This document shows, piece after piece, positions 1-64,000 of a stretch of 64,000 nucleotides of DNA. Position numbers and translations under genes: made by a program. A model generated the notes under the pieces. The model made no database searches, was not told the origin of the DNA, and saw only the letters and a list, made by a program, of their open reading frames with translations. Location of the stretch: contig JAFLVO010000006.1 in assembly GCA_022508245.1 (NCBI GenBank), positions 847 through 64,846 on the forward strand. Direction: 5' to 3'. Each line of letters starts with the position of its first letter. Within the stretch, counting starts at the first letter, position 1. Source of the DNA: Clostridiales bacterium. GTDB lineage: Bacteria > Bacillota > Clostridia > Christensenellales > Borkfalkiaceae.

Positions 1-797
1 AGGAGTTTGAAGATTACGTAAACGAACAGTACGAAAAGGCGCTAAAAGCAGAGGCGGAACAGCGCGTAAATGACCGTCTCCAAACGTCTACGCGTGCATG
101 GAACAGGTTTTTAAACGAAATTGCACTCTCCGACGACAGAGGCGTAAAAAGACTCAACCTCAACGCAGACAAGGTCAGAAAGATTAACGGCAACTCAAAT
201 TTGGCACAAGCGTATACTTACGGCAACGCGGAGCAGAAAGCACATTACGACGAGTATATGGCGCGCATAAGAGACCGCGTGGCGGAACTCAAAACAGAGG
301 AGATTAAAAATCTCGAAAAGTTAAAAGAGGAATGCGCTCAAACAGAGAAAGAGTACAGGGAAGAATATACAAAAGCCGGCAAAGTAAAACTCCGGGAAGA
401 ATTTTCGTTCGGAAAACTTTACCGGATATTTGTCATTTTATGTATAGCATTATTGTTCGGCGCGTGTACGGGAATTTTCGGCTATGCGTGTTCCAACAAT
501 GAGCCGATGCTGGGAATTTCGTTTTTTGAATTAGATTACAGCGACGTCGGTACTTATATGGGAAGCTTCCTGATATTTGCTGTAGCTTCCGGTGTGGGCG
601 GCGCCGTGTTTGCGCTCTTGCCGACGGCAATTTTCCTGGTGCCTATAAACAACTCGGTTAATAATAACAATACAAAATATTACCGCTTAAAAAATAAGGA
701 GAACGCGCTTAATACTCAAAAAGCAAAAGTAGTGGCATCTCAAACCGCCATTCAATTATACGAACGGTATCTCAAAAACAGCAATAAAGCGCATTAA
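1..797 (+). CDS. hypothetical coiled-coil protein with C-terminal transmembrane helices (5' end outside window)
   Basis: The frame of ORF 201..797 stays open back to nt 3 (EFEDYVNEQYEKALKAEAEQ...), so the start lies upstream of the window. K/E-rich helical part, then hydrophobic helices (IFVILCIALLFGACTGIFGY, FLIFAVASGVGGAVFALLPTAIFLV). No family recognised. Confidence 0.6.
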   Translation, partial: EFEDYVNEQYEKALKAEAEQRVNDRLQTSTRAWNRFLNEIALSDDRGVKRLNLNADKVRKINGNSNLAQAYTYGNAEQKAHYDEYMARIRDRVAELKTEEIKNLEKLKEECAQTEKEYREEYTKAGKVKLREEFSFGKLYRIFVILCIALLFGACTGIFGYACSNNEPMLGISFFELDYSDVGTYMGSFLIFAVASGVGGAVFALLPTAIFLVPINNSVNNNNTKYYRLKNKENALNTQKAKVVASQTAIQLYERYLKNSNKAH

Positions 798-835
798 TTT
801 ATAAGTACTTAACGAAAAGAGTAATTTATTATAAT

Positions 836-872
836 CCCCCGCCCGACTGCTTCTGCGGTCGGGCGGGGTTTG
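836..872 (+). terminator. intrinsic terminator-like hairpin
   Basis: 11-bp GC stem ccccgcccgac (837-847) / gtcgggcgggg (858-868), followed by ttt. Confidence 0.65.
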
Positions 873-1035
873 TACAAGCCCGAAAATACGGTATTTATTA
901 AAATATATTACATATCCGAAAAATACATAAAGTTATCCGTTTTGTGTATGTACTTGTTGTTTGGCAAGTTCTATAATTATTTTGTTATAGTATGCGCAAA
1001 ATTCGTGCGCAAAATAAAAATTAAAGAGGTATAAG

Positions 1036-2019
1036 ATGTCTGTCAAAGAAATGATTGACGAACTTGTAGAGAAGCTTGGATACACGGGTATAGTTCCCGT
1101 AATCAAGCTCGATAAAGTAGAGGATGCCGAAAAGCTTGCAAAAGCTCTCCGCGACGGCGGTATTAACTGCGCCGAGGTAACTTTCCGCGCAAAGGGTGCG
1201 GACGAAGTTATTAAGAGGATGACCAAAGCCTATCCCGATATGCTTGTCGGCGCGGGTACGGTTTTAACCTGCGAACAGGTGGACGCGGCTATCAAAGCGG
1301 GCGCTAAATTCTGCGTTGCGCCCGGACTCAATCCCAAAGTTATTAAACACTGCCTCGACAAGGGCGTTCCCTTCGCTCCGGGACTTTCTTCCGCAAGCGA
1401 AATCGAACAGGCTCTCGAATTGGGGCTTGATTTTTGCAAATTCTTCCCCGCAGAACAGGCGGGCGGACTTGCCTACATAAAGGCAGTCTGCGGTCCCTAT
1501 TCCACTATGCGCTTTATGCCTACTGGCGGCATCACCGCGGACAACCTCAATTCTTACCTTGCATACAACAAAATTGTTTGCTGCGGAGGAAGCTGGATAG
1601 TTCCTTCCGCACTTCTTGCAGCAGGAGACTGGGAGGGCATAACCAAGCTCTGCCGCGAGGCCGTCGATAAGATGCTCGGCTTCGAAGTCGTTCACGTAGG
1701 GCTCAACTGCGCCAACCCCGAAGAGGCGGAAAGCGTTGCCGACGAGTTCGACTCGGCTTTCGGTTTTACCAAAAAAGTGGGCAACAGCTCGGTATTCGCC
1801 GCAACCTATATCGAGATGATGAAAAAGCCTTTCCACGGTACGCACGGACATATAGCAGTTGCAACCAATTCGGTATCGCGCGCACTTTATCATCTTGAAC
1901 AGCGTGGTTTTAAAGTAAAGGAAGGTTCGCAAAAGTACAACGCTGAGGGCGTTATGAATGTGGCGTATTTGGACCACGAGTTCGGCGGCTTTGCTGTACA
2001 CCTTGTCTTAAAGAAATAA
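1036..2019 (+). CDS. eda: KDPG/KHG aldolase (Eda) fused to a C-terminal VOC/glyoxalase-like domain
   Basis: The N-terminal ~210 aa show the typical Eda pattern (IVPVIKLD, AEVTFR, GAGTVL, FCVAPG, KFFPAE, MPTGGI). The C-terminal ~115 aa (GFEVVHVGLNC...GHIAVATN...FAVHLV) look like a VOC beta-alpha-beta-beta-beta module. RBS aaagaggt upstream. Confidence 0.85.
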   Translation: MSVKEMIDELVEKLGYTGIVPVIKLDKVEDAEKLAKALRDGGINCAEVTFRAKGADEVIKRMTKAYPDMLVGAGTVLTCEQVDAAIKAGAKFCVAPGLNPKVIKHCLDKGVPFAPGLSSASEIEQALELGLDFCKFFPAEQAGGLAYIKAVCGPYSTMRFMPTGGITADNLNSYLAYNKIVCCGGSWIVPSALLAAGDWEGITKLCREAVDKMLGFEVVHVGLNCANPEEAESVADEFDSAFGFTKKVGNSSVFAATYIEMMKKPFHGTHGHIAVATNSVSRALYHLEQRGFKVKEGSQKYNAEGVMNVAYLDHEFGGFAVHLVLKK

Positions 2020-2190
2020 CTTCTTGGTTGCCGCTTCCTCTGAACGGCGCAATAGTTCGTCAAACTCCGCTTTTTTCGGGTCATTTACCGTTAAGTAAAC
2101 TCCCCGTCAAAAATGCTCGTTTTCCTGCTCTTGCTTGTTCACAGAAAGCGTTTAAAAGCCTTGTGTTAGAAATTGCTTGTTTCTAATCCA
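2020..2190 (+). repeat. Rep-B intergenic palindromic repeat, copy R1 (boundaries approximate)
   Basis: cgcaatagttcg...ccgcttttttcgggtcatttac-cgttaa-gtaaactccccgtcaaaaatgc...cttgcttgtt aligns with the copies at 3287, 32750, 46275, 49235, 50947 and 54655. Confidence 0.8.
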
Positions 2191-2252
2191 AGGGAGTAAA
2201 TCAAACGTTAAATCAAGGAAAAAATAATAATTTTCATATATAAGGAGTATCT

Positions 2253-3284
2253 ATGAAGAAGATTGTAACCATGGGCGAGATAATGCTCCGCCTTTCAACC
2301 CCCAACAACGAAAAATTCATTCAGGCTGACGAGTTTGATATCAACTATGGCGGCGGAGAGGCAAACGTTGCCGTATCCTGCGCCAACTACGGACACAAGG
2401 CGGAATTCGTAACTGCAGTTCCTGATAACGAAATCGGCGAGTGCGCAGTTGCGGCGCTCAGAAAGTACGGCGTTGAGACCGACCATATTGCAAAGTGCGG
2501 AGAAAGACTTGGTATTTACTATCTTGAGACGGGTTCTTCGGTAAGACCTTCAAAAGTCGTTTACGACAGAGCTCATTCATCGATTTCAACTGCTACCGCT
2601 AAAGATTTCGATTTCGACGCAATCTTCGAGGGCGCAGACTGGTTCCACTTCACGGGCATTACTCCCGCAGTATCCGACAGTGCGGCTGTCCTTACCGAAG
2701 AAGCCTTAAAGGCAGCTAAAAAGCACGGCGTAACTGTTTCCGTTGACCTCAATTTCCGTAAAAAACTGTGGTCGAGCGAAAAGGCTAAAAAGGTTATGAC
2801 CAGCCTCATGAAGTACGTTGACATATGTATCGGCAACGAAGAGGACGCAGACCTCGTTCTCGGCTACAAGCCCGGCAAGACGGACGTTACGAGCGGAGAT
2901 TTGGAGCTTGCAGGCTACAAGGATATATTTGAGAGAATGTGCAAAGACTTGGGCTTTAAGTATGCGATTTCTTCACTCCGCGTAAGCCACTCGGCATCCG
3001 ATAACGGCTGGTCGGCTTGCATCTACAAAGCTGAAACAAAGGAATTCTATCATTCAAAATCCTATTCTCTTCATCCCATCGTTGACCGCGTAGGCGGCGG
3101 CGACAGCTTCGCGGGCGGTGTAATCTGCGGCTTCCTCGACGGAAAAGATTTCAAATCCGCTCTCGAGTTCGGCGTTGCGGCATCCGCATTGAAGCACACA
3201 ATTCCCGGCGACTTCAACTTAGTATCCCGTAAAGAAGTAGAGGCTCTTGCGGGTGGCGACGGCTCGGGCAGAGTACAGAGATAA
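2253..3284 (+). CDS. kdgK: 2-dehydro-3-deoxygluconokinase (PfkB family)
   Basis: PfkB sugar-kinase pattern (GEIMLRL N-terminus, GGGEANVAV, C-terminal GGGDSFAGG). RBS aaggag. Sits between eda and kduI. Confidence 0.9.
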   Translation: MKKIVTMGEIMLRLSTPNNEKFIQADEFDINYGGGEANVAVSCANYGHKAEFVTAVPDNEIGECAVAALRKYGVETDHIAKCGERLGIYYLETGSSVRPSKVVYDRAHSSISTATAKDFDFDAIFEGADWFHFTGITPAVSDSAAVLTEEALKAAKKHGVTVSVDLNFRKKLWSSEKAKKVMTSLMKYVDICIGNEEDADLVLGYKPGKTDVTSGDLELAGYKDIFERMCKDLGFKYAISSLRVSHSASDNGWSACIYKAETKEFYHSKSYSLHPIVDRVGGGDSFAGGVICGFLDGKDFKSALEFGVAASALKHTIPGDFNLVSRKEVEALAGGDGSGRVQR

Positions 3285-3286
3285 AT

Positions 3287-3415
3287 TACTTCTCTGCCAC
3301 TTCCTCTAAGCATCGCAATACTGTGTCGTGCTGTGGCAACCCTCAGTCATTTACATCAAAGTAAACTCCTTCGGGTTTTCCTCGCACTCCTTGTCTTGCT
3401 CGCTTATAGAAAGTG
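3287..3415 (+). repeat. Rep-B intergenic palindromic repeat, copy R2
   Basis: catcgcaatactgtgtcgtgctgtggcaaccctcagtcatttac-atcaaa-gtaaactccttcgggttttcctcgcactccttgtcttgctcg. Closest to copy R6. Confidence 0.85.
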
Positions 3416-3449
3416 TGTAATTACAAGAATAAAGAATAAGGTGGGAATA

Positions 3450-4295
3450 ATGAAAGTAGCTTTCAGAACTCACGATTTGGGCGTAAAGGGTTTACAGCCC
3501 GCAATAGATAAATGTAAAGCCTCGGGAATTTCCGCCGTTCAGCTCGTTGCGTACAAATTTCTTGAAGAAATAAAGTATGCTCCGAACGCATTGAACGACG
3601 AAAATTCCAAAGTTATCGGCGCCGCGCTAAAGGAGGCGGGGATAGACGTGCCCTTAATCGGCGCGTACTTCAATCCCGTTCACTCCGACAAGCAAAAGGT
3701 AGCAAATTGCAAGCAGATATTCAAAGATTATCTTAAATACAGCAAAAATCTGGGTTGCAATATTGTCGGCTCGGAGACTGGCAGCTTTAACGACGACAAG
3801 TGGACCTACAACCCCTTGAACCGTACTCCCGAGGCGCTTGACACCGTAATAGAAACCTTTTCCGAGCTTGCGGACTATGCAAAGAGCGTAGGGGCAAACG
3901 TCGGAATGGAGGGCGCCGCGGGTCACGTTTGCTACAACGTTGCAACCTTAAACAAGGCGATAAAGGCAATCGGAGCGGACAATATTAAGGTAATTTTCGA
4001 TATCTACAACTATCTCGATGCTTCCAATTATAAAAACTATCTTGAAATTTTCGACGAGGGCTTAAAGACCTTCGACGGAAATATCCTCCTTTTCCACATA
4101 AAGGACTGCGTGTTCGAAGAGGGGAAATTAAAACAGGTCGCACCCGGCAATGGCATGTTCGACTTCGATAAAATTCTCAAAAAAATCAAGTCGTACGACA
4201 AAAACGCATACCTCGTGCTCGAGGGCACGACGGGCGCGGACATAGAACCCTGTATGCAGTTCATTCAAAATAAATGGGAGGACATAAAACTATGA
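3450..4295 (+). CDS. sugar phosphate isomerase/epimerase (xylose-isomerase-like TIM barrel)
   Basis: Start moved to ATG 3450 ([11 protein letters not shown]), preceded by aaggtggg. The upstream part of ORF 3333.. is Rep-B read-through. AP_endonuc_2-like pattern ([22 protein letters not shown]). Confidence 0.75.
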
Positions 4296-5161
4296 AATTT
4301 GACGTAAGGTATTCAAATCATCCCGACGATTCCAAGCATTACGACACAAAGGAACTGAGGGAAAAATATCTCATTGAAAAACTTTTTGAAGACGACGAAA
4401 TTCTTTTGACCTATTCTCATCAGGACAGAATTATCGCGGGCGGCGTAAAGCCCGTTAAAAAGTCTTTATCGCTCGGCACCTTCAAGGAGCTTGCTACCGC
4501 TTACTTCCTTGAAAGAAGAGAGCTTGGTATGATAAATATCGGCGGCGCGGGCGTAGTAACTTTGGACGGCAAAAAATACGAAATAGGCCATAAAGAGGGC
4601 TTGTACGTAGGTATGGGAACAAAAGAAGTGGAATTTTCTTCCAAAGACCCCCAATGCCCCGCTAAATTCTACGTGAACTCCAGCCCTGCGCACAAGAGCT
4701 ATCCCACGGTTAAAATAGTTAAACCCGTGGAGGGAGTGCCCGCACCCGAGGGCACGAGATACTGTGTTCAAAGGCACCTCGGCACCGAGGCCGGCATGAA
4801 CAAGCGCACAATCAACCAGTTTATTATCGGCGACGTGTGCGAGAGCTGTCAGCTTGCCATGGGCATGACCGAGCTTGCAGAGGGCAGCGGTTGGAACACC
4901 CTTCCCAGCCACACGCACGAGAGAAGAATGGAAGTATATATGTACTTCGAAGTTCCCGAAGAGGAGGCGGTTATCCACCTTATGGGCAAACCCGACGAAA
5001 CCCGCCACATAATCATGCACAACGAGCAGGCGGTCATTTCGCCCAGCTGGTCGATTCATACGGGCATAGGTACGCACAACTACACCTTCATCTGGGGTAT
5101 GTGCGGCGAAAATCAAGCCTACGACGATATGGACAATATCAAAACCAAGGACTTAAAATAA
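4292..5161 (+). CDS. kduI: 5-dehydro-4-deoxy-D-glucuronate isomerase
   Basis: [32 protein letters not shown] is a KduI-type N-terminus with a cupin core. The ATG overlaps the upstream stop (ATGA). RBS gggagg. Confidence 0.88.
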
Positions 5162-5303
5162 TTTAAATTGTGCATTTGCTACGCAATTGCTTGCAACTTC
5201 CCAATTTATAAATAATGACAATGATAGGGGGGTACGGATATTAAATTCCAACCGCACCCGTTGAAAAATACAAGAAAAAATAATAAACGAGGTAAAAATT
5301 AAA

Positions 5304-6434
5304 ATGGCACAACTTTTATTCAAAGACGTAAACAAAGTTTATCCCAACGGATACCATGCCGTACACGATTTTAATATGGAAATCAAGCACGGCGAATTTA
5401 TCTGCCTTGTCGGCGATTCGGGCTGCGGTAAATCAACTACCCTTCGTATGATTGCGGGACTTGAAGACATCACTGCGGGCGAGTTCTACATTGACGGAAA
5501 GCTTGCAAATCAGATGTCCTCGCGCGACAGAGGAATTGCAATGGTATTCCAGTCCTACGCGCTCTATCCCCACCTTACGGTTGCCGAAAATCTCGGTTTC
5601 GGACTCACGCTCGAAGGTATCGACGCAGACGTCATCGACGAGAGAGTTGCGGCTACGGCAAAAATTCTCGGCTTGACCGACTATCTTGAAAGATTCCCCC
5701 GTCAGCTCTCCGGCGGTCAGTGTCAGCGTGTGGCGGTAGGCCGTGCGCTCATAAGAAAGGTTTCAATCTTCCTTATGGACGAACCCTTATCCAACCTTGA
5801 CGCAAAACAGCGTGTTACAATGCGTTCTGAAATCAAGCAGATTCATCGTTCGGTAGGTGCAACAACTATCTACGTAACCCACGACCAGACCGAGGCTATG
5901 ACCATGTCGGACAGAATAGTCGTTATGAGATCGGGCGGCTACGTTCAGCAGATAGGCACCCCCTACGAGCTGTATTTCTATCCCAAGAACCTGTTCGTTG
6001 CGGGCTTTATAGGCGAGCCTCCCATGAACTTTATCCGCGGCACGGTTGAAAACGGCCACTTCAAGACGGAAACGCTTGACCTCGATATTAAGCCCATCGT
6101 CAAGGACGCCAATGCAATCGAGGGTAAGAAGGTCGTATTTGCGTTCAGACCCGAGGCAGTCGAGGTTTACGGCGTCGAAAAGAAGGGCGCTGCCAAACCC
6201 GCGGCAAAGACAGAGGGCTACGTAATTTCTTCCAACGTTGACTTAACCGAGCTTCTCGGCGACACCACCAACGTGTACGCAAACGTAGGCAACGTAAACG
6301 TAATTCTCAAAATCAATCCTCACCACACTCCCGAAATGGGCTCGGAATTCAAATTCGTTATTCCTCACAAGGCTGCATACCTCTTCGATGCAGAGACCGA
6401 GGAGGTTATCGAAAGCGGTTTGGAAAGACACTGA
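5304..6434 (+). CDS. sugar ABC transporter ATP-binding protein (MsmK/MalK/UgpC type)
   Basis: Walker A GDSGCGKST, signature LSGGQCQRVAVGRAL, Walker B IFLMDEPLSNLD, H-loop YVTHD, plus a C-terminal MalK-like regulatory domain. Confidence 0.9.
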   Translation: MAQLLFKDVNKVYPNGYHAVHDFNMEIKHGEFICLVGDSGCGKSTTLRMIAGLEDITAGEFYIDGKLANQMSSRDRGIAMVFQSYALYPHLTVAENLGFGLTLEGIDADVIDERVAATAKILGLTDYLERFPRQLSGGQCQRVAVGRALIRKVSIFLMDEPLSNLDAKQRVTMRSEIKQIHRSVGATTIYVTHDQTEAMTMSDRIVVMRSGGYVQQIGTPYELYFYPKNLFVAGFIGEPPMNFIRGTVENGHFKTETLDLDIKPIVKDANAIEGKKVVFAFRPEAVEVYGVEKKGAAKPAAKTEGYVISSNVDLTELLGDTTNVYANVGNVNVILKINPHHTPEMGSEFKFVIPHKAAYLFDAETEEVIESGLERH

Positions 6435-6458
6435 TTATAATAGATGCCGATACTTTAC

Positions 6459-6487
6459 GGCGGGCGACGCTGCTAATGTCGCCCGCC
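6459..6487 (+). promoter_or_regulatory. intercistronic GC-rich stem-loop (no U-tract)
   Basis: ggcgggcgac (6459-6468) / gtcgcccgcc (6478-6487), with a 9-nt loop. Lies between the ATPase gene and uxaB. Confidence 0.45.
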
Positions 6488-6515
6488 TAAATGATTAAAG
6501 ACAGGAGATTAAACA

Positions 6516-7970
6516 ATGCAGGTATTGAATAAAAGCATTTTAAAAAAGAGCGTGCCACAAAGAAAGATTAAAATTCTTCAGTTCGGCGAGGGCAACTTTT
6601 TAAGAGCATTCGTAGAGTGGATAATTCAGGATTTGAATGACAAGGGTGCAATAAATGCGGGTGTTGCAGTAGTTCAGCCCATGCCCTTCGGCAGGGTTGC
6701 CGACCTTGCAAAACAGGACGGACTTTATACTCTTCGTTTAGAGGGAATTGACAAGGGTCAGAAGGTTAAATCCAGCCGGATTATTGACGTAATTGCCGAC
6801 TGCCTCAATCCCTTTGAGGAATATGAAAAATATTTAAAATACGGCGAGAGCGAGGATTTGGAGATTATTATTTCCAACACCACCGAGGCGGGAATTGCCC
6901 TCGATCCCACGGACACGGATTTCTCGGTCTGCCCTAAAAGCTATCCCGGCAAACTTTTGGCGCTCTTAAAGAGGCGCTACGACCATTTCAAGGGCGATAA
7001 TAGCAAGGGTCTTGCAATTATCCCTTGCGAGCTTATCGACAACAACGGCGACGAGCTTTACAGGTGCCTTTTAGAGCTTGCCAAAATCAACAAAATGGAC
7101 GGAAAGTTTATCGAGTGGATAAAGACTGCCAACCATTTCACGTCTACACTTGTAGACAGAATTGTTCCCGGCTATCCCAAGAACGAGATAGAAGAAATTC
7201 AGAAAGAAACGGGCTATATCGACAACAACGTCGTAAAGGGCGAAATTTTCCACCTTTGGGTTCTTAAAAAAGAGCCTCATATTCAGAAGGTGTTCCCTGC
7301 GGACAGCACGGGGCTCAACGTAATCTTTGCCGACGACATCAAGCCCTACAAGCAGAGAAAGGTTAAAATTTTGAACGGTTCGCACACCGCGCTCGTTCCC
7401 GTTGCATACCTTTGCGGTATAGACACGGTAGGCGAGTCGGTAAACGACCCCGTAATCGGCAAGTACGTGCGCGATTTCGTATTCGAAGAGGTCAATCCCA
7501 CGATTGCTCTTCCTCAGGACGAGATGACGGCATTTGCAAACAGCGTTATTGAAAGGTATCAGAACCCCTTCATCCGCCACGAGCTTATGTCCATTGCTCT
7601 CAACTCCACCACCAAGTTCAGAACGAGACTTTTGCCCACGCTTGAAGACTATATCCGTATTACGGGCAAACTTCCCAAACATCTTTTGTTCTCGTTTGCG
7701 GCAATAGTCGAGTTCCACAAGGGCAAGAGGGGCAACGAGGATATCGCGCTCAACGACGCACCCGAGTATTTAAGCTATTGGAAAAAGCTTTGGGAAGAGT
7801 ATGACGGCGACTGCCGCAAGCTCGCTCAAAAGGCGCTCGCCTGGGAAGGCGCTTGGGGGCAGGACCTCAACAAACTCCACCCCGATATTACCGAGACGGT
7901 TGCGGGATTTATTTGCGACATAGAAAAGAAAGGTATGAAAAAGGCGGTAGAGGATTTCGTAAATGCTTAA
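6516..7970 (+). CDS. uxaB: tagaturonate reductase (altronate oxidoreductase)
   Basis: Long-chain mannitol-dehydrogenase family pattern (ILQFGEGNFLRAF N-terminal Rossmann, LVDRIVPG). Adjacent to uxaA and uxaC. Confidence 0.88.
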   Translation: MQVLNKSILKKSVPQRKIKILQFGEGNFLRAFVEWIIQDLNDKGAINAGVAVVQPMPFGRVADLAKQDGLYTLRLEGIDKGQKVKSSRIIDVIADCLNPFEEYEKYLKYGESEDLEIIISNTTEAGIALDPTDTDFSVCPKSYPGKLLALLKRRYDHFKGDNSKGLAIIPCELIDNNGDELYRCLLELAKINKMDGKFIEWIKTANHFTSTLVDRIVPGYPKNEIEEIQKETGYIDNNVVKGEIFHLWVLKKEPHIQKVFPADSTGLNVIFADDIKPYKQRKVKILNGSHTALVPVAYLCGIDTVGESVNDPVIGKYVRDFVFEEVNPTIALPQDEMTAFANSVIERYQNPFIRHELMSIALNSTTKFRTRLLPTLEDYIRITGKLPKHLLFSFAAIVEFHKGKRGNEDIALNDAPEYLSYWKKLWEEYDGDCRKLAQKALAWEGAWGQDLNKLHPDITETVAGFICDIEKKGMKKAVEDFVNA

Positions 7971-9435
7971 AAAGACTATAATTATAAATCCGCTCGATAA
8001 CGTCGCGGTTGCCCTTTGCGACCTTAAAAAGGGGGAAGCGCACGAGGGCGTGACTCTTACTGAGGATATAACTAAAGGGCATAAATTCACCCTCCACGCA
8101 ATAAAGAAAGGGGAAAACATAATAAAATACGGTAGCCCCATCGCCTGCGCAACGCAAGATATTCCCGTAGGCGCGCACGTGCATACGCACAACGTGCAGA
8201 CAAATCTTTCGGAAAATCTCGAATACACATATAATAAAATTCCCACCGGCCTGCCCGCTGTAAAAAACCGCAAAGTTAAGGTTTACGAGCGCGCTAACGG
8301 CGACGTGGGTATAAGAAACGAGCTTTGGGTTATTCCCACCGTGGGCTGTGTAAACGGACAGGCAAAGCTTATAGTCGATACCTTTAAGGAAAAGTACGGA
8401 GAAAAGGGCTTTGACGGAGTGTTCACTTACACGCACCCCTATGGATGCTCTCAGCTTGGCGACGACCACGAGAGAACCAAGCTCATCTTGCAGAAGATGG
8501 TAAAGCACCCCAACGCGGGCGGTGTCCTTGTGCTCGGGCTCGGCTGTGAAAACAACCAGATGTCGGCCTTCAAGGAAGGAATCGGCAAGGTTGACGAAAG
8601 CAGAGTTAAGTTCCTCGTCTGTCAGGAAGTGGAGGACGAAATTTCCTCTGGCGTTGAGCTTTTAAAAGAGATTGCCGAGGTTATCAAGCACGACAAGAGG
8701 GTGGAAAGGGATATTTCCTGCCTCAAAGTGGGTTTGAAGTGCGGCGGCTCGGACGGACTTTCGGGCATAACCGCAAACCCGCTCGTCGGACTTTTCAGCG
8801 ACTACATAGTAGCCGCAGGCGGCACTACCGTGCTTTCGGAGGTTCCCGAAATGTTCGGCGCGGAACAGCTGCTCATGAACAGAGCCAAGAACAAGGCAAC
8901 CTTTGAAAAGGTAGTCAAGCTCATAAACGACTTCAAGGACTACTTCCGCCGTAACGGACAGACGGTCTACGAAAATCCCTCGCCCGGCAACAAGGCGGGC
9001 GGAATTACAACGCTTGAGGATAAGTCACTCGGCTGTACTCAAAAATCGGGCGCAGGTCCCGTAGAGGACGTTGTTTTTGACGACGGATTCGTAACTCACA
9101 AGGGGTTAAACCTTTTGAACGGTCCCGGCAACGACATGTGCGCCGTAACCAACATTGCGGCGGCGGGCTGTCATCTTGTTTTGTTTACCACGGGCAGAGG
9201 AACGCCCTTCGGCGGGTTCGTTCCCACTCTTAAAATAGCAACCAATTCCGACCTTGCAAAGAACAAGGCTAATTGGATAGACTTCAACGCGGGCGCGGTT
9301 TTGGAGAGCGACTTCAAGACCCAGCTTGAAAAGCTAATAGATTTAATCGTCGAAACGGCAAACGGCAAGCCGACGAAGAACGAAATAAACCACACCAAAG
9401 AAATTGCAATTTTCAAAACGGGGGTAACTTTATAA
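7963..9435 (+). CDS. uxaA: altronate dehydratase
   Basis: N-terminal SAF domain (INPLDNVAVAL), then a UxaA-type large domain (GRNELWVIPTVGCVN, GLGCENN, CGGSDG). Overlaps the uxaB stop by 8 nt. Confidence 0.9.
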   Translation: MLKKTIIINPLDNVAVALCDLKKGEAHEGVTLTEDITKGHKFTLHAIKKGENIIKYGSPIACATQDIPVGAHVHTHNVQTNLSENLEYTYNKIPTGLPAVKNRKVKVYERANGDVGIRNELWVIPTVGCVNGQAKLIVDTFKEKYGEKGFDGVFTYTHPYGCSQLGDDHERTKLILQKMVKHPNAGGVLVLGLGCENNQMSAFKEGIGKVDESRVKFLVCQEVEDEISSGVELLKEIAEVIKHDKRVERDISCLKVGLKCGGSDGLSGITANPLVGLFSDYIVAAGGTTVLSEVPEMFGAEQLLMNRAKNKATFEKVVKLINDFKDYFRRNGQTVYENPSPGNKAGGITTLEDKSLGCTQKSGAGPVEDVVFDDGFVTHKGLNLLNGPGNDMCAVTNIAAAGCHLVLFTTGRGTPFGGFVPTLKIATNSDLAKNKANWIDFNAGAVLESDFKTQLEKLIDLIVETANGKPTKNEINHTKEIAIFKTGVTL

Positions 9436-10853
9436 TGCAAAAGTTTATGGATAAAGATTTCCTTTTGGATACCGAAACGGCTAAAAAGCTCTATCACGAA
9501 CACGCGGAGCATATGCCCATTATCGACTATCACTGCCACCTGCAGCCCAAAGAAATTTACGAGGACAAAAAATTCCGCAACCTTGCCGAAGTATGGCTCG
9601 GCGCGGGCGACAGATACGGCGACCACTACAAGTGGCGTGCTCTCCGCGCACGCGGATACGAGGAGGACTCAATTTCGGGTCCCGACGACGACTACAAAAA
9701 ATATATGCAGTTCGTAGAGTCTATGCCCTATTTTGTCGGCAATCCTCTCTATCATTGGTCGCACCTTGAAATGAGAAGATATTTCGGCATCGAAGAGGTT
9801 ATCAACAAGAAAAACGCCGAAAGCATCTGGAAAAAGGCGAACAAGGTTCTCGAAACGCTTACCGCGCGCGAGATGATGTATAAGTTCAACGTCAAGACGG
9901 TCTGTACCACGGACGACCCCGTAGACTCGCTCGAGTGGCACAAAAAGATGAACGAGGACAAGACTTTAAAAGTCCGCGTTCGTCCCGCGTTCCGTCCCGA
10001 CAAGGCTATAAACGTAGAGCTCTCGTGGTTCAAGGATTGGGTAAATCAGCTTGCGGGCGTCGTGGGCAAGCCCATTAAAAACTTAAAAGATTTGTGCGAC
10101 GCCCTCTCCGACAGAATTAAATTCTTCGACGAAATGGGCAGTAAGCTCTCCGACCACGCGCTCGACGTCGTTCACTACGCACCCGCTACCTACGAAGAGG
10201 CTAACGCCGTATTCTTGAAGGGTATGAAGGGCGAGCCCGTTTCGGACGCGGAGCAGGATAAGTACAAGGGTTATATACTCGTATATCTTGCAAAAGAGTA
10301 CGCAAAATACGGTTGGGTTCAGCAGTACCATATCGGGGCTCTCAGAAACAACTCCAAGAGCATGCTCAAAAAGATAGGCCCCGACACCGGCTACGACGCA
10401 ATAGAGGACGCCGTATATATGGAAAAGCTCTCGGCGCTTCTCGGCGAAATCGACAGCGACGGCAACCTTCCCAAGACCATTTTATACTGCCTCAACCCCC
10501 GCGACAACTACGCGCTCACAGTGCTTGCTGGCTGTTTCCAAAAAGAAGGCGTTAAGGGAAGAGTTCAGGTCGGTACGGCTTGGTGGTTCCTCGATCAGCA
10601 GGACGGTATGCGCCAGAACCTTGAAACATTAATGCAGGTAGGGCTCGTTGCGCAGTCGGTAGGTATGCTCACGGACAGCCGTTCCTTCCTTGCATATCCC
10701 CGCCACGAGTATTACAGAAGAATACTCTGCCAGATGCTCGGACGTCTCGTCGAGAGCGGACAGTACCCCGCGGAGGAGCTTGAAACCCTCGGCAAGATAG
10801 TAGAGGATATCTGCTACAACAACGCCGCCGAATACTTCGGTTTTGATAAATAA
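9435..10853 (+). CDS. uxaC: glucuronate isomerase
   Basis: FMDKDFLL..A..LYH...MPIIDYHCHL is the classic UxaC N-terminus. Length 472 aa. The ATG overlaps the uxaA stop (TAATG). Confidence 0.92.
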   Translation: MQKFMDKDFLLDTETAKKLYHEHAEHMPIIDYHCHLQPKEIYEDKKFRNLAEVWLGAGDRYGDHYKWRALRARGYEEDSISGPDDDYKKYMQFVESMPYFVGNPLYHWSHLEMRRYFGIEEVINKKNAESIWKKANKVLETLTAREMMYKFNVKTVCTTDDPVDSLEWHKKMNEDKTLKVRVRPAFRPDKAINVELSWFKDWVNQLAGVVGKPIKNLKDLCDALSDRIKFFDEMGSKLSDHALDVVHYAPATYEEANAVFLKGMKGEPVSDAEQDKYKGYILVYLAKEYAKYGWVQQYHIGALRNNSKSMLKKIGPDTGYDAIEDAVYMEKLSALLGEIDSDGNLPKTILYCLNPRDNYALTVLAGCFQKEGVKGRVQVGTAWWFLDQQDGMRQNLETLMQVGLVAQSVGMLTDSRSFLAYPRHEYYRRILCQMLGRLVESGQYPAEELETLGKIVEDICYNNAAEYFGFDK

Positions 10854-10919
10854 GTTAAGACTAAAAACAACTATCTTCCCCTAAAAATTATGGGAAGATA
10901 TGTTAATAAAGAGAAAAAT

Positions 10920-12029
10920 ATGGATAACAAAAATTACGAACAGGAAAGTCAAGATAACTCAACACAGCTTAACGCGGGCGGAGCAGATAAAGTTAAAAGG
11001 GTTGCAGAGTTAACGGGGCTTGTTCTTGTATGCTTCGCCGCATTAGCGGGGCTGATATTTACTTTCCTGATAGAAGTAAACGGGACCGGGATAATGGGGT
11101 CGGTGTCTGCTATGATTTACCGTTACTTCGGCGATGCGTATAATGGCTTATCCGGCGAGTGGAAAAACAACTACGATAAAATCATATACTATATGCCCAA
11201 CATTGCCGGCACTGTAGTGGCGGCAGGTGCAATATTGAGCACCGTAACGTTTGCCGTACTTACGGCATTGGAAGGATATAAGAAATTTTTAAAAAAGCGG
11301 GAAAACACCAAGCTTGCAACGTTTGCAGCTGCAACCTATCTCTCGTTTGCGTTGTGTGCAACTTTGTTCCTTGCAATCCACAATGTTGCAGAAAAGTTTT
11401 CGGACAGAACCGTTGGCGAAGTCAAATTCAGCGGTGCAACGCTTGCGGGACTGATATTGGGCGGAATTGCGCTCGGCGGATATTATTGTTGCCGCTTTGT
11501 CTGCAATTTGCACAAATATAAAAACATGAAAAAATCGGCCTCTTCCGTAATTGTGCTTGTTGTTGCGGCGCTTACGGTAGCAGTGATAGCTCTGTCAGCG
11601 AACCCCGTCGCAAAGGGTACGTCAAACTGGACTACGGTGTATTGGGGATATTTTGCTATGCCAAAGATATACTTGAATATTGCTTTTGCGACTATGCCGT
11701 CGGTAGATTGCTCCACAATTGCTTCACTCTGCATAGCGGGCTACATATCACAGGCAGCAATAACAATACTGTCCGTAATCGCCCTTTTACAATTTTTGAA
11801 CGCCGCTTGCGGTGACGGAAATGGAAAAATGCTCCCCGTTTTTACAGCTGTTTCTCTCTTATTCTCTATGGCAAATTTAATTTGCGCCATCGGCGCGGCT
11901 TCAGAGTTTGAAAAGATTGCTTACGAATCTATTTTCAGTCATGCCGCACCCATAGCAATACTCATTCTGAATGTTTTGGCTCTCGCGGGCGGTATTTCCT
12001 ATAAAATTTTGGGCTCCAAACAAGAATAG
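10920..12029 (+). CDS. hypothetical polytopic membrane protein (~8 TM, apparent internal duplication)
   Basis: Hydrophobic helices separated by basic patches (YKKFLKKRENTK, HKYKNMKKS). The start is ambiguous: ATG 10890 or 10920, with 10920 having the weak RBS aagaga. No family recognised. Confidence 0.6.
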   Translation: MDNKNYEQESQDNSTQLNAGGADKVKRVAELTGLVLVCFAALAGLIFTFLIEVNGTGIMGSVSAMIYRYFGDAYNGLSGEWKNNYDKIIYYMPNIAGTVVAAGAILSTVTFAVLTALEGYKKFLKKRENTKLATFAAATYLSFALCATLFLAIHNVAEKFSDRTVGEVKFSGATLAGLILGGIALGGYYCCRFVCNLHKYKNMKKSASSVIVLVVAALTVAVIALSANPVAKGTSNWTTVYWGYFAMPKIYLNIAFATMPSVDCSTIASLCIAGYISQAAITILSVIALLQFLNAACGDGNGKMLPVFTAVSLLFSMANLICAIGAASEFEKIAYESIFSHAAPIAILILNVLALAGGISYKILGSKQE

Positions 12030-12044
12030 AAAGCTTTAAGTATA

Positions 12045-12080
12045 TTTTTAGCGGCGAGCCGTTCGGCTCGCCGCTTATTA
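12045..12080. terminator. bidirectional intrinsic terminator
   Basis: gcggcgagcc (12051-12060) gttc ggctcgccgc (12065-12074), flanked by tttta / ttatta. Lies between convergent genes. Confidence 0.7.
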
Positions 12081-12100
12081 CATTTTTATATAATTATACA

Positions 12101-13042
12101 TTATTTTTTAAGAATTTCTTTAATTCGACTTGTGGAAGTATTTATAATTTCATTGACCTCGGAGGCGGACAACTCTTTCGACCACTTGACGGGGGAGGGG
12201 GTAAAATCGCACTTAAGCCCGCCGTGCGCAAATCTTGCGGTTTGGTCACGGTAGGTGTCGTTCCATTTGTTGTAAAACACGCTTGCAATATGATTGCCGA
12301 GGCGGCAGTTTACAAAATCGCATTTGCCGAAATCACGCCACGGTCTGGCAAGATAAACGGAATCAGGGTCGGCGCCACAGCTTTCAAAATCGCAGTCAAT
12401 GAATACAAAACCACGCTCCTGCTTTAAAGAGTGCGCAGGTGCGGCAACGTAACCGATTCCACGCTCGTCGTGTAAAGAAACAATTTTGCAGTTTACAAAA
12501 TAAGCCTCGGCGCATCCGAAGATAAAGTCCACCGTTCCCATAATACGGCAATTTTTAAATATATGCGTTGACGACCCGCTCAAATACAGCTCTTTTTCGG
12601 GGATAAACCCTCTATAGCGCACCACGAGATCGTCGGGAAAGGGGGAGCAAAACAGCGTATCCTGCGTAGATTTCAAATCGATATTATCGGCATAAAAGCT
12701 TTTTGCGTTTACCGAAAGCGCCACGCACTGCCCGACCTCTCGCGGGGAGGTATTGGAGTTTTCTACCGTCAGATTTTTAAGCGTAATACGCTCTCCGGTA
12801 ATACATAAGGTGTATGTGCGGAAAGTATTGTATTCCTGTCCGTCGGCGTGGATTTTCCGTGCATAATCATCGTAGGTTATAATAGTTGTTTCACGGTCTT
12901 CGCCGATTATAGTTAAATCATTCGCACTAATAAGCGTTTTTTGTCTGTATAAACCCTTTTTTAAATATACAGTGGCGGGTTCTTGTAAACTATTCAAAAT
13001 ATCAGACAAACTGTCTTTGGGAGTTAAGTGCAGTTCCAACAT
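12101..13042 (-). CDS. pectinesterase (CE8), no signal peptide
   Basis: CE8 catalytic motifs QDTLF (STQDTLFCS), DFIFG (VDFIFGCA) and YLARPW. The N-terminus MLELHLTPKDS lacks a signal sequence. Confidence 0.88.
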   Translation of the reverse strand: MLELHLTPKDSLSDILNSLQEPATVYLKKGLYRQKTLISANDLTIIGEDRETTIITYDDYARKIHADGQEYNTFRTYTLCITGERITLKNLTVENSNTSPREVGQCVALSVNAKSFYADNIDLKSTQDTLFCSPFPDDLVVRYRGFIPEKELYLSGSSTHIFKNCRIMGTVDFIFGCAEAYFVNCKIVSLHDERGIGYVAAPAHSLKQERGFVFIDCDFESCGADPDSVYLARPWRDFGKCDFVNCRLGNHIASVFYNKWNDTYRDQTARFAHGGLKCDFTPSPVKWSKELSASEVNEIINTSTSRIKEILKK

Positions 13043-13199
13043 AACTAATCTCCGTAACTATGCAATCAGTATACTATAATTTTTTTTGTAAAACAATAAA
13101 AAACATATTGATTTTTAAAAATTACATGTTATAATGTTATTGCGAATTAATATTTTTAACTATTTGTGGTTAATTATTTAGTGTCTGATTTGTTTATAT

Positions 13200-13874
13200 A
13201 TGCGTAAAAACGGTTCAAGATCAATTTCGTTGCGGGAATATCGTCTGCTCGACCTATTTATTTTTACGTTGGTAATAGTAGGGTTTAACCTGCTGGCGCA
13301 CTATGCTCCCGTACTTTTTCCCGACGGTGCGCTGTTTACATTCACACTGACGTTGCCGATAATTTTACTTGTAATGATACGCTGGGGCTGGCAAAGCGTT
13401 TTCATTGCCGTAATCGACGGCGCAATTTACTGCTTACTTAATAATTTCGATTGGCAGATTTACCTTATACTGATACTCGGCAACTGCTTTTCAATGCTAC
13501 TGTTACTCTTAGTAAAAATTATGGATAAACAAAAAATTACCGGAAAAATCTATTTCTCGGTACTATTTGTCGTTTTAGGCTGGCTTTTGATAGTATTGGG
13601 CAGAGCGGTTGTTGCGGAAATTGTGGGAATCGGCTTTGTCAACTGCATACTCAGCTTTTACGGACTTCCTGATTTGCTTTCCTTGGCGGTAGCCGTAATA
13701 CTTATTCTCGTTTTTCGCAGACTTGACGGAATGTTTGAGGACCAAAAGCACTACCTCATCCGCAAGGACAAAGAAAGGAAAGAGCTCGCCAGGCGCGATG
13801 AATTCGGCGACGAGCCTATAGAAATCGACGAGGAAAGTCTATCGATTTTAAATAAATACGAGGACGAGCTTTGA
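13200..13874 (+). CDS. hypothetical membrane protein (5-6 TM, acidic C-terminal tail)
   Basis: Hydrophobic helices throughout, with a C-terminal charged tail (RKDKERKELARRDEFGDEPIEIDEE). Extended -10 promoter upstream (ttgatt-16-TGtTATAAT at ~13147-13174). Confidence 0.6.
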   Translation: MRKNGSRSISLREYRLLDLFIFTLVIVGFNLLAHYAPVLFPDGALFTFTLTLPIILLVMIRWGWQSVFIAVIDGAIYCLLNNFDWQIYLILILGNCFSMLLLLLVKIMDKQKITGKIYFSVLFVVLGWLLIVLGRAVVAEIVGIGFVNCILSFYGLPDLLSLAVAVILILVFRRLDGMFEDQKHYLIRKDKERKELARRDEFGDEPIEIDEESLSILNKYEDEL

Positions 13875-14052
13875 TAACATAAAAAGTTATAAAGTTCAAC
13901 ATAGTGACAGAATTAAAGGGATATCCCTTTATGCGCACTTGCAAGGGCGCATAACAATCACTGTTAAGCAATAAAACCACGGTAATAGGCGGACAACCCC
14001 GCATTACAGATAAATTACTTGAAATCTTAAGTGATATGGAGGAAATTTTTCG

Positions 14053-15150
14053 ATGTTCAAACTCAAGTATGACGACTTCCTTATCTACGACGAGGCAACG
14101 GGAACATATTCCATGGCTGCCGATCAAAAGGTAAGGGACGAGACAGAGCGGAAGAGATGGAAAACAACCGGATTCACTATTTTGAAGGATTGGCGACTGT
14201 ATCTTATGCTTGTGCCGATGCTCTTCGTGTACATCTGCTGGAAGTACTTGCCTCTCTACGAACTGGTTTCGGCTTTCCAGGTCGGCGACAGCAGTGAAGT
14301 TGCCGAACGCTTTTGGTACGGTTTTGAGAACTTCAAATCGCTGCTTGCACCTACGAACGGCGTATGGTCGAGCACGGCAATGGACTTTTGGAGAGCCTTC
14401 CGAAACACTTTTGCAATAGCCTTCTACGGGCTGTTGTTCGGATTCCCCGTCCCCATTATTTTAGCGTTGTTCTTCAACGAGGTTCGTTCCAACCTGGCGC
14501 GTTCTGTTATGCAGGTGTGCGTATACCTGCCCAAGTTCATGTCGACCGTCGTTGTTACTTCGCTTGCAATAGTAATTTTCCGTGGCGGCGCATCTGCATC
14601 CAACTACGGCGTTGTTACCAAATTCCTCGTATGGATATCGGGCAACAATCCTAATATTGTAGCTGCGGCAGGCAATAACCTCCTGTTTTCGGCAAGATAT
14701 TTCCGTGCGCTGTACGTCATAACGGAATTGTGGGAGCACGCGGGCTATGATTCAATCGTATTCTTCGCTGCCGTCATAGCAATTTCGCCCACCTCGTACG
14801 AAGCGGCGCAGATTGACGGTGCAGGCAAGATGGCGCAGATGCGTTACGTCGTAATTCCGAGCATCTTATCCACAGTTATCATTATGTTGATAATGAGAAT
14901 AGGCGGACTTCTTTCCGTAAGCTACGAAAAGATTTATCTGCTCACTCCTTCCGAGAGCTTCAGCAACTACGCTGTTGCCGACGTTGTTTCGACGTTTGCA
15001 AACAACCTGCAATCGCCCAGACTCGCCGGTAATACACCTCAACCCTTGCTTGCCGTTGCTGCGGAAATGATAAATAACGTAATAGGCATGATACTCGTCC
15101 TCGGTGCAAACACAATTGCCCGCAAGGCGTCGAACGTGTCGCTGTATTAA
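14053..15150 (+). CDS. carbohydrate ABC transporter permease (LplB/YtcP-like)
   Basis: MalF/LplB-type permease with an EAA-like loop (AAQIDGAGKMAQMRYVVIP). RBS ggagga. N-terminal ~35-aa cytoplasmic extension. Confidence 0.85.
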   Translation: MFKLKYDDFLIYDEATGTYSMAADQKVRDETERKRWKTTGFTILKDWRLYLMLVPMLFVYICWKYLPLYELVSAFQVGDSSEVAERFWYGFENFKSLLAPTNGVWSSTAMDFWRAFRNTFAIAFYGLLFGFPVPIILALFFNEVRSNLARSVMQVCVYLPKFMSTVVVTSLAIVIFRGGASASNYGVVTKFLVWISGNNPNIVAAAGNNLLFSARYFRALYVITELWEHAGYDSIVFFAAVIAISPTSYEAAQIDGAGKMAQMRYVVIPSILSTVIIMLIMRIGGLLSVSYEKIYLLTPSESFSNYAVADVVSTFANNLQSPRLAGNTPQPLLAVAAEMINNVIGMILVLGANTIARKASNVSLY

Positions 15151-15162
15151 GGAGGAATACGT

Positions 15163-16140
15163 ATGAAACGTAAAGTAGAAGTCAGCGAGCTCATATTCAG
15201 AATTATCGCATACGTTATTCTGATTATATTCGCAATAATGTGCATCTATCCCTTCCTGTATGCAATAGGCGGCGCATTTTCGTCGGCTAAAGCGATTGAA
15301 GGCGACAGCGTCGTCCTTTGGCCTATGATTGAAAACGACGCCGGCAAATTGGTTTTCGGCTTTGAGTTTAAAGCGTTTGCCTATGCCGCAACGAGAAACC
15401 AATTCTGGATAAGCTATTCAAACACTCTTTTCGTAACCATATTAGGTACGGTGTGGACTTTGGGATACTCCATACTCGGAGCATACGCATTGTCAAAGAA
15501 AAGACTGCTCGGCCGTCACGGCTGGAACTTCTTCCTCGTATTCACGATGTGGTTCTCGGCAGGTGTCGTCGCAACATTCTATAACTATCAGGCAACTGGC
15601 AAGGTGTTTGCAAGTATTGCGGGAGTTGATACCAGCCTCTGGCGTCAGGAAGTAGACCTCAAGTGGCTCGTAGTTATAGCAATGGGTATGAACGCAACGA
15701 ACATAATCCTTCTCCGTAACGCCTTCGAGGGAGTTCCCTCTGAAATAGAGGAGGCGGCAAGAATAGACGGCGCAACCGAGCTTCAGGTCCTTATGAACGT
15801 ATTTATCCCCATGAGCAAGGCAACCATCGCAACGGTCGCACTGTTCTTCGGTATTTCACGTTGGAACGGCTACTTCTGGGCTTACAGAATAATGGGCACG
15901 GATCAGAAAGAGTCCTGGCCGGTGCAGGTATTTATAAGAGACTTCATAAGTCATTACACCAATCTGACCGGCGAATACGATGCCGAAGTTGCAAGAGGCT
16001 ACGACGTAGCGGCAAACGGCTCGGCTACCTCGGTTGTATACTCGCTGGTTATCTGCGCTATTATTCCCATCCTCATAATTTACCCTTTCATTCAGAAGTA
16101 CTTTGCAAAGGGCGTAAATATGGGCGGCGTAAAAGAATAA
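15163..16140 (+). CDS. carbohydrate ABC transporter permease (LplC/MalG-like)
   Basis: EAA loop EAARIDGATELQVLMNVFIPMSK, 6 TM. RBS aaggagg. Confidence 0.88.
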   Translation: MKRKVEVSELIFRIIAYVILIIFAIMCIYPFLYAIGGAFSSAKAIEGDSVVLWPMIENDAGKLVFGFEFKAFAYAATRNQFWISYSNTLFVTILGTVWTLGYSILGAYALSKKRLLGRHGWNFFLVFTMWFSAGVVATFYNYQATGKVFASIAGVDTSLWRQEVDLKWLVVIAMGMNATNIILLRNAFEGVPSEIEEAARIDGATELQVLMNVFIPMSKATIATVALFFGISRWNGYFWAYRIMGTDQKESWPVQVFIRDFISHYTNLTGEYDAEVARGYDVAANGSATSVVYSLVICAIIPILIIYPFIQKYFAKGVNMGGVKE

Positions 16141-16225
16141 TGAAAGTACCTGTAAAGGTATATTGAAATTTCAATTTATTTAAATTCAAAATCAATAAAA
16201 ATAATTATATTTTAAGGAGATAATT

Positions 16226-18829
16226 ATGAACAAAACCAAAAAAATTGCTTCGGCGGTTGTTGCAACCGTTATGGCAGGAACAATGGTAGCTTCACTCGCA
16301 GCCTGCACCACCGGCGGCGGTGGCGGCGGCGGAAAAGTTGTCTTTTCAGAGGACACTAAGTACGCAGTAACTCTCAATATGAACGTAGGTTATCAGGGTG
16401 GCGGTTATACCAGCATCTCTTATAAGAACATTTCAGGTTCCTATAAGATGTCCGACGGCATAACCTATCAGAACGGCAACCTCAAACCCGCATGGCACGC
16501 ACTTTCGGACGCTATTCAAGTTTCCTTCAAAGACGTATTTACCGAAAAGGCTTCGGGCGACCAGATAAAAGAGGCTAGAACCAACGGTATCGAAAACTAC
16601 GACGTACTTACCGGTTCAAACAGCGACTTTATTACTTACAAAGACGATTTCCTCAATCTTAACAACTATCTCGACAGAATGCCCAACTACAAGGCATTCC
16701 TCGAAAACGATGTTGCAACACACATGGCTATTCTTGCCGACGTAGAAACGGGCGCTATGTATTACACCCCTTACTTCGACGGTCAGGACGCTATCGAAAG
16801 ATACGACATGGCAAACAGAAACTGGTCCAAGGCAATCCTCGACACGGATACCTCCGCGTGGGCTGGCGCCATTAAGTGGACGGACCACCTGACAAGCAAG
16901 AGAACCTACGGCGGACTTTCCGAAAACGCTTTCAACACCGTAATAACAAGCGGAACGGCGGCAACCTCCTATATGGGACAGACGGCAGAGGACAACTGGA
17001 CGGTTAAAACTACCGACCCCACCGATGCTACCAACATCAAGACCGTTGTTGTTAAAGTTGATTACGGCGCAGCTTTGACGGCTGTTAAGAATGCTGACTC
17101 CGAGCTCGGCAAGGCATATCAGGCTGCGGCAGGCGCGGCTTACGAGGGCACGAGCGGTAACATTGTTGAAATTCAGAACGCCGCTATAGCTGCAAATGCA
17201 GATATTACGGGCGCTCATCTTGCTAAACTCCTTCAGGAATATATCAAAGTGACCTATAAGTACGGCGCATCCGAAACTGAGGCAACGACCCAGCTCTACG
17301 GCGCAAACGGCACCAAGGTCAGCGACATATTCAACAGCGCTTACGCTTGCTGGGATGCAGATATTATGACGGCTATGTGGCGTTGCGTAGTTACGGCAGG
17401 AAAAACCGTACTCGGCACACAGACCCCCGATAACCTCATCTATGCTTACTCCGGCCGTGCAGCTACCTCCAATAGATCTATCGATATGGTACGCTTTGCA
17501 GGTACTCTCTACGGTATCCGCGGAACGGAATCCAAATTCCAGTACACCTATCTTGACGAGGACGGCAACGTAGTTGACGCACGTTCCAACGAAGCGTTCT
17601 ACGACGCACTTGCAAAATTCGGCGATTTGAGCAAGGAAGGCTTGGTATTCACTCAGGAAGACGGTACTGCGGCTCTCAAGGACAGCAAGGCATCTTTCTA
17701 TGAGGAAGACTCCGTTCAGGTTTATATGACTCACGACTATTCGCAGTCTCAGACCATCTACGGCCTTACCACCGAAACAGACCTTACGAAGTACAACTTT
17801 GGACCTATACTTACTCCCGTAGCTAAATGGGATACGACGGGTAAGGGCACCTCGTTCAATAATTCCGAGACAGATTATGAATATATGAGATTTATCGAGA
17901 GCTGGCGTGCAGTTAAGACCACAGGCTTCGGTCTTGCGGCTCACCTCGCTTCCAACGAAACCAAACTTGCTGCTGCACTCAAGTTCGTTGACTATCTGTA
18001 CTCAAACGACGGTCAGATCCTTATGTGCTTCGGACCTCTTGCAACAGAAGCGGGCGATGAGAGCGTAAGTAACGGCGGTTTCTGGTACGGACAGGAGGCA
18101 AGCGTTGCTCTTAATACCGTTGCAGAGCCCACCTATGAAGGCTCCACAATGTACAAGGTTAAGGATGAATACGCAGGTCAGTACCTCGTATTCCAGAACA
18201 AGGTTTACACAACCCAGTCCAAGTATGACGGCAAGGTTATTCCTACCCTCACGAATGCTACCTACAACTTCTTCATGACAGGTAAAGTTACACAGAGAAC
18301 TACCTCCAACGATATTTCCGACTGGAAAATGGCGGGCAACTACTCCAACTTCTCCGAGTACGTTATAGGTTCCTGCCTTCCCATCGGCGTAAAGAGCCAG
18401 GGCTTCGAAGCTCAGATGACCGCAGAATGCGGCAAGCTCGGCGTTGATATCGTAGGCTCCGCAATCGGTAACGAAACTATCAAACACGTTTCCGTAAGCA
18501 TCGATAAAGAAAACTACTGGTACTCCGTAATGCCTTCTTCGTTGCCTCTTACCAGCGCAGAGAGCACCGACGTAAAAAATAACTGCGGCACACTTACCGG
18601 CACCCTGTTCGGTACGGGCTCCAAGGCATATGCAAACCTTGCACTCGGACTTCTGAAAGCAGGCTACAATACGAACTACGCAATTACCACCGACCTCAAA
18701 GTACCTGCAAACGCAGCAGCTTGCTTAACTCTTGTAAACGGCGAAGGCTGCAAACTTACAACGTACGTTGATTACATGAACAACGCATGGAATAAGTTGC
18801 TCGTTAAGTTCGGCTACAAGGTAGCGTAA
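16226..18829 (+). CDS. extracellular solute-binding lipoprotein, unusually large (867 aa)
   Basis: Signal peptide plus lipobox SLAAC (Cys27), then a Gly7 linker. LplA-like SBP pattern (KPAWHAL, YDVLTG, GAMYYTPYF) with long extra segments. RBS aaggag. Confidence 0.8.
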   Translation: MNKTKKIASAVVATVMAGTMVASLAACTTGGGGGGGKVVFSEDTKYAVTLNMNVGYQGGGYTSISYKNISGSYKMSDGITYQNGNLKPAWHALSDAIQVSFKDVFTEKASGDQIKEARTNGIENYDVLTGSNSDFITYKDDFLNLNNYLDRMPNYKAFLENDVATHMAILADVETGAMYYTPYFDGQDAIERYDMANRNWSKAILDTDTSAWAGAIKWTDHLTSKRTYGGLSENAFNTVITSGTAATSYMGQTAEDNWTVKTTDPTDATNIKTVVVKVDYGAALTAVKNADSELGKAYQAAAGAAYEGTSGNIVEIQNAAIAANADITGAHLAKLLQEYIKVTYKYGASETEATTQLYGANGTKVSDIFNSAYACWDADIMTAMWRCVVTAGKTVLGTQTPDNLIYAYSGRAATSNRSIDMVRFAGTLYGIRGTESKFQYTYLDEDGNVVDARSNEAFYDALAKFGDLSKEGLVFTQEDGTAALKDSKASFYEEDSVQVYMTHDYSQSQTIYGLTTETDLTKYNFGPILTPVAKWDTTGKGTSFNNSETDYEYMRFIESWRAVKTTGFGLAAHLASNETKLAAALKFVDYLYSNDGQILMCFGPLATEAGDESVSNGGFWYGQEASVALNTVAEPTYEGSTMYKVKDEYAGQYLVFQNKVYTTQSKYDGKVIPTLTNATYNFFMTGKVTQRTTSNDISDWKMAGNYSNFSEYVIGSCLPIGVKSQGFEAQMTAECGKLGVDIVGSAIGNETIKHVSVSIDKENYWYSVMPSSLPLTSAESTDVKNNCGTLTGTLFGTGSKAYANLALGLLKAGYNTNYAITTDLKVPANAAACLTLVNGEGCKLTTYVDYMNNAWNKLLVKFGYKVA

Positions 18830-18880
18830 AACAAACCTTTCAATCCGTTTCAACGGATAATCATTAAAACAAATCGGTTG

Positions 18881-18906
18881 GGCGCCCGCCCGTGCGGGCG
18901 GGCGCC
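18881..18906 (+). promoter_or_regulatory. intra-operon all-GC stem-loop after the SBP gene (no U-tract)
   Basis: ggcgcccgccc (18881-18891) gtgc gggcgggcgcc (18896-18906), followed by gcagcc. Confidence 0.55.
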
Positions 18907-18934
18907 GCAGCCAAAGCTTCGGGGAAATTTATAT

Positions 18935-19522
18935 ATGAAAACTCAGATGAAATTTCAAAAGCTTCTATTGCTTTGTTCGTTGATACTTGCGGGTATTACC
19001 TGCCTGTACGCGCTGGGCTTCTTTACCGGTAGCTTAGCATCTTTATATCAGTACTCGGCGACACAGCAAAACGACGTTATAAATGCGAACGGTACGTTCG
19101 AGTTTGCCCAAAAAGTAAACAGTGTTTTAATGTTTATGGGCATCGCGTTTGTGTTGGCAATTGTTATTATGTACATAACGGCAACACAGAAAAGACGCAA
19201 CTATTACATTGACAATTACGTAACTATAGGAATAGCAGTTGTGTATGCGATTGTGTTTGCCATAGTTGCGCTCGTTTTAATAGGTCAGACGTCCAATATG
19301 TTCTTCAACGAAATAGACTGGACGAAATACAACACCCAGATTGCAGGCACGACAAGCGACTTCGGTATCAATAAGGACGGAGTAATGTTTATCCTCGGAT
19401 ATATACTGTTTTCCTTAGTTATACTCGATGCCGCCGCGCTCGGCCTCAACCTCTTGTGGAAAATAAAACTGATGCAGGGAGAGAAGGCTCTTCTCAACGG
19501 CACCCCCAAGGAGGTGGCATAA
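18935..19522 (+). CDS. hypothetical 4-TM membrane protein (ABC-operon accessory, paralog a)
   Basis: Start moved to ATG 18935 (MKTQMKFQKLL) because ORF 18878.. begins inside the GC hairpin. Topology is TM1-loop-TM2-QKRRNY-TM3-long loop-TM4. Confidence 0.65.
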   Translation: MKTQMKFQKLLLLCSLILAGITCLYALGFFTGSLASLYQYSATQQNDVINANGTFEFAQKVNSVLMFMGIAFVLAIVIMYITATQKRRNYYIDNYVTIGIAVVYAIVFAIVALVLIGQTSNMFFNEIDWTKYNTQIAGTTSDFGINKDGVMFILGYILFSLVILDAAALGLNLLWKIKLMQGEKALLNGTPKEVA

Positions 19523-20169
19523 TGGCTCAGCTCAACGCTAATCAAAAAATTATAGCTGACGACGTACTGCGCTACAAAAAGAACAAGCTCGCATCGACCC
19601 TTGCTCTTTTGGGACTTGTGTTCAACTGCCTGTACTTTATGGTGCTCTACTGCATAAGCAACAGAGAATTTTACAAAATTCTTATAGGCTTGTCGGTAGT
19701 AACCAACTTAATCGTGCTTTTGGGCGGGTTCCTTGCCTCCGAAGGCGTAAAGAACTACAAAAAGAGTATGGCAATAGTGCTTATGGTGCTTGCCGCTATT
19801 CAGATTGTAAGAATATTCGTATATCCCGTTCAGATTTTGAATTTCAAAGTCGCGGAGGGCAATACGTTCTACGGCATGACCGGAGCTTATTACTTCGGTG
19901 CAGACCTTACCACACAGTCGACTACGGTTATCTTAATAGTATACCTTGCTCTGTCTGCGGCGTGCTTTGTCGCTGCGGCGGTATGGGGATTGATAGTAGC
20001 CTTAAGGCTGGAGAACTTCAACCGTCAGCTCGATAATGGCGAGGTCGATATTGACAGAACGCTCAAGGAAATGGATGCGGAGGACGAGAGACAGACGTCT
20101 AACGTAGTTTCCGAAGCTACTATCTCCGAAACAGAAAAAAAGCTCGTAGAGGAGGAACAAGATGCCTGA
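19522..20169 (+). CDS. hypothetical 4-TM membrane protein (ABC-operon accessory, paralog b)
   Basis: ATG 19522 overlaps the upstream stop (TAATG) and follows ggaggtgg. Same topology, with the basic patch VKNYKKS between TM2 and TM3 and an acidic C-tail. Confidence 0.65.
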   Translation: MAQLNANQKIIADDVLRYKKNKLASTLALLGLVFNCLYFMVLYCISNREFYKILIGLSVVTNLIVLLGGFLASEGVKNYKKSMAIVLMVLAAIQIVRIFVYPVQILNFKVAEGNTFYGMTGAYYFGADLTTQSTTVILIVYLALSAACFVAAAVWGLIVALRLENFNRQLDNGEVDIDRTLKEMDAEDERQTSNVVSEATISETEKKLVEEEQDA

Positions 20170-21259
20170 AGTTAAAATTCAACATTTAGATAAAATCTAC
20201 GACGGCGGCGTTCAGGCTGTTTACGATTTCAACCTTGACGTAGCCGACGGCGAGTTTATAGTTTTGGTAGGACCTTCCGGTTGCGGAAAGTCCACAACGC
20301 TCAGAATGGTGGCAGGTCTTGAGGATATTACCAACGGAACTCTGCTCATCGACGGCAAGGATTGTACCCGTCTTCCCCCGAAAGACAGGGACATCGCCAT
20401 GGTATTCCAGAACTATGCGCTTTACGGTCATATGACTATCTACGAAAACATGGCGTTTTCGCTCACTCTCCGCAAGGAAAAGAAAGAAATCATACACAGA
20501 AAGGTTATGGCTGCGGCTGAAATACTCGATTTGAAGTCTCAGCTCAACAAAAAGCCAAAGCAGCTTTCGGGCGGTCAGCGCCAGCGTGTTGCAATGGGCA
20601 GAGCATTAGTCCGTAACCCCAAGGTGTTCCTGTTTGACGAACCCTTATCCAACCTCGACGCAAAGCTTCGCGGCTCTATGAGACGTGAGATTATGTTGCT
20701 TCATAAAAAACTGAACGCAACCATGATGTACGTTACCCACGACCAGACCGAGGCGTTGACCCTTGCCGACAGAATAGTATGTATGTCAATGGGTAGGGTA
20801 CAGCAGATAGGTAAGCCCATCGAGCTCTATGAACAGCCCGCCAACACTTTCGTTGCAACTTTCATAGGACTTCCTCCTATGAATATGTTCGACGGCAAAA
20901 TCGAGGGCGGTAAATTCGTGTGCGACCTCTTCGAATATAAATTGAACGAGGAACAAAGGGCAAGGCTTTCAGAGTACGAGGGGAAGGAAGTAATTCTGGG
21001 CGTCCGTCCCGAAAATATTACCCGCGACGGCAATATAACCCTCAACATAACCAACAACGAAAACCTTGGTATGAATACACTTGTCCACGGCAAGGTTTCG
21101 GGCGTTAAGCTTATCGTTTGCAAATTCTCCGAATGGTGCACGTATAAGCCCGGCGATGAAATCACAATAGGTTTCGACCCCGAAATGACCCACTTCTTCG
21201 AGAAGCCCATTCTTAACGATGAAGGCAAGGTTGTCGAGTACGGCAAGGCGATCAGATAA
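20162..21259 (+). CDS. sugar ABC transporter ATP-binding protein (MsmK/MalK type)
   Basis: Walker A GPSGCGKST, LSGGQRQRVAMGRAL, VFLFDEPLSNLD, YVTHDQ. Overlaps the upstream gene by 8 nt. Confidence 0.92.
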   Translation: MPEVKIQHLDKIYDGGVQAVYDFNLDVADGEFIVLVGPSGCGKSTTLRMVAGLEDITNGTLLIDGKDCTRLPPKDRDIAMVFQNYALYGHMTIYENMAFSLTLRKEKKEIIHRKVMAAAEILDLKSQLNKKPKQLSGGQRQRVAMGRALVRNPKVFLFDEPLSNLDAKLRGSMRREIMLLHKKLNATMMYVTHDQTEALTLADRIVCMSMGRVQQIGKPIELYEQPANTFVATFIGLPPMNMFDGKIEGGKFVCDLFEYKLNEEQRARLSEYEGKEVILGVRPENITRDGNITLNITNNENLGMNTLVHGKVSGVKLIVCKFSEWCTYKPGDEITIGFDPEMTHFFEKPILNDEGKVVEYGKAIR

Positions 21260-21273
21260 GGAGGAGCAGGATA

Positions 21274-21975
21274 ATGTCAGAAGATCAAATGACTGTTGAA
21301 AACGAGGTTCAGCTTGAAAATAAGCCTGCCGAAGAGCCTAAAAAGGAATCATTCGGTGCTAAAGTAAAGGAATCGTTGAGAAAGTTTACCGTTAAATTAA
21401 AGCGTAAGCCTCAAATGATAGTACTCTTGTTCGTTCTTATCACGAGCGTGGTTTATCTTTTGGGATTGAGGTCTTTCTCAAAGTCAGTTTACGCATTCCT
21501 TACCTCCAAGCTTCCCGACACTGTATTCGGTTCGGAGATTATCAACTTCATGGGAATATGCGTGTTCGTAAACACACTTTTCTCTTTCCTTGTACTCATG
21601 CTCGTTATGTGGTCATTCCCTAAACGTAAAAAGCCCAATGTAGTTATGATAGTATTGTCCTTTGTGTTTATGGCAGTGCTTATCCTGTTCGATATACTGT
21701 ACTATGTACAGATTTACGGACTGTGCGCCGACCAAATCGGTTCCACGCTGTATGAGGATGTAATATACTACCTTACCAACCAAAACAAGACTGCCGGCGA
21801 ATTTATAATTGCTTCATTCAACTACACTTGGGTTCACGTTGCAATGACGGGTATCTCCATAGTACTTTTGGCTACGTTACCTCTCTACAAAAAACTTCTT
21901 ATGAAAATCAATACGAAGAAGGTTATCGAGAGCACGGAAATCAAAGGCGAAATCGATACGAACGACGAAGTTTAA
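21274..21975 (+). CDS. hypothetical 4-TM membrane protein (ABC-operon accessory, paralog c)
   Basis: RBS aaggagg. Charged N-terminus, then TM1-loop-TM2-PKRKKPN-TM3-long loop-TM4-LYKKLLMK. Confidence 0.65.
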   Translation: MSEDQMTVENEVQLENKPAEEPKKESFGAKVKESLRKFTVKLKRKPQMIVLLFVLITSVVYLLGLRSFSKSVYAFLTSKLPDTVFGSEIINFMGICVFVNTLFSFLVLMLVMWSFPKRKKPNVVMIVLSFVFMAVLILFDILYYVQIYGLCADQIGSTLYEDVIYYLTNQNKTAGEFIIASFNYTWVHVAMTGISIVLLATLPLYKKLLMKINTKKVIESTEIKGEIDTNDEV

Positions 21976-21996
21976 TTCAATTACGTTATTCAATAT

Positions 21997-22036
21997 AAAA
22001 ATAACCGGCAAAAAATATTTTTGTCGGTTATTTTTC
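21997..22036 (+). terminator. intrinsic terminator
   Basis: Long A/T-rich hairpin ataaccggcaaaaaa / tttttgtcggttat, followed by ttttt. Confidence 0.65.
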
Positions 22037-22049
22037 CAAAAGGTATTTT

Positions 22050-22751
22050 ATGGCAGGAAAGAACAAGAACAAAGAAAAGGAATCGACTATTGAAAATTAT
22101 TACGACCTTAAAACGGACAAGATAGACGAGCTTGTTGCCGCACTTAAGGGCGAAGAAGACGAAGCCGATTCCTCAATCGATTATTCGATAAATTTCAATA
22201 CGGGCGTATACGACCCCAAAAACATAAAAAAGAACGGTAAAGAAAAGCAGTTTGACCCCTATGAGCGAGACTTTTTAGCCAAAATCCCCGTATGGCTTAA
22301 AGCGCTGTTTGTCAAGTGGTGGTTTGCGGGCGCCGTCTGTTATTTTTTCGTGTGGGGCATAAATTTAGGCGCTCCGCTCGACGCAATCGTTTTAACGGGC
22401 GCGGTTTTGGGAATCGTCGTCGACATCCTCGTCAATCCGCTTTTCCGCTATATGGAGACGGACAGAAGAGAATACAACGCCTATATGATGTTCCCTTTCC
22501 CGTTTAAACAGTTTTGGACCTTTTTCACAAATATAATTTACTACGTTGTGGTCTTAATCGTAATGTATTATTGCTTTTACTTCTTTGTAAACGACGTAAT
22601 ATTCAACGGCGGACAGATGCTTACGGTTGAACCTCTGCTTTTCGGAGTGTTCTGCGTAATAATAGATATGATTTTTATAGGCATAAAAAACGGCATAGTT
22701 GCGTTGATAAAGCACGGCAGAAGCAAAAAGGAGAACTCTTCAAATGTTTAA
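22050..22751 (+). CDS. hypothetical membrane protein (charged N-domain + 4 TM)
   Basis: About 85 aa of charged N-terminus, then hydrophobic helices (WWFAGAVCYFFVWGI...). Its stop overlaps the GH28 start by 8 nt. Confidence 0.6.
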   Translation: MAGKNKNKEKESTIENYYDLKTDKIDELVAALKGEEDEADSSIDYSINFNTGVYDPKNIKKNGKEKQFDPYERDFLAKIPVWLKALFVKWWFAGAVCYFFVWGINLGAPLDAIVLTGAVLGIVVDILVNPLFRYMETDRREYNAYMMFPFPFKQFWTFFTNIIYYVVVLIVMYYCFYFFVNDVIFNGGQMLTVEPLLFGVFCVIIDMIFIGIKNGIVALIKHGRSKKENSSNV

Positions 22752-24282
22752 AAAGCTCTTTATTTCGAGCACTACGGCGTGCTTCGAGCTTGTCAATAAG
22801 AATCCCTATTACAGCCCCCGCACATTCAAGGTGTATTTAAACGGCAAAGAGGTCGCAGGCGAGAGGAGCGAAAACGTCTTTTCTCTCTTTAATCTGACCC
22901 CCGAAACGCAGTACACCGTTGAAATTTCCACGGAAAAAACCAAAATTGCCTTTACGACTCCCGCCGACACCGCAGTAATAGACGTTAAATCACTCGGCGC
23001 CAAAGCCGACGGTGTTTCGGACGATACCTACTACGTGCAGAAGGCAATAGACAGCTGTCCCGCAGGCGGCAGGGTGGTGCTTGAAGAGGGAGTTTATTTC
23101 GTTCGCCCCATCGTATTGAAAAGCGGGGTTACGGTAGAGCTCAAAAAGGGTGCCGAGCTGTTGGGCGACACGCGTGAGGAGAGTTATCCATATATTCCCG
23201 CCCGCATCTATAAGAGCGGTAAAGAAAATATTCTTGCAACGTGGGAGGGGGACCCCTTCGACTGTCATCAGTCCTTTATTTCGGCGTACAGGCAAAAAAA
23301 TATTAAGATTGTAGGCGAGGGCACTATAAACGGCAATGCCGACCGCTCCACCTGGTGGAATAGACCCACAGGCAGAAAGGTTGCCCGTCCCCGCCTCGTA
23401 TTTTTAAATAAGTGTCAAAACGTCGTTTTCCACGGCGTAACCTGCAAGAATTCGGCAAGCTGGAACCTGCATCCATACTTTTCAAAAAATCTCGCATTCT
23501 ACGATTTGAAGGTTGAAAACCCTTACACGGGTCCCAATACTGACGGACTTGACCCCGAAAGCTGCGACAAGGTCGATATTGTCGGCTGCAGGTTCAGCGT
23601 CGGCGACGACTGCTGTGCGATTAAGTCGGGTAAGCTGTATATGGGCAAGACCTACAAGACGCCCGCAACCCGCCACACTTTGAGAAATAATCTCTTTGAA
23701 AACGGTCACGGCGCAATCGTTCTCGGCAGTGAAATGGCGGGCGGAGTAAAGAGCCTTTCGGTAAGTCAATGCGTTTTCAGCCATACCGACAGGGGCTTGA
23801 GAATAAAGACGAGAAGGGGCAGAGGCAAGGACGGAATTATCGACGGCGTTCTGTTTGAAAATATAGTAATGAAGAACGTCATCGTACCGTTCGTAATAAA
23901 TATGTACTACCACTGCGACCCCGACGGTCACGATGAAATAGTTTGGTCGCGCAAAATGCGCCCGGTCGACGAAACGACGCCCTATCTCGGCAAATTCGCG
24001 TTCCGCGACATCGAGTGCGTTGACTGCGAGTGTATGGCGGGGTACTTTGACGGACTCGTCGAACAGCCCATAAAGGAAATCGTGATAGAAAACGTCAGTT
24101 TTTCCTTTAAAGAGGACGCACAGCCCTTCGAGCCTGCTATGCTCGATTTTATCAGAACTTATTGTAAAGAGGGGCTTTACGTAGATAACGTTGAAAAGCT
24201 CATTTTAAAGAACGTTACCTTTGACGGCGTTGTCGGCGAAAAAATAATAAAGAAAAATTGCGGAACAGTAATAGAGGAGTAA
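22744..24282 (+). CDS. glycoside hydrolase family 28 (exo-polygalacturonase-like), no signal peptide
   Basis: GH28 motifs NTDGLDP, GDDCCAIKSG, GHGAIVLGSE and RGLRIKT. N-terminal FN3-like ~80 aa. Confidence 0.88.
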   Translation: MFKKLFISSTTACFELVNKNPYYSPRTFKVYLNGKEVAGERSENVFSLFNLTPETQYTVEISTEKTKIAFTTPADTAVIDVKSLGAKADGVSDDTYYVQKAIDSCPAGGRVVLEEGVYFVRPIVLKSGVTVELKKGAELLGDTREESYPYIPARIYKSGKENILATWEGDPFDCHQSFISAYRQKNIKIVGEGTINGNADRSTWWNRPTGRKVARPRLVFLNKCQNVVFHGVTCKNSASWNLHPYFSKNLAFYDLKVENPYTGPNTDGLDPESCDKVDIVGCRFSVGDDCCAIKSGKLYMGKTYKTPATRHTLRNNLFENGHGAIVLGSEMAGGVKSLSVSQCVFSHTDRGLRIKTRRGRGKDGIIDGVLFENIVMKNVIVPFVINMYYHCDPDGHDEIVWSRKMRPVDETTPYLGKFAFRDIECVDCECMAGYFDGLVEQPIKEIVIENVSFSFKEDAQPFEPAMLDFIRTYCKEGLYVDNVEKLILKNVTFDGVVGEKIIKKNCGTVIEE

Positions 24283-24285
24283 AAT

Positions 24286-25419
24286 ATGAATTACAGCGTT
24301 ATTGATAAATATATCGACCGACTTATTGAGGATACTACACCCGAGGCGCCCATTTGGAATATTGAAAATATCAAGCACGGCAAGGAGCCCGGCTGGAACT
24401 ATATAGACGGCTGTATGATGACTTCGCTTTACAGTATTTACAAAATTACGGGCAACAAAAAATATCTTGAATTTATAGATAAATTCGTGGATTACTACGT
24501 TTTTGAGGACGGCTCTATCCGCGGCTTTAAGCTTGATACATACAACGTGGACAACCTGAACGAGGGCAGAGTGCTCTTCGACTTATACCGCGAAACGGGC
24601 AAGGCAAAGTATAAAAAGGCAATTGATTTACTGTATTCGCAGGTCTGCGGACAGCCCCGTACCGACTTGGGCAACTTTTGGCACAAGAAGATATATCCCA
24701 ATCAGGTGTGGCTTGACGGTCTGTATATGGCGCAGGTGTTCTACACCCGCTACGAGGCAGAATTCAACGACGGCAAGAACTTTAATGATATTGTTTCGCA
24801 GTTCAAAAACGTGTACGACAATATGTACGACAAACAAAAGCGCCTCTACTATCACGGTTGGGATTACTCTAAAAAAGCCTTTTGGAGTGACCCCGAGACC
24901 GGACTTTCCAAGAGCTTCTGGCTTCGCTCGGTCGGCTGGTACACCGTAGGTCTTGTGGACGCTATCAGCTATATGGACGGGGAAGAGTATAAGGCAAAGC
25001 TTATTGCAATCTTCAAGGACACGATAGAGGGGCTTGAAAGATATATAGACCCCGATAAAAAGATGTTCTGGCAGGTCGTGGACCAGGGAGCGAGAGAAGG
25101 AAATTATCTCGAAACGTCCGGCAGTGCAATGATTGCATACGCAATGTTAAAGGGCGCAAGACTGGGCTTTATCGATAAGCGTTATGCTACCGTCGGCGAG
25201 GAAGTATTCAACGGCATCTGCAAGGAATATCTTACCGAAACGGACGGCAAGCTTAACCTCGGCGGTATCTGCCTTATGGCGGGACTCGGACCTGAGAGCA
25301 ACAGAAAGCGCGACGGCACTTTCGAGTACTATATCTCCGAACCCGTCGTCGAAAACGACGCAAAGGGCACGGGCCCGTTCGTCATGGCATACACCGAAAT
25401 CAAACAGCTCAAAAAGTAA
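24286..25419 (+). CDS. glycoside hydrolase family 105 (unsaturated rhamnogalacturonyl/galacturonyl hydrolase, YteR/YesR-like)
   Basis: Pattern WNYIDGCMM, WLDGLYMAQVFY, YHGWD, FWLRSVGWY, ETSGSAMIAYAMLKG. Sits in a pectin locus. Confidence 0.82.
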   Translation: MNYSVIDKYIDRLIEDTTPEAPIWNIENIKHGKEPGWNYIDGCMMTSLYSIYKITGNKKYLEFIDKFVDYYVFEDGSIRGFKLDTYNVDNLNEGRVLFDLYRETGKAKYKKAIDLLYSQVCGQPRTDLGNFWHKKIYPNQVWLDGLYMAQVFYTRYEAEFNDGKNFNDIVSQFKNVYDNMYDKQKRLYYHGWDYSKKAFWSDPETGLSKSFWLRSVGWYTVGLVDAISYMDGEEYKAKLIAIFKDTIEGLERYIDPDKKMFWQVVDQGAREGNYLETSGSAMIAYAMLKGARLGFIDKRYATVGEEVFNGICKEYLTETDGKLNLGGICLMAGLGPESNRKRDGTFEYYISEPVVENDAKGTGPFVMAYTEIKQLKK

Positions 25420-25430
25420 AAATATAAATT

Positions 25431-25462
25431 AAAAACACGGTTACAAAAGTAACCGTGTTTTT
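25431..25462. terminator. bidirectional intrinsic terminator
   Basis: aaaaacacggttac aaaa gtaaccgtgttttt, a perfect 14-bp stem between convergent genes. Confidence 0.8.
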
Positions 25463-25674
25463 CAATATTCTTTTCTCCCGCACAAAATGTCTATACTCAC
25501 GTCAAAATAATCTGCAATTCGCCAGCACTCAATAATGCTCGGTTCAATGATTCCCTGCTCCCAGCGGGATAAATTTGCCTGACTCGTGCCGATTTCTTTT
25601 GCAAGTTGCCTTTGCGATAAGCCTTGCGCTTTGCGAAGCTCGGCTATTTTATTGTTCTTAAAATTGTATTCCAC
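25462..25674 (-). CDS. XRE-family helix-turn-helix transcriptional regulator (70 aa)
   Basis: HTH_3 pattern LRKAQGLSQRQLAKEIGTSQANLSRWEQG. Confidence 0.88.
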   Translation of the reverse strand: MEYNFKNNKIAELRKAQGLSQRQLAKEIGTSQANLSRWEQGIIEPSIIECWRIADYFDVSIDILCGRKEY

Positions 25675-25685
25675 AAAAATATGTT

Positions 25686-25737
25686 ATACATAAGTGTATC
25701 AAAAATACTTGACATATACAAATTTGTATCATATAAT
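25686..25737 (+). promoter_or_regulatory. consensus sigma-A promoter with two ATACA-N4-TGTAT operators
   Basis: TTGACA (25709-25714), 17 nt, TATAAT (25732-25737). Inverted repeats ATACAtaagTGTAT (25686-25699) and ATACAaattTGTAT (25716-25729, inside the spacer). Confidence 0.7.
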
Positions 25738-25766
25738 CAAGTTGCGAAAATTTTAGAGAGGTACTT

Positions 25767-25988
25767 ATGGATAATGTAGTCAGGTTTTTAGTTACCTTTT
25801 TCTTTGGACCCTTAGGTAGTATGATTATCAATCACACTTCGTTAAAACCCAAAGGCTTTACTTCAAGAACGGGGTGCTATTTTTTCCTGTCGATTATAAC
25901 ATTCGGCATTTACTGGTTTGTCGCTTCTATTAGCAATTTATGCTTTGATGAAAGCAATGCGAATAATACCGGATATAAAAACGATTAA
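25767..25988 (+). CDS. small membrane protein (73 aa, 2 TM; TM2-domain-like?)
   Basis: Two hydrophobic helices (FLVTFFFGPLGSMII, CYFFLSIITFGIYWFVASI). RBS agagagg. Divergent from the XRE gene. Confidence 0.6.
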   Translation: MDNVVRFLVTFFFGPLGSMIINHTSLKPKGFTSRTGCYFFLSIITFGIYWFVASISNLCFDESNANNTGYKND

Positions 25989-25989
25989 T

Positions 25990-26024
25990 AAAAAAGCACA
26001 CTGCGTACACAGTGTGCTTTTTAT
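25990..26024. terminator. bidirectional intrinsic terminator
   Basis: aaaaagcacactg cgtaca cagtgtgcttttt. Confidence 0.8.
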
Positions 26025-26035
26025 TTTGGTTTTGG

Positions 26036-26920
26036 TTATGCGGCGGTTTGTTCGGTGACGGGGATTTCTGTAGCGACAGCCGAGCGGACGGTGTATTCCG
26101 ATACGTTCAAAACAGTTTCGCCGTCGATTTGAAGGGCGCAAGGCTTGTCGAATTTGACGGTAATCTCTCTGCCCGATAAAATTTTGACCTGCTTGGTCTT
26201 TTTGATGTGCTCACCCTTGAAAATCTTGGGGAACGCCATAAGCGTTCTCAGTTTTCCCGCGTTGTACATGAGACAGATTGAAAGGCTTCCGTCGCCCAGT
26301 CTGTCCTGTGCGGGGGTGGGAATCATGCCGCCGCCGTAGTATCTTCCGAGCATAGAGGGGGCAATCCAGGTCTTTTTAAAGGTATAGCTCTGTCCGTCAA
26401 CAATAACGGTTGCGGTTCTGGGCTTGAAGTGGAACAAAAGTCCCTTTACGGCAATTCCCGTGTAGTCTACTTTCTTGCCCTCGGACTTGAGTTTGTCGCC
26501 CATCTCGCAGCAGTAGCCGTCAATTCCGTAGCCTATGCCGTTGATAAATTTATAATCTTTTCCGTTTACAGTAACAGTTGGCAGATTTTCAAGATATTTG
26601 TCTATGCAGATAGGTGCGTCGCCCTTCTTTCTGCCGATATCCGTCCAGAAATCGTTGCCGTTGCCCGCGGCATAGTACCATACGCTATTTTTGAAGTTAT
26701 AGCTTTGCGTGTCGTTTACGAACCTGTTGATAGTTCCGTCGCCTCCGACAAGAAGAATGTTTTCATCCTCTTTAAGCGCTTTTAAAAATTCGGCGTAGTT
26801 GACTTTGGTTATATCCTCTAATTCAAATTCGTGCTCTTTTAAAAGCTCCGTAAGCTCATCCTTGATTTTCTCGTTGACAACGCTTCCCGAAAGGGGGTTG
26901 TAAAGTACTTTATATTTCAT
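26036..26920 (-). CDS. diacylglycerol-kinase-family lipid kinase (YegS/BmrU-like)
   Basis: DAGK catalytic-domain pattern with the LLVGGDGTINRF motif. 294 aa. Confidence 0.8.
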   Translation of the reverse strand: MKYKVLYNPLSGSVVNEKIKDELTELLKEHEFELEDITKVNYAEFLKALKEDENILLVGGDGTINRFVNDTQSYNFKNSVWYYAAGNGNDFWTDIGRKKGDAPICIDKYLENLPTVTVNGKDYKFINGIGYGIDGYCCEMGDKLKSEGKKVDYTGIAVKGLLFHFKPRTATVIVDGQSYTFKKTWIAPSMLGRYYGGGMIPTPAQDRLGDGSLSICLMYNAGKLRTLMAFPKIFKGEHIKKTKQVKILSGREITVKFDKPCALQIDGETVLNVSEYTVRSAVATEIPVTEQTAA

Positions 26921-26950
26921 AATCTTCTCCTATGTTAATCATATTTTAAA

Positions 26951-27670
26951 TTATCGGGTTGTATTACCGTATTCAGTCGGCGAAACCCCGAAATTTTTCT
27001 TAAAAACTCTTGAAAAATACATGGGGTCGGAAAACCCGCACGCTTCGGCAACCTGAGAAACTGTGTACTCGCTGTACTGGTTGCTTATTCCGCTTGAAAT
27101 AATCTGTGCGGCAAGCCTCATCCTGCAGTCAGAGAGGTAGCAAAGGGGGGTGGTGCCAGTCTCCTTTTTAAACAGCTTTCTAAGATACTCGTAGCTTAAG
27201 GGCAGCCTCTTTAAGGTGTCGTCCACAGAGTACGAGGAGTTTGAAATATTGCTCTCAATCTCGGAGCGGATAGTTTCCACAAGGGGGGAATACTCCCGCT
27301 TTTTACAAAACGACGAAACGCATACCGCAATCAGATTTCCGAGTGCGTTTAAAACCTCGCCGTTTTTGTCAAAGAAATATTCCGCCTCTGTTATCGCCTG
27401 TGTAGTTATATTGTTTATGTCTTGAACCTTCGTAGGCGCTTTAAAGGGCAGAATTGCCTTTTCAAGCACGGCGACAGTGCTGTTTTTGAGCGCAGTCGAT
27501 GCGGTGTGCCGATAGAATGGGGGAAGGATCAATATCTCGCCCTTTTTAAATGCTAAAGAAACGTCGGGCAAGTTATATTCGCCGTCTTCGTCGGCAACGA
27601 AAATTTTATATAGCTTGTCCGCCCTCTCGGGCATATTTTCGGCTTTTCCCGCATATACGACAAAATTCAT
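26951..27670 (-). CDS. AraC-family transcriptional regulator
   Basis: N-terminal cupin-like part (GEILILPPFYRH). C-terminal double HTH (TVSQVAEACGFSDPMYFSRVFKKNFGVSPTEY). Confidence 0.85.
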   Translation of the reverse strand: MNFVVYAGKAENMPERADKLYKIFVADEDGEYNLPDVSLAFKKGEILILPPFYRHTASTALKNSTVAVLEKAILPFKAPTKVQDINNITTQAITEAEYFFDKNGEVLNALGNLIAVCVSSFCKKREYSPLVETIRSEIESNISNSSYSVDDTLKRLPLSYEYLRKLFKKETGTTPLCYLSDCRMRLAAQIISSGISNQYSEYTVSQVAEACGFSDPMYFSRVFKKNFGVSPTEYGNTTR

Positions 27671-27722
27671 AGCTATATAATACTACAAATTATCTAATTT
27701 GTCTATATAGCAGTAATAAAAA

Positions 27723-28205
27723 TTACTTACATTTATTGGATAAATCGTGTTTTTCGTAGACAATGCTGTCAAGCTCCGCATTGTAGCCCTCTGTTTTAAC
27801 GTATCCGCAGGCTGTAAAGAATTTTTCGCTTTCCTCGCTCGGCAGGCAGTAGGCTTTAGCCGTTCCGCGCTCTCTCAGCTTCATCTCCGCGGTGTACAAA
27901 AGGAATTTACCCAGACCCTGACGGCGGTGGGAGGGGATAATATACAGCTCGCGTATGTCCCCCCAGCCTTCCTTGAAATTCCACTCGTTTTCTATGTCGT
28001 CCGTCTGATAAATAACAAAACCCGCAAAGATTTCGCCGTCCTGCAAAATATCTATGCTTATAAGTCCCGAAAGCAGGTCGGGCATTATATACTCGTCAAT
28101 TAAATGCGCGGTGTCGTCCTCGCAACCGAGCTCTTGATAGTACGAGGAGAAGAGGACTTCAAACTCCTTTTTTGTCAAATCGGAAAGGGGGGAAATTTTA
28201 AGCAT
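27723..28205 (-). CDS. GNAT-family N-acetyltransferase
   Basis: Acetyl-CoA binding motif HRRQGLGKFLL. 160 aa. Confidence 0.8.
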   Translation of the reverse strand: MLKISPLSDLTKKEFEVLFSSYYQELGCEDDTAHLIDEYIMPDLLSGLISIDILQDGEIFAGFVIYQTDDIENEWNFKEGWGDIRELYIIPSHRRQGLGKFLLYTAEMKLRERGTAKAYCLPSEESEKFFTACGYVKTEGYNAELDSIVYEKHDLSNKCK

Positions 28206-28227
28206 AATACTCCTTACTAAAACTTTT

Positions 28228-28263
28228 TACTAAAAAAATAAAACGGGGAAAGCTCCCCGTTTA
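28228..28263 (-). terminator. intrinsic terminator of rplU-rpmA
   Basis: Minus-strand hairpin aaacgggga gctt tccccgttt, followed by ttattttttt. Confidence 0.75.
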
Positions 28264-28272
28264 AATTTTAAA

Positions 28273-28551
28273 TTACTCTGCTGCGGGATAAACGCAAACT
28301 TGCTTTCCGTCTCTGCCCAGTCTTTCAAATCTTACGGTGCCGTCAACGAGTGCGAACAAGGTATCGTCCTTGCCCATGCCAACGCCCGAGCCCGCTTTGA
28401 TTTTGGAACCGCGCTGTCTTACGAGAATGTTGCCCGCAAGCACAAACTGGCCGTCGGCGCGCTTTACGCCGAGCATTTTGGGATTACTGTCTCTACCGTT
28501 GTGCGAAGAGCCCGTTCCCTTTTTATGGGCGAATAATCTTATAAAAAACAT
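28273..28551 (-). CDS. rpmA: 50S ribosomal protein L27 with a short N-terminal propeptide
   Basis: [33 protein letters not shown] aaggag. Confidence 0.95.
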
Positions 28552-28569
28552 AATTTTATCTCCTTGAAA

Positions 28570-28968
28570 TTACTCCGCTTTAGCTTCCGCTTCTACGGGC
28601 GCTTCGACTGCGGCTGCTTTCTTTGCGGGCGCCTTTTTAGCTGCAGGCTTTTTTGCCTCGCCTTCTGCGCCTATTGCCGTAATCTTAATCTGGGTGTAAG
28701 GCTGTCTGTGACCCTGCTTTTTCCTTTCGTTCTTCTTGGGCTTGTACTTAAATACAATAATCTTCTTGTCCTTGCCCTGCAGAACTACTTCTGCCTTTAC
28801 CTTTACACCTTCAACTTCCTTGCCGGTCTGAATGCTCTTTTCGTCTGCCGTCAAAATTACGGGGAATTCCACCGTTTCGCCGACTTTCGCGCTGAGCTTT
28901 TCAACCTTAACAAGGTCGCCTACGGCTACCTTGTACTGTTTGCCGCCGTTATCAAAAATTGCGTACAT
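28570..28968 (-). CDS. rplU: 50S ribosomal protein L21 with a K/A-rich C-terminal tail
   Basis: Start moved to ATG 28968 (MYAIFDNGGKQYKV), preceded by ggaggt. Tail AKKPAAKKAPAKKAAAVEAPVEAEAKAE. Confidence 0.93.
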   Translation of the reverse strand: MYAIFDNGGKQYKVAVGDLVKVEKLSAKVGETVEFPVILTADEKSIQTGKEVEGVKVKAEVVLQGKDKKIIVFKYKPKKNERKKQGHRQPYTQIKITAIGAEGEAKKPAAKKAPAKKAAAVEAPVEAEAKAE

Positions 28969-29086
28969 ATTTTTACCTCCTCTGACCGTCTCGCCGAAAA
29001 TCGCAGGCGGCGCAAAATTGCGCACTTAAAAAGCCCGTTTCGAGCGGCTCGTTAATAAATTTATCACAATAAGAAAATTTCGTCAA
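28969..29086 (-). promoter_or_regulatory. rplU promoter plus candidate L21-leader-like 5' UTR
   Basis: Minus strand has TTGACG (29086-29081), 17 nt, extended -10 TGaTAAATT (-10 at 29063-29058). The ~85-nt leader has several short hairpins. Assignment to the Rfam L21_leader is not verified. Confidence 0.4.
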
Positions 29087-29210
29087 GCGTTTTTACGCAG
29101 GTACGGAAAAATTTAGATTGCGGAAACGCTTGCGGTACGTCAAGCAAAATTAAGTTAATAAGAATATTTTTTATACTTCTGTACAAATTAGTGGTATAAC
29201 AAGGAGATTT

Positions 29211-29651
29211 ATGGAAGAGATTAAAAAAAGCAGCGAAATTCTCGCGGAAATTTACAGAAACGCACAGCTTGCACTCGTTTCCATTTCGGATATCCTGCCC
29301 GAGATTGAGGACGAAGGTATAAAGGAAGAAATTTTAAGAGAGCATGAAGAGTATGAAAGAATTTGCTCGGAGGCGGCGTCACTTGCGCGCAAGCTGAATA
29401 TAGAGTTAAAGGAACCCAGCCCCTTCAAAAAGGCTATGATGTGGAGTGCAATCAAAATGAACGCGGCAAGCGACAATTCCGCGCAAAATATCGCACAGAT
29501 GATGATTAAGGGCACCGTTCAGGGCATAACCTCGCTTAAAACCACTTTAACGGACGGCGGAGATTTAATCGACGAAGAAATTAAACAACTTCTATGCGAT
29601 TTAATAGAACTCGAAGAGAGCTTCGAGGAAAAACTAAAAACATTTCTTTAA
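29211..29651 (+). CDS. hypothetical acidic all-helical protein (146 aa)
   Basis: RBS aaggag. Helical heptad-like sequence. No family recognised. Confidence 0.6.
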   Translation: MEEIKKSSEILAEIYRNAQLALVSISDILPEIEDEGIKEEILREHEEYERICSEAASLARKLNIELKEPSPFKKAMMWSAIKMNAASDNSAQNIAQMMIKGTVQGITSLKTTLTDGGDLIDEEIKQLLCDLIELEESFEEKLKTFL

Positions 29652-29660
29652 TATAAGTTT

Positions 29661-29696
29661 GGGGCAAGCCGAAAAGGTTTGCCCTGTTTGTTTTTA
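29661..29696 (+). terminator. intrinsic terminator
   Basis: gggcaagcc gaaaa ggtttgccc, followed by tgtttgttttt. Confidence 0.75.
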
Positions 29697-29724
29697 AAAA
29701 AAATCAATTAAAACAGATTGTTTA

Positions 29725-29753
29725 TTGACAAGTCACTCGGGTTTATGTATAAT
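29725..29753 (+). promoter_or_regulatory. consensus sigma-A promoter
   Basis: TTGACA (29725-29730), 17 nt, TATAAT (29748-29753). Confidence 0.7.
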
Positions 29754-29784
29754 ATAGCCATATTTAAAAGGAGTAATTATATTT

Positions 29785-30216
29785 ATGAAATACGATTTCA
29801 AAGGCATAACCGCAGAGGAGCTTTCCTTCAAGCTCAACAGGGTAAGACTTAACCCCAACGATAAACTTGATATCAAGCCTCAATTTTCAAGACAGGTAAG
29901 AAAGGTAAACGGCAACGACAAGCTCAACTTTATTGCGCTTTCCGTAAAAATCGAAAGCACGGAGGCAGAGCCCAAGCCCTTTGATATCAACGTAACAATA
30001 GTCGGTATTTTCGAAGTGGAGGAGGTCGCAAACGACGCCGAGGAGAGGAAATTCGTTATAGAGGCAACCAAGCTTCTTTATCCCTATCTCCGTGCGACAG
30101 TCACAAACCTTACTGCAAGCGCGTATATTGCGCCCTTGAATCTGCCCATAATCACAACGCCCCTCTTCCCCGAAGACAGAGACCAATACGCTTTCTCGGT
30201 AGGTAACTTAAACTAA
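29785..30216 (+). CDS. SecB-like chaperone-fold protein
   Basis: Aligns by eye with E. coli SecB. FDINVTIVGIFEV matches the beta-sheet core. LLYPYLRATVTNLTASAYIAPLNLPII matches [27 protein letters not shown]. Confidence 0.65.
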   Translation: MKYDFKGITAEELSFKLNRVRLNPNDKLDIKPQFSRQVRKVNGNDKLNFIALSVKIESTEAEPKPFDINVTIVGIFEVEEVANDAEERKFVIEATKLLYPYLRATVTNLTASAYIAPLNLPIITTPLFPEDRDQYAFSVGNLN

Positions 30217-30228
30217 TCAATAACGCAT

Positions 30229-30256
30229 ACGCCCGCAATTCGTGCGGGCGTTTTTA
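30229..30256 (+). terminator. intrinsic terminator
   Basis: cgcccgca attcg tgcgggcg, followed by ttttt. Confidence 0.8.
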
Positions 30257-30295
30257 CTTATATAAGATTTTTTTTGCAAATTAACTTATTTTGTG

Positions 30296-30324
30296 TTGAC
30301 AAGCCCGTTTTCTTATGTTAGACT
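30296..30324 (+). promoter_or_regulatory. sigma-A promoter of rpmG-secE-nusG
   Basis: TTGACA (30296-30301), 17 nt, TGtTAGACT (-10 at 30319-30324). Confidence 0.6.
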
Positions 30325-30378
30325 TTAAAAGCACTCAAAATATGGGGGTGTAATTTTTTTGTACGGAGTTTTCCAAAC

Positions 30379-30546
30379 ATGGCAACCAAAGCACAGGTAA
30401 GAAATAAGATAACTTTCGAATGCACAGAGTGCAAACACCGCAATTACGACAGCTATAAGAATAAGCGCAACGACCCCGACAGGATCGTTCTTTCCAAATA
30501 CTGTCCTTTCTGCAAAAAGCACACCGAACACAAAGAAAGCAAATAA
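30379..30546 (+). CDS. rpmG: 50S ribosomal protein L33 (zinc-binding C+ form, 55 aa)
   Basis: Not in the ORF track because it is under 60 aa. [55 protein letters not shown]. Two CxxC pairs. Confidence 0.92.
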
Positions 30547-30554
30547 TTTAAATA

Positions 30555-30725
30555 TATTAACGGCACAAACAAAAACCACGCTTTTTGTTTGTGCACCCAA
30601 TTTGCGGATGCTTCCGCTTCAGTGTAAGAGAATGCCCGCAATTTAATGTTTGTTTGCTCTTAACTATTGCGGGCAGAGAAACATAGTTTCTAAAAATCAC
30701 GAAAATTTACTTGCACAGAATAGCA
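30555..30725 (-). repeat. Rep-A structured intergenic repeat, copy A (inverted relative to the other copies)
   Basis: The reverse complement aligns with the copies at 35291 and 59758: ttttcgtgattttt-agaaactatgtttct-ctgcccgcaatagttaagagcaaaca...attgcgggcattc...ccgcaaattgggtgc-acaaacaaaaa gcgtgg tttttgtttgtgcc. Confidence 0.8.
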
Positions 30726-30752
30726 AGAAAATTTTGTGAATGAGGAGTTTAT

Positions 30753-30980
30753 ATGGCACAGAAAGTTAATAACGGTGCAAAGAAGCCCAATATTTTTGTA
30801 AGAATGGGCAGAAAACTTAAAGAAACATTTTCGGAGCTTAAAAGAGTAACCTGGCCCACGTTCCCTAAGGTTGTGCGCGGAACGTGCGTAGTTTTGGTTG
30901 TTGTTCTTGCGTTCCTTGTCGTAGTTACGGGAATCAACTACGGACTTCAGGCACTTTTAAACCTTGTTACGGGAGCGTAA
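30753..30980 (+). CDS. secE: preprotein translocase subunit SecE
   Basis: ELKRVTWPT motif plus a single C-terminal TM. Position rpmG-secE-nusG. Confidence 0.9.
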   Translation: MAQKVNNGAKKPNIFVRMGRKLKETFSELKRVTWPTFPKVVRGTCVVLVVVLAFLVVVTGINYGLQALLNLVTGA

Positions 30981-30983
30981 ACT

Positions 30984-31529
30984 ATGGCAACTATGGTAGC
31001 AGATCCCGAAAATCCCTGCTGGTATATCCTTCACACCTATTCGGGCTACGAATCGATGGTAAAGGACAGCTTGGAGAGGCTTATTGAAAACAACAATTTG
31101 CAGGACATGATTTTCGACGTCAAAATCCCCATGGAGCAGACGATTGAAGAGAAAAACGGCAAGCGCAAGGTGGTAGAGCGCAAGCTGTTGCCCTGCTATG
31201 TGTTCATAAAAATGATATATTCCAACCAGCTTTGGTATTGGGTAACCAATACGAGAGGCGTTACGGGCTTTGTAGGTCCTCAAGGCAGACCTATCCCCAT
31301 GAAAGAGGCGGAAATCCGCAAGATGCGCCTTGAAGATTACGTAATTGACGCAGACTTCAAGGTGGGCGACAAGGTAAGCGTAATTTCGGGCCCCTTGGAG
31401 GGCTTTGAAGGTGTCGTAACCGAATTAAATGACGCAGCGCAGAAGGCAAAGGTAAATATTCAGATGTTCGGCAGAAATACCGACGTCGAGGTAGAATATA
31501 TTCAGGTTAAAAAAATAGACGACAATTAA
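30984..31529 (+). CDS. nusG: transcription termination/antitermination factor NusG
   Basis: WYILHTYSGYE NGN start and a C-terminal KOW (GDKVSVISGPLEGFEGVV). Confidence 0.95.
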   Translation: MATMVADPENPCWYILHTYSGYESMVKDSLERLIENNNLQDMIFDVKIPMEQTIEEKNGKRKVVERKLLPCYVFIKMIYSNQLWYWVTNTRGVTGFVGPQGRPIPMKEAEIRKMRLEDYVIDADFKVGDKVSVISGPLEGFEGVVTELNDAAQKAKVNIQMFGRNTDVEVEYIQVKKIDDN

Positions 31530-31615
31530 ACCGCTTGGTTTTTTGTATATCGTGGGAGAACGTGTTAAATCTTTTTCATGGCACGTTTGCTTGACCACTC
31601 GGAGGTAATAAATTT

Positions 31616-32041
31616 ATGGCAAAGAAGATTACTGCGGTAGTTAAACTGCAACTTCCCGCCGGTAAAGCCACACCCGCACCCCCCGTAGGTTCTACGCTGG
31701 GTCCTCACGGAATTAACATTCCCGGCTTTACTAAGGAATTCAACGCAAAGACGGCTGCACAGGCAGGACTTATCATCCCCTGCGTTGTAACCATCTATCA
31801 GGACAGAAGTTTTACGTTTGTGCTTAAAACTCCGCCTACACCCGTGCTCATTAAAAAGGCGCTCGGCTTGGAGACTGCAAGCTCCCGTCCCAACAGGGAT
31901 AAGGTGGGCAAGCTGACCAAGGCTCAGGTAGAGGAAATAGCAAAGACGAAGATGCCCGACCTTAACTGCACAGACCTTGATGCAGCAAAGAGCATGGTCA
32001 AAGGAACAGCGCGCTCTATGGGCGTTACGGTAGAGGAGTAA
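31616..32041 (+). CDS. rplK: 50S ribosomal protein L11
   Basis: [25 protein letters not shown]. Confidence 0.97.
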
Positions 32042-32053
32042 GGAGGGCGTATT

Positions 32054-32743
32054 ATGAAATTGGCTAAAAAATATGCAGAGAGCGTAAAGTTATACGACCG
32101 CTCCAAAACCTACGAACTTAACGATGCCATTAAGACCGTTTTAGATACGGCAAAGGCTAAATTCGACGAAACAATCGAGCTTCACGTTCGCTTGGGCGTA
32201 GACCCCCGTCAGGCAGACCAGCAGGTCCGTGGCGTTTTAGTCCTTCCCAACGGTACGGGTAAAACCAAGAGAGTTCTCGTTATCGCAAAGGGCGACAAGG
32301 CGGACGCGGCAGAGGCTGCAGGCGCAGATTACGTCGGCGCAGAAGAGACCATTCAGCGCATCCAGAAGGACAACTGGTTCGACTTCGACGTTATGATTAC
32401 CACTCCCGATATGATGGGTATGGTAGGTAGAATAGGTAGAATCCTCGGACCCAAGGGCTTGATGCCCAACCCCAAGTCGGGCACAGTTACCATGGACGTA
32501 GCGAAGGCCGTCAAGGAAGTTAAGGCAGGTAAAGTTGAATACCGTCTTGACAAAACGGCAATTATCCACGTTCCCATCGGCAAGAAGTCCTTCGGCGTTG
32601 ATAAGATTGCAGAAAACTTCAACGCACTTATGGACGCAATCGTAAAGGCTAAACCCGCAGCCGCAAAGGGACAGTACATTAAGTCAGTTACGCTTTGCGC
32701 AACTATGGGTCCCGGTGTGAAGGTTACCTACAACAAAGGCTAA
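32054..32743 (+). CDS. rplA: 50S ribosomal protein L1
   Basis: [24 protein letters not shown]. Confidence 0.97.
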
Positions 32744-32749
32744 ATGTTA

Positions 32750-32930
32750 AAACGCATATAAACTGCGCAATACTTCGTTGTCTTTGCGTTTTTGCTTCGG
32801 TCATTTACTTCATTGTAAACTCCCTCGCAAAATCCGCAGACGCCTCGTCTTGCTTGTTTCTCTACGTTTTAGACGTGTGGAGAGAGTGTTGCTCGTTTCT
32901 CTGCGTTTTTGAAATTGTGCACTTAAAATC
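32750..32930 (+). repeat. Rep-B intergenic palindromic repeat, copy R3, with 2 right-arm sub-repeats
   Basis: gcgcaatacttcgttg...gcgtttttgcttcggtcatttac-ttcatt-gtaaactccctcgcaaaatccgc...cgtcttgcttgtttctctacgttttagac / gttgctcgtttctctgcgttttt. Confidence 0.8.
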
Positions 32931-32932
32931 GG

Positions 32933-32961
32933 TTGACAAACCCTTTCGGTGCAGTTATAAT
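32933..32961 (+). promoter_or_regulatory. consensus sigma-A promoter of rplJL
   Basis: TTGACA (32933-32938), 17 nt, TATAAT (32956-32961). Confidence 0.7.
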
Positions 32962-32967
32962 TCAATC

Positions 32968-33110
32968 GTAAATAAATTTTGCTACCCAAGACGGCGGGTG
33001 CGTTTTCGCTCAATATCCCACCCAGGTGCCAGGTTTGAATTTAGTAATTTAAAATAATTATGTAAATTCCTTGTGCCTTTTTGGGTGCAAGGAATTCTTA
33101 ATTTTATAAG
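32968..33110 (+). ncRNA. candidate L10 (rplJ) leader / attenuator
   Basis: Contains cccaagacggcgggtg, reminiscent of Firmicute L10 leaders. Has a 13-bp attenuator hairpin aattccttgtgcc/ggtgcaaggaatt (33065-33096), followed by cttaatttt just upstream of the rplJ RBS. Not verified against Rfam. Confidence 0.5.
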
Positions 33111-33121
33111 GAGGTAAAGAT

Positions 33122-33646
33122 TTGTCAGCAAATTTAGAAGCTAAAAAAGTAGTCGTAGCAGAAATTACGGAAAAGATTAAAGCTTCCAAGTCGGTTGTGC
33201 TTGTTGATTACAACAAATTGACCGTTAAAGAAGTTTCAGAGCTCCGCAATAAGTGCAAGCAGGCGAACTGCGAATACAAGGTCTATAAAAACACGCTTGT
33301 AAGAAAGGCTTTGAACGATTTGGGCTACAATCAGTTCGATAAAGACCTCAACGGCCCTACGGCAGTTACTTTCGGTGCAGACGAAACGGCAGCCGCAAAA
33401 GTTATGGTCGAAGCCGCTAAAACGTACGACCAGAAAATTCTTTTAAAGAGCGCGTTCGTAGATAACGGCTACGTGGACAAGGCGGGCGTCAAGGCGCTTG
33501 CCGCAATCCCTGCAAGGGAAGAGCTCGTTGCAAAGATGCTCGGCTCGCTCAATTCGCCCGCAACCAATCTCGCGGGAGTACTCAACAACGTTGTATCTGC
33601 GCTCGTACGTGTGCTTAACGCAGTTGCAACAAAGGAACAGGCTTAA
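33122..33646 (+). CDS. rplJ: 50S ribosomal protein L10 (TTG start)
   Basis: MSANLEAKKVVVAEITEKIKASKSVVLVDY. RBS aaggaggt. Confidence 0.95.
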   Translation: MSANLEAKKVVVAEITEKIKASKSVVLVDYNKLTVKEVSELRNKCKQANCEYKVYKNTLVRKALNDLGYNQFDKDLNGPTAVTFGADETAAAKVMVEAAKTYDQKILLKSAFVDNGYVDKAGVKALAAIPAREELVAKMLGSLNSPATNLAGVLNNVVSALVRVLNAVATKEQA

Positions 33647-33720
33647 AGCCCAAAAGGCGGGCGCAGCCTTATAGCGCAAAACAAATTTAAAAATAAAAAT
33701 AATTTAGGAGAATAAATAAA

Positions 33721-34101
33721 ATGGCAGATATCAAAAAGTTAATCGAAGAAATCAAAGGTTTGACCTTACTTGAAACCAGTGAGCTTGTAAAGGCTCTTGA
33801 AGAAGAATTCGGCGTAAGCGCAGCAGCTCCCGTAGCAGTTGCAGCAGCTCCCGCAGCAGGCGCAGCAGCTCCCGCAGCAGCAGTTGAAGAGAAGACCGAG
33901 TTCAACGTAGTTCTTAAAGACGCAGGCGCAAAGAAAATCGACGTTATCAAAGTTGTTCGTGCATTCACCGGCCTTGGACTTGTTGAGGCTAAGCAGGCAG
34001 TTGAGAAGGGCGGCGTGCTCAAAGAGAACGTTGCAAAGGAAGAGGCAGAGAAGATTGCCGCAGACCTCAAGGCAGCAGGCGCAACCGTCGTTTTAGAGTA
34101 A
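33721..34101 (+). CDS. rplL: 50S ribosomal protein L7/L12
   Basis: Ala-rich hinge plus [19 protein letters not shown]. Confidence 0.97.
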
Positions 34102-34116
34102 TTTTTGAAAAAAATC

Positions 34117-34149
34117 AAATTCCCGCAGGTCCCTGCGGGAATTTTTTGT
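34117..34149 (+). terminator. intrinsic terminator after rplL
   Basis: aaattcccgcagg tc cctgcgggaattt, followed by tttt. Confidence 0.85.
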
Positions 34150-34329
34150 TTGCGATAAGTAGTTTGCATTTTTTCGGATAAGTATGAAATTGCTCGCGCG
34201 CACCGCAAGCGTTTCCATATCTTATATTTTTTCGTTAACGCACAAAAACGCTTGACTTGGTAAAAATAACAAAGTAAAATAGTTTAGAGTATAGTTAAAC
34301 TGGAATAAAAGTCTTTTACGGATATAGAT

Positions 34330-35268
34330 ATGAAATTTGGAAAGATTAAAAAATTATTAACCTGTATAGCTCTTTCGGCGACCGTTGCGTGTATGGCGGC
34401 AACGGCGGCGGGTTGTTCTGCCGAAACCGACCATCCCGAGGTTAGCATAACCTATGAATTCAACGGTAAGGCGTACGTTATCGAGTACACCTTGTACAGA
34501 AATATGTACCCCAACACGGTGCGTCATTTCCTTGAGCTTACCGAAAACGGTTTTTATAACAATACCGTGATTCACGATATGGAGAGTAACGACTGGTTCG
34601 GCGGAGCGTACGAATACAACAAGGACGAGTATGCAAGCCTCACCGAGAACGGCAACGATGCTATGAAGGAGTACTACGAGACGTACAGCAAAGAGCAGGC
34701 ATATTACGACCTTTTCAATGCCGGCAAGCTTTCGACCACCGTCTACTCAAATATTGCGTATAATGGTCAGACCCAGATTTTAGACGCGAAGTACAAAATG
34801 GCTACGCTCATAGGCGAGTTTTCGGACAATCAGCATACCATAGAGAAGGGTGCGCTTACTGCCGAATACGGCTGCCTTAAAATGTATTACAGCAGCAAGA
34901 AGACTAAGGGCAAGGTATACGTTACCCCTGCAAGCGGCGGACATGTTTACAGCGATTATAGCAAAAACTGTGCAACCTATGTGTTCGGTATGCAGGTGGG
35001 AACGACTTCGACCTACGTGGCAAGCCAATACTGCGTATTTGCAAAAATCAAAAACGACGACGCATTGGAGAAATTTGTTGAAGCCGTTGAAGATTACAAC
35101 AACGACACATACGGCACCACCGTTTCCGAGCACTACACCCAGCCCGTAGTCGATGTTGACAAGATGGAGTCTTTCTCCGAAGAGGCTGCAGACAAGGGCA
35201 TTGAAGAGACCTTCCGTTCGCCCAAGACGGCAATCATTATAAAGAACGTTAAAATAGTAAAATATTGA
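34330..35268 (+). CDS. cyclophilin-type peptidyl-prolyl isomerase lipoprotein
   Basis: Lipobox AAGC (Cys29). Cyclophilin pattern YPNTVRHFLELTENGFYNNTVIHD. Promoter TTGACT-17-TAAAAT upstream (~34252-34280). Confidence 0.75.
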   Translation: MKFGKIKKLLTCIALSATVACMAATAAGCSAETDHPEVSITYEFNGKAYVIEYTLYRNMYPNTVRHFLELTENGFYNNTVIHDMESNDWFGGAYEYNKDEYASLTENGNDAMKEYYETYSKEQAYYDLFNAGKLSTTVYSNIAYNGQTQILDAKYKMATLIGEFSDNQHTIEKGALTAEYGCLKMYYSSKKTKGKVYVTPASGGHVYSDYSKNCATYVFGMQVGTTSTYVASQYCVFAKIKNDDALEKFVEAVEDYNNDTYGTTVSEHYTQPVVDVDKMESFSEEAADKGIEETFRSPKTAIIIKNVKIVKY

Positions 35269-35290
35269 TTATAGGTTCACAAAAATTCCT

Positions 35291-35470
35291 TACTATTCAG
35301 CGTAAAGAATTTTTCGTTATTTGAGAAACTATGTTTCTCTGCCCGCAATATTTAAGGGTAAACAATTATAGAATTTCTGGCATTCACTTCCGGTGTGCCG
35401 TAGGTATACGCAAATTGTGTGCGTGCCCCAAAAACATGGTTTTGGGGCACGCCGTTGATTATTTTAAAAG
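35291..35470 (+). repeat. Rep-A structured intergenic repeat, copy B (full length)
   Basis: ctattcagcg...ttttcgttattt-gagaaactatgtttctc-tgcccgcaatatttaagggtaaaca...ggcattc...atacgcaaattgtgtgcgt-gccccaaaa acatgg ttttggggcac-gccgt. Confidence 0.85.
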
Positions 35471-35537
35471 TTCACAAGTAGCTGCTAACTTTTGCTGCTG
35501 CAAGGCAGTAAAATACCACCACGTAAAATGAATATTT

Positions 35538-35568
35538 CGCGCCCGTCAAGGGGTGCGTTTTTGTTTTT
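35538..35568 (+). terminator. intrinsic terminator
   Basis: cgcgccc gtcaag gggtgcg, followed by tttttgttttt. Confidence 0.65.
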
Positions 35569-35634
35569 ACAGATTTTTACTTGATTTTTTACCGCTTTTA
35601 TTATAAAATAAAACAAAAGCATAAGAGGTGGAAT

Positions 35635-36288
35635 ATGAATTTACTTTTTACGTTTCCCGAGCCTGTGTCGTTTTTAAATAACGTCCCTTGGTGGGGATGG
35701 GCTTTAGCAGGCGGCATCTTACTGCTTATTATCATAATTATAATTGCGGCGGCGGTAAGCAAATCCAAAAAGAAGAAAAAGGCAAAGGAGAGCGCCTCTG
35801 TGCCCGTACAGGAGCAAGCTGTGGAAGACCGTCCTATTTCAGAACCTGTTGCAGAGGAAGTTCCCGAAGAACAGCCTCAACCCGTAGCGGAGGAAATTTC
35901 CGAGGAGCCCACACAAGAGGAAGCTCCCCAAGAGGAGAAAAAACCTGCAAACAAGACGCAAACGAAGAAGCAGCCCGTCGTAACTCCCGTTAAAAAGACG
36001 GCTACTGCTAAAAAGACCACAACGACCTCGACCGCAAAAAAACCCGCAACTCCCGCTAAAAAGACTGCGTCGGCAGCTGCCGACAAGCCTGCCTCCAAGG
36101 TTTATCATATTTCCAAGCGCAAGGAAGACAACAGATGGCAGATAAAGGCGGAGGGCGGCGCAAAGGCGATTAAGCTTTTCAATACCCAGAAAGAGGCTAT
36201 CGAATACTGCAAGACGCTTGCGGGCAATCAGGAAGCGCGCATTATGATTCACAAAGAGGACGGCTCTTTCAGAAAGCTTACATACTAA
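35635..36288 (+). CDS. membrane-anchored protein with a K/T/A/P-rich linker and a C-terminal DUF2188-like domain
   Basis: Start moved to ATG 35635 (RBS agaggtgg). N-terminal TM (WGWALAGGILLLIIIIIIAAAV). C-terminus YHISKRKEDNRWQIKAEGGAKAIKLFNTQKEAIEYCKTLA resembles DUF2188. Confidence 0.65.
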   Translation: MNLLFTFPEPVSFLNNVPWWGWALAGGILLLIIIIIIAAAVSKSKKKKKAKESASVPVQEQAVEDRPISEPVAEEVPEEQPQPVAEEISEEPTQEEAPQEEKKPANKTQTKKQPVVTPVKKTATAKKTTTTSTAKKPATPAKKTASAAADKPASKVYHISKRKEDNRWQIKAEGGAKAIKLFNTQKEAIEYCKTLAGNQEARIMIHKEDGSFRKLTY

Positions 36289-36416
36289 TTGAACCGAGTA
36301 ATTCAAAAATCTAACTATTGCAATAGCCGAAGGCAACTTCGGCTATACTATTGTTTGATAATAGCTTTAAAAGGTTATAAATTTTATATACAGCCGTAAT
36401 ATTCAGGAGTGTTAAT

Positions 36417-37493
36417 ATGACAAAGATTGATATTTTTTCGGGATTTTTGGGCGCAGGTAAGACCACGCTTATAAAAAAACTCATTAAAGAAGCGTACGCG
36501 GGCGAAAACCTTGTTCTCATTGAAAACGAATTCGGCGAGATAGGCGTTGACGGCGGATTTCTTGCGGAGGCGGGAATAAAGATTAACGAATTAAACTCGG
36601 GCTGTATCTGCTGTTCGCTCGTCGGCGACTTTTCGAAGGCGCTTCAAAAGGTTCAAAAAGAGTACAACCCCGACAGAATTTTAATTGAGCCCTCTGGCGT
36701 GGGCAAGCTATCCGACGTTATCCGCGCGGTTGAGAGCGCACAGCTTGAAAACTGCACTGTAAATTCATACACGGCGGTAGTGGACGCAGCCAAGTGCAAG
36801 ATGTATATGAAGAACTTCGGAGAGTTTTTCAACGATCAGATTGAAACCGCCGCTTGCATAGTGTTCAGCCATACCGACGTTGCCTCGGCGGAAAAGCTTG
36901 CTACAGCAGTTGAACTTGTAAAGGCGCACAACGACCATGCAACTATTGTTACCACCGCATGGAACGAGCTTGACGGCAGACAAATTCTTGCGGCTATGGA
37001 GCATTCGCGCACCCTTGCGGATGAGTTGAAAGAGCTTGAAGAGGAGCACGAACATCACCACGACCACGAGGGACATTGCTGTCACCACGACCACGAACAC
37101 GAACATCATCATGACCATGAAGGACATTGCTGTCACCACGACCACGAACACCATCATGACCATGACGGACATTGTTGCCACCATGACCACGAACATGAAC
37201 ATGAACATCATCACGCCGACGAGGTGTTCACAAGCTGGGGCGTAGAGACGGGCAGAAAGTTTACAAAAGAGCAGATAAACAGTGCGCTTTCCAAGCTTTC
37301 GGACGCAGTAACCTACGGCACGGTTCTCCGCGCAAAGGGTATCGTTGCGGGAGAGGACGGCAAGTGGATTCACTTTGACTACATCCCCGGCGAAATCGAC
37401 GTGCGCGACGGTGGAGCGGCGTACACCGGCAGACTGTGCGTAATAGGCAGTAAAATAGACGGCGAAGAGCTCGCCGAATTATTCGGAGTATAA
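36417..37493 (+). CDS. COG0523 (CobW/ZigA/YciC-like) metallochaperone GTPase with a His/Cys-rich insert
   Basis: P-loop GFLGAGKTT, CXCC motif GCICCS, ENEFGE. His-rich block with three HHDHEGHCC-type repeats (third copy HHDHDGHCC), aa 211-267. CobW C-terminal domain. Confidence 0.85.
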   Translation: MTKIDIFSGFLGAGKTTLIKKLIKEAYAGENLVLIENEFGEIGVDGGFLAEAGIKINELNSGCICCSLVGDFSKALQKVQKEYNPDRILIEPSGVGKLSDVIRAVESAQLENCTVNSYTAVVDAAKCKMYMKNFGEFFNDQIETAACIVFSHTDVASAEKLATAVELVKAHNDHATIVTTAWNELDGRQILAAMEHSRTLADELKELEEEHEHHHDHEGHCCHHDHEHEHHHDHEGHCCHHDHEHHHDHDGHCCHHDHEHEHEHHHADEVFTSWGVETGRKFTKEQINSALSKLSDAVTYGTVLRAKGIVAGEDGKWIHFDYIPGEIDVRDGGAAYTGRLCVIGSKIDGEELAELFGV

Positions 37494-38441
37494 ATGCAGG
37501 ATATAGAAGTTTATCTCTTTCTCGGCTTTTTAGAGTCGGGCAAGACCAAATTCATACAGGAAACGCTCGAAGACCCCCGCATGGAGAACGGTCAGCGTAC
37601 ATTGCTTTTAATCTGCGAGGAGGGGGAAGAAGAGTACGTTCCCCAAAAGTTCAACGTCAAAAACGTTGCCAAAGTCACTTTGGAGAGTGTAGACGAGCTC
37701 AACGCGGACAATCTTTCTTCGCTTACAAAAAAATACGGCGCGCAGAGGGTGGTGGTGGAGTTCAACGGAACGTGGCTTTTGCAGCAGTTCTTTGACGCCA
37801 TGCCCGAAGAGTGGGTTATCGTGCAGATGATGACCTTCTTTGACAGCGCAACCTTTTTAAACTACAACGCGAATATGCGTCAGCTTGTGTTCGACAAAAT
37901 CCAGATGACGCAGATGGTTGTTTTCAACCGCTTCAAACCCGAATACGACAAGCTGGCTTTTCATAAAATTGTGCGCGGAATTTCCCGCAGACCGGATATC
38001 GTCTACGAATATATAGGCGGCAAAGCCGAGTTCGACGAAATAGAGGACCCGCTTCCCTTCGACAAGAACGCCAAGGTTATAGAGATTGAGGACAGAGATT
38101 TTGCCTGGTTCTATCGCGATATGGCGGAGAACACCTCAGACTACATCGGCAAGACGGTAAAATTCAAGGGTATGGCGGCGCTTTCAAAAAAGGCGGGCAA
38201 GGACTGCTTTATCCTTGGCAGACACATTATGACCTGTTGCGAGGCGGATACCGCTTACGACGGGTTTGCCGTAAAAGCGGGGGGTATGCTCCCCGATGTC
38301 AAGACGAGGGACTGGGTAACGGTTACGGGCGTTATAGGCATTGAATACAATTCAATGTACCGCTCAAAAGGTCCCGTTATAAAGGCTGTAAAGCTTGAAT
38401 ACTCAGACCCTCCCGATGAACCTGTTGCAACTTATTATTAA
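37494..38441 (+). CDS. COG0523-like GTPase domain fused to a DUF1980-like C-terminal domain (CCxxD motif)
   Basis: N-terminus LGFLESGKTKF (P-loop retained) with no CXCC. The C-terminus ILGRHIMTCCEADTAYDGFAV resembles the TIGR03943/DUF1980 CC-x-A-D motif. The start abuts the upstream stop (TAAATG). Confidence 0.6.
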   Translation: MQDIEVYLFLGFLESGKTKFIQETLEDPRMENGQRTLLLICEEGEEEYVPQKFNVKNVAKVTLESVDELNADNLSSLTKKYGAQRVVVEFNGTWLLQQFFDAMPEEWVIVQMMTFFDSATFLNYNANMRQLVFDKIQMTQMVVFNRFKPEYDKLAFHKIVRGISRRPDIVYEYIGGKAEFDEIEDPLPFDKNAKVIEIEDRDFAWFYRDMAENTSDYIGKTVKFKGMAALSKKAGKDCFILGRHIMTCCEADTAYDGFAVKAGGMLPDVKTRDWVTVTGVIGIEYNSMYRSKGPVIKAVKLEYSDPPDEPVATYY

Positions 38442-38454
38442 AACCGCTCACAAA

Positions 38455-38550
38455 AATTAAAAGCTATTCTGCGCTTTCAATTTTTCGTGATTTTGGGAAC
38501 TAAGTTCCCCTCGTCGAGATATTTAAGGGCAAACAATAATAAAATCATAG
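38455..38550 (+). repeat. Rep-A structured intergenic repeat, copy D (5' half only)
   Basis: aagctattctgcgctttcaatttttcgtgatttt-gggaactaagttccc-...atatttaagggcaaacaataa. The right half is replaced by a terminator hairpin. Confidence 0.7.
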
Positions 38551-38612
38551 AGAGCGTTGCGATTTTGCAACGCTCTCTACATTTTTTAAGCCCCCGAATT
38601 TCGGGGGCTCTT
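38549..38612. terminator. pair of hairpins between convergent genes
   Basis: agagagcgttgc gatttt gcaacgctctct (12 bp), followed by acatttttt. Then agcccccgaa/ttcgggggct. Confidence 0.7.
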
Positions 38613-38623
38613 AATTATTTATT

Positions 38624-40678
38624 TTAGGATTTTGAATCGGCAATTACCTTTTCGGCAATTTGAGGGGGAACTTCCTCGTAGCGCAGGAACTCGGTAGAGA
38701 ACTTGCCCTGTCCGCGCGTCATGCCTCTTAAGTCGGTAGCGTACTTGGCAATTTCGGAGAGGGGAACTTCGGCAATAACCGTGGTTATATCTCCGTCGGT
38801 CACGCTCTCGTTAATTCTGCCTCTGCGCTTGGAGATATCTCCCATAACCGCGCCGAGGTACTCGCCGTTTACTGCAGTCTTTAATTTCATAACGGGTTCC
38901 AAAAGTATGGGCTTTGCGTTTTTAATTCCCTCTTTGAATGCGAGCGCCGCTGCCGCCTTGAACGCCATTTCCGAGGAGTCTACGTCGTGATAGCTTCCGT
39001 CGTAAAGCACTGCTCTAACGCCTATTACGGGATAGTCGGCAAGAACTCCGCGCGAAAGACATTCTCTGAGTCCCTTTTCGACTGCGGGTATATACTGCTT
39101 GGGAACTGCGCCGCCTACAACCTCGTCGCCGAATTCGAAATCTGCCTCGCAAGGCTCGAAGCGCACCTTGCAGTGTCCGTACTGGCCGTGTCCGCCCGAC
39201 TGTTTCTTGTGTTTGCCCTCGGCGGTTGCCGTTGCGCGAATAGTCTCGCGGTAGGGGATTTTAGGCTCTGATAAGGTTACTTCCGTGCCGTAGCGCTGTT
39301 TGAGCTTTTTGGAGAGCATTTCCAAATGAATTTCGCCCTGACCGCTTATAATAAGCTCGCCCGTCTCGGCTCTCTTTTCAACCGAGAAGGTGTAGTCCTC
39401 CTCGCGCATCTTGTTAAAGCCTGCAAATATCTTGTCCTCGTCGCCCTTGTTCACGGCATTAACCGCAAGCGAAAGGCAGGGGCGGGGGAAGCGGATAGGG
39501 TCGAAGCGGATATTTGTTCCGAGTGCGCAGAGCGTGTGGTTGGTGTCTGTCGAAGTGAGCTTGTTCACGCCGCCGATATCGCCCGCCGAAAGCTCGGTTA
39601 CAAGCTCGGTCTTTTTGCCCTTAATCATAAATATCTGACCTATTCTCTCTTCAACCCCCGTGTTGGAGTTGAGTACGGTCATACCCGTTTTAAGCTTGCC
39701 GCGGTAAACTTTAATATAGTTTAGCTTGCCCGCAAAGGGGTCGTACACCGTCTTGAAAACCTGCGCGGCGAAGGGCGCTTCATCGTCGCATGAAACGCTT
39801 ACAAGCTCGTCGGCGTCAATGTCGGTGGCAAGGCTGTTGATTCTCTCGTTTGCGGTGGGCATATATCTTACGATTTCATCCAAAAGGTTTATAACACCGC
39901 GGTTCTGAAGCGCGCTGCCCGCCATTACCGGAATAACGCTTCCCGTAGCGATACCGCGCCTTATGCCGTGCACGGCTTCTTCCTTCGTCAGCTTGCCCTC
40001 TTCGAAATACTTGTCAAGGAGTCGGTCGTCATTCTCCGCCGCAGTCTCCATAAGCCGGAACTGCATTGCGTTCATTTGCTCGACATACTCCTTCGGTACG
40101 GGAATTTCCTGCGGTCCCTGCGTAGAGAATTTATACGCCCTTTCCTGAATGGCGTTGACGTAACCCGTCATCTTTTCGCCGTCAATCATGGGAATCTGTA
40201 TGGGCGCAAGCTTGCCCGCATACTTTTCTTCGAGTGCGGCAAGCGTTCCCGCATAGTCTGCGTTGGCTTTGTCCATGCCGTTTATAAATATAACGAGCGG
40301 TTTCTGAAGTTTCAAACAGTAATCGACTACGCTCTCCGCGCCGATGGGCAGAACGCCGTTCGCACCGAGTACGAGTATAGCCGCACCGCATGCGGAAAGC
40401 CCTTCGTGTCTCTCGCCCTCGAAATCGTAGAAGCCGGGAAGGTCTAAAAGGTTTATCTTTATTCCCTTCCAGGTAAGATATGCAACGGAGGTATACACCG
40501 AAATTTTCTTACTCTTTTCAAGGTCGTCAAAGTCCATAACGGTGGTTCCGTCCTCGACCTTGCCCATTCTGTCGGTTACACCGCCGTTGTATAGCATAGC
40601 CTCGCAAAGGGTGGTCTTGCCTTCGCCGCTGTGTCCAATGACTGCAATGTTTCTTATTTCTTTTGCTGTAATACTCAT
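38624..40678 (-). CDS. EF-G paralog (EF-G2-like translational GTPase, 684 aa)
   Basis: Start moved to ATG 40678 (MSITAKEIRNIAVIGHSGEGKTT). G3 is DLPGFYDF and G4 is NGMD. EF-G domains II-V are recognisable. The 85 codons upstream in the ORF track are AT-rich promoter region. Confidence 0.85.
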   Translation of the reverse strand: MSITAKEIRNIAVIGHSGEGKTTLCEAMLYNGGVTDRMGKVEDGTTVMDFDDLEKSKKISVYTSVAYLTWKGIKINLLDLPGFYDFEGERHEGLSACGAAILVLGANGVLPIGAESVVDYCLKLQKPLVIFINGMDKANADYAGTLAALEEKYAGKLAPIQIPMIDGEKMTGYVNAIQERAYKFSTQGPQEIPVPKEYVEQMNAMQFRLMETAAENDDRLLDKYFEEGKLTKEEAVHGIRRGIATGSVIPVMAGSALQNRGVINLLDEIVRYMPTANERINSLATDIDADELVSVSCDDEAPFAAQVFKTVYDPFAGKLNYIKVYRGKLKTGMTVLNSNTGVEERIGQIFMIKGKKTELVTELSAGDIGGVNKLTSTDTNHTLCALGTNIRFDPIRFPRPCLSLAVNAVNKGDEDKIFAGFNKMREEDYTFSVEKRAETGELIISGQGEIHLEMLSKKLKQRYGTEVTLSEPKIPYRETIRATATAEGKHKKQSGGHGQYGHCKVRFEPCEADFEFGDEVVGGAVPKQYIPAVEKGLRECLSRGVLADYPVIGVRAVLYDGSYHDVDSSEMAFKAAAALAFKEGIKNAKPILLEPVMKLKTAVNGEYLGAVMGDISKRRGRINESVTDGDITTVIAEVPLSEIAKYATDLRGMTRGQGKFSTEFLRYEEVPPQIAEKVIADSKS

Positions 40679-40862
40679 AAAATGCCCCTTATCCCGCCTT
40701 AGCGGCGGTTCATTATACCTATTATAATATATATAATCAATTATTTCAAGGGGGTAATAAAAAATAATGCCCGCCAAATGGGCTAAGAATAAGGCAATTT
40801 GCGGTCGACTTATATAATATTCAAAAATTATAAAAAAATGCCAAATAATTAGTCGTTTTCGT

Positions 40863-40891
40863 TTGACAATTCCTATTGACATCTTTATAAT
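40863..40891 (+). promoter_or_regulatory. consensus sigma-A promoter ~300 nt upstream of rpsJ
   Basis: TTGACA (40863-40868), 17 nt, TATAAT (40886-40891). Confidence 0.65.
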
Positions 40892-40897
40892 GAATAA

Positions 40898-41195
40898 GCA
40901 CGCGTGAGAGTGTGTGCTTGGGTAGATGCGCAAAGTTACTGAAATTTTACGGTAAAAATCCGCCGTAACAGATAATTTGTGCGGACAAATGTGAGGGCAG
41001 GACCCTTGCGACTAACCGCGATTCGTTTAAACGAAACGACTAACTCGTTAGTTCGTTTGAAAAACGAAGTGACTAACTCGTTTTTCGCTTAAAAACGCCT
41101 ATGCGCTGTTTGGCGCATAGTAAAAAAACGAAGCGCGACACACACGGATAAGTTGACGCGAATAAAAAAGTTAGTATAAATTAAGGAGTTACAAA
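40898..41195 (+). ncRNA. long hairpin-rich 5' leader of the S10 operon (candidate cis-regulatory RNA)
   Basis: Successive hairpins: aagcac/gtgctt (40896-40919), ttacgg/ccgtaa (40947-40968), atttgt/acaaat (40975-40990), three GACTAAC-hairpin units, and ctatgcgc/gcgcatag (41099-41120). Confidence 0.45.
41008..41097 (+). repeat. three tandem ~28-33-nt units, each GACTAAC plus a 7-bp A/T-rich hairpin
   Basis: GACTAAC at 41010, 41038 and 41071. Hairpins ttcgttt/aaacgaa (41022-41035), ttcgttt gaa aaacgaa (41052-41068) and cgttttt cgctt aaaaacg (41079-41097). Confidence 0.8.
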
Positions 41196-41495
41196 ATGGC
41201 AGGACAAAAAATCAGAATTAAACTTGCGGCTTACGACCACGAACTTGTAGACCTTGCAGCTTCGCGCATCGTTGAGACGATGAAGAAGAGCGGCGCTAAA
41301 ATATCGGGACCTATTCCCCTTCCCACAGAGAAAGAAATCGTTACAATTCTCCGCTCGCCCCACAAATACAAGGATTCGAGAGAACAGTTCGAGCAGAGAA
41401 CCTATAAGCGCATTATCGACATCTACACCCCCAACGCAAAGCTTTTGGACACCGTTCAGCTTCCCGCAGGCGTAGACATTAAAATCAAGCTTTAA
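41196..41495 (+). CDS. rpsJ: 30S ribosomal protein S10
   Basis: [22 protein letters not shown] aaggag. Confidence 0.97.
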
Positions 41496-41600
41496 TTAAA
41501 AACAAAAAGTCAATAAAGATACTCTACGGAGCGCAGGCGACGGAAACGGCGGGACGGCGCAACGCGGTATCTGAAAAATAAAACAGGAGGAACTTTATCA

Positions 41601-42230
41601 ATGAATAAAGCAATCATCGGTCGTAAAGCTGGTATGACCCAGATATTTACGGCAGAGGGCAAGGTCATTCCCGTAACGGTAGTGGAAGCGGGTCCCTGCC
41701 CCGTAGTGCAAATCAAGACTGTTGAAAAAGACGGCTACGCCGCATTGAAACTCGGTTTTGACGAAGCAAAGGAAAAGAGTCTCACAAAACCCGAACTCGG
41801 ACAGTTCAAGAAAGCCGGCGTTAAACCCTGCAAGGTGCTCAAGGAATTCCGCCTCGACGATTTGTCGAGCTACGCGGTGGGCAACGAAATCAAGGTTGAC
41901 GTTTTCACGGCAGGCGACAAGGTTGACGTACACGGCGTTTCAAAAGGTCACGGCTTCTCGGGCGTTATCAAGAGATGGAACCAGCACAGGTTGAAGGAAA
42001 CGCACGGCGTTGGCCCCGTACACAGAGAACCCGGTTCAATGGGTGCAAACAGCTCGCCCTCGCGCGTATTCAAGAACAAGAGACTTGCAGGTCAGTACGG
42101 TGTTGAAAACGTAACCGTTCAGAACCTCGAAATAGTCAGAGTAGACGCAGAGAGAAACTGCTTGCTTATTAAGGGTTCGGTTCCCGGCCCCAACGGTAGC
42201 GTCGTTACCATAAACGACACCGTTAAATAA
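41601..42230 (+). CDS. rplC: 50S ribosomal protein L3
   Basis: [21 protein letters not shown]. Confidence 0.97.
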
Positions 42231-42244
42231 GGAGGTACAGATAA

Positions 42245-42871
42245 ATGCCCAGTGTAAATGTGTATAAAATGGACGGCACTGTTGCCGGAAAGATAAACTT
42301 GAGCGACAAGGTGTTCGGCGTCGAATACAACGAAGCGCTCATTCATCAGGCGGTTGTAACCCGTCTTGCAAACGAAAGACAGGGTACGAAATCCACGCTC
42401 ACCCGTACGGAAGTAAGGGGCGGCGGCAGAAAGCCCTGGAGACAGAAGGGCACGGGTAATGCCCGTCAGGGTTCAATCCGCGCTCCCCAGTGGATTAAGG
42501 GCGGCGTAGTATTCGCTCCCAAGAGCCGCGACTTCTCCAAGGATATGAACAAGAAAGCCAAGATAGGCGCACTCCTGTCGGCTCTTTCCAAAAAGGTTGC
42601 GGACGGCGAGCTCGTCGTAGTGGAAAGCCTCGAAGTTAAAGAGGGCAAGACCAAAGAGATGGTTGCTTTCCAGAAGGCTTTAAACCTTGACAAGTCGGCT
42701 GTACTCGTTATGGACAACGACGATATCAATGTAATCCGCGCGGCACGCAACATCGAAAAGATTTCGACTCTGCCCGTAGCTCAGATATCGACCTACGAGG
42801 TTGTTGCAAATGCCAAAGTCGTTTTAACGAAGGAAGCCGTTAAGAAATTAGAGGAGGTCTACGGAAAATAA
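42245..42871 (+). CDS. rplD: 50S ribosomal protein L4
   Basis: [20 protein letters not shown]. Confidence 0.97.
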
Positions 42872-43161
42872 TGTTTGCCGAAGATATTATAATTAAACCT
42901 CTCCTCACGGAAAAAGGTTATGACGGAATTGCCGATAAAAAGTACACTTTCATAGTAAAGAAATCGGCTAACAAAACACAGATAAAAAATGCCGTTGAAA
43001 AGATTTGGGATGTTAGCGTTGAAAGCGTAAACACCGTAAATTGCAAGGGCAAAAAGAAGAGAATGGGTAAGTACGAGGGATACACTCCCGACTATAAGAA
43101 GGCAGTCGTCCAGTTAAAAGCTGACTCCAAGGCGATTGAGGACTTCAACTCGTTATCCTAA
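42871..43161 (+). CDS. rplW: 50S ribosomal protein L23
   Basis: [10 protein letters not shown]...[19 protein letters not shown]. Confidence 0.96.
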
Positions 43162-43172
43162 GGAGGCTTGAT

Positions 43173-44000
43173 ATGGCGATTAAAAGGTATAAACCCACCT
43201 CGCCCGCGCGCAGATTTATGACTGTAAGCGCGTACACCGAGCTCACGGGCGACAAGCCCGAAAGAAGCTTATTGCACGACAAGCGCAAGACGGGCGGCAG
43301 AAACAATCAGGGTAAAATCACGGTACGTCACATTGGCGGCGGCAACAGAATAAAGTACAGAATCATTGATTTCAAGCGCAACAAAGACGGTATTCCCGCA
43401 ACGGTTAAGTCCATTCAGTACGACCCCAACCGTTCGGCGCACATCGCGCTCCTTGCGTATGCAGACGGCGAAAAGAGATACATTCTCGCTCCCGTAGGCT
43501 TAAGCGTCGGCGACAAGGTTTTATCGGGCAGCGGCGCTGATATCAAGAGCGGCAACGCACTTTGCCTTGCGGACATCCCCGTAGGTACGGTCGTTCACGC
43601 AATAGAGATGCAGCCCGGACGCGGCGCGCAGATTGCAAGGTCTGCGGGAATCTCCGCTCAGATCATGGCAAAGGAAGGCGCTTATGCAACAATTAAGATG
43701 CCCTCCGGCGAAATGAGGCTCATCCCCGTAAAATGCAAGGCAACTATCGGTCAGGTAGGCAACCTCGAACACGAAATTATCCGTGTAGGTAAAGCCGGCA
43801 AGACGAGACACTTCGGTATCCGTCCCACGGTCCGCGGTTCGGTTATGAACCCCAACGATCACCCTCACGGCGGTGGTGAAGGTAAGAGCCCTGTCGGACA
43901 TGCAGGTCCTATGACCCCTTGGGGCAAGCCTGCTCTCGGCTACAAGACCAGAAAGAAGAAGAATCCTTCTTCCAAGTTTATCTTAAAGAGAATCAATTAA
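43173..44000 (+). CDS. rplB: 50S ribosomal protein L2
   Basis: [14 protein letters not shown]...[12 protein letters not shown]. Confidence 0.98.
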
Positions 44001-44013
44001 GGAGGAATAGACT

Positions 44014-44286
44014 GTGTCAAGAAGCGTTAAAAAAGGACCTTACGCCGAAGAAAGACTTTTATCGAGAATAGAAGCCATGAACGCAAACGGCGAGAAGAAA
44101 GTAGTTAAAACATGGTCGCGCGCAACGACTATATTCCCCCAGATGGTAGGTCATACGATTGCGGTTTACGACGGAAGAAAGCACGTTCCCGTATACGTTA
44201 CCGAAGATATGGTAGGCTGCAAGCTCGGCGAGTTTGCTCCCACGAGAACGTTCAAAGGTCACGCGGCAAAGACCGCCAAGAAGTAA
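44014..44286 (+). CDS. rpsS: 30S ribosomal protein S19 (GTG start)
   Basis: SRSVKKGPY...[29 protein letters not shown]. Confidence 0.96.
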
Positions 44287-44299
44287 GGAGTAGTGTACT

Positions 44300-44689
44300 A
44301 TGGCAAGCAATATGAATAAAAAGGTTGAAAGAATTGCCGCAAATAAGGATACACGTCCTTACGCAACGGCAAAGCATATAAGAATTTCGCCCTACAAGAT
44401 AAGAACGGTGCTCGCTTTAATCCGCGGCAAGAGCGTGGAAGAGGCAGAGGCAATACTGAACTACTGCACCAAAGGCGGAAGCCTGGAAGTTAAAAAGGTT
44501 CTCATGTCTGCCGTTGCAAATGCAGAGCACAACAAGGGTATGGACAGAAGCGATTTGTTCGTTTCCGAAGCCTTTGCGGACGGAGGTCCTCACTTAAAGA
44601 GGATGCAGCCCGTATCCAAGGGCCGCGGGCACGCAATTTTAAAGAGAACGAGCCACGTAACCGTCATACTTGACGCGAAGAAGATTTAA
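44300..44689 (+). CDS. rplV: 50S ribosomal protein L22
   Basis: AKHIRISPYKIRTVLALIRGKSVEEA. About 15-aa N-terminal extension. Confidence 0.95.
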   Translation: MASNMNKKVERIAANKDTRPYATAKHIRISPYKIRTVLALIRGKSVEEAEAILNYCTKGGSLEVKKVLMSAVANAEHNKGMDRSDLFVSEAFADGGPHLKRMQPVSKGRGHAILKRTSHVTVILDAKKI

Positions 44690-44700
44690 GGAGAGAGAAT

Positions 44701-45372
44701 ATGGGACAAAAAGTTAATCCTCACGGTTTAAGAGTCGGCATAATTTCCGCATGGGACACTCAGTGGTATGCGGATAAAAAGAATTTCTCCGCATTTATCA
44801 AAGAGGACAGCGATATCCGCAAATTCCTCAAAACCAAGTATTACGACGCGGCGATAAGCAAAATTACCATCATAAGAGCGGCAAACAAGATTGAAATCGG
44901 CATCTACACGGGTCGCCCCGGCGTGCTCATCGGCAAGGCGGGCTCGGAGATTGAGGTTATCAAGAAACAGCTTGCAAAGCTCACGAAGGGTAAAGTAATA
45001 ATAATCAACGTTAAAAAGGTCGAGAAGATTGACCAGGACGCACAGCTCGTTGCAGAAGCGGTTGCAGCACAGCTTGAAAAGCGCGTATCGTACAGAAGAG
45101 CGGTAAAACAGCAGATTGCAAAGGTTGCAAAGACGGGCGTAAAGGGCGTTAAGATAACCGTAGGCGGCAGACTTGACGGCAGAGAAATAGCAGGCAGCGA
45201 AAGCTATCACGAAGGCTCCATTCCCCTGCAGACAATCCGCGCCGACATTGACTACGGCTTTGCGGAGGCGCATACGACCTTCGGTGTACTCGGCATCAAA
45301 TGCTGGATATACAAGGGCGAAGTGCTTGAAACGGCAAAACGCCTTATATTATCCGATGGAGGCGAAGAGTAA
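44701..45372 (+). CDS. rpsC: 30S ribosomal protein S3
   Basis: [14 protein letters not shown]. Confidence 0.98.
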
Positions 45373-45812
45373 TGTTAATTCCCAAGAGAGTTAAAAGAAG
45401 AAGACAGCACCGCGGCAAGATTCGCGGCAGAGCTCAAAAGGGCAATACCGTTGCATACGGCGAGTACGGACTCGTTGCCGAGGAGGGCGGAAGAATTACT
45501 TCCAACCAGATAGAGGCAGCCCGTATTGCAATGACGAGATTTATCAAGCGTGGCGGTAAGGTCTGGATAGACATCTTCCCCCACAAGCCCATCACGAAGC
45601 ACCCCGCCGAGTCCCGTATGGGTTCAGGTAAGGGCGCAGTCGAGTACTGGGTAGCTATAGTTAAACCCGGCAGGGTTATGTTCGAAATGGCGGGCGTTGC
45701 GGAGGATATCGCACGCGAGGCAATGCGTCTTGCAAGCCACAAGCTCCCCGTAAAATGCAAGTTCATTAAGAAAGAGATTGTAGAAGAAGGCGGTGACGCT
45801 AATGAAAATTAA
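45372..45812 (+). CDS. rplP: 50S ribosomal protein L16
   Basis: [15 protein letters not shown]. Confidence 0.98.
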
Positions 45813-45996
45813 AGAGATAGTAAATTTGAGTGACGAAGAGCTTAACAACAGACTTCAGGAGCTCAAAAGCGAACTGTTTAAACTGCGCTTCCGTCACGCA
45901 AGCGGCCAGCTTGAAAACCCCCTTGCAATAAACCTTGTTAAAAAGGATATAGCAAGAGTGAACACGGTCATCCGTGCAAGGCAGTTAAAGGCGTAA
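45802..45996 (+). CDS. rpmC: 50S ribosomal protein L29
   Basis: ATG 45802 ([22 protein letters not shown]) is preferred over GTG 45793. Overlaps the rplP stop. Confidence 0.93.
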
Positions 45997-46008
45997 GGAG
46001 TGCTAAAT

Positions 46009-46266
46009 ATGGAAAGAACATCTTTAAGGAAAGAAAGAGTGGGCATAGTCGTATCCAGCAAGATGGACAAGACGGTAGTCGTTGCAGTCAGAGATAACCG
46101 CAAGCACCCCCTCTATAAAAAGACCATTTTAAGAACGACCCGCTTCAAGGCGCACGACGAGAACAACGAGTGCGGCGAGGGCGATAAGGTCAGAATAGTG
46201 GAAACGCGCAAGCTTTCAAAGGACAAGAACTGGCGCGTTGCCGAAATTATCGAAAAGGCAAAGTAA
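46009..46266 (+). CDS. rpsQ: 30S ribosomal protein S17
   Basis: ATG 46009 ([25 protein letters not shown]), preceded by aaggag. Confidence 0.95.
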
Positions 46267-46274
46267 AATTCATA

Positions 46275-46420
46275 TATACATCGTTATGCTTTGTTGCACT
46301 CCGCGCCGCCTTGGTAAGCCGTTTCCCAAAAGGGAACCCTCGGCTTCGGTACGACATTTACCTCAATGTAAACTCCCTGCGGTCGGTGCTCGTGCGCCTC
46401 GCCTAACTCGTATCTATGAA
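46275..46420 (+). repeat. Rep-B intergenic palindromic repeat, copy R4 (with the 35-nt nested hairpin module)
   Basis: gttgcactccgcgccgccttgg-[taagccgtttcccaaaagggaaccctcggcttcgg]-tacgacatttac-ctcaat-gtaaactccctgcggtcggtgctcgtgcgcctcg. Confidence 0.85.
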
Positions 46421-46579
46421 TTTTAGACAGACTCCCGCGATTGCGGGAGAGCAAGATATAATAAAATAATGTATGATTGTCATTCACAGGCAAAGGAGAG
46501 TGGGGCGCTCAACTTCACTTATGTGTCTGTAAGATAATCCTCTGCACACAGTTGTAAGTTCAAAAATAGGAGAGTTTTT

Positions 46580-46948
46580 ATGATACAACCTCAAACAAGA
46601 CTTAAAGCCGCAGACAACAGCGGCGCAAAGGAACTTATGTGCATAAAGGTACTCGGTGGTTCGTTCAGAAAGACGGCGAACATCGGTGACGTAATCGTCT
46701 GCTCGGTTAAAACGGCAACCCCCGGCGGCGCCGTTAAAAAGGGCGAAGTAGTAAAGGCGGTTATCGTGCGCAGTTCCAAGGGCATCAGACGCGACGACGG
46801 TACTTATATCCGTTTCGACGACAATGCCGCAGTTATAATCAACACCAACAAAGAACCTCGCGGTACGCGTATTTTCGGACCGATTGCAAGGGAGCTTCGT
46901 GAGAAGAACTATATGAAGATTATCTCGCTCGCTCCCGAAGTGCTGTAA
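46580..46948 (+). CDS. rplN: 50S ribosomal protein L14
   Basis: [27 protein letters not shown]. Confidence 0.98.
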
Positions 46949-46964
46949 TTAAAGGAGAAATGCT

Positions 46965-47390
46965 ATGAACGTAAAATTAAATGACAACGTTTTAGTTATC
47001 ACAGGTAAGTATGCGGGCAAGCAGGGCAAGGTAGTTGCCACCTCTCCCAAAAACGGCACGGTTACGGTCGAGGGCGTGAATATTCACAAGAAGGCGAAGA
47101 AGGCAAGAAAGGCTAACGAAGTTTCCGAAATCGTCGAAGTCGCCGCCCCCCTGGACGTATCCAACGTAATGGTAGTTTGCGACGCGTGCGGCAAAGCAAT
47201 AAGAGTTAAGTATTCCGTAGAAGGCGGCAAAAAGCACAGAGTGTGCGGCAAGTGCGGCGCGGTGCTCGACAAGGCATACGCAGGCAAGAAGGCTGCTGCC
47301 AAGAAGGAAGAAGCTCCCAAGAAGCGTGTAAGAAAACGCGCAAAGAAAGACGAAGAAACCCCCGAAACGACGGGCGGCGACGCTGAATAA
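46965..47390 (+). CDS. rplX: 50S ribosomal protein L24 with a CxxC...CxxC ribbon and a K/A/E-rich C-terminal tail
   Basis: KOW motif [10 protein letters not shown]. Cys72/75/94/97 (CDACGK...CGKCG). 141 aa against the usual ~105. Confidence 0.95.
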
Positions 47391-47401
47391 GGAGGTGCGA
47401 G

Positions 47402-48052
47402 TTGGCTACTAAAAAGACAGCGGCTGAAAACGCCGAAGTAAAAGAAGAAACCACAAAGAAAGCAGCTGCACCCAAGACCGCCAAAAAGGCGTCTGCGGCT
47501 GAAAAGAAATACGTTTCAAGAGTTCAGGAACAGTACGAAAAGGAAGTTGTTCCCGCACTCACCGCTAAATTCGGCTATAAAAACGTTATGCAGGTTCCCA
47601 AGCTTGTTAAAATCGTAGTAAGCTCGGGACTCGGCGATATCAAGGACAACGCGAAATCAATACAGATGGCTCAAAGCGAAATGAAGCTCATTACGGGACA
47701 GCAGCCCGTAACCTGCAAGGCAAAGAAGTCGGTTGCAAACTTCAAGGTTCGTGAAGGTATGGTTATCGGATTAAAGGTAACACTCCGCGGCAAGATGATG
47801 TACGATTTCTTCGATAAGTTCATTTCGATTGCACTTCCCCGCGTGCGCGACTTCCGCGGCGTATCCGCAGAGAGCTTCGACGGCAAGGGCAACTACTGCA
47901 CGGGCGTAAAGGAACAGCTTATGTTCCCCGAAATTCAATACGATCAGGTAGAGAAGATAAGGGGTATGGACATCTGTTTCGTAACCACGGCAAAGAGCGA
48001 TGAAGAAGCGAGAGAGCTTTTGAGGGCAATGGGTATGCCCTTCAAGAAGTAA
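47402..48052 (+). CDS. rplE: 50S ribosomal protein L5 with a ~36-aa K/A-rich N-terminal extension (TTG start)
   Basis: The core starts at [33 protein letters not shown] aaggaggt lies 6 nt before TTG 47402. Confidence 0.9.
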
Positions 48053-48061
48053 GGAGTTTTT

Positions 48062-48247
48062 ATGGCAAAGAAATCAATGATAAATAAACAGCAGAGACCT
48101 GCTAAATACTCGACGAGAGCATACACAAGATGCTCCATTTGCGGAAGACCTCACGCGGTTTTGCGCAAGTACGGAGTATGCCGTATATGTTTCAGAAACC
48201 TCGCTTACAAGGGACAGATTCCCGGCGTGAAGAAATCGAGTTGGTAA
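48062..48247 (+). CDS. rpsN: 30S ribosomal protein S14 type Z (zinc-binding, 61 aa)
   Basis: [21 protein letters not shown]. Confidence 0.97.
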
Positions 48248-48262
48248 GAGGAGGAGCGAAAA

Positions 48263-48655
48263 ATGACAGACCCTATTGCAGATATGCTCACACGCGTAAG
48301 AAACGCGCTTGCAGCTAACAAAGAAAAGGTTGAGATTCCCTCATCCAATATGAAAAAGGCGATTGCGAATATTATGCTCGACGAGGGCTATATTTCCGAC
48401 GTTAAATTCGAAGAAGACGGCTATAACGGCAAAATCGTTATATCCCTCAAATACGCAGGCAAGAAAAAGCCCGTTATAAACGGACTTAAGAGAGTTTCCC
48501 GTCCCGGACTTCGCGTCTATTCGGACGTAGACACTATGCCCAAGGTTATGGACGGACTCGGCATTGCTATTCTTTCCACCAACAAAGGCATTATGACGGG
48601 CAAGCAGGCAAAAGCGCAGAACGTAGGCGGCGAAGTGCTGTGCTACATCTGGTAA
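48263..48655 (+). CDS. rpsH: 30S ribosomal protein S8
   Basis: [15 protein letters not shown]. Confidence 0.98.
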
Positions 48656-48669
48656 GGAGGTAATTAAAT

Positions 48670-49218
48670 ATGTCAAGAATAGGAAAATTACCCGTAGCTT
48701 TACCCGCAGGCGTGACCGTTACCTTTGAAAACGGACTTTTGACCGTAAAGGGCGGCAAGGGCACGCTTACACAGACGATTGTCGGCGACATCAATATCAA
48801 AGTAGAGGGTACGGAGGCTATCGTTGAAAAGACGGCTCAAACCCCCGACGCAAACGCTAAACACGGACTTTACCGCGCGCTTCTTCACAACATGGTTGTC
48901 GGCGTTACCGAAGGCTACAAGAAGACGCTCAAAGTTAACGGCGTCGGCTGGAAGGTCGCAAAACAGGGCAACAAGATAGTCCTTAACGTAGGCTATTCGC
49001 ACCCCGTAGATTTCGTTGAACCGCAGGGTATCAAGCTTGAATGCCCCACCGCAAACGAAATTACCGTATCCGGCATAGACAAAATTCTTGTCGGACAGAC
49101 GGCAGCTGATATCAGAAACATCAGAATTCCCGAACCTTACCACGGTTACGGCATCGCGTACAGCGACGAAGTAATCGAGAGGAAGGAAGGTAAGACGGGA
49201 GGCAAAGGCAAGAAGTAA
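48670..49218 (+). CDS. rplF: 50S ribosomal protein L6
   Basis: MSRIGKLPVALPAGVTV. Confidence 0.98.
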   Translation: MSRIGKLPVALPAGVTVTFENGLLTVKGGKGTLTQTIVGDINIKVEGTEAIVEKTAQTPDANAKHGLYRALLHNMVVGVTEGYKKTLKVNGVGWKVAKQGNKIVLNVGYSHPVDFVEPQGIKLECPTANEITVSGIDKILVGQTAADIRNIRIPEPYHGYGIAYSDEVIERKEGKTGGKGKK

Positions 49219-49234
49219 TTTCGGATTATCATTC

Positions 49235-49335
49235 ATCACGCAATACTTTGTTGCACTCTGCGCCGCCTTGGTCACGTACATCTGTGTACGCTCCCTGCGG
49301 TCGGTACTCGTGCGCCTCGTCTTGCGCGCGACTGA
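49235..49335 (+). repeat. Rep-B intergenic palindromic repeat, copy R5 (cgtac/gtacg hairpin variant)
   Basis: cacgcaatactttgttgcactctgcgccgccttggtcacgtac-atctgt-gtacgctccctgcggtcggtactcgtgcgcctcgtcttgcgcg. Confidence 0.85.
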
Positions 49336-49384
49336 TAACCCGAAGGATTAACCCAAGTTGGTTAACTTGTCCATAGGAGATATT

Positions 49385-49753
49385 ATGATTACTAAAATTG
49401 ATAAGAACAAGGAACGTTTAAGAAGACATCTGCGCGTCCGCAAAAAGGTAAGCGGCACGGCAGAGGCGCCCAGACTCAGCGTTTACAGGTCTCTTAACCA
49501 TATTTACGCGCAAGTTATCGACGACACGAAGGGCGTAACACTTTGCTCGGCTTCTACAATGGAAAAGGACGTTAAGAGCAAGGTAGAAGGTCTCAGCAAG
49601 ACTGACGCAGCCAAGGTCGTCGGAAAGTGCGTTGCGGAAAAGGCAACTAAACTCGGTATAAAGCAGGTCGTGTTCGACAGAGGCGGCTACCTCTACACGG
49701 GACGCGTTCAGGCATTGGCAGACGGCGCAAGAGAAGCCGGACTTGATTTCTAA
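49385..49753 (+). CDS. rplR: 50S ribosomal protein L18
   Basis: ATG 49385 ([25 protein letters not shown]), preceded by aggaga. Confidence 0.95.
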
Positions 49754-49763
49754 GGAGTTTGAT

Positions 49764-50297
49764 ATGGAAGAAAAGAAAGAAAGACCTGCAAGAAGAGATA
49801 ACAGAAGAAGGCAGGAAGACGACGGCTTAATCAAAAAACTTATACAGGTAAACAGGGTATCAAAGACCGTTAAAGGCGGTAGGAATATGCGCTTTGCTGC
49901 TCTCGTTGTCGTCGGCGACGGCAAGGGCAACGTAGGCTACGGCATGGCAAAGAGCAAGGAAGTTCCCGAAGCTATCGAGAAAGCTAACGCTCAGGCTAAA
50001 AAGAATATGAAGAAGGTGGCGCTTGCCGGCACTTCTATTCCCCACTCCGTACTCGGCATTTTCGGCAGAGGCTCGGTGCTTATGATGCCTGCCTCCGAAG
50101 GTACCGGCGTTATCGCGGGCGGACCCGTGCGTGCGGTTATGGAAGCAGCGGGCGTAAAGGACGTAAGAACCAAGTCCCACGGCACTTCCAACCCTATTAA
50201 CTGTGTAAAGGCTGCAGTCTGCGGACTCTACGAGCTTAAATCGCCCGAAGAGGTTGCGGCGGCTCGCGGCAAGAGTGTGGACGAACTCAAAGCATAA
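49764..50297 (+). CDS. rpsE: 30S ribosomal protein S5
   Basis: ATG 49764, preceded by aaggag. [25 protein letters not shown]. Confidence 0.95.
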
Positions 50298-50309
50298 TGG
50301 AGAATTGAA

Positions 50310-50483
50310 ATGGTTAAAGTTACTTTAATTAGAAGCACAAACGGACAGATTAAGTCTGTAAAGGACACAATCGCCGCTTTGGGGCTTAAAAAAATCCGTC
50401 AATCAAAGACTTTGGAGGAAACTCCCGCAAATTTGGGGCAGATTAAAAAGGTTGCCCATCTTGTGCTTGTCGAAAAGGTTTAA
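50310..50483 (+). CDS. rpmD: 50S ribosomal protein L30 (57 aa)
   Basis: Not in the ORF track. MVKVTLIRSTNGQIKSVKDTIAALGLKKIRQSKTLEETPANLGQIKKVAHLVLVEKV. Confidence 0.93.
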   Translation: MVKVTLIRSTNGQIKSVKDTIAALGLKKIRQSKTLEETPANLGQIKKVAHLVLVEKV

Positions 50484-50492
50484 GGTGAATTT

Positions 50493-50942
50493 ATGAGAAT
50501 AGATACTTTATCGCCCGCAGAGGGCGCAAGACACAGCGTTAAAAGACTCGGCAGAGGTATAGGCTCGGGACTCGGCAAGACTTCCGGTAAGGGTCACAAG
50601 GGTCAGTGGGCGCGTTCGGGCGGCGGCGTTCGTCCCGGCTTCGAAGGCGGTCAGATGCCTCTTGCAAGACGTATTCCCAAACGCGGTTTCCATAACAAAT
50701 GGGCTACGCACTACACTATTGTTAATCTCAGCCAGCTTGCAAACGAAAAGGCAGGCACGGTAATTGACTTCGAATACGTTGCAAGCCACAACCTTGCAAA
50801 GGAAGTTAAGGACTCGGCAGGGCTCAAAGTGCTCGGCACGGGCAAATTAGAGGTTGCTCTCACTGTAAAAGCCGCAAAATTCTCGGCAAGCGCAAAAGAG
50901 GCTATCGAGAAAGCGGGCGGCACCTGCGAAGTAATCAGCTAA
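50493..50942 (+). CDS. rplO: 50S ribosomal protein L15
   Basis: [19 protein letters not shown]. Confidence 0.97.
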
Positions 50943-50946
50943 TATA

Positions 50947-51080
50947 CACGCAATACTGCGTTGTGCTGTGGCAACTCTCGGTAAGCCGTTTCCCTAAAGG
51001 GAACCCTCGGCTTCGGTGCGACGTTTACTTCATTGTAAACTCCCTCGGGTTTTCCTCGCACGCCTTATCTTGCTCGTATC
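50947..51080 (+). repeat. Rep-B intergenic palindromic repeat, copy R6 (with the nested hairpin module)
   Basis: cacgcaatactgcgttgtgctgtggcaactctcgg-[taagccgtttccctaaagggaaccctcggcttcgg]-tgcgacgtttac-ttcatt-gtaaactccctcgggttttcctcgcacgccttatcttgctcg. Confidence 0.88.
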
Positions 51081-51127
51081 TTAACTGATTACAGCTAAAG
51101 GTTAAATCCCTTTAAAAGAGGTTTAAA

Positions 51128-52525
51128 ATGTTTGAAACAATTAAAAACTGTTTTAAAGTCAAAGAAATAAGGAAGAAGATTTTCTTAACACTTATCCTGC
51201 TTCTTATTTTCAGACTCGGCTGTTATATTCCCGTCCCCGGTATCAAGGTATCGGAATTCAGGAGCGTAATCAACGACCCCAATAACGCGTTTTTGGGCGT
51301 TCTCTCGTCCATAACGGGCGGTTCGCTGGCAAATGCAACGCTGTTTGCACTCGGCATAAGCCCGTATATTAACGCGTCGATTATTATCCAGCTTTTAACG
51401 GTTGGTATTCCCGCCCTTGAAAGGATGTCAAAGGAAGGCGAAGACGGCAGAAAGAAAATAGCGCAGATAACGCGTTTTGTGACTATTGCCCTTGCAATTG
51501 CACAGGCAATCGGTATCATCATCAACTTCGGCGTAAACAACAACGCACTCAGACTTGAGTTCTTTGGCTATTTTTCACAGAATACAGCGCTCTCGGTGGT
51601 TTCCGAAACGGGAGCTAAGGTTATGGCGGGTATATTCCTTACCGTGGTATATACTGCAGGCGCGATGCTTGTTATGTGGCTCGGCGAAAGAATTACCGAA
51701 TACGGCGTATCCAACGGTATATCGCTCATAATCTTCGTTGGTATTATCTCTACCGCGGGTCTTACCATCGTCGAAAGATTTACCGAAGCGTTCGGTTGGG
51801 GCAGTTATGTAGATAAGGCAAACCCCGCAGTACTTTGGGAGGTTCTCGGCTTTGTGGTCCTGACGGTTGTGGAATTTGCCGCAATCGTAACGGTTGACTT
51901 GTCAGAGAGAAGAATTCCGGTTCAGTACGCAAAGCAGGTAAAGGGCAGAAAGATGTACGGCGGTCAGTCGTCTGTAATACCCATCAAGATTTCGGGTTCG
52001 GGCGTCATGCCTTTAATCTTCGCGTTCGCTCTCATATCCTTCCCGCAGCTCTTAATAAGCCTGTTCTGGCCCAATACGGACGCTGCAACCAACATCAATA
52101 TCTGGTTCTCGGGCTCATCCCCTAAATGGTACGGTCAGCTCATATATATGGTAACGCTTTGCCTGCTTATATTTGCTTTCTCGTTCTTCTATCAGTCGAT
52201 GCAGTTCAATCCCGAGGACGTTTCCAAGACAATTCAGCAGAACGGCGGCTTTATTCAGGGTATAAGACCCGGCAAGCCCACGTCCGACCATCTTAAAAAG
52301 ATTTCCAACAGAATTACGCTCTTCGGTGCGATTTATCTTTCGCTCGTAGCGTTTATTCCCTCGATACTCTCAATAGTGCTTGCAAGCCTCGGTCAGAGCA
52401 ATCTTACCCTCTTGTCGGTATTCTCTACGACGGGTATCCTCATCGTCGTATCCGTTGCAATGGAGCTTGACAAACAGCTCGAATCGCAACTTATGATGAA
52501 GACGTATAAGGGCTTCCTCAAATAA
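51128..52525 (+). CDS. secY: preprotein translocase subunit SecY
   Basis: 10-TM SecY pattern (GISPYINASIIIQLL, ITEYGVSNGISLIIF). Confidence 0.97.
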   Translation: MFETIKNCFKVKEIRKKIFLTLILLLIFRLGCYIPVPGIKVSEFRSVINDPNNAFLGVLSSITGGSLANATLFALGISPYINASIIIQLLTVGIPALERMSKEGEDGRKKIAQITRFVTIALAIAQAIGIIINFGVNNNALRLEFFGYFSQNTALSVVSETGAKVMAGIFLTVVYTAGAMLVMWLGERITEYGVSNGISLIIFVGIISTAGLTIVERFTEAFGWGSYVDKANPAVLWEVLGFVVLTVVEFAAIVTVDLSERRIPVQYAKQVKGRKMYGGQSSVIPIKISGSGVMPLIFAFALISFPQLLISLFWPNTDAATNINIWFSGSSPKWYGQLIYMVTLCLLIFAFSFFYQSMQFNPEDVSKTIQQNGGFIQGIRPGKPTSDHLKKISNRITLFGAIYLSLVAFIPSILSIVLASLGQSNLTLLSVFSTTGILIVVSVAMELDKQLESQLMMKTYKGFLK

Positions 52526-52544
52526 AAAGTATAGGGAAATATAA

Positions 52545-53171
52545 GTGAACATAATTCTTTTGGGCGCACCCGGCGCAGGCAAGGGCACGCAGGCAAGCAA
52601 AATAGCGCAAAAATACAACATCCTGCATATCTCCACGGGCGATATTTTCCGTGCCAACATAAAGGGCGGAACCAGGATAGGCAAGCTTGCAAAATCCTAT
52701 ATCGACGCGGGCAAGCTCGTTCCCGACGAAGTCACTTGCGACATAGTTGAGGACAGATTGCAAAATGACGATATAAAAGGCGGATATATGCTTGACGGCT
52801 TCCCCCGCAACATCTTTCAGGCGGAGAGGCTGGATAAATTTGCGCACATAGACCTCTGTCTCAACATAGAAGTTGACGAAAAGCTTTTAATGGACAGAAT
52901 TTGCGGAAGAAGAGTGTGCGCCTGCGGACAGAGCTATCATATCTCTACGTTAAACGGCGCAACTACCTGTGCAAAGTGCGGTGGCACGCTCTATCAGCGC
53001 GCAGACGACAATCCCGAGACGGTCAAGGCAAGGCTTGACACCTATAACAGTCAAACCGCGCCCCTCATCGGGTATTACAAGGCGCAGGGCAAGCTTAAAT
53101 GCGTAACAAGCGGCGATGGCAGTCCCGACGAAGTGTTCGCGCAGATTGAGGAAATTTTAGACAAACAATGA
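52545..53171 (+). CDS. adk: adenylate kinase (GTG start)
   Basis: MNIILLGAPGAGKGTQ. Cys-containing lid (CACGQSYH...CAKCGG). Confidence 0.95.
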   Translation: MNIILLGAPGAGKGTQASKIAQKYNILHISTGDIFRANIKGGTRIGKLAKSYIDAGKLVPDEVTCDIVEDRLQNDDIKGGYMLDGFPRNIFQAERLDKFAHIDLCLNIEVDEKLLMDRICGRRVCACGQSYHISTLNGATTCAKCGGTLYQRADDNPETVKARLDTYNSQTAPLIGYYKAQGKLKCVTSGDGSPDEVFAQIEEILDKQ

Positions 53172-53914
53172 TTACGGTAAAGACCCCCAAAGAAATTGAG
53201 TTCATGCGTGAAAGCTGCCGCATAGTCAAGGAAACGCTTGACTTTGTGGGAAGCAGAATACACGCGGGGATGACCACCAAGGAAGTGGACGAGCTCGTCT
53301 ACAAGTATATTATCTCCTGCGGCGCCTATCCCTCCGAACTCGGTTACGAGGGCTATCCCGCAAGCTCGTGCGTATCCGTAAACGAGGTTGTGGTACACGG
53401 AATCCCCGGCGACAGAGTTATTTTGGACGGCGATATCGTCAGCGTGGATATAACGGCTGAAAAGAACGGTTTCCACGGCGACGCGGCAAGAACCTTTCTT
53501 ATCGGCGAGGTGTCAGAGGATAGGAAAAAGCTTGTAAAAGTTACCGAAGAGTGCTTTTTCAAGGCAATCGAGGGATTGCGGGCAGGCTCGCACCTCTACG
53601 ACATAGGTCACGCCGTTCAGACGCATGCGGAAGGCCACGGCTACGGAGTTGTCCGTGCGCTCACGGGTCACGGAATAGGCAGAAGTATGCACGAGGACCC
53701 AGGCGTTCCCAACTACGGCAAGAGGGGTACGGGTATGCGGCTTAAAGCGGGTATGACTATCTGCATAGAGCCGATGATTACCCTCGGCACGTACAGAGTC
53801 TTTATGGATAATAACGACGGCTGGACGGTTACGACTGCCGACGGCAAATGTGCGGCGCACTACGAAAACACCGTACTTATCACAGAGGACGGCGTTGAAA
53901 TATTAACTCTGTAA
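53168..53914 (+). CDS. map: type I methionine aminopeptidase
   Basis: VVHGIP, DIVSVD, GHGIGRSMHE, TICIEP. Confidence 0.96.
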   Translation: MITVKTPKEIEFMRESCRIVKETLDFVGSRIHAGMTTKEVDELVYKYIISCGAYPSELGYEGYPASSCVSVNEVVVHGIPGDRVILDGDIVSVDITAEKNGFHGDAARTFLIGEVSEDRKKLVKVTEECFFKAIEGLRAGSHLYDIGHAVQTHAEGHGYGVVRALTGHGIGRSMHEDPGVPNYGKRGTGMRLKAGMTICIEPMITLGTYRVFMDNNDGWTVTTADGKCAAHYENTVLITEDGVEILTL

Positions 53915-53944
53915 GTTGAAATATTAACTCTTTAAGGGAAATAT

Positions 53945-54235
53945 ATGAAAAACAAAACTCCCGTTTTGGGGGGCGTCTGCAAGAGCACACAGGGCAGAGA
54001 TAAGGACAAGTACTATTTAATCTTTTCGATTGACGGCGAATCTGTCCTTGTTGTGGACGGAAAGTATAAAAAGACTTCCGCACCTAAGCGCAAAAATTTA
54101 AAACATCTGTACCTGCTTCCCGAAAAAAATGAAGAAATTGCGGAAAAGCTTTCAAAAGGGGTTAAAGTTTACGACGCGGAGATAATTTCCGCACTCAAAA
54201 GGTTCAATATTAAATCCGCGGACGCGGAAAAATAA
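53945..54235 (+). CDS. KOW-domain small protein between map and infA
   Basis: [19 protein letters not shown]...[10 protein letters not shown] Clostridia-typical position. Confidence 0.7.
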
Positions 54236-54245
54236 AAGGAGTTCT

Positions 54246-54467
54246 ATGTCTAAAGACGACGTAATTGAAACAGAGGGCAAGGTTATAGAGTGCCTTCCCA
54301 ATGCAACGTTCAAGGTTAAACTTACCAACGGTCACGTTATAACGGCGTACATTTCGGGCAAGCTTCGCCTCAACTATATAAGAATTATAGAGGGCGACAA
54401 CGTTAAGCTTGAAATAAGCCCGTACGATCTTACCAAGGGCAGAATTACCTGGCGCAGCAAGAACTGA
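54246..54467 (+). CDS. infA: translation initiation factor IF-1
   Basis: [41 protein letters not shown]. Confidence 0.97.
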
Positions 54468-54533
54468 TTACGAAATAATTAGTCACAAGCAAATTCCGGC
54501 GCATAAAGCGCGTAAAGAAATTAGGAGAAAGTT

Positions 54534-54650
54534 ATGAAAGTAAGACCTTCTGTAAAACCCATGTGCGACAAATGCAAGGTTATCAAAAGAAACGGCAAAG
54601 TTATGGTGATTTGTTCTAAAAACAAGTCCCACAAGCAACGCCAGGGCTAA
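54534..54650 (+). CDS. rpmJ: 50S ribosomal protein L36 (zinc-binding, 38 aa)
   Basis: Not in the ORF track. [38 protein letters not shown]. Confidence 0.95.
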
Positions 54651-54654
54651 AACG

Positions 54655-54890
54655 CGTATCTACGGCGCACTGCTTTGTCGCGCTCCGCTTTTCTCGGGTC
54701 ACGTACGTCTTTGTACGCTCCCCTTGAAAATGCTCGCGCTCCTAGCATTGCTTGTATCTCCGCATTTTAAACGGTTTAGACTTGCGGGTGTGAGTGTGCC
54801 GCTTGCTTCTCTGTGTTTTAAACTTGCGTAAGTGAGTGCATTGCTTGTATCTTCGCGTTTTAACGCGGTTTTAACTTGCGATTTTTTAAA
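54655..54890 (+). repeat. Rep-B intergenic palindromic repeat, copy R7, plus three tandem right-arm sub-repeats
   Basis: ggcgcactgctttgtcgcgctccgcttttctcgggtcacgtac-gtcttt-gtacgctccccttgaaaatgctcg. Then units at 54745-54795, 54796-54837 and 54838-54880 (gcattgcttgtatct..cg.ttttaa..cttgcg..gtgagt). Confidence 0.85.
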
Positions 54891-55005
54891 CTTTAAAAAC
54901 AATTTCGGATAAACTTATCGCCTCATTCCAAATTTCCGGGCGGTCGGTTTGTTTCGGTTCACATACAAAATACCATTTTAAATTTTTAACGGAGGAATCA
55001 AATTT

Positions 55006-55380
55006 ATGGCACGTATTGCCGGCGTAGATTTACCCAGAGAGAAAAGGGTTGAAATAGGCTTGACTTATATCTACGGAATAGGTTTAAAGACTTCCCAAAA
55101 AATTCTCGCTGCTACGGGCGTTGACCCCGACACGAGAGTTAAGGACCTCGATGAAACCACAGTATCCAAATTGAGAGAATACATTGACCACAATTTAAGG
55201 GTGGAGGGTGAGCTTCGCAGTGAAGTATCGCTCAACATCAAAAGACTTATGGAAATAGGCTGCTATCGCGGAATCCGTCACAGAAAGGGACTTCCCGTGC
55301 GCGGTCAGTCCACCAAGACCAACGCGAGGACAAGAAAAGGACCTCGCCGTACGGTAGCCAAGAAGAAGGGCGCTAAGTAA
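55006..55380 (+). CDS. rpsM: 30S ribosomal protein S13
   Basis: [26 protein letters not shown]. Confidence 0.98.
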
Positions 55381-55391
55381 GGAGGACTATA

Positions 55392-55796
55392 ATGGCACAG
55401 GCTAAAAAACAGACTAAAACAGTAACAAGAAAGAGAAGAGAACTCAAAAAGGTTGACAGAGGTCAGGTGCATATTCAGTCCTCTTTCAATAACACTCTCG
55501 TAACCGTAACCGATTTGCAGGGCAATGCTATAAGCTGGTCGTCCGCAGGCAGCCTCGGGTTCAAGGGTTCGAGAAAAGGTACTCCCTTTGCAGCGCAGCA
55601 GGCAACCGAAACGGCTGTAAACGCAGCTAAAGCTCACGGGCTTCGCTCGGTTGAGGTTTACGTAAAAGGTCCCGGCGCGGGCAGAGAGTCGGCTATTCGT
55701 GCAATAGGCGCGTGCGAGGTTGAGATTACGCTCATTTCCGACGTATCCCCCATCCCTCACAACGGATGCAGACCGCCTAAACGCCGCAGAGTATAA
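55392..55796 (+). CDS. rpsK: 30S ribosomal protein S11
   Basis: [18 protein letters not shown]. Confidence 0.98.
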
Positions 55797-55810
55797 GGAG
55801 GTAAGTAAAT

Positions 55811-56434
55811 ATGGCAACTTATAGAGAGGCAAAATGCCGCCTTTGCAGAAGAGAGGGCGGAAAGCTGTTTTTGAAAGGCGAAAAATGTTACAACGGCAAA
55901 TGCCCGTTTGAAAAGAGACCTATGGCTCCCGGTCAGCACGGACTTGCAAGAAAGAAGGTATCCGAATACGGTCAGCAGCTTCGTGAAAAGCAGAAGGTCA
56001 AGAGAATTTACGGCGTGCAGGAAGGTCAGTTCCGTTCCTACTACGAGAAAGCCGACAGAATGAAAGGCATCACCGGTGAAAATATGCTTTCACTGTTGGA
56101 GCGCAGGCTTGACAATGTCATCTACCGTATGGGTATAGGCGTAAGCCGTGCTCAGGCAAGACAGCTTGTAAACCACGGTCATTTCCTTGTAAACGGCAGA
56201 AAGGTAAATATTCCTTCATACATTATAAAGGTCGGCGATATAGTCACCGTCAAAGAAAGCAAAAATTCCAACAAATTTTTCGAAGAGCTTAAAGCAAGCA
56301 AGGGCGGAAATTTGCCCAAGTGGCTTGAATTCGACAACGGAAAGTTAGAGGGAAAGATATTGGCATTACCCGAAAGGGACGATATAGACAGTCAGATTTC
56401 CGAGCATATGATTGTCGAGCTGTACTCCAAGTAA
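55811..56434 (+). CDS. rpsD: 30S ribosomal protein S4 (N-terminal Cys4 zinc-finger form)
   Basis: [36 protein letters not shown], plus an S4 RNA-binding domain. Confidence 0.97.
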
Positions 56435-56458
56435 TAATCGGAAAAAGGAGGAAGTTAT

Positions 56459-57412
56459 ATGATCGAAATGGATATGCCCAAAATAGAGGTTATGGAGAGC
56501 GACGACCGCGCGTATGCGAAGGTTATCGTAGATCCGCTTGAAAAGGGCTTCGGTCTTACAATAGGCAACTGCCTTAGAAGAATACTTCTGTCGGCACTCC
56601 CCGGAGCAGCGGCACAAGGCATCAGATTTTTAGACGGCACGGTAAAACACGAATTTTCTGCAATCGCAGGCGTCAAAGAGGACGTAACCGAAATCATTTT
56701 AAACTTAAAAACTCTTGCAATCAAGACTACGGTAACCGATAAGGATTACGAAAAGAAAGTTCGTCTCTACAAAGAAGGACCTTGCGAGGTCAAGGCAAAG
56801 GATATATCCGAGGACGCCGAGATTGAAATTATCAACGGCGACCAGCACATCTGCACGGTAGACGCGGGCGGTAAGATTGATATGGAAATAACAATCGGGC
56901 GCGGCAGGGGCTACAAGGGCGCAGACCACACCCGTACTGAGCTTCTCGACTATATCCCCATCGACAGTATCTACACACCCGTCAAAAAGGTAAACTACTC
57001 GGTAGAAAACACCCGCGTAGGTCAGAATACCGACTACGACAAACTCACGCTCGAAGTGTGGACGAACGGCGCGTTCAGCGCAAAAGAAATCGTCTCTTTG
57101 GCAGCAAAGATTATGCAGGACCATATTTCGCTCTTCGTCGATTTATCCGATTCCATAAGGGATATGGATATTCTCGTAAAGAACGAGGACGACAAGCAGG
57201 CGAAAATTCTTGCAATGGCAATCGAGGAAATGGACCTCTCGGTTCGTTCCTACAACTGTTTAAAGCGCGCAAATATTCACACTGTAGAAGATTTAACCAA
57301 GAAAACCGAAGACGAAATGCTTAAAGTGAGAAACCTCGGCAAGAAGTCGCTTGACGAAGTCATCTTAAAGCTCGAATCTTACGGACTTTCACTTTCAAAC
57401 AAGGAGGACTAA
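56459..57412 (+). CDS. rpoA: DNA-directed RNA polymerase subunit alpha
   Basis: [17 protein letters not shown]-terminal domain [20 protein letters not shown]. Confidence 0.97.
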
Positions 57413-57415
57413 CAT

Positions 57416-57922
57416 ATGCCCGGCAAATTGGGAAGAACGGCAGAAGAGAGAGTTGCGCTTTTGAGAAATCAGGCGTCCGAGCTTCTGTGGTACGGCAAAA
57501 TCACAACCACCAAGGCAAAGGCCAAAGAGCTTCAGCCCTACGTTGAAAAGATAATTACCAAAGCTATAAAGGTCTACGACGACAACGTTGAATTCGACGA
57601 AAAGACCACCGACAAAAAGGGTAAGGAAATCACGGTAAAGGGCGTTAAAGACAGCCCCCGCAAGCTTGCGGTACGCCGTGAGCTTATGAGCAAGCTTCGT
57701 GACTTACAGGAAGTTAAGCCCTTTACGGAAAGCAAAAAGGCGTTTAAGGCAAGAACTGAAGATATTCAGCATCCCCTTATGGAAAAGCTCTTCAACGAGA
57801 TTGCTCCCAAGTACGCACAGCGTGCCGAAGAGAAGGGTCAGGGCGGCGGCTACACCAGAATTTATACTCTTGGTGCACGTCGCGGCGACAACGCAGAAGA
57901 AGCCATAATCGAATTAGTTTAA
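57416..57922 (+). CDS. rplQ: 50S ribosomal protein L17 with a ~45-aa internal insertion
   Basis: KLGRTAEERVALLRNQASELL...GGGYTRIYTLGARRGDNAEEAIIELV. 168 aa. Confidence 0.95.
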   Translation: MPGKLGRTAEERVALLRNQASELLWYGKITTTKAKAKELQPYVEKIITKAIKVYDDNVEFDEKTTDKKGKEITVKGVKDSPRKLAVRRELMSKLRDLQEVKPFTESKKAFKARTEDIQHPLMEKLFNEIAPKYAQRAEEKGQGGGYTRIYTLGARRGDNAEEAIIELV

Positions 57923-57926
57923 ATTA

Positions 57927-57960
57927 TAAAACTGCGCACTTTTTAAGAGCGCAGTTTTGC
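57927..57960 (+). terminator. intrinsic terminator of the alpha operon
   Basis: aaaactgcgc actttttaaga gcgcagtttt. Confidence 0.8.
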
Positions 57961-58115
57961 CATTTTCAGAGAAAAATGCAGTCCCAAATTATCGCCACGG
58001 GGCGGCATTTTTGTTGCGTATTTTTAATTTTGTTAAATTATATTTATTCATAAAGTTGCGTTTAGTGAAAAGCGTGTGATATAATTATAAAAACATATTT
58101 ACAAGGAAGATTGCT

Positions 58116-59339
58116 ATGGCAGATCACGTTTATAACGTTATTCAAAGCGTAGGTAGCGACAACCGCGAAATTATATACAAAACCAAAATTACCGATTTCA
58201 AAAATGACAGCGTGCTCATTGTCGAACCCTCGCAACAGGCCATTATATACAAGGACGGCGCGGCGGAAGAACCCTTTACTGCGGGTAAACACGTACTGCC
58301 CACCAACAACATCTCAAAATTCCGCGCATTTTTCAAAAAACTGTTCAGCCGCAACAAGGAAGAACCTGCCGGTGTTCCCTTCGAATGTGACGTATTCTTT
58401 GTAAATATGTCAAATGACATCCAGGTAGTTTGGGGCACGCCCAGCCGCATAATGGTTAAGGATCCCCTTTACAACGAGCTTGTTGAAGTCGGTTCAAACG
58501 GCAGTGTAAATATACAGGTTGTGGACGCAATGCAGTTTGTCTTAAACTTGGTCGGACGTATGCCCGAGTACTCGGTTGAGCGCGTTGCCGCAACCGTGCG
58601 CGCGGATATTTTAACGGTGTTAAAGACCAATCTCGCAAGTGCAATAGTGGACAACAACGTCAGCCTTTTGGAAATCAATACAAAGCTTGAGGAGCTGTCT
58701 GACTCGGTAGCGGCAAAGCTCAACCAAAAGCTTGCCGATTACGGCTTGGGCGTCCGTCACTTCGATATCGTAGAGATTTCTGTCGACGACGCTTCGAAGG
58801 GCAGACTGTTGGTAAGACAGAACAAAATCAACGCAAGAAACGACGTCATACTCGATTCGGATGCGATGACGACCGCCGACTACAACCGCACGGTAAGAAT
58901 GGCGGAGGCAAAGGCAAAAGAGCGCGAGATGCAGGGCTATACATATCAGGACGAACAGTATTGGAAGACTCAGCAGAATATGGCGGCGGGCGGCGGCTAC
59001 ATGCACGGCGGATATCCCTATCCCAATATGTACCCGGGTGCAGTTCCTCCCGTTCCCCCCATTAATCCCTACTACGGACAGCAGCCCATGTACGGCGGAG
59101 CGGCTTCTTTCTGCCCCAACTGCCGTGCGCCCATGCCCTACGGTGCGGCGTTCTGCCAGATGTGCGGCTATCGCGCACAGCCCGTTCAGCCCGTGCAGCA
59201 GCCCCCGCAACCTCAACAGACTTACGGTTTCTCGCAGGCGGCGCAGTCTGGAACCTGCCCCAAGTGCGGATATCCCGTAACGCCCCGCACGGAGAAATGC
59301 CCCAGTTGCAACTTGGATTTGACCAAAGATATTAAATAA
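58116..59339 (+). CDS. SPFH/band-7-like protein (YdjI / COG4260-like) with a P/Q-rich linker and two C-terminal zinc ribbons
   Basis: The N-terminal ~280 aa resemble YdjI-type SPFH. C-terminus has CPNC..CQMC and CPKC..CPSC. Extended -10 promoter TGaTATAAT at ~58076-58084. Confidence 0.7.
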   Translation: MADHVYNVIQSVGSDNREIIYKTKITDFKNDSVLIVEPSQQAIIYKDGAAEEPFTAGKHVLPTNNISKFRAFFKKLFSRNKEEPAGVPFECDVFFVNMSNDIQVVWGTPSRIMVKDPLYNELVEVGSNGSVNIQVVDAMQFVLNLVGRMPEYSVERVAATVRADILTVLKTNLASAIVDNNVSLLEINTKLEELSDSVAAKLNQKLADYGLGVRHFDIVEISVDDASKGRLLVRQNKINARNDVILDSDAMTTADYNRTVRMAEAKAKEREMQGYTYQDEQYWKTQQNMAAGGGYMHGGYPYPNMYPGAVPPVPPINPYYGQQPMYGGAASFCPNCRAPMPYGAAFCQMCGYRAQPVQPVQQPPQPQQTYGFSQAAQSGTCPKCGYPVTPRTEKCPSCNLDLTKDIK

Positions 59340-59364
59340 TTACCCTTTCGTGCGCAAAAACTAA

Positions 59365-59739
59365 ATGAAACAGATTCGCGAAGTACGCGTAAAAGACTTA
59401 ATAATTTATTTTTGGTTGCAGATAGGTGTCTTGGCAGTATTCTGGACAGCGTTCGGCGTAATTGTCGGGCTTAAGCTGCTTCCAGTGAGCATTTGGATAG
59501 AGCTGCTTGTGATAATCGCCTTAACCTATATGCCGTTCAGGTGTTTTCTCATCGGCTGTGTGCTTATGTACAAGGCATACGCGCCTATGTCGATAAGACA
59601 GGAGTGCAGATTTCATCCCACCTGCTCGACGTATATGATTCTTTCAATCAAAAAATACGGCATAATTGTCGGCGTAACCAAGGGAATTCGCAGAATTATA
59701 CGCTGCAAGCCCCCCAACGGCGGCGAAGATTGGCCGTAA
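59365..59739 (+). CDS. yidD: YidD-family membrane protein insertion efficiency factor with an N-terminal 2-TM extension
   Basis: CRFHPTCSTYMILSIKKYGIIVGVTKGIRRIIRCKPPNGGEDWP is the YidD signature, preceded by ~60 hydrophobic residues. Confidence 0.8.
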   Translation: MKQIREVRVKDLIIYFWLQIGVLAVFWTAFGVIVGLKLLPVSIWIELLVIIALTYMPFRCFLIGCVLMYKAYAPMSIRQECRFHPTCSTYMILSIKKYGIIVGVTKGIRRIIRCKPPNGGEDWP

Positions 59740-59757
59740 AAAAGTTCACAAATATTT

Positions 59758-59940
59758 AATTCTATTCTGCGAATTAAATATTTCGTGAGGCTTGGGAAAC
59801 AATGTTTCCTTTGCCGCAATTTTTAAGGGCAAACGAACATAGAATTACGGCAATTCCTTTCTTTTAAGCGCAGGTATGCGCAAATTGAGTGCGCATCCCC
59901 AAAAGCGTGATTTTGGGGCGCGCCATAAAGCGTTTGAAAA
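59758..59940 (+). repeat. Rep-A structured intergenic repeat, copy C1 (full length)
   Basis: ctattctgcg...atttcgtgagg-cttgggaaacaatgtttcc-tttgccgcaatttttaagggcaaacgaaca...aattacggcaattcc...atgcgcaaattgagtgcgcat-ccccaaaa gcgtga ttttgggg-cgcgcc. Confidence 0.85.
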
Positions 59941-59952
59941 GTTTAAAAAATT

Positions 59953-60040
59953 AAAAGCAATTCTGCGCAAGCATACGCAAATTGGGTGCGAAAGAAAAAA
60001 GCGTGGTTTTTCCTTTCGCCGTAAAGCGTTTTAAAATACT
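59953..60040 (+). repeat. Rep-A copy C2 (internally deleted, in tandem with C1)
   Basis: aagcaattctgcgcaag-catacgcaaattgggtgcg-aaagaaaaaa gcgtgg tttttcctttcgcc-gtaaagcg. Lacks the first two hairpins. Confidence 0.8.
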
Positions 60041-60086
60041 AAAAGCAAAAATAAAATAATATAATAAAATACTAAAGGAGAAACTT

Positions 60087-63000
60087 ATGGCACAAATTAT
60101 CAACTACACATGCCCTTCATGCGGTAGCCCGATTCTCCACGACGCAAAGCCTGACAAAGGAAACGCAACAGATTCCGAGTTTTGCTCTTGCTGTCAGCGC
60201 CGTTGGACAATCAAAGAATTAGATAACAAACCGTCAATAGACGGCATGTTCTCTGCAGCAGTAGGTTCCATGCCCGCAGGCGACGCGCTCGTTGCGTATG
60301 CGGATGACGCAGAGTCCGCGCTTGCTTACCTTGAAAACTGTCTCGATACATACAATTGGGACGATTTCATCCTTACGAACGCGCTTACAATTCCAGAAAT
60401 CGACAGGATGGTGGACAAAATTCTCGTAAAGAGCGCTGCCAATCCCGCAACATGGGAGCTGCAGTTCAAGGCGCTTTCCGATCCGCTTTTGAAGAAGATA
60501 AACGGTCTTGCAACCCTAGAGGAGAAGTTCTTTGCAGAGTACGTTAAATCGGACGACCTTGCAAACGCCTTCACCTACTACGACGCATATTCGTTCATCG
60601 CTTCGACTATCTCCGCAAAGGGCAGCGACGTAATCAAAAAGCTTGATAATGCCATCAAGTACTATAAAAAATACAAGGGCAACCCTGCAGTTGCAACCCA
60701 GCTTTCCGCACAGCTTTCACACTTACAGCAGAAAATTGCTTCGGTTAAGCCCGTAAGTGGCTACAAAGAGCTTCCCGGCTACGAGCAGGCTTATCAGCAG
60801 AAGCAGAAGAACATCTGCGACAAGCTTTCGGCACAGGGTATAGATGCCGAAGAAATTTACACCAAGGCAGTTGCCGACTACAAAGCAGGCGCAGACAGAC
60901 GTGCAACGCTTGCTGCTTTCACTAAAATCGACGGCTACAAGGACGCAGAGGACTACGTTAAAAAGCTCGACGCTTACTTCTCGTTCTCAATCACCGACGG
61001 ACTTATCATCCGCCTTGGCAACAAGTACTACATTCTCAAAGAGGGCGTGGCTCCCGCATTCCAGCTCAACCTCGGCAACAAGCAGCAGGCACCCGAGGAG
61101 GCAGAGCAGGTAGACGGCACCAAGCACTACGATTTGTACGAAATTAAGGACACCAAGCAGGAGAAGAAACCCGTTATTAAGGGGATTACCGATATTCTCG
61201 CTCACTTCGGCGGCTACCTTGTATATATTAAAGAAGATAAGACGCTCTGCACCTTTAACTCCAACGCAGCGGCAGAGACGGCTGAAACCGAAGTACATAA
61301 GGCAGGCAAGGGCGACTTCAACGACGCAAGCGGCAGCACCAAGTATTTTATTTCGGGCACCAATCTCTACATAACCACCAAGCTCAAGGCTGTTGCGCAG
61401 GAGAAGGCAGGCTGCTTTGCAAGTCTCTTTAAAAAGAAGAAGGACGAAGTTAAGATTTCCAACAGGAACAACTACGCTCTCCTTTCCCTGAATCTCGTAA
61501 ACGGTACGGCTGATACGGTTATTCCCGAATTAATCGATATAATGGATCGGTACGGCAATCAAATTTTCTACACTACCGCTTCCAAGGGCGAGCACGGCGA
61601 GGACGTAGAGATGTTCTACTCCTTCAATATGGACACCAAGAAAGTTAAATCGGTGCTCAGTGCAGATACTCAAATCGTGGACGTTGTGGACGGCAAGGTA
61701 ATTTACTTCCTTTGGGTTCCCAACAACTACAATATGGATCTGTACAGCCTTAATTTGGCTAACGGAGAGAAAACAAAGCTCGATAAGAACGTTTACGACT
61801 ATTACGCAACTATCGACGGTAAGATTTACTACTACATCGGTAACAACAACAACGTTACCCTGTACTCCATCAACACCGACGGCTCCGACAAGCAGGAAAT
61901 TATGCCCAATGCAGGCGGACTCGGCTCGGCAGTTGTTCGCAGCGGCTGGCTCTATATCAAAGTCGGCAGAGGCTTGAACGCCGCACTCAAAAAGATAAGC
62001 GTAGACGGTAAAAAGAGCGTAGTTCTCTGCACGCAGTATGACGAGCTTATCGACTTCCAGGACGGTTACGTCTACTATCTCGACACCCGCGGCGCTCTGC
62101 GCATAGTAAGAGAGGACGGCAGCGCAAACAAAGTAATATTGAACGACGTTAAGGAGCTTGTAAAGATTACGCGCGACGCAATCTATCTTCTTAAGAGGGA
62201 ATATATCGGCGTCGTTGACGCAGGTAGCAAGGGCGCATACTCCAAGTCGCTCTACAAGGTAGACAAAGTGGGTCACAATCTTACCAAGATTGCCTTCGAC
62301 GTTTCCAACGCAACGGAAAACAAGTACGATGACGACGAGCTCTACCTCTACAAAACCTCTACGGTTACTTATTCCGTTTCCGTTCCCACGGACGATAAGG
62401 GTAACTACGACACCCATTACGAAACCCGTAAAATCAAGTCGTTGCTCCTATATAATATCGTAGACGACACCTTCAAGGAAGTTGCTGTATTCGGCAGACC
62501 CGACGACGCTTCATTCTCATTCCAGAGCGGCTGCTTGAAGAAGAAGACCGTCACAAAGAACGCAATTATTAAGGAAATACCCAACAAGGTTACCTATCAG
62601 CGAAAGGGTAAGATGTCTGCAGGCGCAATCGGCGAAGAACAGGTTCAGCAGAGCGAAGGCGGCGCTCCCGTTGCGGCTAAACCCGCAAGCCAGCCCGTAC
62701 GTGCAAGCTCATCAAGCTCATCAAGCACAAAAGTTCTTTCGCTTGGTATGGGGAAAATAACCAATCCGGTTCATTTGCTCATTGTCAGCATAGTTTTGTA
62801 TGTTATTTCGGGCTTATACATGGGTCTAGTATTACCCCGGTTGCTTGAGTTCAACGACTTCCCCATCGGCATGGTTATTACTAGCATAATAGGCGCAATC
62901 GTTCTCGGTGCAGGCTACTTCAGTGTATTCAGAAACGCTAACGCTCAAAGAAAGGCAGCCAAGGCGGCAGGGCAAAAGGCAGACATCAAATACACCATCG

Positions 63001-63110
63001 CAATGGTAATTGCGGTAATCGGCTTGATGTCTTGCGTTGTAATGCTCGGTATATCGTTTGCGACGATGGCCGAATGCGGCGGCGGTTCCGACTACGGCGG
63101 CGGATACTGA
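60087..63110 (+). CDS. large protein: N-terminal zinc ribbon, helical region, DUF5050-like beta-propeller repeats, Ser-rich linker, C-terminal 3 TM
   Basis: CPSCGS...CSCCQRRW. Repeated [DG]G.[IV]YY...(L)YS(I)N.DG motifs (DGKVIYFLW, DGKIYYYIG..LYSINTDGSD, DGYVYYLD). SSSSSSS linker and hydrophobic C-terminus. RBS aaaggag. Confidence 0.7.
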   Translation: MAQIINYTCPSCGSPILHDAKPDKGNATDSEFCSCCQRRWTIKELDNKPSIDGMFSAAVGSMPAGDALVAYADDAESALAYLENCLDTYNWDDFILTNALTIPEIDRMVDKILVKSAANPATWELQFKALSDPLLKKINGLATLEEKFFAEYVKSDDLANAFTYYDAYSFIASTISAKGSDVIKKLDNAIKYYKKYKGNPAVATQLSAQLSHLQQKIASVKPVSGYKELPGYEQAYQQKQKNICDKLSAQGIDAEEIYTKAVADYKAGADRRATLAAFTKIDGYKDAEDYVKKLDAYFSFSITDGLIIRLGNKYYILKEGVAPAFQLNLGNKQQAPEEAEQVDGTKHYDLYEIKDTKQEKKPVIKGITDILAHFGGYLVYIKEDKTLCTFNSNAAAETAETEVHKAGKGDFNDASGSTKYFISGTNLYITTKLKAVAQEKAGCFASLFKKKKDEVKISNRNNYALLSLNLVNGTADTVIPELIDIMDRYGNQIFYTTASKGEHGEDVEMFYSFNMDTKKVKSVLSADTQIVDVVDGKVIYFLWVPNNYNMDLYSLNLANGEKTKLDKNVYDYYATIDGKIYYYIGNNNNVTLYSINTDGSDKQEIMPNAGGLGSAVVRSGWLYIKVGRGLNAALKKISVDGKKSVVLCTQYDELIDFQDGYVYYLDTRGALRIVREDGSANKVILNDVKELVKITRDAIYLLKREYIGVVDAGSKGAYSKSLYKVDKVGHNLTKIAFDVSNATENKYDDDELYLYKTSTVTYSVSVPTDDKGNYDTHYETRKIKSLLLYNIVDDTFKEVAVFGRPDDASFSFQSGCLKKKTVTKNAIIKEIPNKVTYQRKGKMSAGAIGEEQVQQSEGGAPVAAKPASQPVRASSSSSSSTKVLSLGMGKITNPVHLLIVSIVLYVISGLYMGLVLPRLLEFNDFPIGMVITSIIGAIVLGAGYFSVFRNANAQRKAAKAAGQKADIKYTIAMVIAVIGLMSCVVMLGISFATMAECGGGSDYGGGY

Positions 63111-63128
63111 TTTTTATAAACACAACAC

Positions 63129-63158
63129 AAAAGAGGCACGTTCAGTGCCTCTTTATAT
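63129..63158 (+). terminator. intrinsic terminator
   Basis: aaagaggcac gttca gtgcctcttt. Confidence 0.75.
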
Positions 63159-63306
63159 ATTGTAACACGCATAACTTAAGTGAAAAAAATACGCTTATCA
63201 AATTATTGACAAATTTAATGAAATGATATAATATAATTATAAAGTAATATCTCTTTTGTGTTCTCTTGGCGCAAGAGGGGTAAAAATAAACAAGGAGAAC
63301 AAAATT

Positions 63307-63546
63307 ATGGCAAAAAAGAAAGGAAGTTTAGGCGGCGCACTTTGGTCATTGCCCTGGATTCTCAAAGTTCTGATTGCAATTTTCCTTGATGTTGTTTTCG
63401 GTATCGCTCGTTTTATCGACGGTATTCTCGAGGGCAATATCCTGAAGATTCTTATCGGTTTGCTTTGGATTTTCTACGGCTTGGGTATCGGTTGGATTAT
63501 TGATATTATCTTTACTCTTCTCAATAAGAGACCTCCGTTACTTTAA
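63307..63546 (+). CDS. small membrane protein (79 aa; TM2-domain-like?)
   Basis: ATG 63307, preceded by aaggag. Two hydrophobic helices. C-terminal GIGWIIDIIFTLL resembles the TM2 W..D motif. Confidence 0.6.
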   Translation: MAKKKGSLGGALWSLPWILKVLIAIFLDVVFGIARFIDGILEGNILKILIGLLWIFYGLGIGWIIDIIFTLLNKRPPLL

Positions 63547-63556
63547 TAGTAAAATT

Positions 63557-63591
63557 AAACGCCGTTCGCGCAAAGCGAACGGCGTTTTTTT
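63557..63591. terminator. bidirectional intrinsic terminator
   Basis: aaacgccgttcgc gcaaa gcgaacggcgttt, followed by tttt. Confidence 0.8.
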
Positions 63592-63602
63592 ATATTTTGT
63601 CA

Positions 63603-64000
63603 TTACCACTGACTGTTGAGGACGTCAGCGGTATCATAAATTTTTCCGTCCAGAGTTTTAAAATAAAATGAGCCGTCCTTATAGAGAATATAGGAGTGTG
63701 GGCTGTTTTCCTTGGGCAGTGATACGGAGCCGGGGTTCAAATGAATATAACCGCAGTCCTCTTTTAAGGGAACGTGGGTGTGCCCCGTGAGGTATATATC
63801 CCCCTTTGAAAGGGGAGGGACTTCTCTGTGACCGTGGGAGAGATAAATATTCAAGCCGTCCGCAAATACTGCCGCGTAGTCGGATAGAACGTTAAAAGGC
63901 AGAACAAGCTGGTCAACCTCGCTGTCGCAGTTGCCTCTGACGCACATAATCTTATCTTTTATCTCGCAAAGAAGTTTAGCAACCTCGGCAGGAGCGTAGC
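63603..64000 (-). CDS. YfcE/MJ0936-type metallophosphoesterase (5' end outside window)
   Basis: VRGNCDSEVD and GHTHVP motifs. The frame stays open upstream of the Met at 63947 to the window edge (..YAPAEVAKLLCEIKDKIMCVRGNCD). Confidence 0.75.
   Translation of the reverse strand, partial: YAPAEVAKLLCEIKDKIMCVRGNCDSEVDQLVLPFNVLSDYAAVFADGLNIYLSHGHREVPPLSKGDIYLTGHTHVPLKEDCGYIHLNPGSVSLPKENSPHSYILYKDGSFYFKTLDGKIYDTADVLNSQW

Follow-up and report, generated by a model that had tools for sequence, protein, structure and literature searches.

Rep-B, a family of palindromic repeats behind stop codons with features of a mobile hairpin-forming DNA element

Introduction

REP, BIME and REPIN sequences, which carry GTAG or CGTC tags and are mobilised by RAYT/TnpA-REP, are extragenic, multi-copy, hairpin-forming elements that occur in clusters, mostly between genes of the same direction or convergent genes. 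The gap between the upstream ORF and a REP is less than 20 nt, the REP can provide the stop codon of that ORF, and its distance from the downstream ORF is variable (PMC3733652). Ribosome stalling has been reported for REPs situated less than 16 nt from a stop codon, relative to which the position of a REP can affect translation (PMC12306157, citing Liang et al. 2015). ERIC/IRU, Correia, bcr1, RUP and BOX elements are co-transcribed, non-coding, imperfect palindromes of about 100-150 bp which are insertion-polymorphic between relatives. Integron attC sites are imperfect palindromes of similar size that are defined by structure, follow a stop codon in the orientation of the gene and fold on the bottom strand. 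IS1397/ISKpn1 and group IIC introns prefer the hairpin or terminator region at gene ends and have a fixed orientation. REP and MITE families are normally lineage-specific.

Rep-B is a palindromic intergenic repeat of the window, by which we mean the whole stretch of 64,000 nucleotides of Clostridiales DNA analysed here. It resembles REPs in being extragenic, multi-copy, hairpin-forming and clustered, in its preference for spacers between genes of the same direction or convergent genes, and in following the upstream ORF closely, at times with the stop codon inside it; its position relative to the stop codon may likewise affect translation. It also has the general properties of the ERIC-like elements. 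Unlike REPs and REPINs it has a unit of 116-160 nt rather than 20-40 nt, is most conserved at the apex and not at the base, and has motifs conserved across phyla. As its arms do not fold individually, it is not a head-to-head REP dimer. A CGTC, CTTC or CGGC tetranucleotide precedes the second basal box (CGTC-like in roughly half of the copies), but it lies within the hairpin; an unpaired terminal GTAG/CGTC tag is absent, and Rep-B is not a short palindrome of the REP type. A gammaproteobacterial copy gave no blastn match (word size 11) in 5,426 complete E. coli genomes; these bear ERIC elements, and similarity to the 127-bp enterobacterial ERIC/IRU consensus was not found. With IS1397/ISKpn1 and group IIC introns Rep-B shares the preference for hairpin or terminator regions behind genes and the fixed orientation, but it is non-coding and about 116 nt long.

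Results

Seven copies and a remnant in the window

A covariance model was built from the seven segments noticed in the sequence-only reading and run on both strands of the window with filters off. It recovered seven full copies and no more, each on the + strand (99-121 bits), in agreement with the modular repeat proposed there; the next-best match scored 19 bits (5168-5206). When the model was based on 110 family members instead, the identical seven copies and again the weak match (17.3 bits) were found. All seven segments can be aligned with one another and contain the left arm CGCAATACTnnGTTG and the right arm CCTYGTCTTGCTCG as well as the apical 5-bp stem and its 6-nt loop. RNAalifold folded them into one long hairpin with 26 pairs, 19 of which showed compensatory changes, so that the predicted pairing of the arms was borne out. 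The full hairpins are longer than the segments first recognised, their copy-specific outer stems extending back to or into the stop codon. All seven copies follow a stop codon, as had been claimed; the upstream genes of R1 to R7 encode, in this order, KDPG aldolase, PfkB kinase, L1, S17, L6, L15 and L36, and the flanking genes in the window belong to ribosomal-protein and sugar-catabolism operons.

R1 (2020-2196; core 2034-2150; 107.9 bits) forms a full hairpin behind the KDPG-aldolase stop codon (TAA, 2017-2019), as located from the sequence and the Pfam assignments of the flanking genes. Its outer stem, CTTCTTGG / CCAAGGGAG, encloses one degenerate additional right-end module. R2 (3285-3422; core 3300-3415; 120.7 bits), also a full hairpin, begins at the first base after the PfkB-kinase stop codon (TAA, 3282-3284) and has a type A outer arm, CTTCCTCTAAGC / GCTTATAGAAAG. 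R3 (32747-32930; hairpin 32747-32871; core match 32752-32869, 105.2 bits) is located behind the L1 stop codon (32741-32743), directly upstream of the L10 leader (32967-33108), and pattern matching detected a second right-end module at 32888-32909.

The other four copies lie among ribosomal-protein genes. Stem-extension analysis placed the base of R4 (46264-46425; core match 46268-46423, 113 bits) at the S17 stop codon, with the stem TAAAATTCATATATAC / GTATCTATGAATTTTA; a 39-nt hairpin is nested in it at 46316-46354. R5 (49220-49344; core match 49225-49341, 106.5 bits), between L6 and L18, has a covarying apex variant, CACGTAC-N6-GTACGCTCC, and the outer stem TTCGGATTATCA / TGATAACCCGAA. R6 (50931-51092; core match 50936-51089, 98.7 bits) is situated between L15 and SecY. 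The end of the L15 gene, its final three codons with the stop codon, forms part of the left outer arm, GTAATCAGCTAATATAC, which the right outer arm, GTATCTTAACTGATTAC, repeats in inverted form, as seen from the sequence and from relatives lacking the element; the same nested 39-nt insertion as in R4 occupies 50983-51021. R7 (54648-54890; hairpin 54648-54769; core match 54652-54767, 109 bits) starts at the L36 stop codon with the stem TAAAACGCG / CGCATTTTA. In its tail, small terminator-like hairpins, with terminator-like sites at 54853-54880, accompany two more right-end modules found by pattern matching (about 54796-54826 and 54840-54866). The previously described right-end sub-repeat was thus recovered after R3 and R7, and in weaker form after R1.

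At 5168-5206 (+ strand) the left box CGCAAT is fused directly to the right box TGCTTGC, 7 nt past the stop codon of an ORF (4274-5161) whose ortholog in another genome (locus L065) is followed by a full copy. This site is probably an internally deleted Rep-B remnant.

A conserved unit with copy-specific ends

Searches for the family yielded about 170 matches in 120 genome loci, the relatives being studied as loci of 8-12 kb. Hosts were Clostridia MAGs (Coproplasma, Christensenellaceae and others), Mucispirillum, Spongiibacter, Endozoicomonas, Pseudohongiellaceae, Cryomorphaceae and Oligoflexales; phages and plasmids gave no match. The conserved unit of about 116 nt, or up to 160 nt, is one long interrupted hairpin. 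Its two basal boxes each show a conserved U.C mismatch (AUAC/GUCU), and its internal loop, likewise conserved, is asymmetric (GYGTTG opposite GCCTTG). The middle stem is exchangeable and the apical hairpin nearly invariant (GG-TCA-YKTAC-N6-GTAMR-CT-CC). Copies from different phyla have in common the apex GGTCAYKTAC-N6-GTAMRCTCC together with two internal-loop motifs, and sister families have only the apex in common with Rep-B. Among 110 copies, 90.8% of cells were paired as compared with 61.7% in shuffles, 25 of the 26 modelled pairs showed double changes, and the covariation score was 0.69 versus 0.18.

Type-A copies have the ends CTTCCTCTRA...TYAYAGAAAG and type-B copies TAAAACGC...GCGTTTTA; the remaining ends are copy-specific, and many type-B outer stems carry A-run...T-run flanks. 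Even where copy-specific, outer stems are complementary (extension score 5.9 versus 0.56 for mismatched flanks): the left outer arm consists of host DNA, some of it coding, and the right flank is its inverted copy, which is why the hairpin base abuts or includes the stop codon. No conserved motif was found at the junctions.

A gathering-threshold scan of the whole window against Rfam 15 detected the L10 leader as the sole match, and no copy was matched at E-values up to 10 over 46200-55000, 3270-3440 and 54600-55010. Rep-B thus appears to be an undescribed family, as first proposed; the Rfam and ERIC comparisons uphold this, and Correia, bcr1, RUP and BOX appear to differ from it in their consensus sequences.

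Position and orientation relative to genes

Between genes of the same direction 61 copies across the family were co-oriented with transcription and 4 anti-oriented (p = 4e-14), a bias that is not cleanly separable from orientation relative to replication. The co-orientation of all seven window copies thus holds for the family. In 72 of 81 copies (89%) the hairpin base was at most 15 nt past a stop codon or inside the ORF. A co-oriented ORF ended within 60 nt of the 5' side in 74-86 of 110 copies, a convergent ORF within 60 nt of the 3' side in just 4-23. The upstream genes are unrelated housekeeping genes, and their stop codon was TAA in 70 of 87 cases. Insertions occupy the short untranslated spacer behind a gene, past the stop codon or past a terminator hairpin; about one tenth of the copies lie downstream of an intrinsic terminator, some exactly at the 3' foot of its hairpin.

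The statement that all copies reside inside operons held only in part. In the window they do lie between genes, but R3, R4 and R7 mark the classical L11/L10, S10/spc and spc/alpha boundaries and are not deep inside operons. Elsewhere Rep-B was also found between convergent genes and after terminators, and the impression of a strictly intra-operonic repeat came from what the window happens to contain.

Gain, loss and mosaicism

Comparison of orthologous spacers showed close relatives to differ by gain and loss of copies. Only 10 copies were present in 80 related L15 operons, and the closest relatives lacked Rep-B at all four ribosomal sites (R4-R7). No copy is present in the SecY|adk spacer of the window or of two related loci (L136, L139), but this spacer was filled independently in L149, L142 and L140 and, in reversed orientation, in L133, with outer stems that all differ. 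Since the empty sites have no pre-existing hairpin, a hairpin target of the kind preferred by IS1397/ISKpn1 and group IIC introns is not required. At the R2 site one locus (L069) has an orthologous copy, and one orthologous site retains the outer arms with middle stems swapped; in L014 the same kinase 3' end holds a copy from a different sub-family. The JAZQII and JAZNSH MAGs carry near-identical copies at the ends of contigs. Decaying tandem arrays were seen, with gene end plus element as the unit.

No direct target-site duplication was detected in 83 copies; what is duplicated is the 5' flank, and in inverted orientation, which distinguishes Rep-B from ERIC/IRU and long MITE-like repeats, as do its strong orientation bias and cross-phylum occurrence. 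The 12-mer ending in the stop codon recurred downstream in two of the 83, both being tandem duplications of gene end plus element, and Rep-B is not a classical MITE by this measure. Transposase, RAYT and integrase domains were absent from the 30 window proteins scanned, as expected from the first inspection. In the 120 loci of 8-12 kb no RAYT was seen and no transposase adjoined any copy, and the 903 ORFs contained no recurrent neighbouring protein family; in one locus (L108) two inverted copies enclose just a lipoprotein-like ORF. With neither direct target duplications nor defined termini, transposition is inferred from the distribution of the copies. Mosaicism, the presence of near-identical copies at contig ends and the turnover of copies between relatives all point to mobile-DNA behaviour.

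The antisense strand folds better

The mean RNA MFE was -33.5 kcal/mol for the sense strand and -42.5 kcal/mol for the antisense strand, which folded better in 107 of 110 copies (109 of 110 with DNA parameters). Z-scores were -4.3, -4.0 and -2.9 for the sense as compared with -7.3, -7.2 and -5.5 for the antisense strand. On the shared structure the sense strand had 195 A.C versus 60 G.U oppositions. Its unpaired positions were 77% pyrimidine and 7% A, and the antisense loops were rich in A and G. By analogy only, the better fold suggests that the antisense strand is the one under structural constraint.

These data do not support the view, drawn earlier from co-orientation, that Rep-B is selected at the RNA level. 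Such a cis-acting hairpin, intercistronic or in the 3'-UTR, would help to process the mRNA, protect its 3' end, decouple translation or stall ribosomes at the stop codon, and the presence of many copies would be secondary. The strong co-orientation with the upstream gene suits it, and so does the distance of the base from the stop codon, the geometry reported for ribosome stalling by REPs. Relatives without the element often have a small GC-rich hairpin in the L15|SecY spacer, which suggests that a hairpin is useful there, and the C-rich, G-poor right arm (34% C, 19% G) resembles a Rho-loading tract. However, a structured sense RNA should have G.U far in excess of A.C and the stabler fold; here the sense strand is the poor folder, with three times more A.C than G.U and few unpaired A, opposite to structured RNAs, and in R5 its MFE structure is not the long hairpin. 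Copies behind intrinsic terminators, reversed copies tolerated in ribosomal operons, gain and loss, mosaicism and close relatives that manage without the element at four ribosomal sites also speak against this explanation, which we consider unlikely.

Alternatively, the RNA of the antisense strand could be functional, a strong hairpin often followed by a short U-run overlapping the TAA complement acting as terminator or insulator against convergent or spurious antisense transcription into the gene 3' end. The superior antisense fold with its A/G-rich loops, the preference for TAA and the TAAAAC start of type-B copies, which gives an antisense end GUUUUA at the gene end, would fit. Yet the A-run/T-run flanks are symmetrical and place a U-run on the sense strand too, type-A copies have none, and a consensus terminator scan called only the small hairpins of the R7 tail, with a total not above shuffles. 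Mobility, mosaics and arrays would be left unexplained, and ribosomal operons are not known to have antisense promoters or transcription. We regard this explanation as very unlikely.

Discussion

We favour, at about even confidence, the interpretation of Rep-B as a non-autonomous, hairpin-forming interspersed DNA element akin to REP, REPIN and ERIC. Its invariant apex would be the recognition module for a structure-specific enzyme that acts in trans from a gene elsewhere in the genome, possibly HUH/RAYT-like or another single-strand transposase or recombinase. A single folded strand of DNA would be the substrate of this enzyme, and most likely it is the mRNA-complementary one, because the well-formed fold is on that strand. 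The orientation bias might arise because insertion is strand-specific or because copies that place the strong hairpin in the transcript are lost. Copies duplicate in tandem with the gene end, exchange middle stems with other copies, undergo internal deletion and decay. The co-transcribed sense copy would be a weakened, pyrimidine-rich hairpin at most 15 nt from the stop codon that, by analogy with E. coli REPs, may affect ribosome stalling at the termination codon, 3'-end stability or polarity, as a side effect and not as the cause of conservation.

An integron attC-like recombination site, read as a folded bottom strand by a tyrosine recombinase, shares with Rep-B the place directly 3' of co-oriented ORFs, sometimes including the stop codon. 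Both are palindromes of about 60-160 nt that are imperfect, keep certain mismatches conserved and have the better hairpin on the bottom strand. This explanation is nevertheless highly improbable, as type A, type B and copy-specific ends are unlike R'' RYYYAAC and R' GTTRRRY, the apex is conserved instead of variable, no integrase was found among the window proteins scanned or in the 8-12 kb loci, there is no cassette array, and the flanked genes are essential members of housekeeping operons whose excision would be lethal.

For the mobile element favoured here, conservation of apex and loops across phyla is unusual among REP and MITE families, and this feature fits a host function equally well. 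A bolder and distinctly unlikely extension is that Rep-B and its sister families are substrates of a widely distributed single-strand-specific recombinase or transposase which reads the apex on the folded bottom strand and homes behind stop codons, with fold-back (hairpin-primed) synthesis copying the gene end into the element. If true, Rep-B would represent a cross-phylum, attC-like system of gene-end tagging outside integrons, and may be relevant to how genes come to carry attC-type hairpins at their 3' ends.

Copies in the window

The seven full copies of Rep-B, R1 to R7, could be aligned with one another (alignment A1), and RNAalifold gave a single long, interrupted hairpin with 26 pairs for the set; within these seven copies alone, 19 of the pairs carried compensatory changes. 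A covariance model built from R1-R7 and searched against both strands of the entire window, with filters off, returned all seven on the plus strand with scores of 99-121 bits; the best match after them scored 19 bits (5168-5206). A second, broader model built from 110 family members gave the same result in the window. The seven mutually aligning segments named in the sequence-only reading, and their co-orientation in seven of seven cases, were thus borne out.

The 19-bit match is located 7 nt past the stop codon of an ORF at 4274-5161 and contains a CGCAAT/TGCTTGC junction (CGCAAT|TGCTTGC). From its sequence it appears to be the hairpin base with its interior deleted, which would bring the window total to seven full copies and one remnant. 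Behind the ortholog of this ORF in locus L065 lies a full copy (6932-7048). The modules behind R3 and R7 (CTTGCTYGTWTCTCYRCRTTTT), earlier described as sub-repeats trailing some copies, are indeed present and are additional copies of Rep-B's own right end.

The genes upstream of R1-R7 encode, in this order, KDPG aldolase, PfkB kinase, L1, S17, L6, L15 and L36. Their identities place R3 (L11|L10), R4 (S10|spc) and R7 (spc|alpha) at classical operon boundaries, and the interior of the spc cluster holds R5 and R6. An Rfam L10_leader (32967-33108, 63.6 bits) follows directly downstream of R3 and its tail, so that R3 has the stop codon of L1 on one side and the autoregulatory L10-operon leader on the other. 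R4 and R6, which represent different middle-stem sub-families, both contain a 39-nt hairpin module (AAGCCGTTTCCCWAAAGGGAACCCTCGGCTTCGGTRCGA; 46316-46354 and 50983-51021) at exactly the same point, GGT^CA, immediately ahead of the apex stem. No further occurrence of this module was found in the rest of the window or among 130 loci; it is either a site-specific nested mini-element or arose by gene conversion from one copy to another. An EF-G-family gene on the minus strand (38624-40933), located directly upstream of the S10 operon, runs in the reverse of the usual str-operon direction; its ORF call has a TTG start and an unusually long N-terminal extension.

Hairpin structure and position behind stop codons

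Among 110 family copies (alignment A3), standard pairs accounted for 90.8% of cells as compared with 61.7% after shuffling, two-sided changes occurred in 25 of the 26 pairs, and the covariation score was 0.69, while shuffles gave 0.18 and slid registers no more than 0.15. This covariation confirms the long imperfect hairpin between the arms proposed earlier. Two boxes form the hairpin base, (T)ATAWRC / GYWTCT and GCAATAC / GTCTTGC, and a U.C mismatch is conserved in both. Above the boxes come an asymmetric internal loop, which is conserved, then a middle stem of a few interchangeable types, and finally the apical hairpin (apex) GG[TCA]YKTAC-N6-GTAMR[CT]CC, whose 5-bp stem covaries (TTTAC/GTAAA, CGTAC/GTACG, CATAC/GTATG). 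A likeness to dif/Xer sites (ACTTCCT... and ATGTAAACT) was judged coincidental because spacing and geometry are unsuited. Likewise, a small antisense ORF (GGAG...ATG at the apex) was ruled out in view of the covarying stems and the lack of conserved reading frames.

Co-oriented ORFs end within 60 nt of the 5' side of 74 (ORFs of at least 150 codons) to 86 (at least 60 codons) of the 110 copies, and convergent ORFs within 60 nt of the 3' side of only 4-23. As the outermost MFE pair is unreliable as a stem boundary, the stem was extended outward from box 2, one of the basal boxes, by a zipper; the extension score of the outer stem was 5.9 versus 0.56 for the mismatched flanks used as control. 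The hairpin base was found at most 15 nt past a stop codon or within the ORF in 72 of 81 copies (within the ORF in 19), in agreement with the proximity to stop codons first seen in the window. Of 87 stop codons, 70 are TAA, and copies without a preceding stop codon come after an intrinsic-terminator hairpin. Upstream lie housekeeping genes with no relation to one another, among them atpB, thiolase, ruvX, glnB, lepA, tatA and secDF.

Orientation was counted for non-redundant copies between same-direction genes only, the sole informative context. Here 61 copies were co-oriented and 4 were not (p = 4e-14), a count in which the orientations of transcription and replication are not cleanly separable; the bias noted in the window thus holds family-wide. 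A local strand-majority test of gene versus replication orientation was weak because convergent contexts are uninformative. In related ribosomal operons orientation was split 8 to 2.

Distribution of the family

No Rfam 15 model matched any copy, either at the gathering threshold or, for short stretches, with E-values allowed up to 10; the earlier reading had likewise not recognised Rep-B as a named Rfam family. Blastn searches of plasmids, phages and the full set of complete E. coli genomes gave no match. In the full-text literature the apex sequence was found only in unrelated primers and shRNAs, and a keyword search yielded papers on REPs and no description of the Rep-B family. Judged from the Rfam 15, blastn and literature searches, the family appears to be undescribed.

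A scan for the exact apex pattern (GTCATTTAC-N6-GTAAACTCC), with each GTDB species represented by a single genome, gave at least 120 loci, with about 170 covariance-model matches among the 120 listed. The same pattern was found at nine loci on viral contigs, eight of which consist of the 24-nt apex pattern only, with an identical score of 18.6 bits. These eight were taken as a calibration for chance matches and may represent one unrelated conserved viral sequence. As a chance apex alone reaches 18.6 bits, matches above about 40 bits include the arms as well. The remaining viral locus, on an IMG/VR contig (L129, 3862-3967), is a genuine copy of full length, at 46 bits.

The majority of the listed loci are from Clostridia MAGs (Ca. 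Coproplasma, Christensenellaceae/Christensenella, Ca. Stercoripulliclostridium and Ca. Gallimonas). Full-length copies are also present in Mucispirillum MAGs, two Spongiibacter genomes (including isolate DSM 19753), the isolate Endozoicomonas ascidiicola, Pseudohongiellaceae, one alphaproteobacterial MAG, Cryomorphaceae and Oligoflexales. Distant copies keep GYGTTG on the left and GCCTTG(Y)C on the right, and some also the outer arm CTTCCTCTGA; their likeness in the apex is forced by the apex-based search, whereas that in GYGTTG/GCCTTG(Y)C is not. Among the matches listed, the genome locus nearest to the window is L069 (Clostridiales bacterium HAN108), in which R1 and R2 occur at orthologous sites with 1 and about 8 differences, respectively.

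A 'type C' family of several MAGs (alignment A4; L011, L026, L042, L105, L109, L120 and others) has only the apex GGTCATTTAC-N6-GTAAACTCCC in common with Rep-B and differs in its arms (CCAAACCGAGGATAAGGGCGCATCTYGCGCCCTTT ... ATCTGCAACCCTTCTGCTCGGTTTGG), which suggests that the apex may be a module used by several repeat families. A longer, near-identical variant (TCAGAGCACTGAC ... GTCAGCAGACTGA) in JAZQII/JAZNSH/JAZULU MAGs (L007, L004, L053, L081, L107, L038, L060, L061 and L094) also shares only the apex with Rep-B and has different arms. It sits at the 3' foot of terminator hairpins, often at contig ends. The whole host terminator hairpin is duplicated in L107, one on each side of the element, and is duplicated in inverted form in L053.

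All-against-all clustering of 903 ORFs of the loci produced housekeeping clusters only and no associated gene, and the L108 ORF flanked by two inverted copies does not encode a transposase. Scans of the window proteins revealed no RAYT, as the sequence-only reading had stated, nor was one seen among the loci ORFs.

Gain, loss and insertion junctions

Only ten copies were present across 80 metagenomic relatives of the L15 operon (L15 identity 57-86%, 634 kb), and the sites of R4-R7 are empty in the closest of these relatives. The window, L136 and L139 have a short SecY|adk spacer with no element in it; the spacer is filled in L149, L142, L140 (+) and L133 (-), with a different outer stem each time, and these fillings are independent events. 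Where the L15-SecY spacer lacks Rep-B (L131-L140), a short GC-rich hairpin of variable sequence, such as GGCGCCGCGCGCGGCGCC in L139, separates the L15 stop codon from the SecY ribosome-binding site; the window has Rep-B at that spot.

At the 3' end of the kinase gene the window and L014 carry different sub-families. Behind orthologs of a gene ending in ...FGDACLFL*, the elements retain their outer arms and box 2 but have exchanged the middle stem among three types. In tandem arrays the gene-adjacent copy is usually the best preserved, and some arrays repeat a unit of gene end plus element. Near-identical copies are located at contig ends in some MAGs. The gains and losses, exchanged stems, arrays and contig-end copies speak for behaviour like that of mobile DNA.

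No direct target-site duplication was found at the copies, and this model was rejected: what is seen is an inverted duplication of the flank. Each copy has an outer stem of its own, with host sequence as the left arm and an inverted copy of that sequence as the right arm. Thus, the left arm of R6 (GTAATCAGCTAA) is the end of the L15 ORF and is also found in L133, which has no element at that site; the left arm in L140 (TAATCGGCACA) has its counterpart in the empty site TAATCAGAACA of L139. The copy-specific outer stems had also raised the idea of insertion into a pre-existing host hairpin, which was rejected as a general rule because the empty SecY|adk sites contain none. Based on what is established about palindrome mutagenesis, the inverted flank could result from fold-back priming at insertion or from later quasi-palindrome template switching.

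Strand asymmetry

Folded as RNA, the antisense strand, i.e. the complement of the mRNA strand, was better than the sense strand in 107 of 110 copies (mean -42.5 versus -33.5 kcal/mol); folded as DNA, it was better in 109 of 110, including 15 of 15 non-Clostridia copies. Relative to dinucleotide shuffles, z was -4.3 (R2), -4.0 (R5) and -2.9 (R3) for the sense strand versus -7.3, -7.2 and -5.5 for the antisense strand, and the sense MFE structure of R5 differs from the long hairpin. The consensus fold energy was -20.4 (sense) versus -33.3 (antisense). In the sense strand the shared structure comprises 195 A.C and 60 G.U pairs; 104 of the former fall on one apex-closing pair, which covaries to A-U or G-C in six copies, and without it the ratio is 91 to 60. 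The unpaired sense positions comprise 46% T, 31% C, 16% G and 7% A. As structured RNAs usually have the opposite pattern, the constrained fold would belong to the antisense strand, as DNA or RNA; alternatively, the sense copy may be selected for weakness.

The strand test contradicts selection of the structure at the mRNA level. Of the earlier interpretation, the structured repeat family and its orientation bias are supported, and selection in mRNA is not. A cis-acting RNA of the sense strand is for the same reason an unlikely account of Rep-B. An antisense terminator or insulator, which would act from the better-folding strand, seems more doubtful still, and a single-strand recombination site like attC is very improbable.

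Discussion

At roughly even confidence, we regard Rep-B as a new REP/REPIN/ERIC-like non-autonomous palindromic family whose invariant apex would be the handle for a putative trans-acting enzyme; what probability the other readings leave belongs to explanations we have not thought of. Interspersed palindromes such as REPs are abundant and usually confined to a single lineage, and their spread and function are poorly understood. Rep-B differs from the REP/REPIN/ERIC class in its size, its single long hairpin, its conserved apex, the occurrence of its motifs across phyla, the inverted duplication of the flank and the lack of an accompanying RAYT in the window proteins and loci ORFs. Its position at stop codons is not exotic for the class and matches that published for REPs, which lie less than 20 nt from the end of the upstream ORF, vary in their distance to the downstream ORF and in some cases supply the stop codon (PMC3733652). 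REPs less than 16 nt from a stop codon are reported to stall ribosomes, in a statement of PMC12306157 that cites Liang et al. 2015.

In practical terms, Rep-B elements break MAG assemblies at contig ends, lengthen the intergenic spacers of ribosomal-protein operons and can pass wrongly for cis-regulatory RNAs. Unusual in the family are the cross-phylum apex, the strand asymmetry and the junctions. The apical hairpin of roughly 30 nt and two loop motifs are common to Clostridia, Deferribacterota, Alpha- and Gammaproteobacteria, Bacteroidota and Bdellovibrionota, which implies a conserved partner protein or frequent horizontal spread. The stop-codon-hugging position, the inverted duplication of gene ends and the difference in folding between the strands offer concrete starting points in the search for the enzyme and for the active strand.

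Follow-up and report, generated by a model that had tools for sequence, protein, structure and literature searches.

The textbook picture of a type I ABC importer is a machine of four subunits served by a binding protein. In Bacillus, the pectin and rhamnogalacturonan loci (LplABC, YtcQP-YteP, YesOPQ) pair an ABC importer with the small polytopic DUF624 proteins YesL, YesV and YteU, beside GH105/GH88-type and GH28 enzymes, and aldouronate-type importers of this genus borrow the shared ATPase MsmX. In LptB2FG-LptC, in Mce/Mla systems with Mam-type proteins and, through KdpF, in KdpFABC, small membrane proteins associate with the membrane domains of a primary transporter and lend it stability or adjust its ATPase activity; among type I sugar importers that depend on a binding protein, no example with such membrane partners is known to us. 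The alginate importer AlgM1M2SS of Sphingomonas sp. A1 (PDB 4TQU) is a heterotetramer that works with soluble binding proteins, AlgQ1 and AlgQ2, and without further membrane subunits (PMC9751261). A 2026 review of glycoside transporters likewise names no components beyond a pair of membrane domains, a pair of ATPase domains and a binding protein (PMC13543919).

A nine-gene transport module in a Clostridiales bacterium appears to depart from this scheme. It was found in a window of 64,000 nucleotides, the whole stretch of DNA analysed, and consists of genes for A, P1, P2, a substrate-binding protein, M1, M2, an ATPase, M3 and M4 (Table 1). Its setting is the principal pectin-scavenging locus of uncultured gut Clostridia with small genomes (Coproplasma and Borkfalkiaceae-like organisms). 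A preliminary description, made from the sequence alone, had singled out M1, M2 and M3 (195, 215 and 233 aa) as possible accessory membrane proteins, and our ORF calls agree with it in position and size. The three belong to a conserved set of such candidates, but the set numbers five, with A and M4. M4, which that description had overlooked, lies just past the terminator that follows M3 and is part of the same conserved set.

Table 1. Features of the transport module and its surroundings (positions counted from the first nucleotide of the window).
Feature	Position	Strand	Basis
Second MalK-type ATPase among uronate catabolism genes	5304..6434	+	46% identical to module ATPase
Pectin methylesterase, divergent from A	12101..13042	-	context
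A, orphan membrane protein, 224 aa, ~5-6 TM; first gene of the module	13200..13874	+	ORF and TM segments
P1, permease, AlgM1/LplB-like, full length	14053..15150	+	BPD_transp_1; AlgM1 match
P2, permease, AlgM2/LplC-like	15163..16140	+	BPD_transp_1; AlgM2 match; EAA loop
Giant substrate-binding lipoprotein, 867 aa, AlgQ-like	16226..18829	+	profile match to AlgQ1/AlgQ2
GC-rich hairpin without T-run, spacer between binding-protein gene and M1	18876..18912	+	folding energy of spacer
M1, orphan 4-TM protein, 195 aa	18935..19522	+	homologues, alignment, AF2 model
M2, orphan 4-TM protein, 215 aa	19522..20169	+	ORF, hydropathy, alignment
ATPase, MalK/UgpC/MsmK type	20162..21259	+	ABC_tran, OB_MalK, TOBE_2; UgpC subfamily
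M3, orphan 4-TM protein, 233 aa	21274..21975	+	homologues, alignment, AF2 model
Hairpin then T-run, intrinsic-terminator-like, 3' of M3	21997..22035	+	folding z -5.9
M4, orphan membrane protein, 233 aa, 4 TM	22050..22751	+	ORF, TM segments, alignment
GH28 (probable exo-polygalacturonase) and GH88-type unsaturated uronyl hydrolase, directly 3' of M4	22744..25419	+	context

The transporter core resembles AlgM1M2SS

P1 matched AlgM1 over residues 8-298 of 301 (E 3.3e-47) and P2 matched AlgM2 over residues 10-293 of 305 (E 3.5e-57), both in PDB 4TQU. The Pfam domain BPD_transp_1 is present in both permeases, and their alignments to AlgM1/AlgM2 contain the EAA coupling loops EEAARIDGA (P2) and YEAAQIDGA. 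Measured against AlgM1 and AlgM2, neither permease is truncated, so the extra membrane proteins are not substitutes for missing helices. The single 867-aa binding-protein sequence had no match in Pfam; the profile of its family matched AlgQ1/AlgQ2 in three collinear stretches (E 1e-16) and 5GUB-type binding proteins (E 2e-8). The protein carries a lipobox (LAAC, in the signal ...SLAAC) and a Gly-rich linker, and its homologues are labelled at JGI as 'putative aldouronate transport system substrate-binding protein', an LplA-type name. The module ATPase has an ABC_tran domain with C-terminal OB_MalK and TOBE_2 (Pfam) and falls in the UgpC subfamily (460 bits against a cut-off of 432, NCBIfam), and its in-module orthologues are 55-85% identical to one another across lineages. 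We conclude from these matches that P1, P2, two ATPase copies and the lipid-anchored binding protein make up a predicted type I ABC importer of the AlgM1M2SS/LplABC kind (CUT1). The CUT1 assignment made earlier thus stands and is narrowed to an AlgM1M2SS/AlgQ-like core.

The likeness to AlgM1M2SS extends from the permeases and the binding protein to the ATPase gene, which is inside the operon in both systems; its presence here had been remarked on as unusual, and for AlgM1M2SS such a position is normal. In contrast to that system, five extra polytopic proteins are always co-encoded here, and the binding protein is lipid-anchored and, through insertions, about 350 aa larger than AlgQ. The Bacillus loci share with ours the small polytopic proteins beside a pectin ABC importer, as well as the LplA-type name. 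However, A, M1, M2, M3 and M4 match neither DUF624 nor any other Pfam family, and a dedicated ATPase, rather than the shared MsmX, is interleaved with the small genes.

Five orphan membrane proteins

M1, M2 and M3 are real, conserved genes: at E<=0.01, 189 homologues of M1 and 97 of M3 were found, and M1 comprises 386 clusters at 50% identity. Hydropathy gave four TM segments in each of the three, and for M2 the layout comes from hydropathy only. AlphaFold2 models of M1 (pLDDT 87) and M3 (pLDDT 83) have the same order, namely TM1, a loop helix, TM2, a short basic turn (about 5 residues in M1), TM3, a loop helix, TM4 and a C-terminal helix. The shared four-TM layout proposed earlier is therefore upheld by hydropathy for all three proteins and by the models for two, and the basic patches QKRRNY, VKNYKKS and PKRKKPN do lie between TM2 and TM3. 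Conserved cytoplasmic motifs of M1 are MKTQMxFQK, KRRNYYxxNY and NLxWKIKLMxGEKxLL...EVA (alignment A1); M3 has KExxRKxxVxLKRxP, FPKRKKPN and LPLYKKLxxKINTKK (alignment A2), and M2 has RYKKNKL, SEGVKxY and QIxRIF, the last with an invariant Arg97 (alignment A4). In A the motifs RW(G)W and RRxDGMFEDQKxYL are invariant (alignment A3), and M4 joins a cytoplasmic N-domain of about 80 aa to its four TM segments (alignment A5). Other invariant charged residues in or near the membrane are Asp206 of M4 and Arg61 and Arg135 of A.

None of the five proteins had a match in Pfam, NCBIfam or the PDB, in agreement with the earlier view that they belong to no characterised family. DUF624 membership (YesL/YesV/YteU) was rejected, as the Pfam model gave no hit at E<=1 for the five window proteins, nor for 36 members of the A, M2 and M4 families, each scanned individually, or for three M3 homologues. 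A was also considered as the S component of an ECF transporter and rejected, there being no Pfam or NCBIfam match and no match to solved proteins, S components included; the ORFs of the region contain no EcfT-like gene. Foldseek searches with the M1 and M3 models returned generic four-helix bundles only and no resemblance to a channel or carrier fold. The best natural neighbours of the M1 model were synaptogyrin/MARVEL and MS4A proteins (CD20, FcεRIβ), which are up-down four-TM proteins with cytoplasmic termini (TM-score 0.5-0.59), but E values were 0.1 or worse, identity was 8-15% and de novo designed four-helix bundles scored equally. At the sequence level, Claudin_3 reached E 0.36 with M1, and MARVEL reached E 0.16 with an M3 homologue (P0169). 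A MARVEL/MS4A/claudin-like identity for M1 and M3 was therefore rejected for lack of a significant sequence or structure match, and judged by its model the likeness of M1 to eukaryotic tetraspans is a generic match of topology and no evidence of relationship.

Profile-profile comparison gave P 2e-4 for M1 and M3 over 153 in-register columns (reversed-sequence controls 0.018-0.033), P 2e-4 for M2 and M3 over 75 columns (controls 0.003-0.005), and P 0.06 for M1 and M2 after removal of fusion proteins. These scores are only suggestive of paralogy among the three.

The accessory genes stay with the importer

About 90 loci, whose GC contents run from 28 to 54%, share the nine-gene order. It is identical in all 80 Christensenellales loci of sufficient length, where synteny is conserved over more than 20 kb, and it recurs in distant loci (L081-L090; GC 28-54%) whose M1 is only 22-29% identical. 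A precedes P1 in almost every locus with enough upstream sequence, and M4 follows M3 in all but one of those that reach that far. In a variant that has no binding-protein gene, A, M1, M2, M3 and M4 are still encoded alongside both permeases and the ATPase, and the five are thus linked to the translocator; in L089 and L090 they stay with P1, P2 and the ATPase where pectin enzymes are not adjacent. Each of the relatives examined showed this link between accessory set and ABC importer. Among them no otherwise identical operon lacked M1, M2 and M3, nor did the searches and models bring up homology to a characterised family of unrelated function or unrelated folds.

The M1 stop and M2 start overlap in TAATG (19520-19524), and M2 overlaps the ATPase gene by 8 nt, both as first noted. 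Across about 70 loci the median gaps are -1 nt from M1 to M2, -1 nt from M2 to the ATPase and 12 nt from the ATPase to M3, and M1, M2, the ATPase and M3 are translationally coupled. Natural M1+M2 fusions of 353-354 aa (P0333 and P0342) are not isolated cases, falling in clusters of 5 and 13 members from many contigs. A and M4 are somewhat detached from the rest, each having a spacer of its own, and M4 is coupled not to the transporter genes but to GH28, whose start overlaps the M4 stop by 8 nt here and in 41 of 68 loci.

Conservation in M1 to M3 is on the cytoplasmic loops, not the outer loops. Values for inner, TM and outer segments were 0.72, 0.45 and 0.29 in M1 and 0.60, 0.55 and 0.18 in M3; in M2 the TM2-TM3 cytoplasmic loop scored 0.72, TM segments 0.62 and outer loops 0.24, and the pooled cytoplasmic value was 0.42 because of a variable C-terminal tail. 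Pairwise divergence of M1-M3 correlated with the divergence of the two permeases and of the binding protein at r 0.64-0.77, compared with 0.83 for the known partners P1 and P2; a history shared as an operon block, or shared rate shifts in envelope proteins, could produce this without contact. Correlation with the adjacent enzymes was much lower (GH28/GH88 0.23-0.32, pectinesterase 0.33-0.40), and that with the ATPase was weak (0.38-0.57), the ATPase being too conserved to be informative. For M1 and M2 the highest correlation was with the binding protein (0.77), a result hard to square with their weak outer-loop conservation and with the variant that lacks that gene.

Pectin context and a second ATPase

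The flanking genes bear out the pectin and oligogalacturonide setting proposed earlier: the module is surrounded by cytoplasmic GH28, GH88-type hydrolase and pectinesterase genes and by UxaABC, KduI and KDG-kinase. The N-termini of the GH28, the GH88-type hydrolase and the pectin methylesterase contain no signal peptide. GH28 and GH88-type genes lie downstream in 66-68 of the 80 loci and in L083, L087 and L088, and the pectin methylesterase is conserved in 65 of 80. From this neighbourhood we infer that the substrate is oligogalacturonides; as with AlgM1M2SS, an acidic uronate oligomer would then be degraded in the cytoplasm, presumably pectic here and alginate there. A second ATPase gene immediately precedes the module in L089 and lies close to it in L082; across lineages the second ATPase shows about 50% identity to both ATPase groups. 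An AraC-family gene is conserved near the module.

Proposed role of the accessory proteins

We propose that the nine genes encode an importer of acidic pectic oligosaccharides, and that the five orphans are most likely dedicated accessory membrane subunits that stabilise or tune it, a reading of substrate, association and role to which we give an even chance. The AlgM1M2SS/LplABC-like core would import saturated, unsaturated or methyl-esterified oligogalacturonides for breakdown in the cytoplasm by the pectinesterase, GH28, the GH88-type hydrolase and the Uxa/Kdu pathway. M1, M2 and M3, as predicted up-down four-helix bundles, would be made in fixed proportion to the ATPase through translational coupling, and the fusion of M1 to M2 in some lineages suggests that these two act jointly. 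The surfaces of M1-M3 that matter for function would be the cytoplasmic loops and membrane-embedded helices rather than the outer loops, which suggests lateral packing on the P1/P2 dimer with contact to the cytoplasmic side or the ATPase. There the accessory proteins may stabilise the complex or tune ATPase coupling. LptB2FG-LptC, Mce/Mla and KdpFABC offer a precedent for this mode of action of M1-M3, but belong to other transporter classes and are unrelated in sequence and fold. Against the proposal, AlgM1M2SS functions as a heterotetramer with nothing added, so extra subunits are not generally required by the fold. A bolder and more tentative version would make this a new architectural class of binding-protein-dependent ABC importer, in which an AlgM1M2SS-like core is permanently ringed by up to five polytopic subunits (about 20 added TM helices, with M1, M2 and M3 possibly ancient paralogues) that contact its cytoplasmic face and control coupling or stability in the uptake of long polyanionic pectin fragments.

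The five could instead be regulators or assembly and quality-control factors that are not stoichiometric, and that tether or gate the ATPase through its regulatory domain, select between ATPase paralogues or help to insert the transporter. Conservation centred on short basic cytoplasmic motifs, an ATPase gene embedded among the small genes and a second MalK-like ATPase tied to the module in several lineages would all suit this, yet we think it unlikely: tight coupling and the M1-M2 fusion suit fixed-ratio partners better than catalytic helpers, five distinct polytopic proteins are many for regulation, and divergence correlates weakly with the ATPase. Somewhat less likely again is a separate membrane device in the same pathway, for instance a sensor that feeds the nearby AraC-type regulator, or a channel or carrier that moves a by-product or co-substrate such as methanol, acetate or the counter-cations of polyanionic oligogalacturonides. 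Against the invariant charged residues of M2, M4 and A, the separate spacer of A, the coupling of M4 to GH28 and the conserved AraC-family gene, which would fit such a device, stand the interleaving and coupling of M1-M3 with the ATPase, the L089 and L090 arrangement and the want of any channel or carrier fold.

Alternatively, the embedded ATPase might power a second ABC transporter of non-canonical type whose membrane domains are M1, M2 and M3, perhaps joined by M4 and A, with P1 and P2 served by the second ATPase. Two ATPase paralogues do accompany the module, the ATPase gene lies between M2 and M3 and not beside P1/P2, and the conserved TM2-TM3 loop and C-terminal cytoplasmic helix loosely recall the coupling elements of four-TM MacB/FtsX-type permeases. 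We nevertheless consider this very improbable, as the ATPase is a typical MalK/UgpC protein, whose partners are EAA-loop permeases such as P1 and P2, the TM2-TM3 turn of the M1 model is too short for a coupling helix, and the orthology of the second ATPase is ambiguous. That the small genes are syntenic passengers with no functional tie to the transporter has in its favour that all 80 loci come from one taxonomic order with synteny conserved over more than 20 kb, but is scarcely credible when order and coupling survive at such low M1 identity and across so wide a range of GC, when M1-M2 fusions exist, and when the set stays with the translocator at a locus without the binding-protein gene and enzymes.

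If the proposal of dedicated subunits is correct, the type I architecture would prove open to elaboration, here in a variant found throughout a lineage and equipped with five obligatory extra membrane proteins. It would also add five protein families, now 'hypothetical' in hundreds of gut metagenome genomes, to annotation, provide a concrete target for cryo-EM and genetics, bear on how dietary fibre fragments are shared in the gut, and perhaps help to explain the equally obscure DUF624 membrane proteins of the Bacillus pectin loci.

Structured spacers

The 115-nt spacer at 18826-18940, between the binding-protein gene and M1, folds at -44 kcal/mol (z -4.2) and holds a GC hairpin that the preliminary description had missed, and this spacer is structured in all 70 loci compared. 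The hairpin is probably a partial terminator or mRNA stabiliser that sets an excess of binding protein; such a mechanism is known in Clostridia (PMC9045158). The terminator placed after M3 was recovered as a hairpin with a T-run, which had escaped a simple terminator scan on account of its A/T-rich stem. The corresponding spacer is structured in 63 of 63 loci, with a U-run in 65%.

Organization of the transporter module

An ORF map placed nine genes in the module, which are those for the membrane protein A, the permeases P1 and P2, the binding protein, M1, M2, the module ATPase, M3 and M4 (see table). From A to M3 the map matched the gene order and positions of the preliminary description, which had been made from the sequence alone, and hydropathy recovered the four TM segments it assigned to each of M1, M2 and M3, with the basic patches it quoted lying between TM2 and TM3. 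The TAATG shared by the M1 stop and the M2 start and the 8-nt overlap between M2 and the ATPase gene were both present, as was the terminator after M3, which is a hairpin with a T-run. Although the genes listed there stood, the list was incomplete, having overlooked the GC hairpin between the binding-protein gene and M1 as well as M4, whose end runs 8 nt into the GH28 gene in the window. The 115 nt of intergenic DNA that separate the binding-protein gene from M1 have a folding energy of -44 kcal/mol (z -4.2). The mechanical ORF of M1 begins within the GC hairpin at TTG 18878, giving an extra stretch of 18878-18934; the evidence for ATG 18935 as the true start is the conserved MKTQM N-terminus together with a Shine-Dalgarno-like motif, GGGGA.

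Features of the transporter module and its surroundings in the window
Feature	Position	Strand	Remarks
Second MalK-type ATPase	5304-6434	+	among uronate catabolism genes
Orphan membrane protein, 379 aa	10890-12029	+	~8-9 TM; between UxaC and pectinesterase gene
A, membrane protein	13200-13874	+	ORF map
P1, permease	14053-15150	+	ORF map
P2, permease	15163-16140	+	ORF map
Binding protein, 867-aa lipoprotein	16226-18829	+	ORF map
GC hairpin without T-run	18876-18912		between binding-protein gene and M1
M1, 195 aa	18935-19522	+	ORF map, hydropathy
M2, 215 aa	19522-20169	+	ORF map, hydropathy
Module ATPase	20162-21259	+	ORF map
M3, 233 aa	21274-21975	+	ORF map, hydropathy
Hairpin with T-run	21997-22035		after M3; z -5.9
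M4, small membrane protein, 233 aa	22050-22751	+	just 3' of terminator
AraC-family regulator	26951-27670	-	downstream of GH88-type gene

The core is related to the alginate importer

P1 and P2 scored weakly against Pfam BPD_transp_1 and were full-length homologues, EAA loop included, of AlgM1 (E 3.3e-47) and AlgM2 (E 3.5e-57), the permeases of the alginate importer from Sphingomonas A1 (PDB 4TQU). The binding protein, which carries a lipobox and a Gly-rich linker, had no match in Pfam or in a single-sequence search of the PDB. Its family profile matched AlgQ1/AlgQ2 in the PDB with E 1e-16 over three collinear stretches and 5GUB-type binding proteins at 2e-8, although compared with AlgQ the window protein has about 350 residues of insertions. 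Homologues are named 'putative aldouronate transport system substrate-binding protein' by JGI, and the module ATPase is of the standard MalK/UgpC type with OB/TOBE domains. Based on these permease, binding-protein and ATPase matches, we conclude that the core belongs to the AlgM1M2SS/LplABC kind of type I ABC importer. Its structurally solved relative AlgM1M2SS is a heterotetramer with binding proteins (PMC9751261), whereas the window module co-encodes five further membrane proteins. No parts beyond a pair of membrane domains, a pair of ATPase domains and a binding protein are described for ABC importers in a 2026 review of bacterial glycoside transporters (PMC13543919). Because P1 and P2 are complete over the length of AlgM1 and AlgM2, we rejected the idea that the extra proteins stand in for missing permease helices.

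Five membrane proteins outside known families

Scans of A, M1, M2, M3 and M4 against Pfam and NCBIfam, DUF624 included, returned only noise, also when individual family members were used for A, M2 and M4, which bears out the earlier impression that the small proteins are unlike DUF624. Searches of PDB sequences with family profiles for A, M2 and M4 gave no match under E 0.05. AF2 gave confident models of M1 (pLDDT 87, pTM 0.83) and M3 (pLDDT 83, pTM 0.74), which have a common helix order of TM1, loop helix, TM2, short basic turn, TM3, loop helix, TM4 and C-terminal helix. The structural comparison that the preliminary description had proposed gave only generic or designed four-helix bundles, in that Foldseek searches of both models against the PDB returned no match at E<=0.001 and the nearest structures were designed 4-helix bundles and generic 4-TM proteins (synaptogyrin, CD20/FcεRIβ). 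Database names for the five are all 'hypothetical protein' or obvious mis-annotations, and literature on Coproplasma and pectin, DUF624, AlgM1/AlgM2 and Borkfalkiaceae yielded no account of them. The closest analogy is with the DUF624 proteins that occur in Bacillus pectin loci, whose function is likewise unknown, but there is no sequence relation between them and the five.

The gene order is conserved and two variants are informative

When one genome of each GTDB species was scanned with a profile, 101 relatives of M1 came up. We fetched 80 loci, and in every case the source was a MAG of uncultured Clostridia carrying the label Candidatus Coproplasma, Borkfalkiaceae or 'Christensenella sp.'. 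Wherever the locus was long enough, the genes ran A, P1, P2, binding protein, M1, M2, ATPase, M3, M4, flanked by UxaA, UxaC and the esterase upstream and by GH28 and GH88 downstream. An exhaustive profile search extended the family to 386 M1 clusters at 50% identity, from which eight distant members, 22-29% identical to window M1, led to ten contigs with GC contents of 28-54%. Family HMMs recovered the identical order on each of these as far as the contig extends, so the co-occurrence raised as a check in the preliminary description holds for all long-enough loci and for the ten distant contigs. One locus (L088) carries UxaB to KduD as a single compact array with overlaps at A/P1, M3/M4 and M4/GH28.

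Two kinds of variant locus were found. P0333 and P0342 (353-354 aa; locus L081, 4047-5111) are natural single-chain M1-M2 fusions, with window M1 aligning to P0333 residues 3-193 and window M2 to P0333 residues 195-297 and P0342 residues 208-342. Such fusions turn up on many contigs, in one cluster of 5 and another of 13 members, and thus are not sequencing errors. In two independent samples with a GC content of 33% (L089 and L090), the order is ATPase, A, P1, P2, M1, M2, ATPase, M3, M4; the binding-protein gene is absent from the locus, P2 and M1 are 20 nt apart (L089 3751-5303, L090 2-930) and a seryl-tRNA synthetase lies downstream where the pectin enzymes otherwise sit. Since these loci keep all five membrane proteins without the binding-protein gene or adjacent enzymes, we conclude that the five go with the translocator rather than with the binding protein or the enzymes.

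M1, M2 and M3 are closely coupled to the ATPase gene

Median gaps over about 70 loci were -1 nt for both M1 to M2 and M2 to ATPase, 12 nt for ATPase to M3 and 15 nt for P1 to P2, with wider spacing from M3 to M4 (72 nt), binding protein to M1 (94 nt) and A to P1 (113 nt). The M4-GH28 overlap measures 8 nt in 41 of 68 loci and 14 nt in a further seven. In 70/70 loci there was strong structure in the spacer that leads from the binding-protein gene to M1 (median MFE -36 kcal/mol), mostly without a U-run, and the one between M3 and M4 was structured in 63/63, of which 65% had a U-run. Internal terminators are known to set binding-protein excess in Clostridia (PMC9045158), and the hairpin 3' of the binding-protein gene would fit such a role. 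The first spacer resembles a conserved element for partial termination or mRNA stabilisation, although in the window the permease genes too lie upstream of it. With the hairpin there, M1, M2, the ATPase and M3 would form a single expression block with tight coupling. RNA-seq runs were sought, but only DNA gut-metagenome runs turned up.

Conservation and possible paralogy of M1, M2 and M3

Mean column conservation in the cytoplasmic, TM and outer-loop segments was 0.72, 0.45 and 0.29 for M1 and 0.60, 0.55 and 0.18 for M3. For M2 the values were 0.42 over all cytoplasmic segments (0.72 for the TM2-TM3 loop), 0.62 for TM and 0.24 for outer loops, and the outer loops of some members carry large insertions. 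The invariant motifs are all cytoplasmic: MKTQMxFQK, KRRNYYxxNY and WKIKLMxGEKxLL in M1, RYKKNKL and SEGVKxY in M2, and LKRxP, FPKRKKPN and LPLYKKLxxKINT in M3.

First-pass profile-profile values among the three (P 0.004-0.006) were discarded, reversed alignments having reached P 0.0046. With deeper alignments, M1-M3 gave P 2e-4 over 153 in-register columns (controls 0.018-0.033) and M2-M3 gave P 2e-4 over 75 columns (controls 0.003-0.005). An M1-M2 signal of P 3.9e-6 was an artefact of M1-M2 fusions in the alignment and fell to P 0.062 without them, and a match between the M1 and P2 N-termini (P 8e-4 over 38 columns) covered a single TM helix and was treated as compositional. Because the M1-M3 and M2-M3 signals stand and the M1-M2 signal does not, paralogy of the three, with M3 as the bridge, is no more than suggestive.

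A proposed role for the five proteins in the importer

As a proxy for co-evolution, pairwise distance matrices were compared across 56 loci. For the distances of M1, M2 and M3, r was 0.64-0.77 against P1, P2 and the binding protein, compared with 0.33-0.40 against the esterase, 0.23-0.32 against GH28 and GH88, and 0.83 between the known partners P1 and P2. The pattern persisted after enzyme distances were regressed out; the ATPase gave a low correlation, which says little for so conserved a protein. These correlations are supportive of a link between M1/M2/M3 and the importer but weak, since shared operon history or envelope-protein rate shifts could yield them. We also considered that the extra proteins dock the oversized binding protein. 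The low conservation and variable length of the outer loops count against this idea, as does the variant without a binding-protein gene (L089), but the idea keeps some standing because M1 and M2 divergence tracks the binding protein.

The most economical reading, to which we give about an even chance, makes A, M1, M2, M3 and M4 accessory membrane subunits dedicated to an AlgM1M2SS-like importer of pectic oligosaccharides. M1, M2 and M3 would then be made in a fixed ratio with the ATPase, would work through their cytoplasmic and intramembrane surfaces, and may stabilise the complex or tune ATPase coupling. The five could instead be non-stoichiometric regulators or assembly factors, which we consider unlikely; the M1-M2 fusions and near-zero gaps agree better with partners made in a fixed ratio. 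A separate membrane device for the same pathway is somewhat less probable again: in L089 and L090 the five stay with the permeases where no pectin enzymes are adjacent. We give very little weight to a second, non-canonical ABC translocator driven by the embedded ATPase, which does sit between M2 and M3 in a module that also holds two complete permeases. Least credible is mere synteny, as the order persists on the ten distant contigs.

Pectin context and flanking genes

The transporter is surrounded in the window by genes for KDPG aldolase, KDG kinase, a KduI-like protein, UxaB, UxaA and UxaC; a divergent pectin methylesterase gene precedes it and GH28 and then GH88-type hydrolase genes follow 3'. 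No signal peptides were found in the esterase, GH28 and GH88-type enzymes of the window, and thus, judging from this context, pectic oligomers appear to be imported by the cell and dismantled inside. The AraC-family gene, a homologue of which lies nearby in 37/80 loci, is likely a regulator of the pectin locus. The orphan membrane protein upstream of the pectinesterase gene had only noise-level scores in Pfam and NCBIfam, and a homologue occupies the same place in just 8 of the 80 related loci.

The second MalK-type ATPase shares 46% identity with that of the module. A second ATPase also occurs in distant lineages, immediately 5' of the module (L089 867-2000) or one gene off (L082 3-530), and across lineages it is about 50% identical to both ATPase groups, leaving orthology ambiguous. 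It may be a general MsmK-type energiser, a heterodimer partner or the ATPase of another transporter. Finally, two loci on contig JAJQDC010000044.1 (L003 and L004; 4463-25029 and 24645-45211) have identical feature coordinates, with the second copy followed by KduI, ATPase, UxaB and UxaA, which reflects either an assembly artefact or the duplication in tandem of the entire pectin locus (~20 kb).

Follow-up and report, generated by a model that had tools for sequence, protein, structure and literature searches.

Five copies or fragments of a hairpin-rich intergenic repeat, here called Rep-A, lie in the 64,000-nucleotide stretch of a Borkfalkiaceae genome analysed here (the window), and they raise the question of whether this repeat is a functional RNA, a site recognised by a protein, a terminator, or a mobile element. 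Searches of the window with nhmmer and a covariance model recovered exactly copies A to E and no further ones (copy E was not separately listed by the covariance model), i.e., three full-length copies, one left half, and one internally deleted tandem copy (Table 1). A motif from the right part of the unit matched four times in the window, with 0.00 matches expected from shuffles. All five copies had been proposed by an earlier reading of the letters (the sequence-only reading) at or near these positions, with left starts placed some 12-15 nt too far right; its gene neighbours were also correct, namely L33/SecE, a cyclophilin-type PPIase, two CobW/COG0523-like genes, YidD, and the 1007-aa DUF5050 protein. 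A tRNA/tmRNA scan of the window found none.

Table 1. Rep-A copies in the window, with helices located in copy B
Feature	Position	Strand	Form or sequence	Detection
Copy A	30549-30740	-	full length	nhmmer E=2.9e-57; covariance model 205 bits
Copy B	35276-35467	+	full length	nhmmer E=2.3e-58; covariance model 190 bits
H0 in copy B	35276-35319	+	TTCACAAAAATTCCTTAC / loop TATTCAGC / GTAAAGAATTTTT(C)GTTA	
H3a in copy B	35404-35417	+	CGTA-GGTA-TACG; single-stranded AAATTGTGT linker at 35412-35420	
H4 in copy B	35421-35452	+	13-bp stem GCGTGCCCCAAAA / loop ACATGG / TTTTGGGGCACGC; then tail CGTTGATTATTTTAAAA	
Copy C	38448-38546	+	left half	nhmmer model positions 2-101, E=6.9e-17; covariance model 89 bits over 38445-38625
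Copy D	59745-59936	+	full length	nhmmer E=2.7e-56; covariance model 183 bits
Copy E	59946-60038	+	internally deleted	nhmmer 59960-60033, model positions 119-192; repeat finder families D15, D17; alignment

The unit is about 190 bp long and runs in the order H0, H1, H2, a pyrimidine stretch, H3a, AAATTGRGT, H4, and an AT-rich tail; it thus holds five hairpins rather than the four originally described. In an alignment of 38 full copies with flanks (A2), 92.5% of the pair positions of the five-helix fold pair, compared to 73.9% after shuffling and 37-48% for slid controls, and changes on both sides are seen at 37 of 52 pairs. An independent set of copies, retrieved via neighbouring proteins, gave 91.8% paired positions compared to 65.1% when shuffled. 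Pairing of the stems is therefore kept while their sequences change. Consistent with this, the predicted fold of copy A contains H0, H1, H2, H3a, and H4 (z = -7.4, DNA parameters), and the RNA fold of copy D has five hairpins (z = -4.8).

What had been taken for a prefix, ctattctgcg..aatttttcgtga, is actually the loop and 3' arm of H0, a 17-bp hairpin with the 5' arm TTCACAAAAATTnnnn, the base TTCAC...GTGA(G), and a bulged C conserved family-wide. Its 17 pairs are 95% paired, 12 of them with changes on both sides, and they give the highest mutual information. H0 is A/T-rich with the loop CTATTCTGCG; H4 is G/C-based with the loop GCGTGG, has a stem of 12-13 bp across the family with both-side changes at 10 of 13 pairs, and in copy B is also listed by the terminator scan. 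H2 is a 10-bp stem around a conserved 24-nt loop. The stems H1, H2, and H4 of the sequence-only reading covary, and loops and linkers are more conserved than stems, as it had noticed; its compensated H1 variant, gggaac-taa-gttccc, exists, but in the 38.4-kb copy and not in the 59.7-kb copy. The proposed H3 did not hold up: it shares bases with both H4 and H3a, and at variable positions pairing is kept in H3a and H4 but lost in H3, the outer pair of which is unpaired in 19 of 38 copies. By comparison, alignment pair 134-141 of H3a is CG in 20 copies, AU in 13, UA in 3, GC in 1, and other in 1. Covariation favours H3a and a longer H4 in place of H3, and AAATTGRGT is then left single-stranded. 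Because loci L002-L100 were retrieved by an exact motif over CGCAAATTGNGTGC and the H4 loop, those columns of A2 are invariant by construction; in a set gathered without this motif bias, CAAAT(T/C)GRG was well conserved and the H4 loop was not universal. Additional pairings were rejected: for the pyrimidine stretch after H2, the signal was too weak whether the partner was sought in the 5' arm of H1 or in the loop of H2 (cognate versus non-cognate, 3.9 versus 3.6 and 3.5 versus 3.3 bp), and a three-pair mini-hairpin (columns 124-126 with 131-133) had one covarying pair but overlaps H3a. No conserved small open reading frame was found inside Rep-A, an ATG in the H1 loop being present in some copies only.

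The unit is modular, with tandem, half, and internally deleted forms. Only the left module is present in copy C, with H0 and H1 whole and H2 reduced to its 5' arm and loop. In copy E, arranged head-to-tail with copy D, the 5' arm and loop of H0 are joined at a GCG microhomology straight to H3a, followed by the AAATTGGGT linker, H4, and the tail, with the H0 3' arm, H1, and H2 missing.

An exact-motif scan returned 99 loci, all from metagenome-assembled genomes of Clostridia/Christensenellales/Borkfalkiaceae, so many copies exist beyond those of the window. Where a locus is a whole short contig, the copy lies no more than ~320 nt from one of its ends in about half of the cases, which fits a repeat that breaks assemblies. 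No matches were found in viral contigs, plasmids, or phages, and a phage or plasmid origin was dismissed. Neither an Rfam family, at gathering or lenient thresholds, nor an IS family matched Rep-A: the only Rfam hit in the whole window at the gathering threshold was the L10 leader (32967-33108), and at lenient settings copies B, D, and E gave chance-level hits only, the best scoring 20 bits against thresholds of 32-172. No account of Christensenellales or Borkfalkia repeats came up in literature searches. Altogether, Rep-A is a real, previously undescribed non-coding repeat family.

Comparison of relatives revealed how its sites vary. Among contigs with an identical L33, besides the window's own, the rpmG-secE site is empty in two (the close relatives L181 and L187), holds a deletion remnant in one, and is occupied in five; it is also empty in about 70 more distant relatives, and copies occur in relatives at other spacers of the same operon. 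Rep-A copies are thus gained and lost in short intergenic spacers, in either orientation. The suggestion that copies mark synteny breaks was not borne out, since the rplL-PPIase junction lacks Rep-A in relatives and the variable segment has copies B and C in its interior rather than at its edges. Copies within one genome are only 61-73% identical and still fold. Between copy A and its ortholog in L185, pairing survived at 14 pairs that had changed on both sides and was lost at 1, with 34% divergence at paired and 22% at unpaired columns. Among orthologous copies with 23-40% four-fold-site divergence between them, more than 90% of stem positions still pair. That old copies still fold argues for locus-level selection, i.e., a host-level function rather than purely selfish spread.

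Rep-A copies either occupy short spacers or separate a stop codon from the true terminator. Copy A is antisense to the rpmG-secE operon and occupies the whole spacer from the rpmG stop codon to the secE ribosome-binding site, whereas copies B, C, and D start 8, 7, and 6 nt past the stop codons of the PPIase gene, the second COG0523-like gene, and yidD, respectively. The true terminators lie downstream of copy B (35538-35557, by the terminator scan) and copy C (two ordinary hairpins at 38548-38579 and 38589-38609, then a tail-like CTTAATTATTTATTTT). H4 itself is followed by the tail CCGTTAATTATTTT with no consistent U-tract, essentially as the sequence-only reading had stated, and only copy B passed a lenient terminator scan; an intrinsic terminator was rejected on these grounds.

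With respect to transcription, 9 copies are sense, 10 antisense, 10 between convergent genes, and 4 between divergent genes. Mismatches in the stems are about equally rare as G.T (35) and A.C (28) among 1923 pair positions, and no conserved promoter was detected upstream in the alignment flanks, which are just A/T-rich. Given both orientations, the similar mismatch counts, and the lack of a conserved promoter, a strand-specific structured RNA, the functional-RNA part of the original proposal, is unlikely. It is highly improbable, in particular, that each copy is a gene, whether one encoding a trans-acting small RNA present in many copies or one of a new class of structured RNA driven by its own promoter. 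The complex conserved fold and loops would suit such genes, as would TATA-like strings 5-8 nt upstream in many of the A/T-rich left flanks; however, there is no conserved -35/-10, about nine copies instead adjoin a ribosome-binding site of the other strand, no terminator follows the element, orientation to flanking transcription is random, wobble pairs lack strand asymmetry overall, and half and deleted copies are common. Rep-A is neither a stand-alone small-RNA gene nor a terminator.

A cis-acting RNA element working in either orientation, whose hairpins, as part of an operon or 3' UTR transcript, block exonucleases, direct processing, or uncouple cistrons and whose fold is kept by locus-level selection, is a possible though unlikely account; some E. 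coli REP elements reportedly have such a role. It would fit the placement of copies B and C between stop codon and true terminator and of A, D, and E between cistrons, the folding of old diverged copies, and the positions common to several species beside the housekeeping genes hslU, recF, plsX, rnc, ffh, and dnaA. Wobble type also correlates weakly with the direction of transcription, wobble pairs being found more often on the transcribed strand (G.T 39/A.C 25 sense versus 8/17 antisense; Fisher p = 0.018). This may be a sign of some constraint at the RNA level, but a mutation bias linked to transcription could give the same pattern. On the other hand, a generic block needs no five specific hairpins with a conserved bulge, loops, and linker; G.U pairs lack the excess over other mismatches that typical structured RNAs show; and close relatives without the rpmG-secE copy keep the same operon.

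We also looked for signs of mobility. The 38 aligned full copies have no terminal inverted repeats, their left, (G)TTCACRAAA, and right, GCGCCGTTAATTATTTT, ends not being reverse complements. No target-site duplication was evident in three occupied/empty comparisons, including the rpmG-secE and nusG-rplK spacers, the flanks of which are too diverged and A/T-rich to define one. Clustering of 1206 open reading frames from the 99 loci (~650 kb) identified no transposase or recurring non-housekeeping gene near the copies; only housekeeping families recur. Left and right modules around a gene-sized insert were not seen by nhmmer or on inspection of locus L007, where a complete copy lies 1.6 kb from a right module that stands alone and the two flank ftsY and an acetyltransferase with no transposase; copies are single or in direct tandem.

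The absence of terminal inverted repeats and of an obvious duplication would be compatible with a non-autonomous derivative of an IS200/IS605-type single-strand transposon, or of another family without terminal inverted repeats, in which H0 and H4 would be subterminal hairpins for the transposase and TTCAC the target or cleavage sequence. Rep-A shares with palindrome-associated elements derived from IS200/IS605 its near-end hairpins, an extrahelical base (the conserved one in H0), and a short conserved left-boundary sequence (TTCAC), and it shows presence/absence polymorphism. Its strand is mildly biased relative to local GC skew at strongly skewed loci (33 versus 18, p = 0.049), yet not overall (58 versus 46, p = 0.33). 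Such a derivation is nonetheless decidedly doubtful, because H0 and H4, in contrast to the two end hairpins of IS200/IS605, share no sequence, TTCAC lies inside the H0 stem rather than in the flank, no IS605-type RNA family in Rfam matches, the 99 loci hold no transposase, and the copies are old and diverged.

Among known systems, BOX elements of Streptococcus pneumoniae are modular (boxA-boxB-boxC), non-coding, and intergenic, with tens of copies per genome. By description, Rep-A resembles them in having modules that occur alone, in tandem, or deleted, a stable predicted multi-hairpin fold, and no encoded transposase; it differs in its Christensenellales host, its five defined helices with conserved bulge and loops, and a right module kept across many species-level genomes, and no relationship in sequence is expected. 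Like REP/BIME (REPIN)-RAYT systems, it consists of palindromic extragenic repeats in short spacers or 3' UTRs, in either orientation, long-lived and vertically inherited, and a further likeness would be the reading of the folded DNA by a dedicated protein, as is assumed for REP/BIME elements. However, each REP is one palindrome of 20-40 nt headed by a conserved GTAG, usually in inverted pairs, whereas Rep-A is an ordered ~190-nt series of five different hairpins, and no RAYT-like gene was seen beside any copy. ERIC/IRU (127-bp), Correia-type elements, and MITEs are likewise 100-200 bp long, intergenic, co-transcribed with neighbours, polymorphic in presence, and found as internal deletion or insertion variants. 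Unlike Rep-A, with its unrelated ends (TTCAC... and ...CCGTTAATTATTTT) and no resolved duplication, they are essentially one long imperfect palindrome with terminal inverted repeats, and MITEs and Correia elements also have target duplications.

Rep-A thus has the broad features of BOX/ERIC-like families, being non-coding, multi-copy, intergenic, stably folded, modular in its variants, lineage-restricted, and polymorphic among relatives. Our best explanation, to which we assign a probability of roughly 60%, is a non-coding, modular, hairpin-rich dispersed repeat family of gut Christensenellales/Borkfalkiaceae, of the REP/BOX/ERIC kind and putatively recognised by a protein when folded. As to spread and function, we infer that Rep-A would be transcribed only passively, within operons or 3' UTRs, and that its fold and its conserved loops, linker, and bulge would be kept via a hypothetical protein recognising the folded single strand or cruciform, possibly a trans-acting recombinase or transposase, or else a DNA/RNA-binding protein of the host. 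By analogy, REP/BIME, BOX, and ERIC elements are believed to persist through protein recognition, and the protein-recognition half of the original proposal remains the most attractive reading. Against this dispersed-repeat explanation stand the missing terminal inverted repeats, the lack of a resolved target duplication, and the absence of a transposase in the 99 loci; moreover, the within-genome identity of only 61-73% gives no sign of a recent burst, which is usual for an active mobile element. The host-level selection suggested by old copies that keep folding, the weak wobble correlation, and the wholly hypothetical nature of the recognising protein count against it as well.

Quite unlikely is the more specific proposal that Rep-A is the nucleic-acid half of an undescribed system, with a dedicated hypothetical protein reading the folded single-stranded element. 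That protein would read the bulged C in H0, the 24-nt H2 loop, and the AAATTGRGT linker, and might be a mobile-element enzyme of a new kind, needing no terminal inverted repeats, or a host factor using these sites in highly transcribed operons. If so, every copy would be under selection, which would explain why copies of only ~70% identity, like the diverged orthologs, keep more than 90% of stem positions paired.

Dispersed structured repeats have received much study in Proteobacteria and streptococci and hardly any in uncultured gut Clostridia, which make up much of animal gut communities. Rep-A is unusually elaborate, with five ordered helices, a bulge, loops, and a linker, and its conservation over many species-level genomes is also unusual, a combination that suggests that a specific protein recognises it. 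The repeat breaks metagenome assemblies of its group, and its covariance model could be used to mark the lineage and to assist in the annotation of its genomes. Located inside ribosomal-protein operons, Rep-A may also affect their expression.

Rep-A, an intergenic repeat built of several hairpins, is present in the window as copies A to E, in which reading of the four regions, a repeat finder, and a five-way alignment all revealed the same ordered blocks. A profile search and a covariance model detected no further copy within the 64 kb; copy E (59960-60033 in the profile search) was caught by that search and by the repeat finder, with no separate listing by the covariance model. The motif of the right part occurs four times in the window versus 0.00 expected from shuffles. 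All five copies proposed in the sequence-only reading were thus recovered and are real, and the gene neighbors it named are correct, i.e., L33 and SecE, a cyclophilin-type PPIase, two CobW/COG0523-like genes, and YidD followed by a 1007-aa DUF5050 protein. Its left boundaries had to be moved because helix H0 had been missed, the true starts lying 12-15 nt further left, and the compensated H1 variant gggaac-taa-gttccc that it placed in copy D is found in the 38.4-kb copy, C. In the partial copies C and E, the H0 5' arm with its loop is 96% identical (22/23 nt). No other two window copies are nearly as alike, which suggests that C and E share a recent ancestor or have exchanged sequence.

Rep-A copies and other features of the window
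Feature	Position	Strand	Remarks
Rep-A copy A	30549-30740	minus	full
Rep-A copy B	35276-35467		full
Rep-A copy C	38448-38546		left half
Rep-A copy D	59745-59936		full
Rep-A copy E	59946-60038		internally deleted, head-to-tail with D
H0 5' arm and loop, copy C	38448-38474
H0 5' arm and loop, copy E	59946-59968
Terminator	35538-35557		downstream of copy B
Terminator	38548-38609		downstream of copy C
Second repeat family	2086-2131, 3314-3402, 32804-32856, 46282-46404, 49239-49322, 50949-51076, 54666-54722		ribosomal-protein operon spacers
Short motif GCWTTGCTTSTWTCTCYGCRTTTTAA	54745-54770, 54838-54863, 32847-32872		near rpmJ-rpsM and rplA-rplJ spacers
58-nt inverted repeat pair	29082-29139, 34199-34256 (also 13188-13220)		76% complementary
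Promoter-like site	34252-34280		overlapped by second copy of the 58-nt pair
SecB-family export chaperone	29785-30216		Pfam E = 1.4e-11; just upstream of rpmG
Promoter TTGACA-17-TATAAT	32933-32961		perfect consensus; 5' of L10 leader
L10 leader (Rfam)	32967-33108		63.6 bits; upstream of rplJ
First CobW/COG0523 gene	36417-37493
Three tandem repeats of ~45-51 nt	37044-37213		inside the first CobW/COG0523 gene
Second EF-G-like GTPase	38624-40933	minus	convergent with COG0523 pair

Several other elements were observed. The second repeat family, with a consensus of approximately CGCAATACTTTGTTGCACTC..GGTCAYGTACATC..GTAAACTCCCTGCGG..CTCGTGCGCCTCGTCTTGC, has no module in common with Rep-A and is unrelated to it; presumably, it is the first element of the sequence-only reading. 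A sequence of ~23 nt (CTCGCTTCTCCGCAGTTTCTCAC), similar to the short motif in the table, lies on both sides of Rep-A in two loci from other genomes (L080 and L098), where it resembles a long direct repeat enclosing the copy. One member of the 58-nt inverted pair occupies the spacer 5' of the gene at 29211 and the other the spacer 5' of the PPIase gene; the pair may represent regulatory or repeat DNA common to both places. SecB is known mainly from Proteobacteria; here, the SecB-family gene is in a genome that is of Clostridia type by all the neighbors, and relatives (L181-L190) keep it at this position upstream of rpmG. The tandem repeats in the first CobW/COG0523 gene encode a His/Asp/Glu-rich stretch (HEHHHDHEGHCCHHDHEH...), typical of metal-chaperone GTPases, and the gene 3' of it combines a weak CobW match with a DUF1980 C-terminal domain. 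The longest ORF of the EF-G-like gene spans 769 aa from a TTG start, versus a call of 684 aa on an ENA contig (L001), and the true start is therefore probably downstream of the TTG.

To define the Rep-A unit, we used an alignment, A2, of 35 full-length copies from other genomes and three window copies, in which the unit measures ~190 nt. In 5'-to-3' order, the first part is H0, a hairpin of 17 bp whose base is TTCAC...GTGA(G); a bulged C is conserved four pairs from this base, the inner stem varies, and the loop is CTATTCTGCG. H1 follows as GGGAAAC/GTTTCCC or as AGGG(G)C/G(C)CCCT, and then H2, in which ten base pairs enclose a 24-nt loop that is conserved (TTTAAGGGCAMACA..ATAATATAAT). Next come a run of pyrimidines (ATTCACCTC or ATTCCCTTCC), H3a (GCGNA-GNNA-TN'CGC), and the linker AAATTGRGT, which is single-stranded. 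H4, a 12- to 13-bp stem whose loop is usually GCGTGG, and a tail, CCGTTAATTATTTTAAAA, complete the unit. The five helices were recovered by RNAalifold, by single-sequence folds (z = -4.8 for copy D and -7.4 for copy A), and by a mutual-information scan. What had been taken for a separate prefix belongs to H0, as its loop and 3' arm, and the hairpin earlier proposed as H3 had joined the H3a 3' arm to the base of H4. The outer pair of this H3 is unpaired in 19/38 A2 copies, versus 37/38 in which that nucleotide is paired with the partner it has in H3a, using four pair types; because pairing follows H3a and breaks H3, the latter is replaced by H3a and the conserved single-stranded linker. The other pairings proposed earlier are supported. 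At least four subfamilies have H0 (base TTC...GAG) and the right module (H3a, linker, and H4) in common and differ in the middle, some with extra nested hairpins. An additional hairpin module of ~60-75 nt is seen between H2 and H3a in some copies (L002, L077, L086, L184, and L189; e.g., L184:1669-1943), and a G-rich/C-rich hairpin (GGGGAGGG...CCCTCCCC) is nested in the H0 loop in other subfamilies. Rep-A therefore accepts nested insertions at fixed points.

Standard pairs make up 92.5% of the pair positions in A2, compared to 73.9% with shuffled partners and 37-48% with partners slid by 1-3 columns, and 37 of the 52 pairs change on both sides. Because A2 was collected via the right-module motif, a second set was made for independence by searching with the covariance model in loci found only through neighboring proteins (NusG relatives and contigs encoding identical L33). 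Its 36 matches were 91.8% paired versus 65.1% when shuffled, with 48/51 pairs changing on both sides; this alignment was fitted to the covariance model, so pairing is favored, and the effect is still large by the slid controls (36-55%). Between copy A and its ortholog in a related contig (L185), 30 of 49 pairs are unchanged, 14 are altered at both bases yet keep pairing, 4 have changed to wobble, and 1 is broken, with divergence higher in paired (34%) than in unpaired (22%) columns. The Rep-A fold is under constraint, as are its loop, linker, and bulge sequences.

An exact-motif scan of 185,579 species-representative genomes, run once, returned 99 Rep-A loci, every one from Clostridia metagenome-assembled genomes labelled Christensenella, Christensenellaceae, Borkfalkia, or Borkfalkiaceae (host guts: rabbit, mouse, chicken, sheep, and others), with up to ~20 loci from single genomes. 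Approximately half of the loci that are whole short contigs have a copy within ~320 nt of the contig end, as is typical of an assembly-breaking repeat. The window's own sequence is also present on an ENA metagenome contig. The element has many further copies, and it matches no known family, with no match in Rfam at curated or lenient thresholds. Rep-A was absent from viral contigs, plasmids, and phages.

When 1206 ORFs from the 99 loci were clustered, no mobility machinery was found near the copies and only housekeeping families recurred (hslU, recF, plsX, rnc, ffh, dnaA, and smc/ftsY), which suggests that some Rep-A positions are common by descent across species. Inverted repeats were not found at the Rep-A ends, and no target duplication was readable in three occupied/empty comparisons, in which the flanks are diverged and A/T-rich. 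That Rep-A derives from a single-strand transposon appears quite unlikely to us. A terminator role was rejected, as the sequence after H4 is CCGTTAATT... and ordinary terminators lie downstream of copies B and C. There is no conserved promoter in front of Rep-A, the 50 nt upstream of TTCAC being merely A/T-rich, and in approximately nine copies the left end directly adjoins the ribosome-binding site of an opposite-strand gene, as at secE in the window; we regard a family of small-RNA genes as very improbable. Three of the copies had also been thought to bracket or lie inside the 34-41 kb segment. The copies do not bracket it: B and C lie inside this rplL-rpsJ segment and copy A lies 3.6 kb upstream, and the rplL-PPIase junction is present in relatives without any Rep-A; therefore, Rep-A does not explain the synteny break.

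The history of one site could be followed in the rpmG-secE spacer, which measures 3-148 nt and lacks Rep-A in ~70 more distant relatives (NusG 74-91% identical), some of which have it at other places in the same gene cluster, i.e., following nusG, in the rplA-rplJ spacer, or following rpsJ. An L33 protein identical to that of the window is encoded on ten contigs, one of them (L182) being the window's own. Among the other nine, the spacer is empty in two (L181 and L187) and reduced in one (L186) to a deletion remnant consisting of the tail plus the first 11 nt of H4. In five the copy is present at this junction with unchanged orientation, two of them carrying an extra ~75-nt module; the last contig ends just inside the copy. 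Given these occupied, empty, remnant, and enlarged sites, the rpmG-secE copy was acquired a single time in this lineage, with partial loss in at least one relative and remodelling in others. Four-fold degenerate sites of the flanking genes differ by 23-40%. Copies within a genome are only 61-73% identical (maximum, 91%) and give no indication of a recent burst.

The 39 full-length matches were compared with the long ORFs on either side: 9 were sense in a co-directional setting, 10 were antisense, 10 lay between convergent and 4 between divergent genes, the remaining 6 having no called gene on one side. Rep-A strand compared to local GC skew gave 58:46, which is not significant, and 33:18 at strongly skewed loci (p = 0.049). 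The stems are almost purely Watson-Crick, with 35 G.T and 28 A.C among 1923 pair positions, no more than other mismatch types. In 79 distinct copies, which are not independent, the type of wobble goes with the transcription direction inferred for the copy (G.T 39/A.C 25 in sense and G.T 8/A.C 17 in antisense copies; Fisher p = 0.018); this is a hint only, as selection on transcribed RNA hairpins would give this trend and transcription-linked C-to-T bias would give it as well. This weak strand signal and the constraint on old copies keep in play the main rival, in which Rep-A acts as RNA, in either orientation, on mRNA stability or processing; we consider it improbable overall, the transposon derivative and the small-RNA gene family being less likely than it.

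Altogether, Rep-A is a modular non-coding repeat restricted to one lineage, and short spacers gain and lose it independently of orientation. Because of these properties and its constrained fold, we place it, with a probability of about 0.6, as a new family within the REP/BIME, BOX, and ERIC class of bacterial repeats, which it matches in its modular non-coding nature, its gain and loss in short spacers, and the constraint on its fold. A putative protein would recognize the folded element; this step and the origin of the copies are what we infer, and the main further possibility, that Rep-A marks an undescribed system of protein-nucleic-acid recognition, is rather unlikely. Rep-A is real and stands as a new, well-defined family of dispersed structured repeats; most such families are less elaborate and less well conserved.
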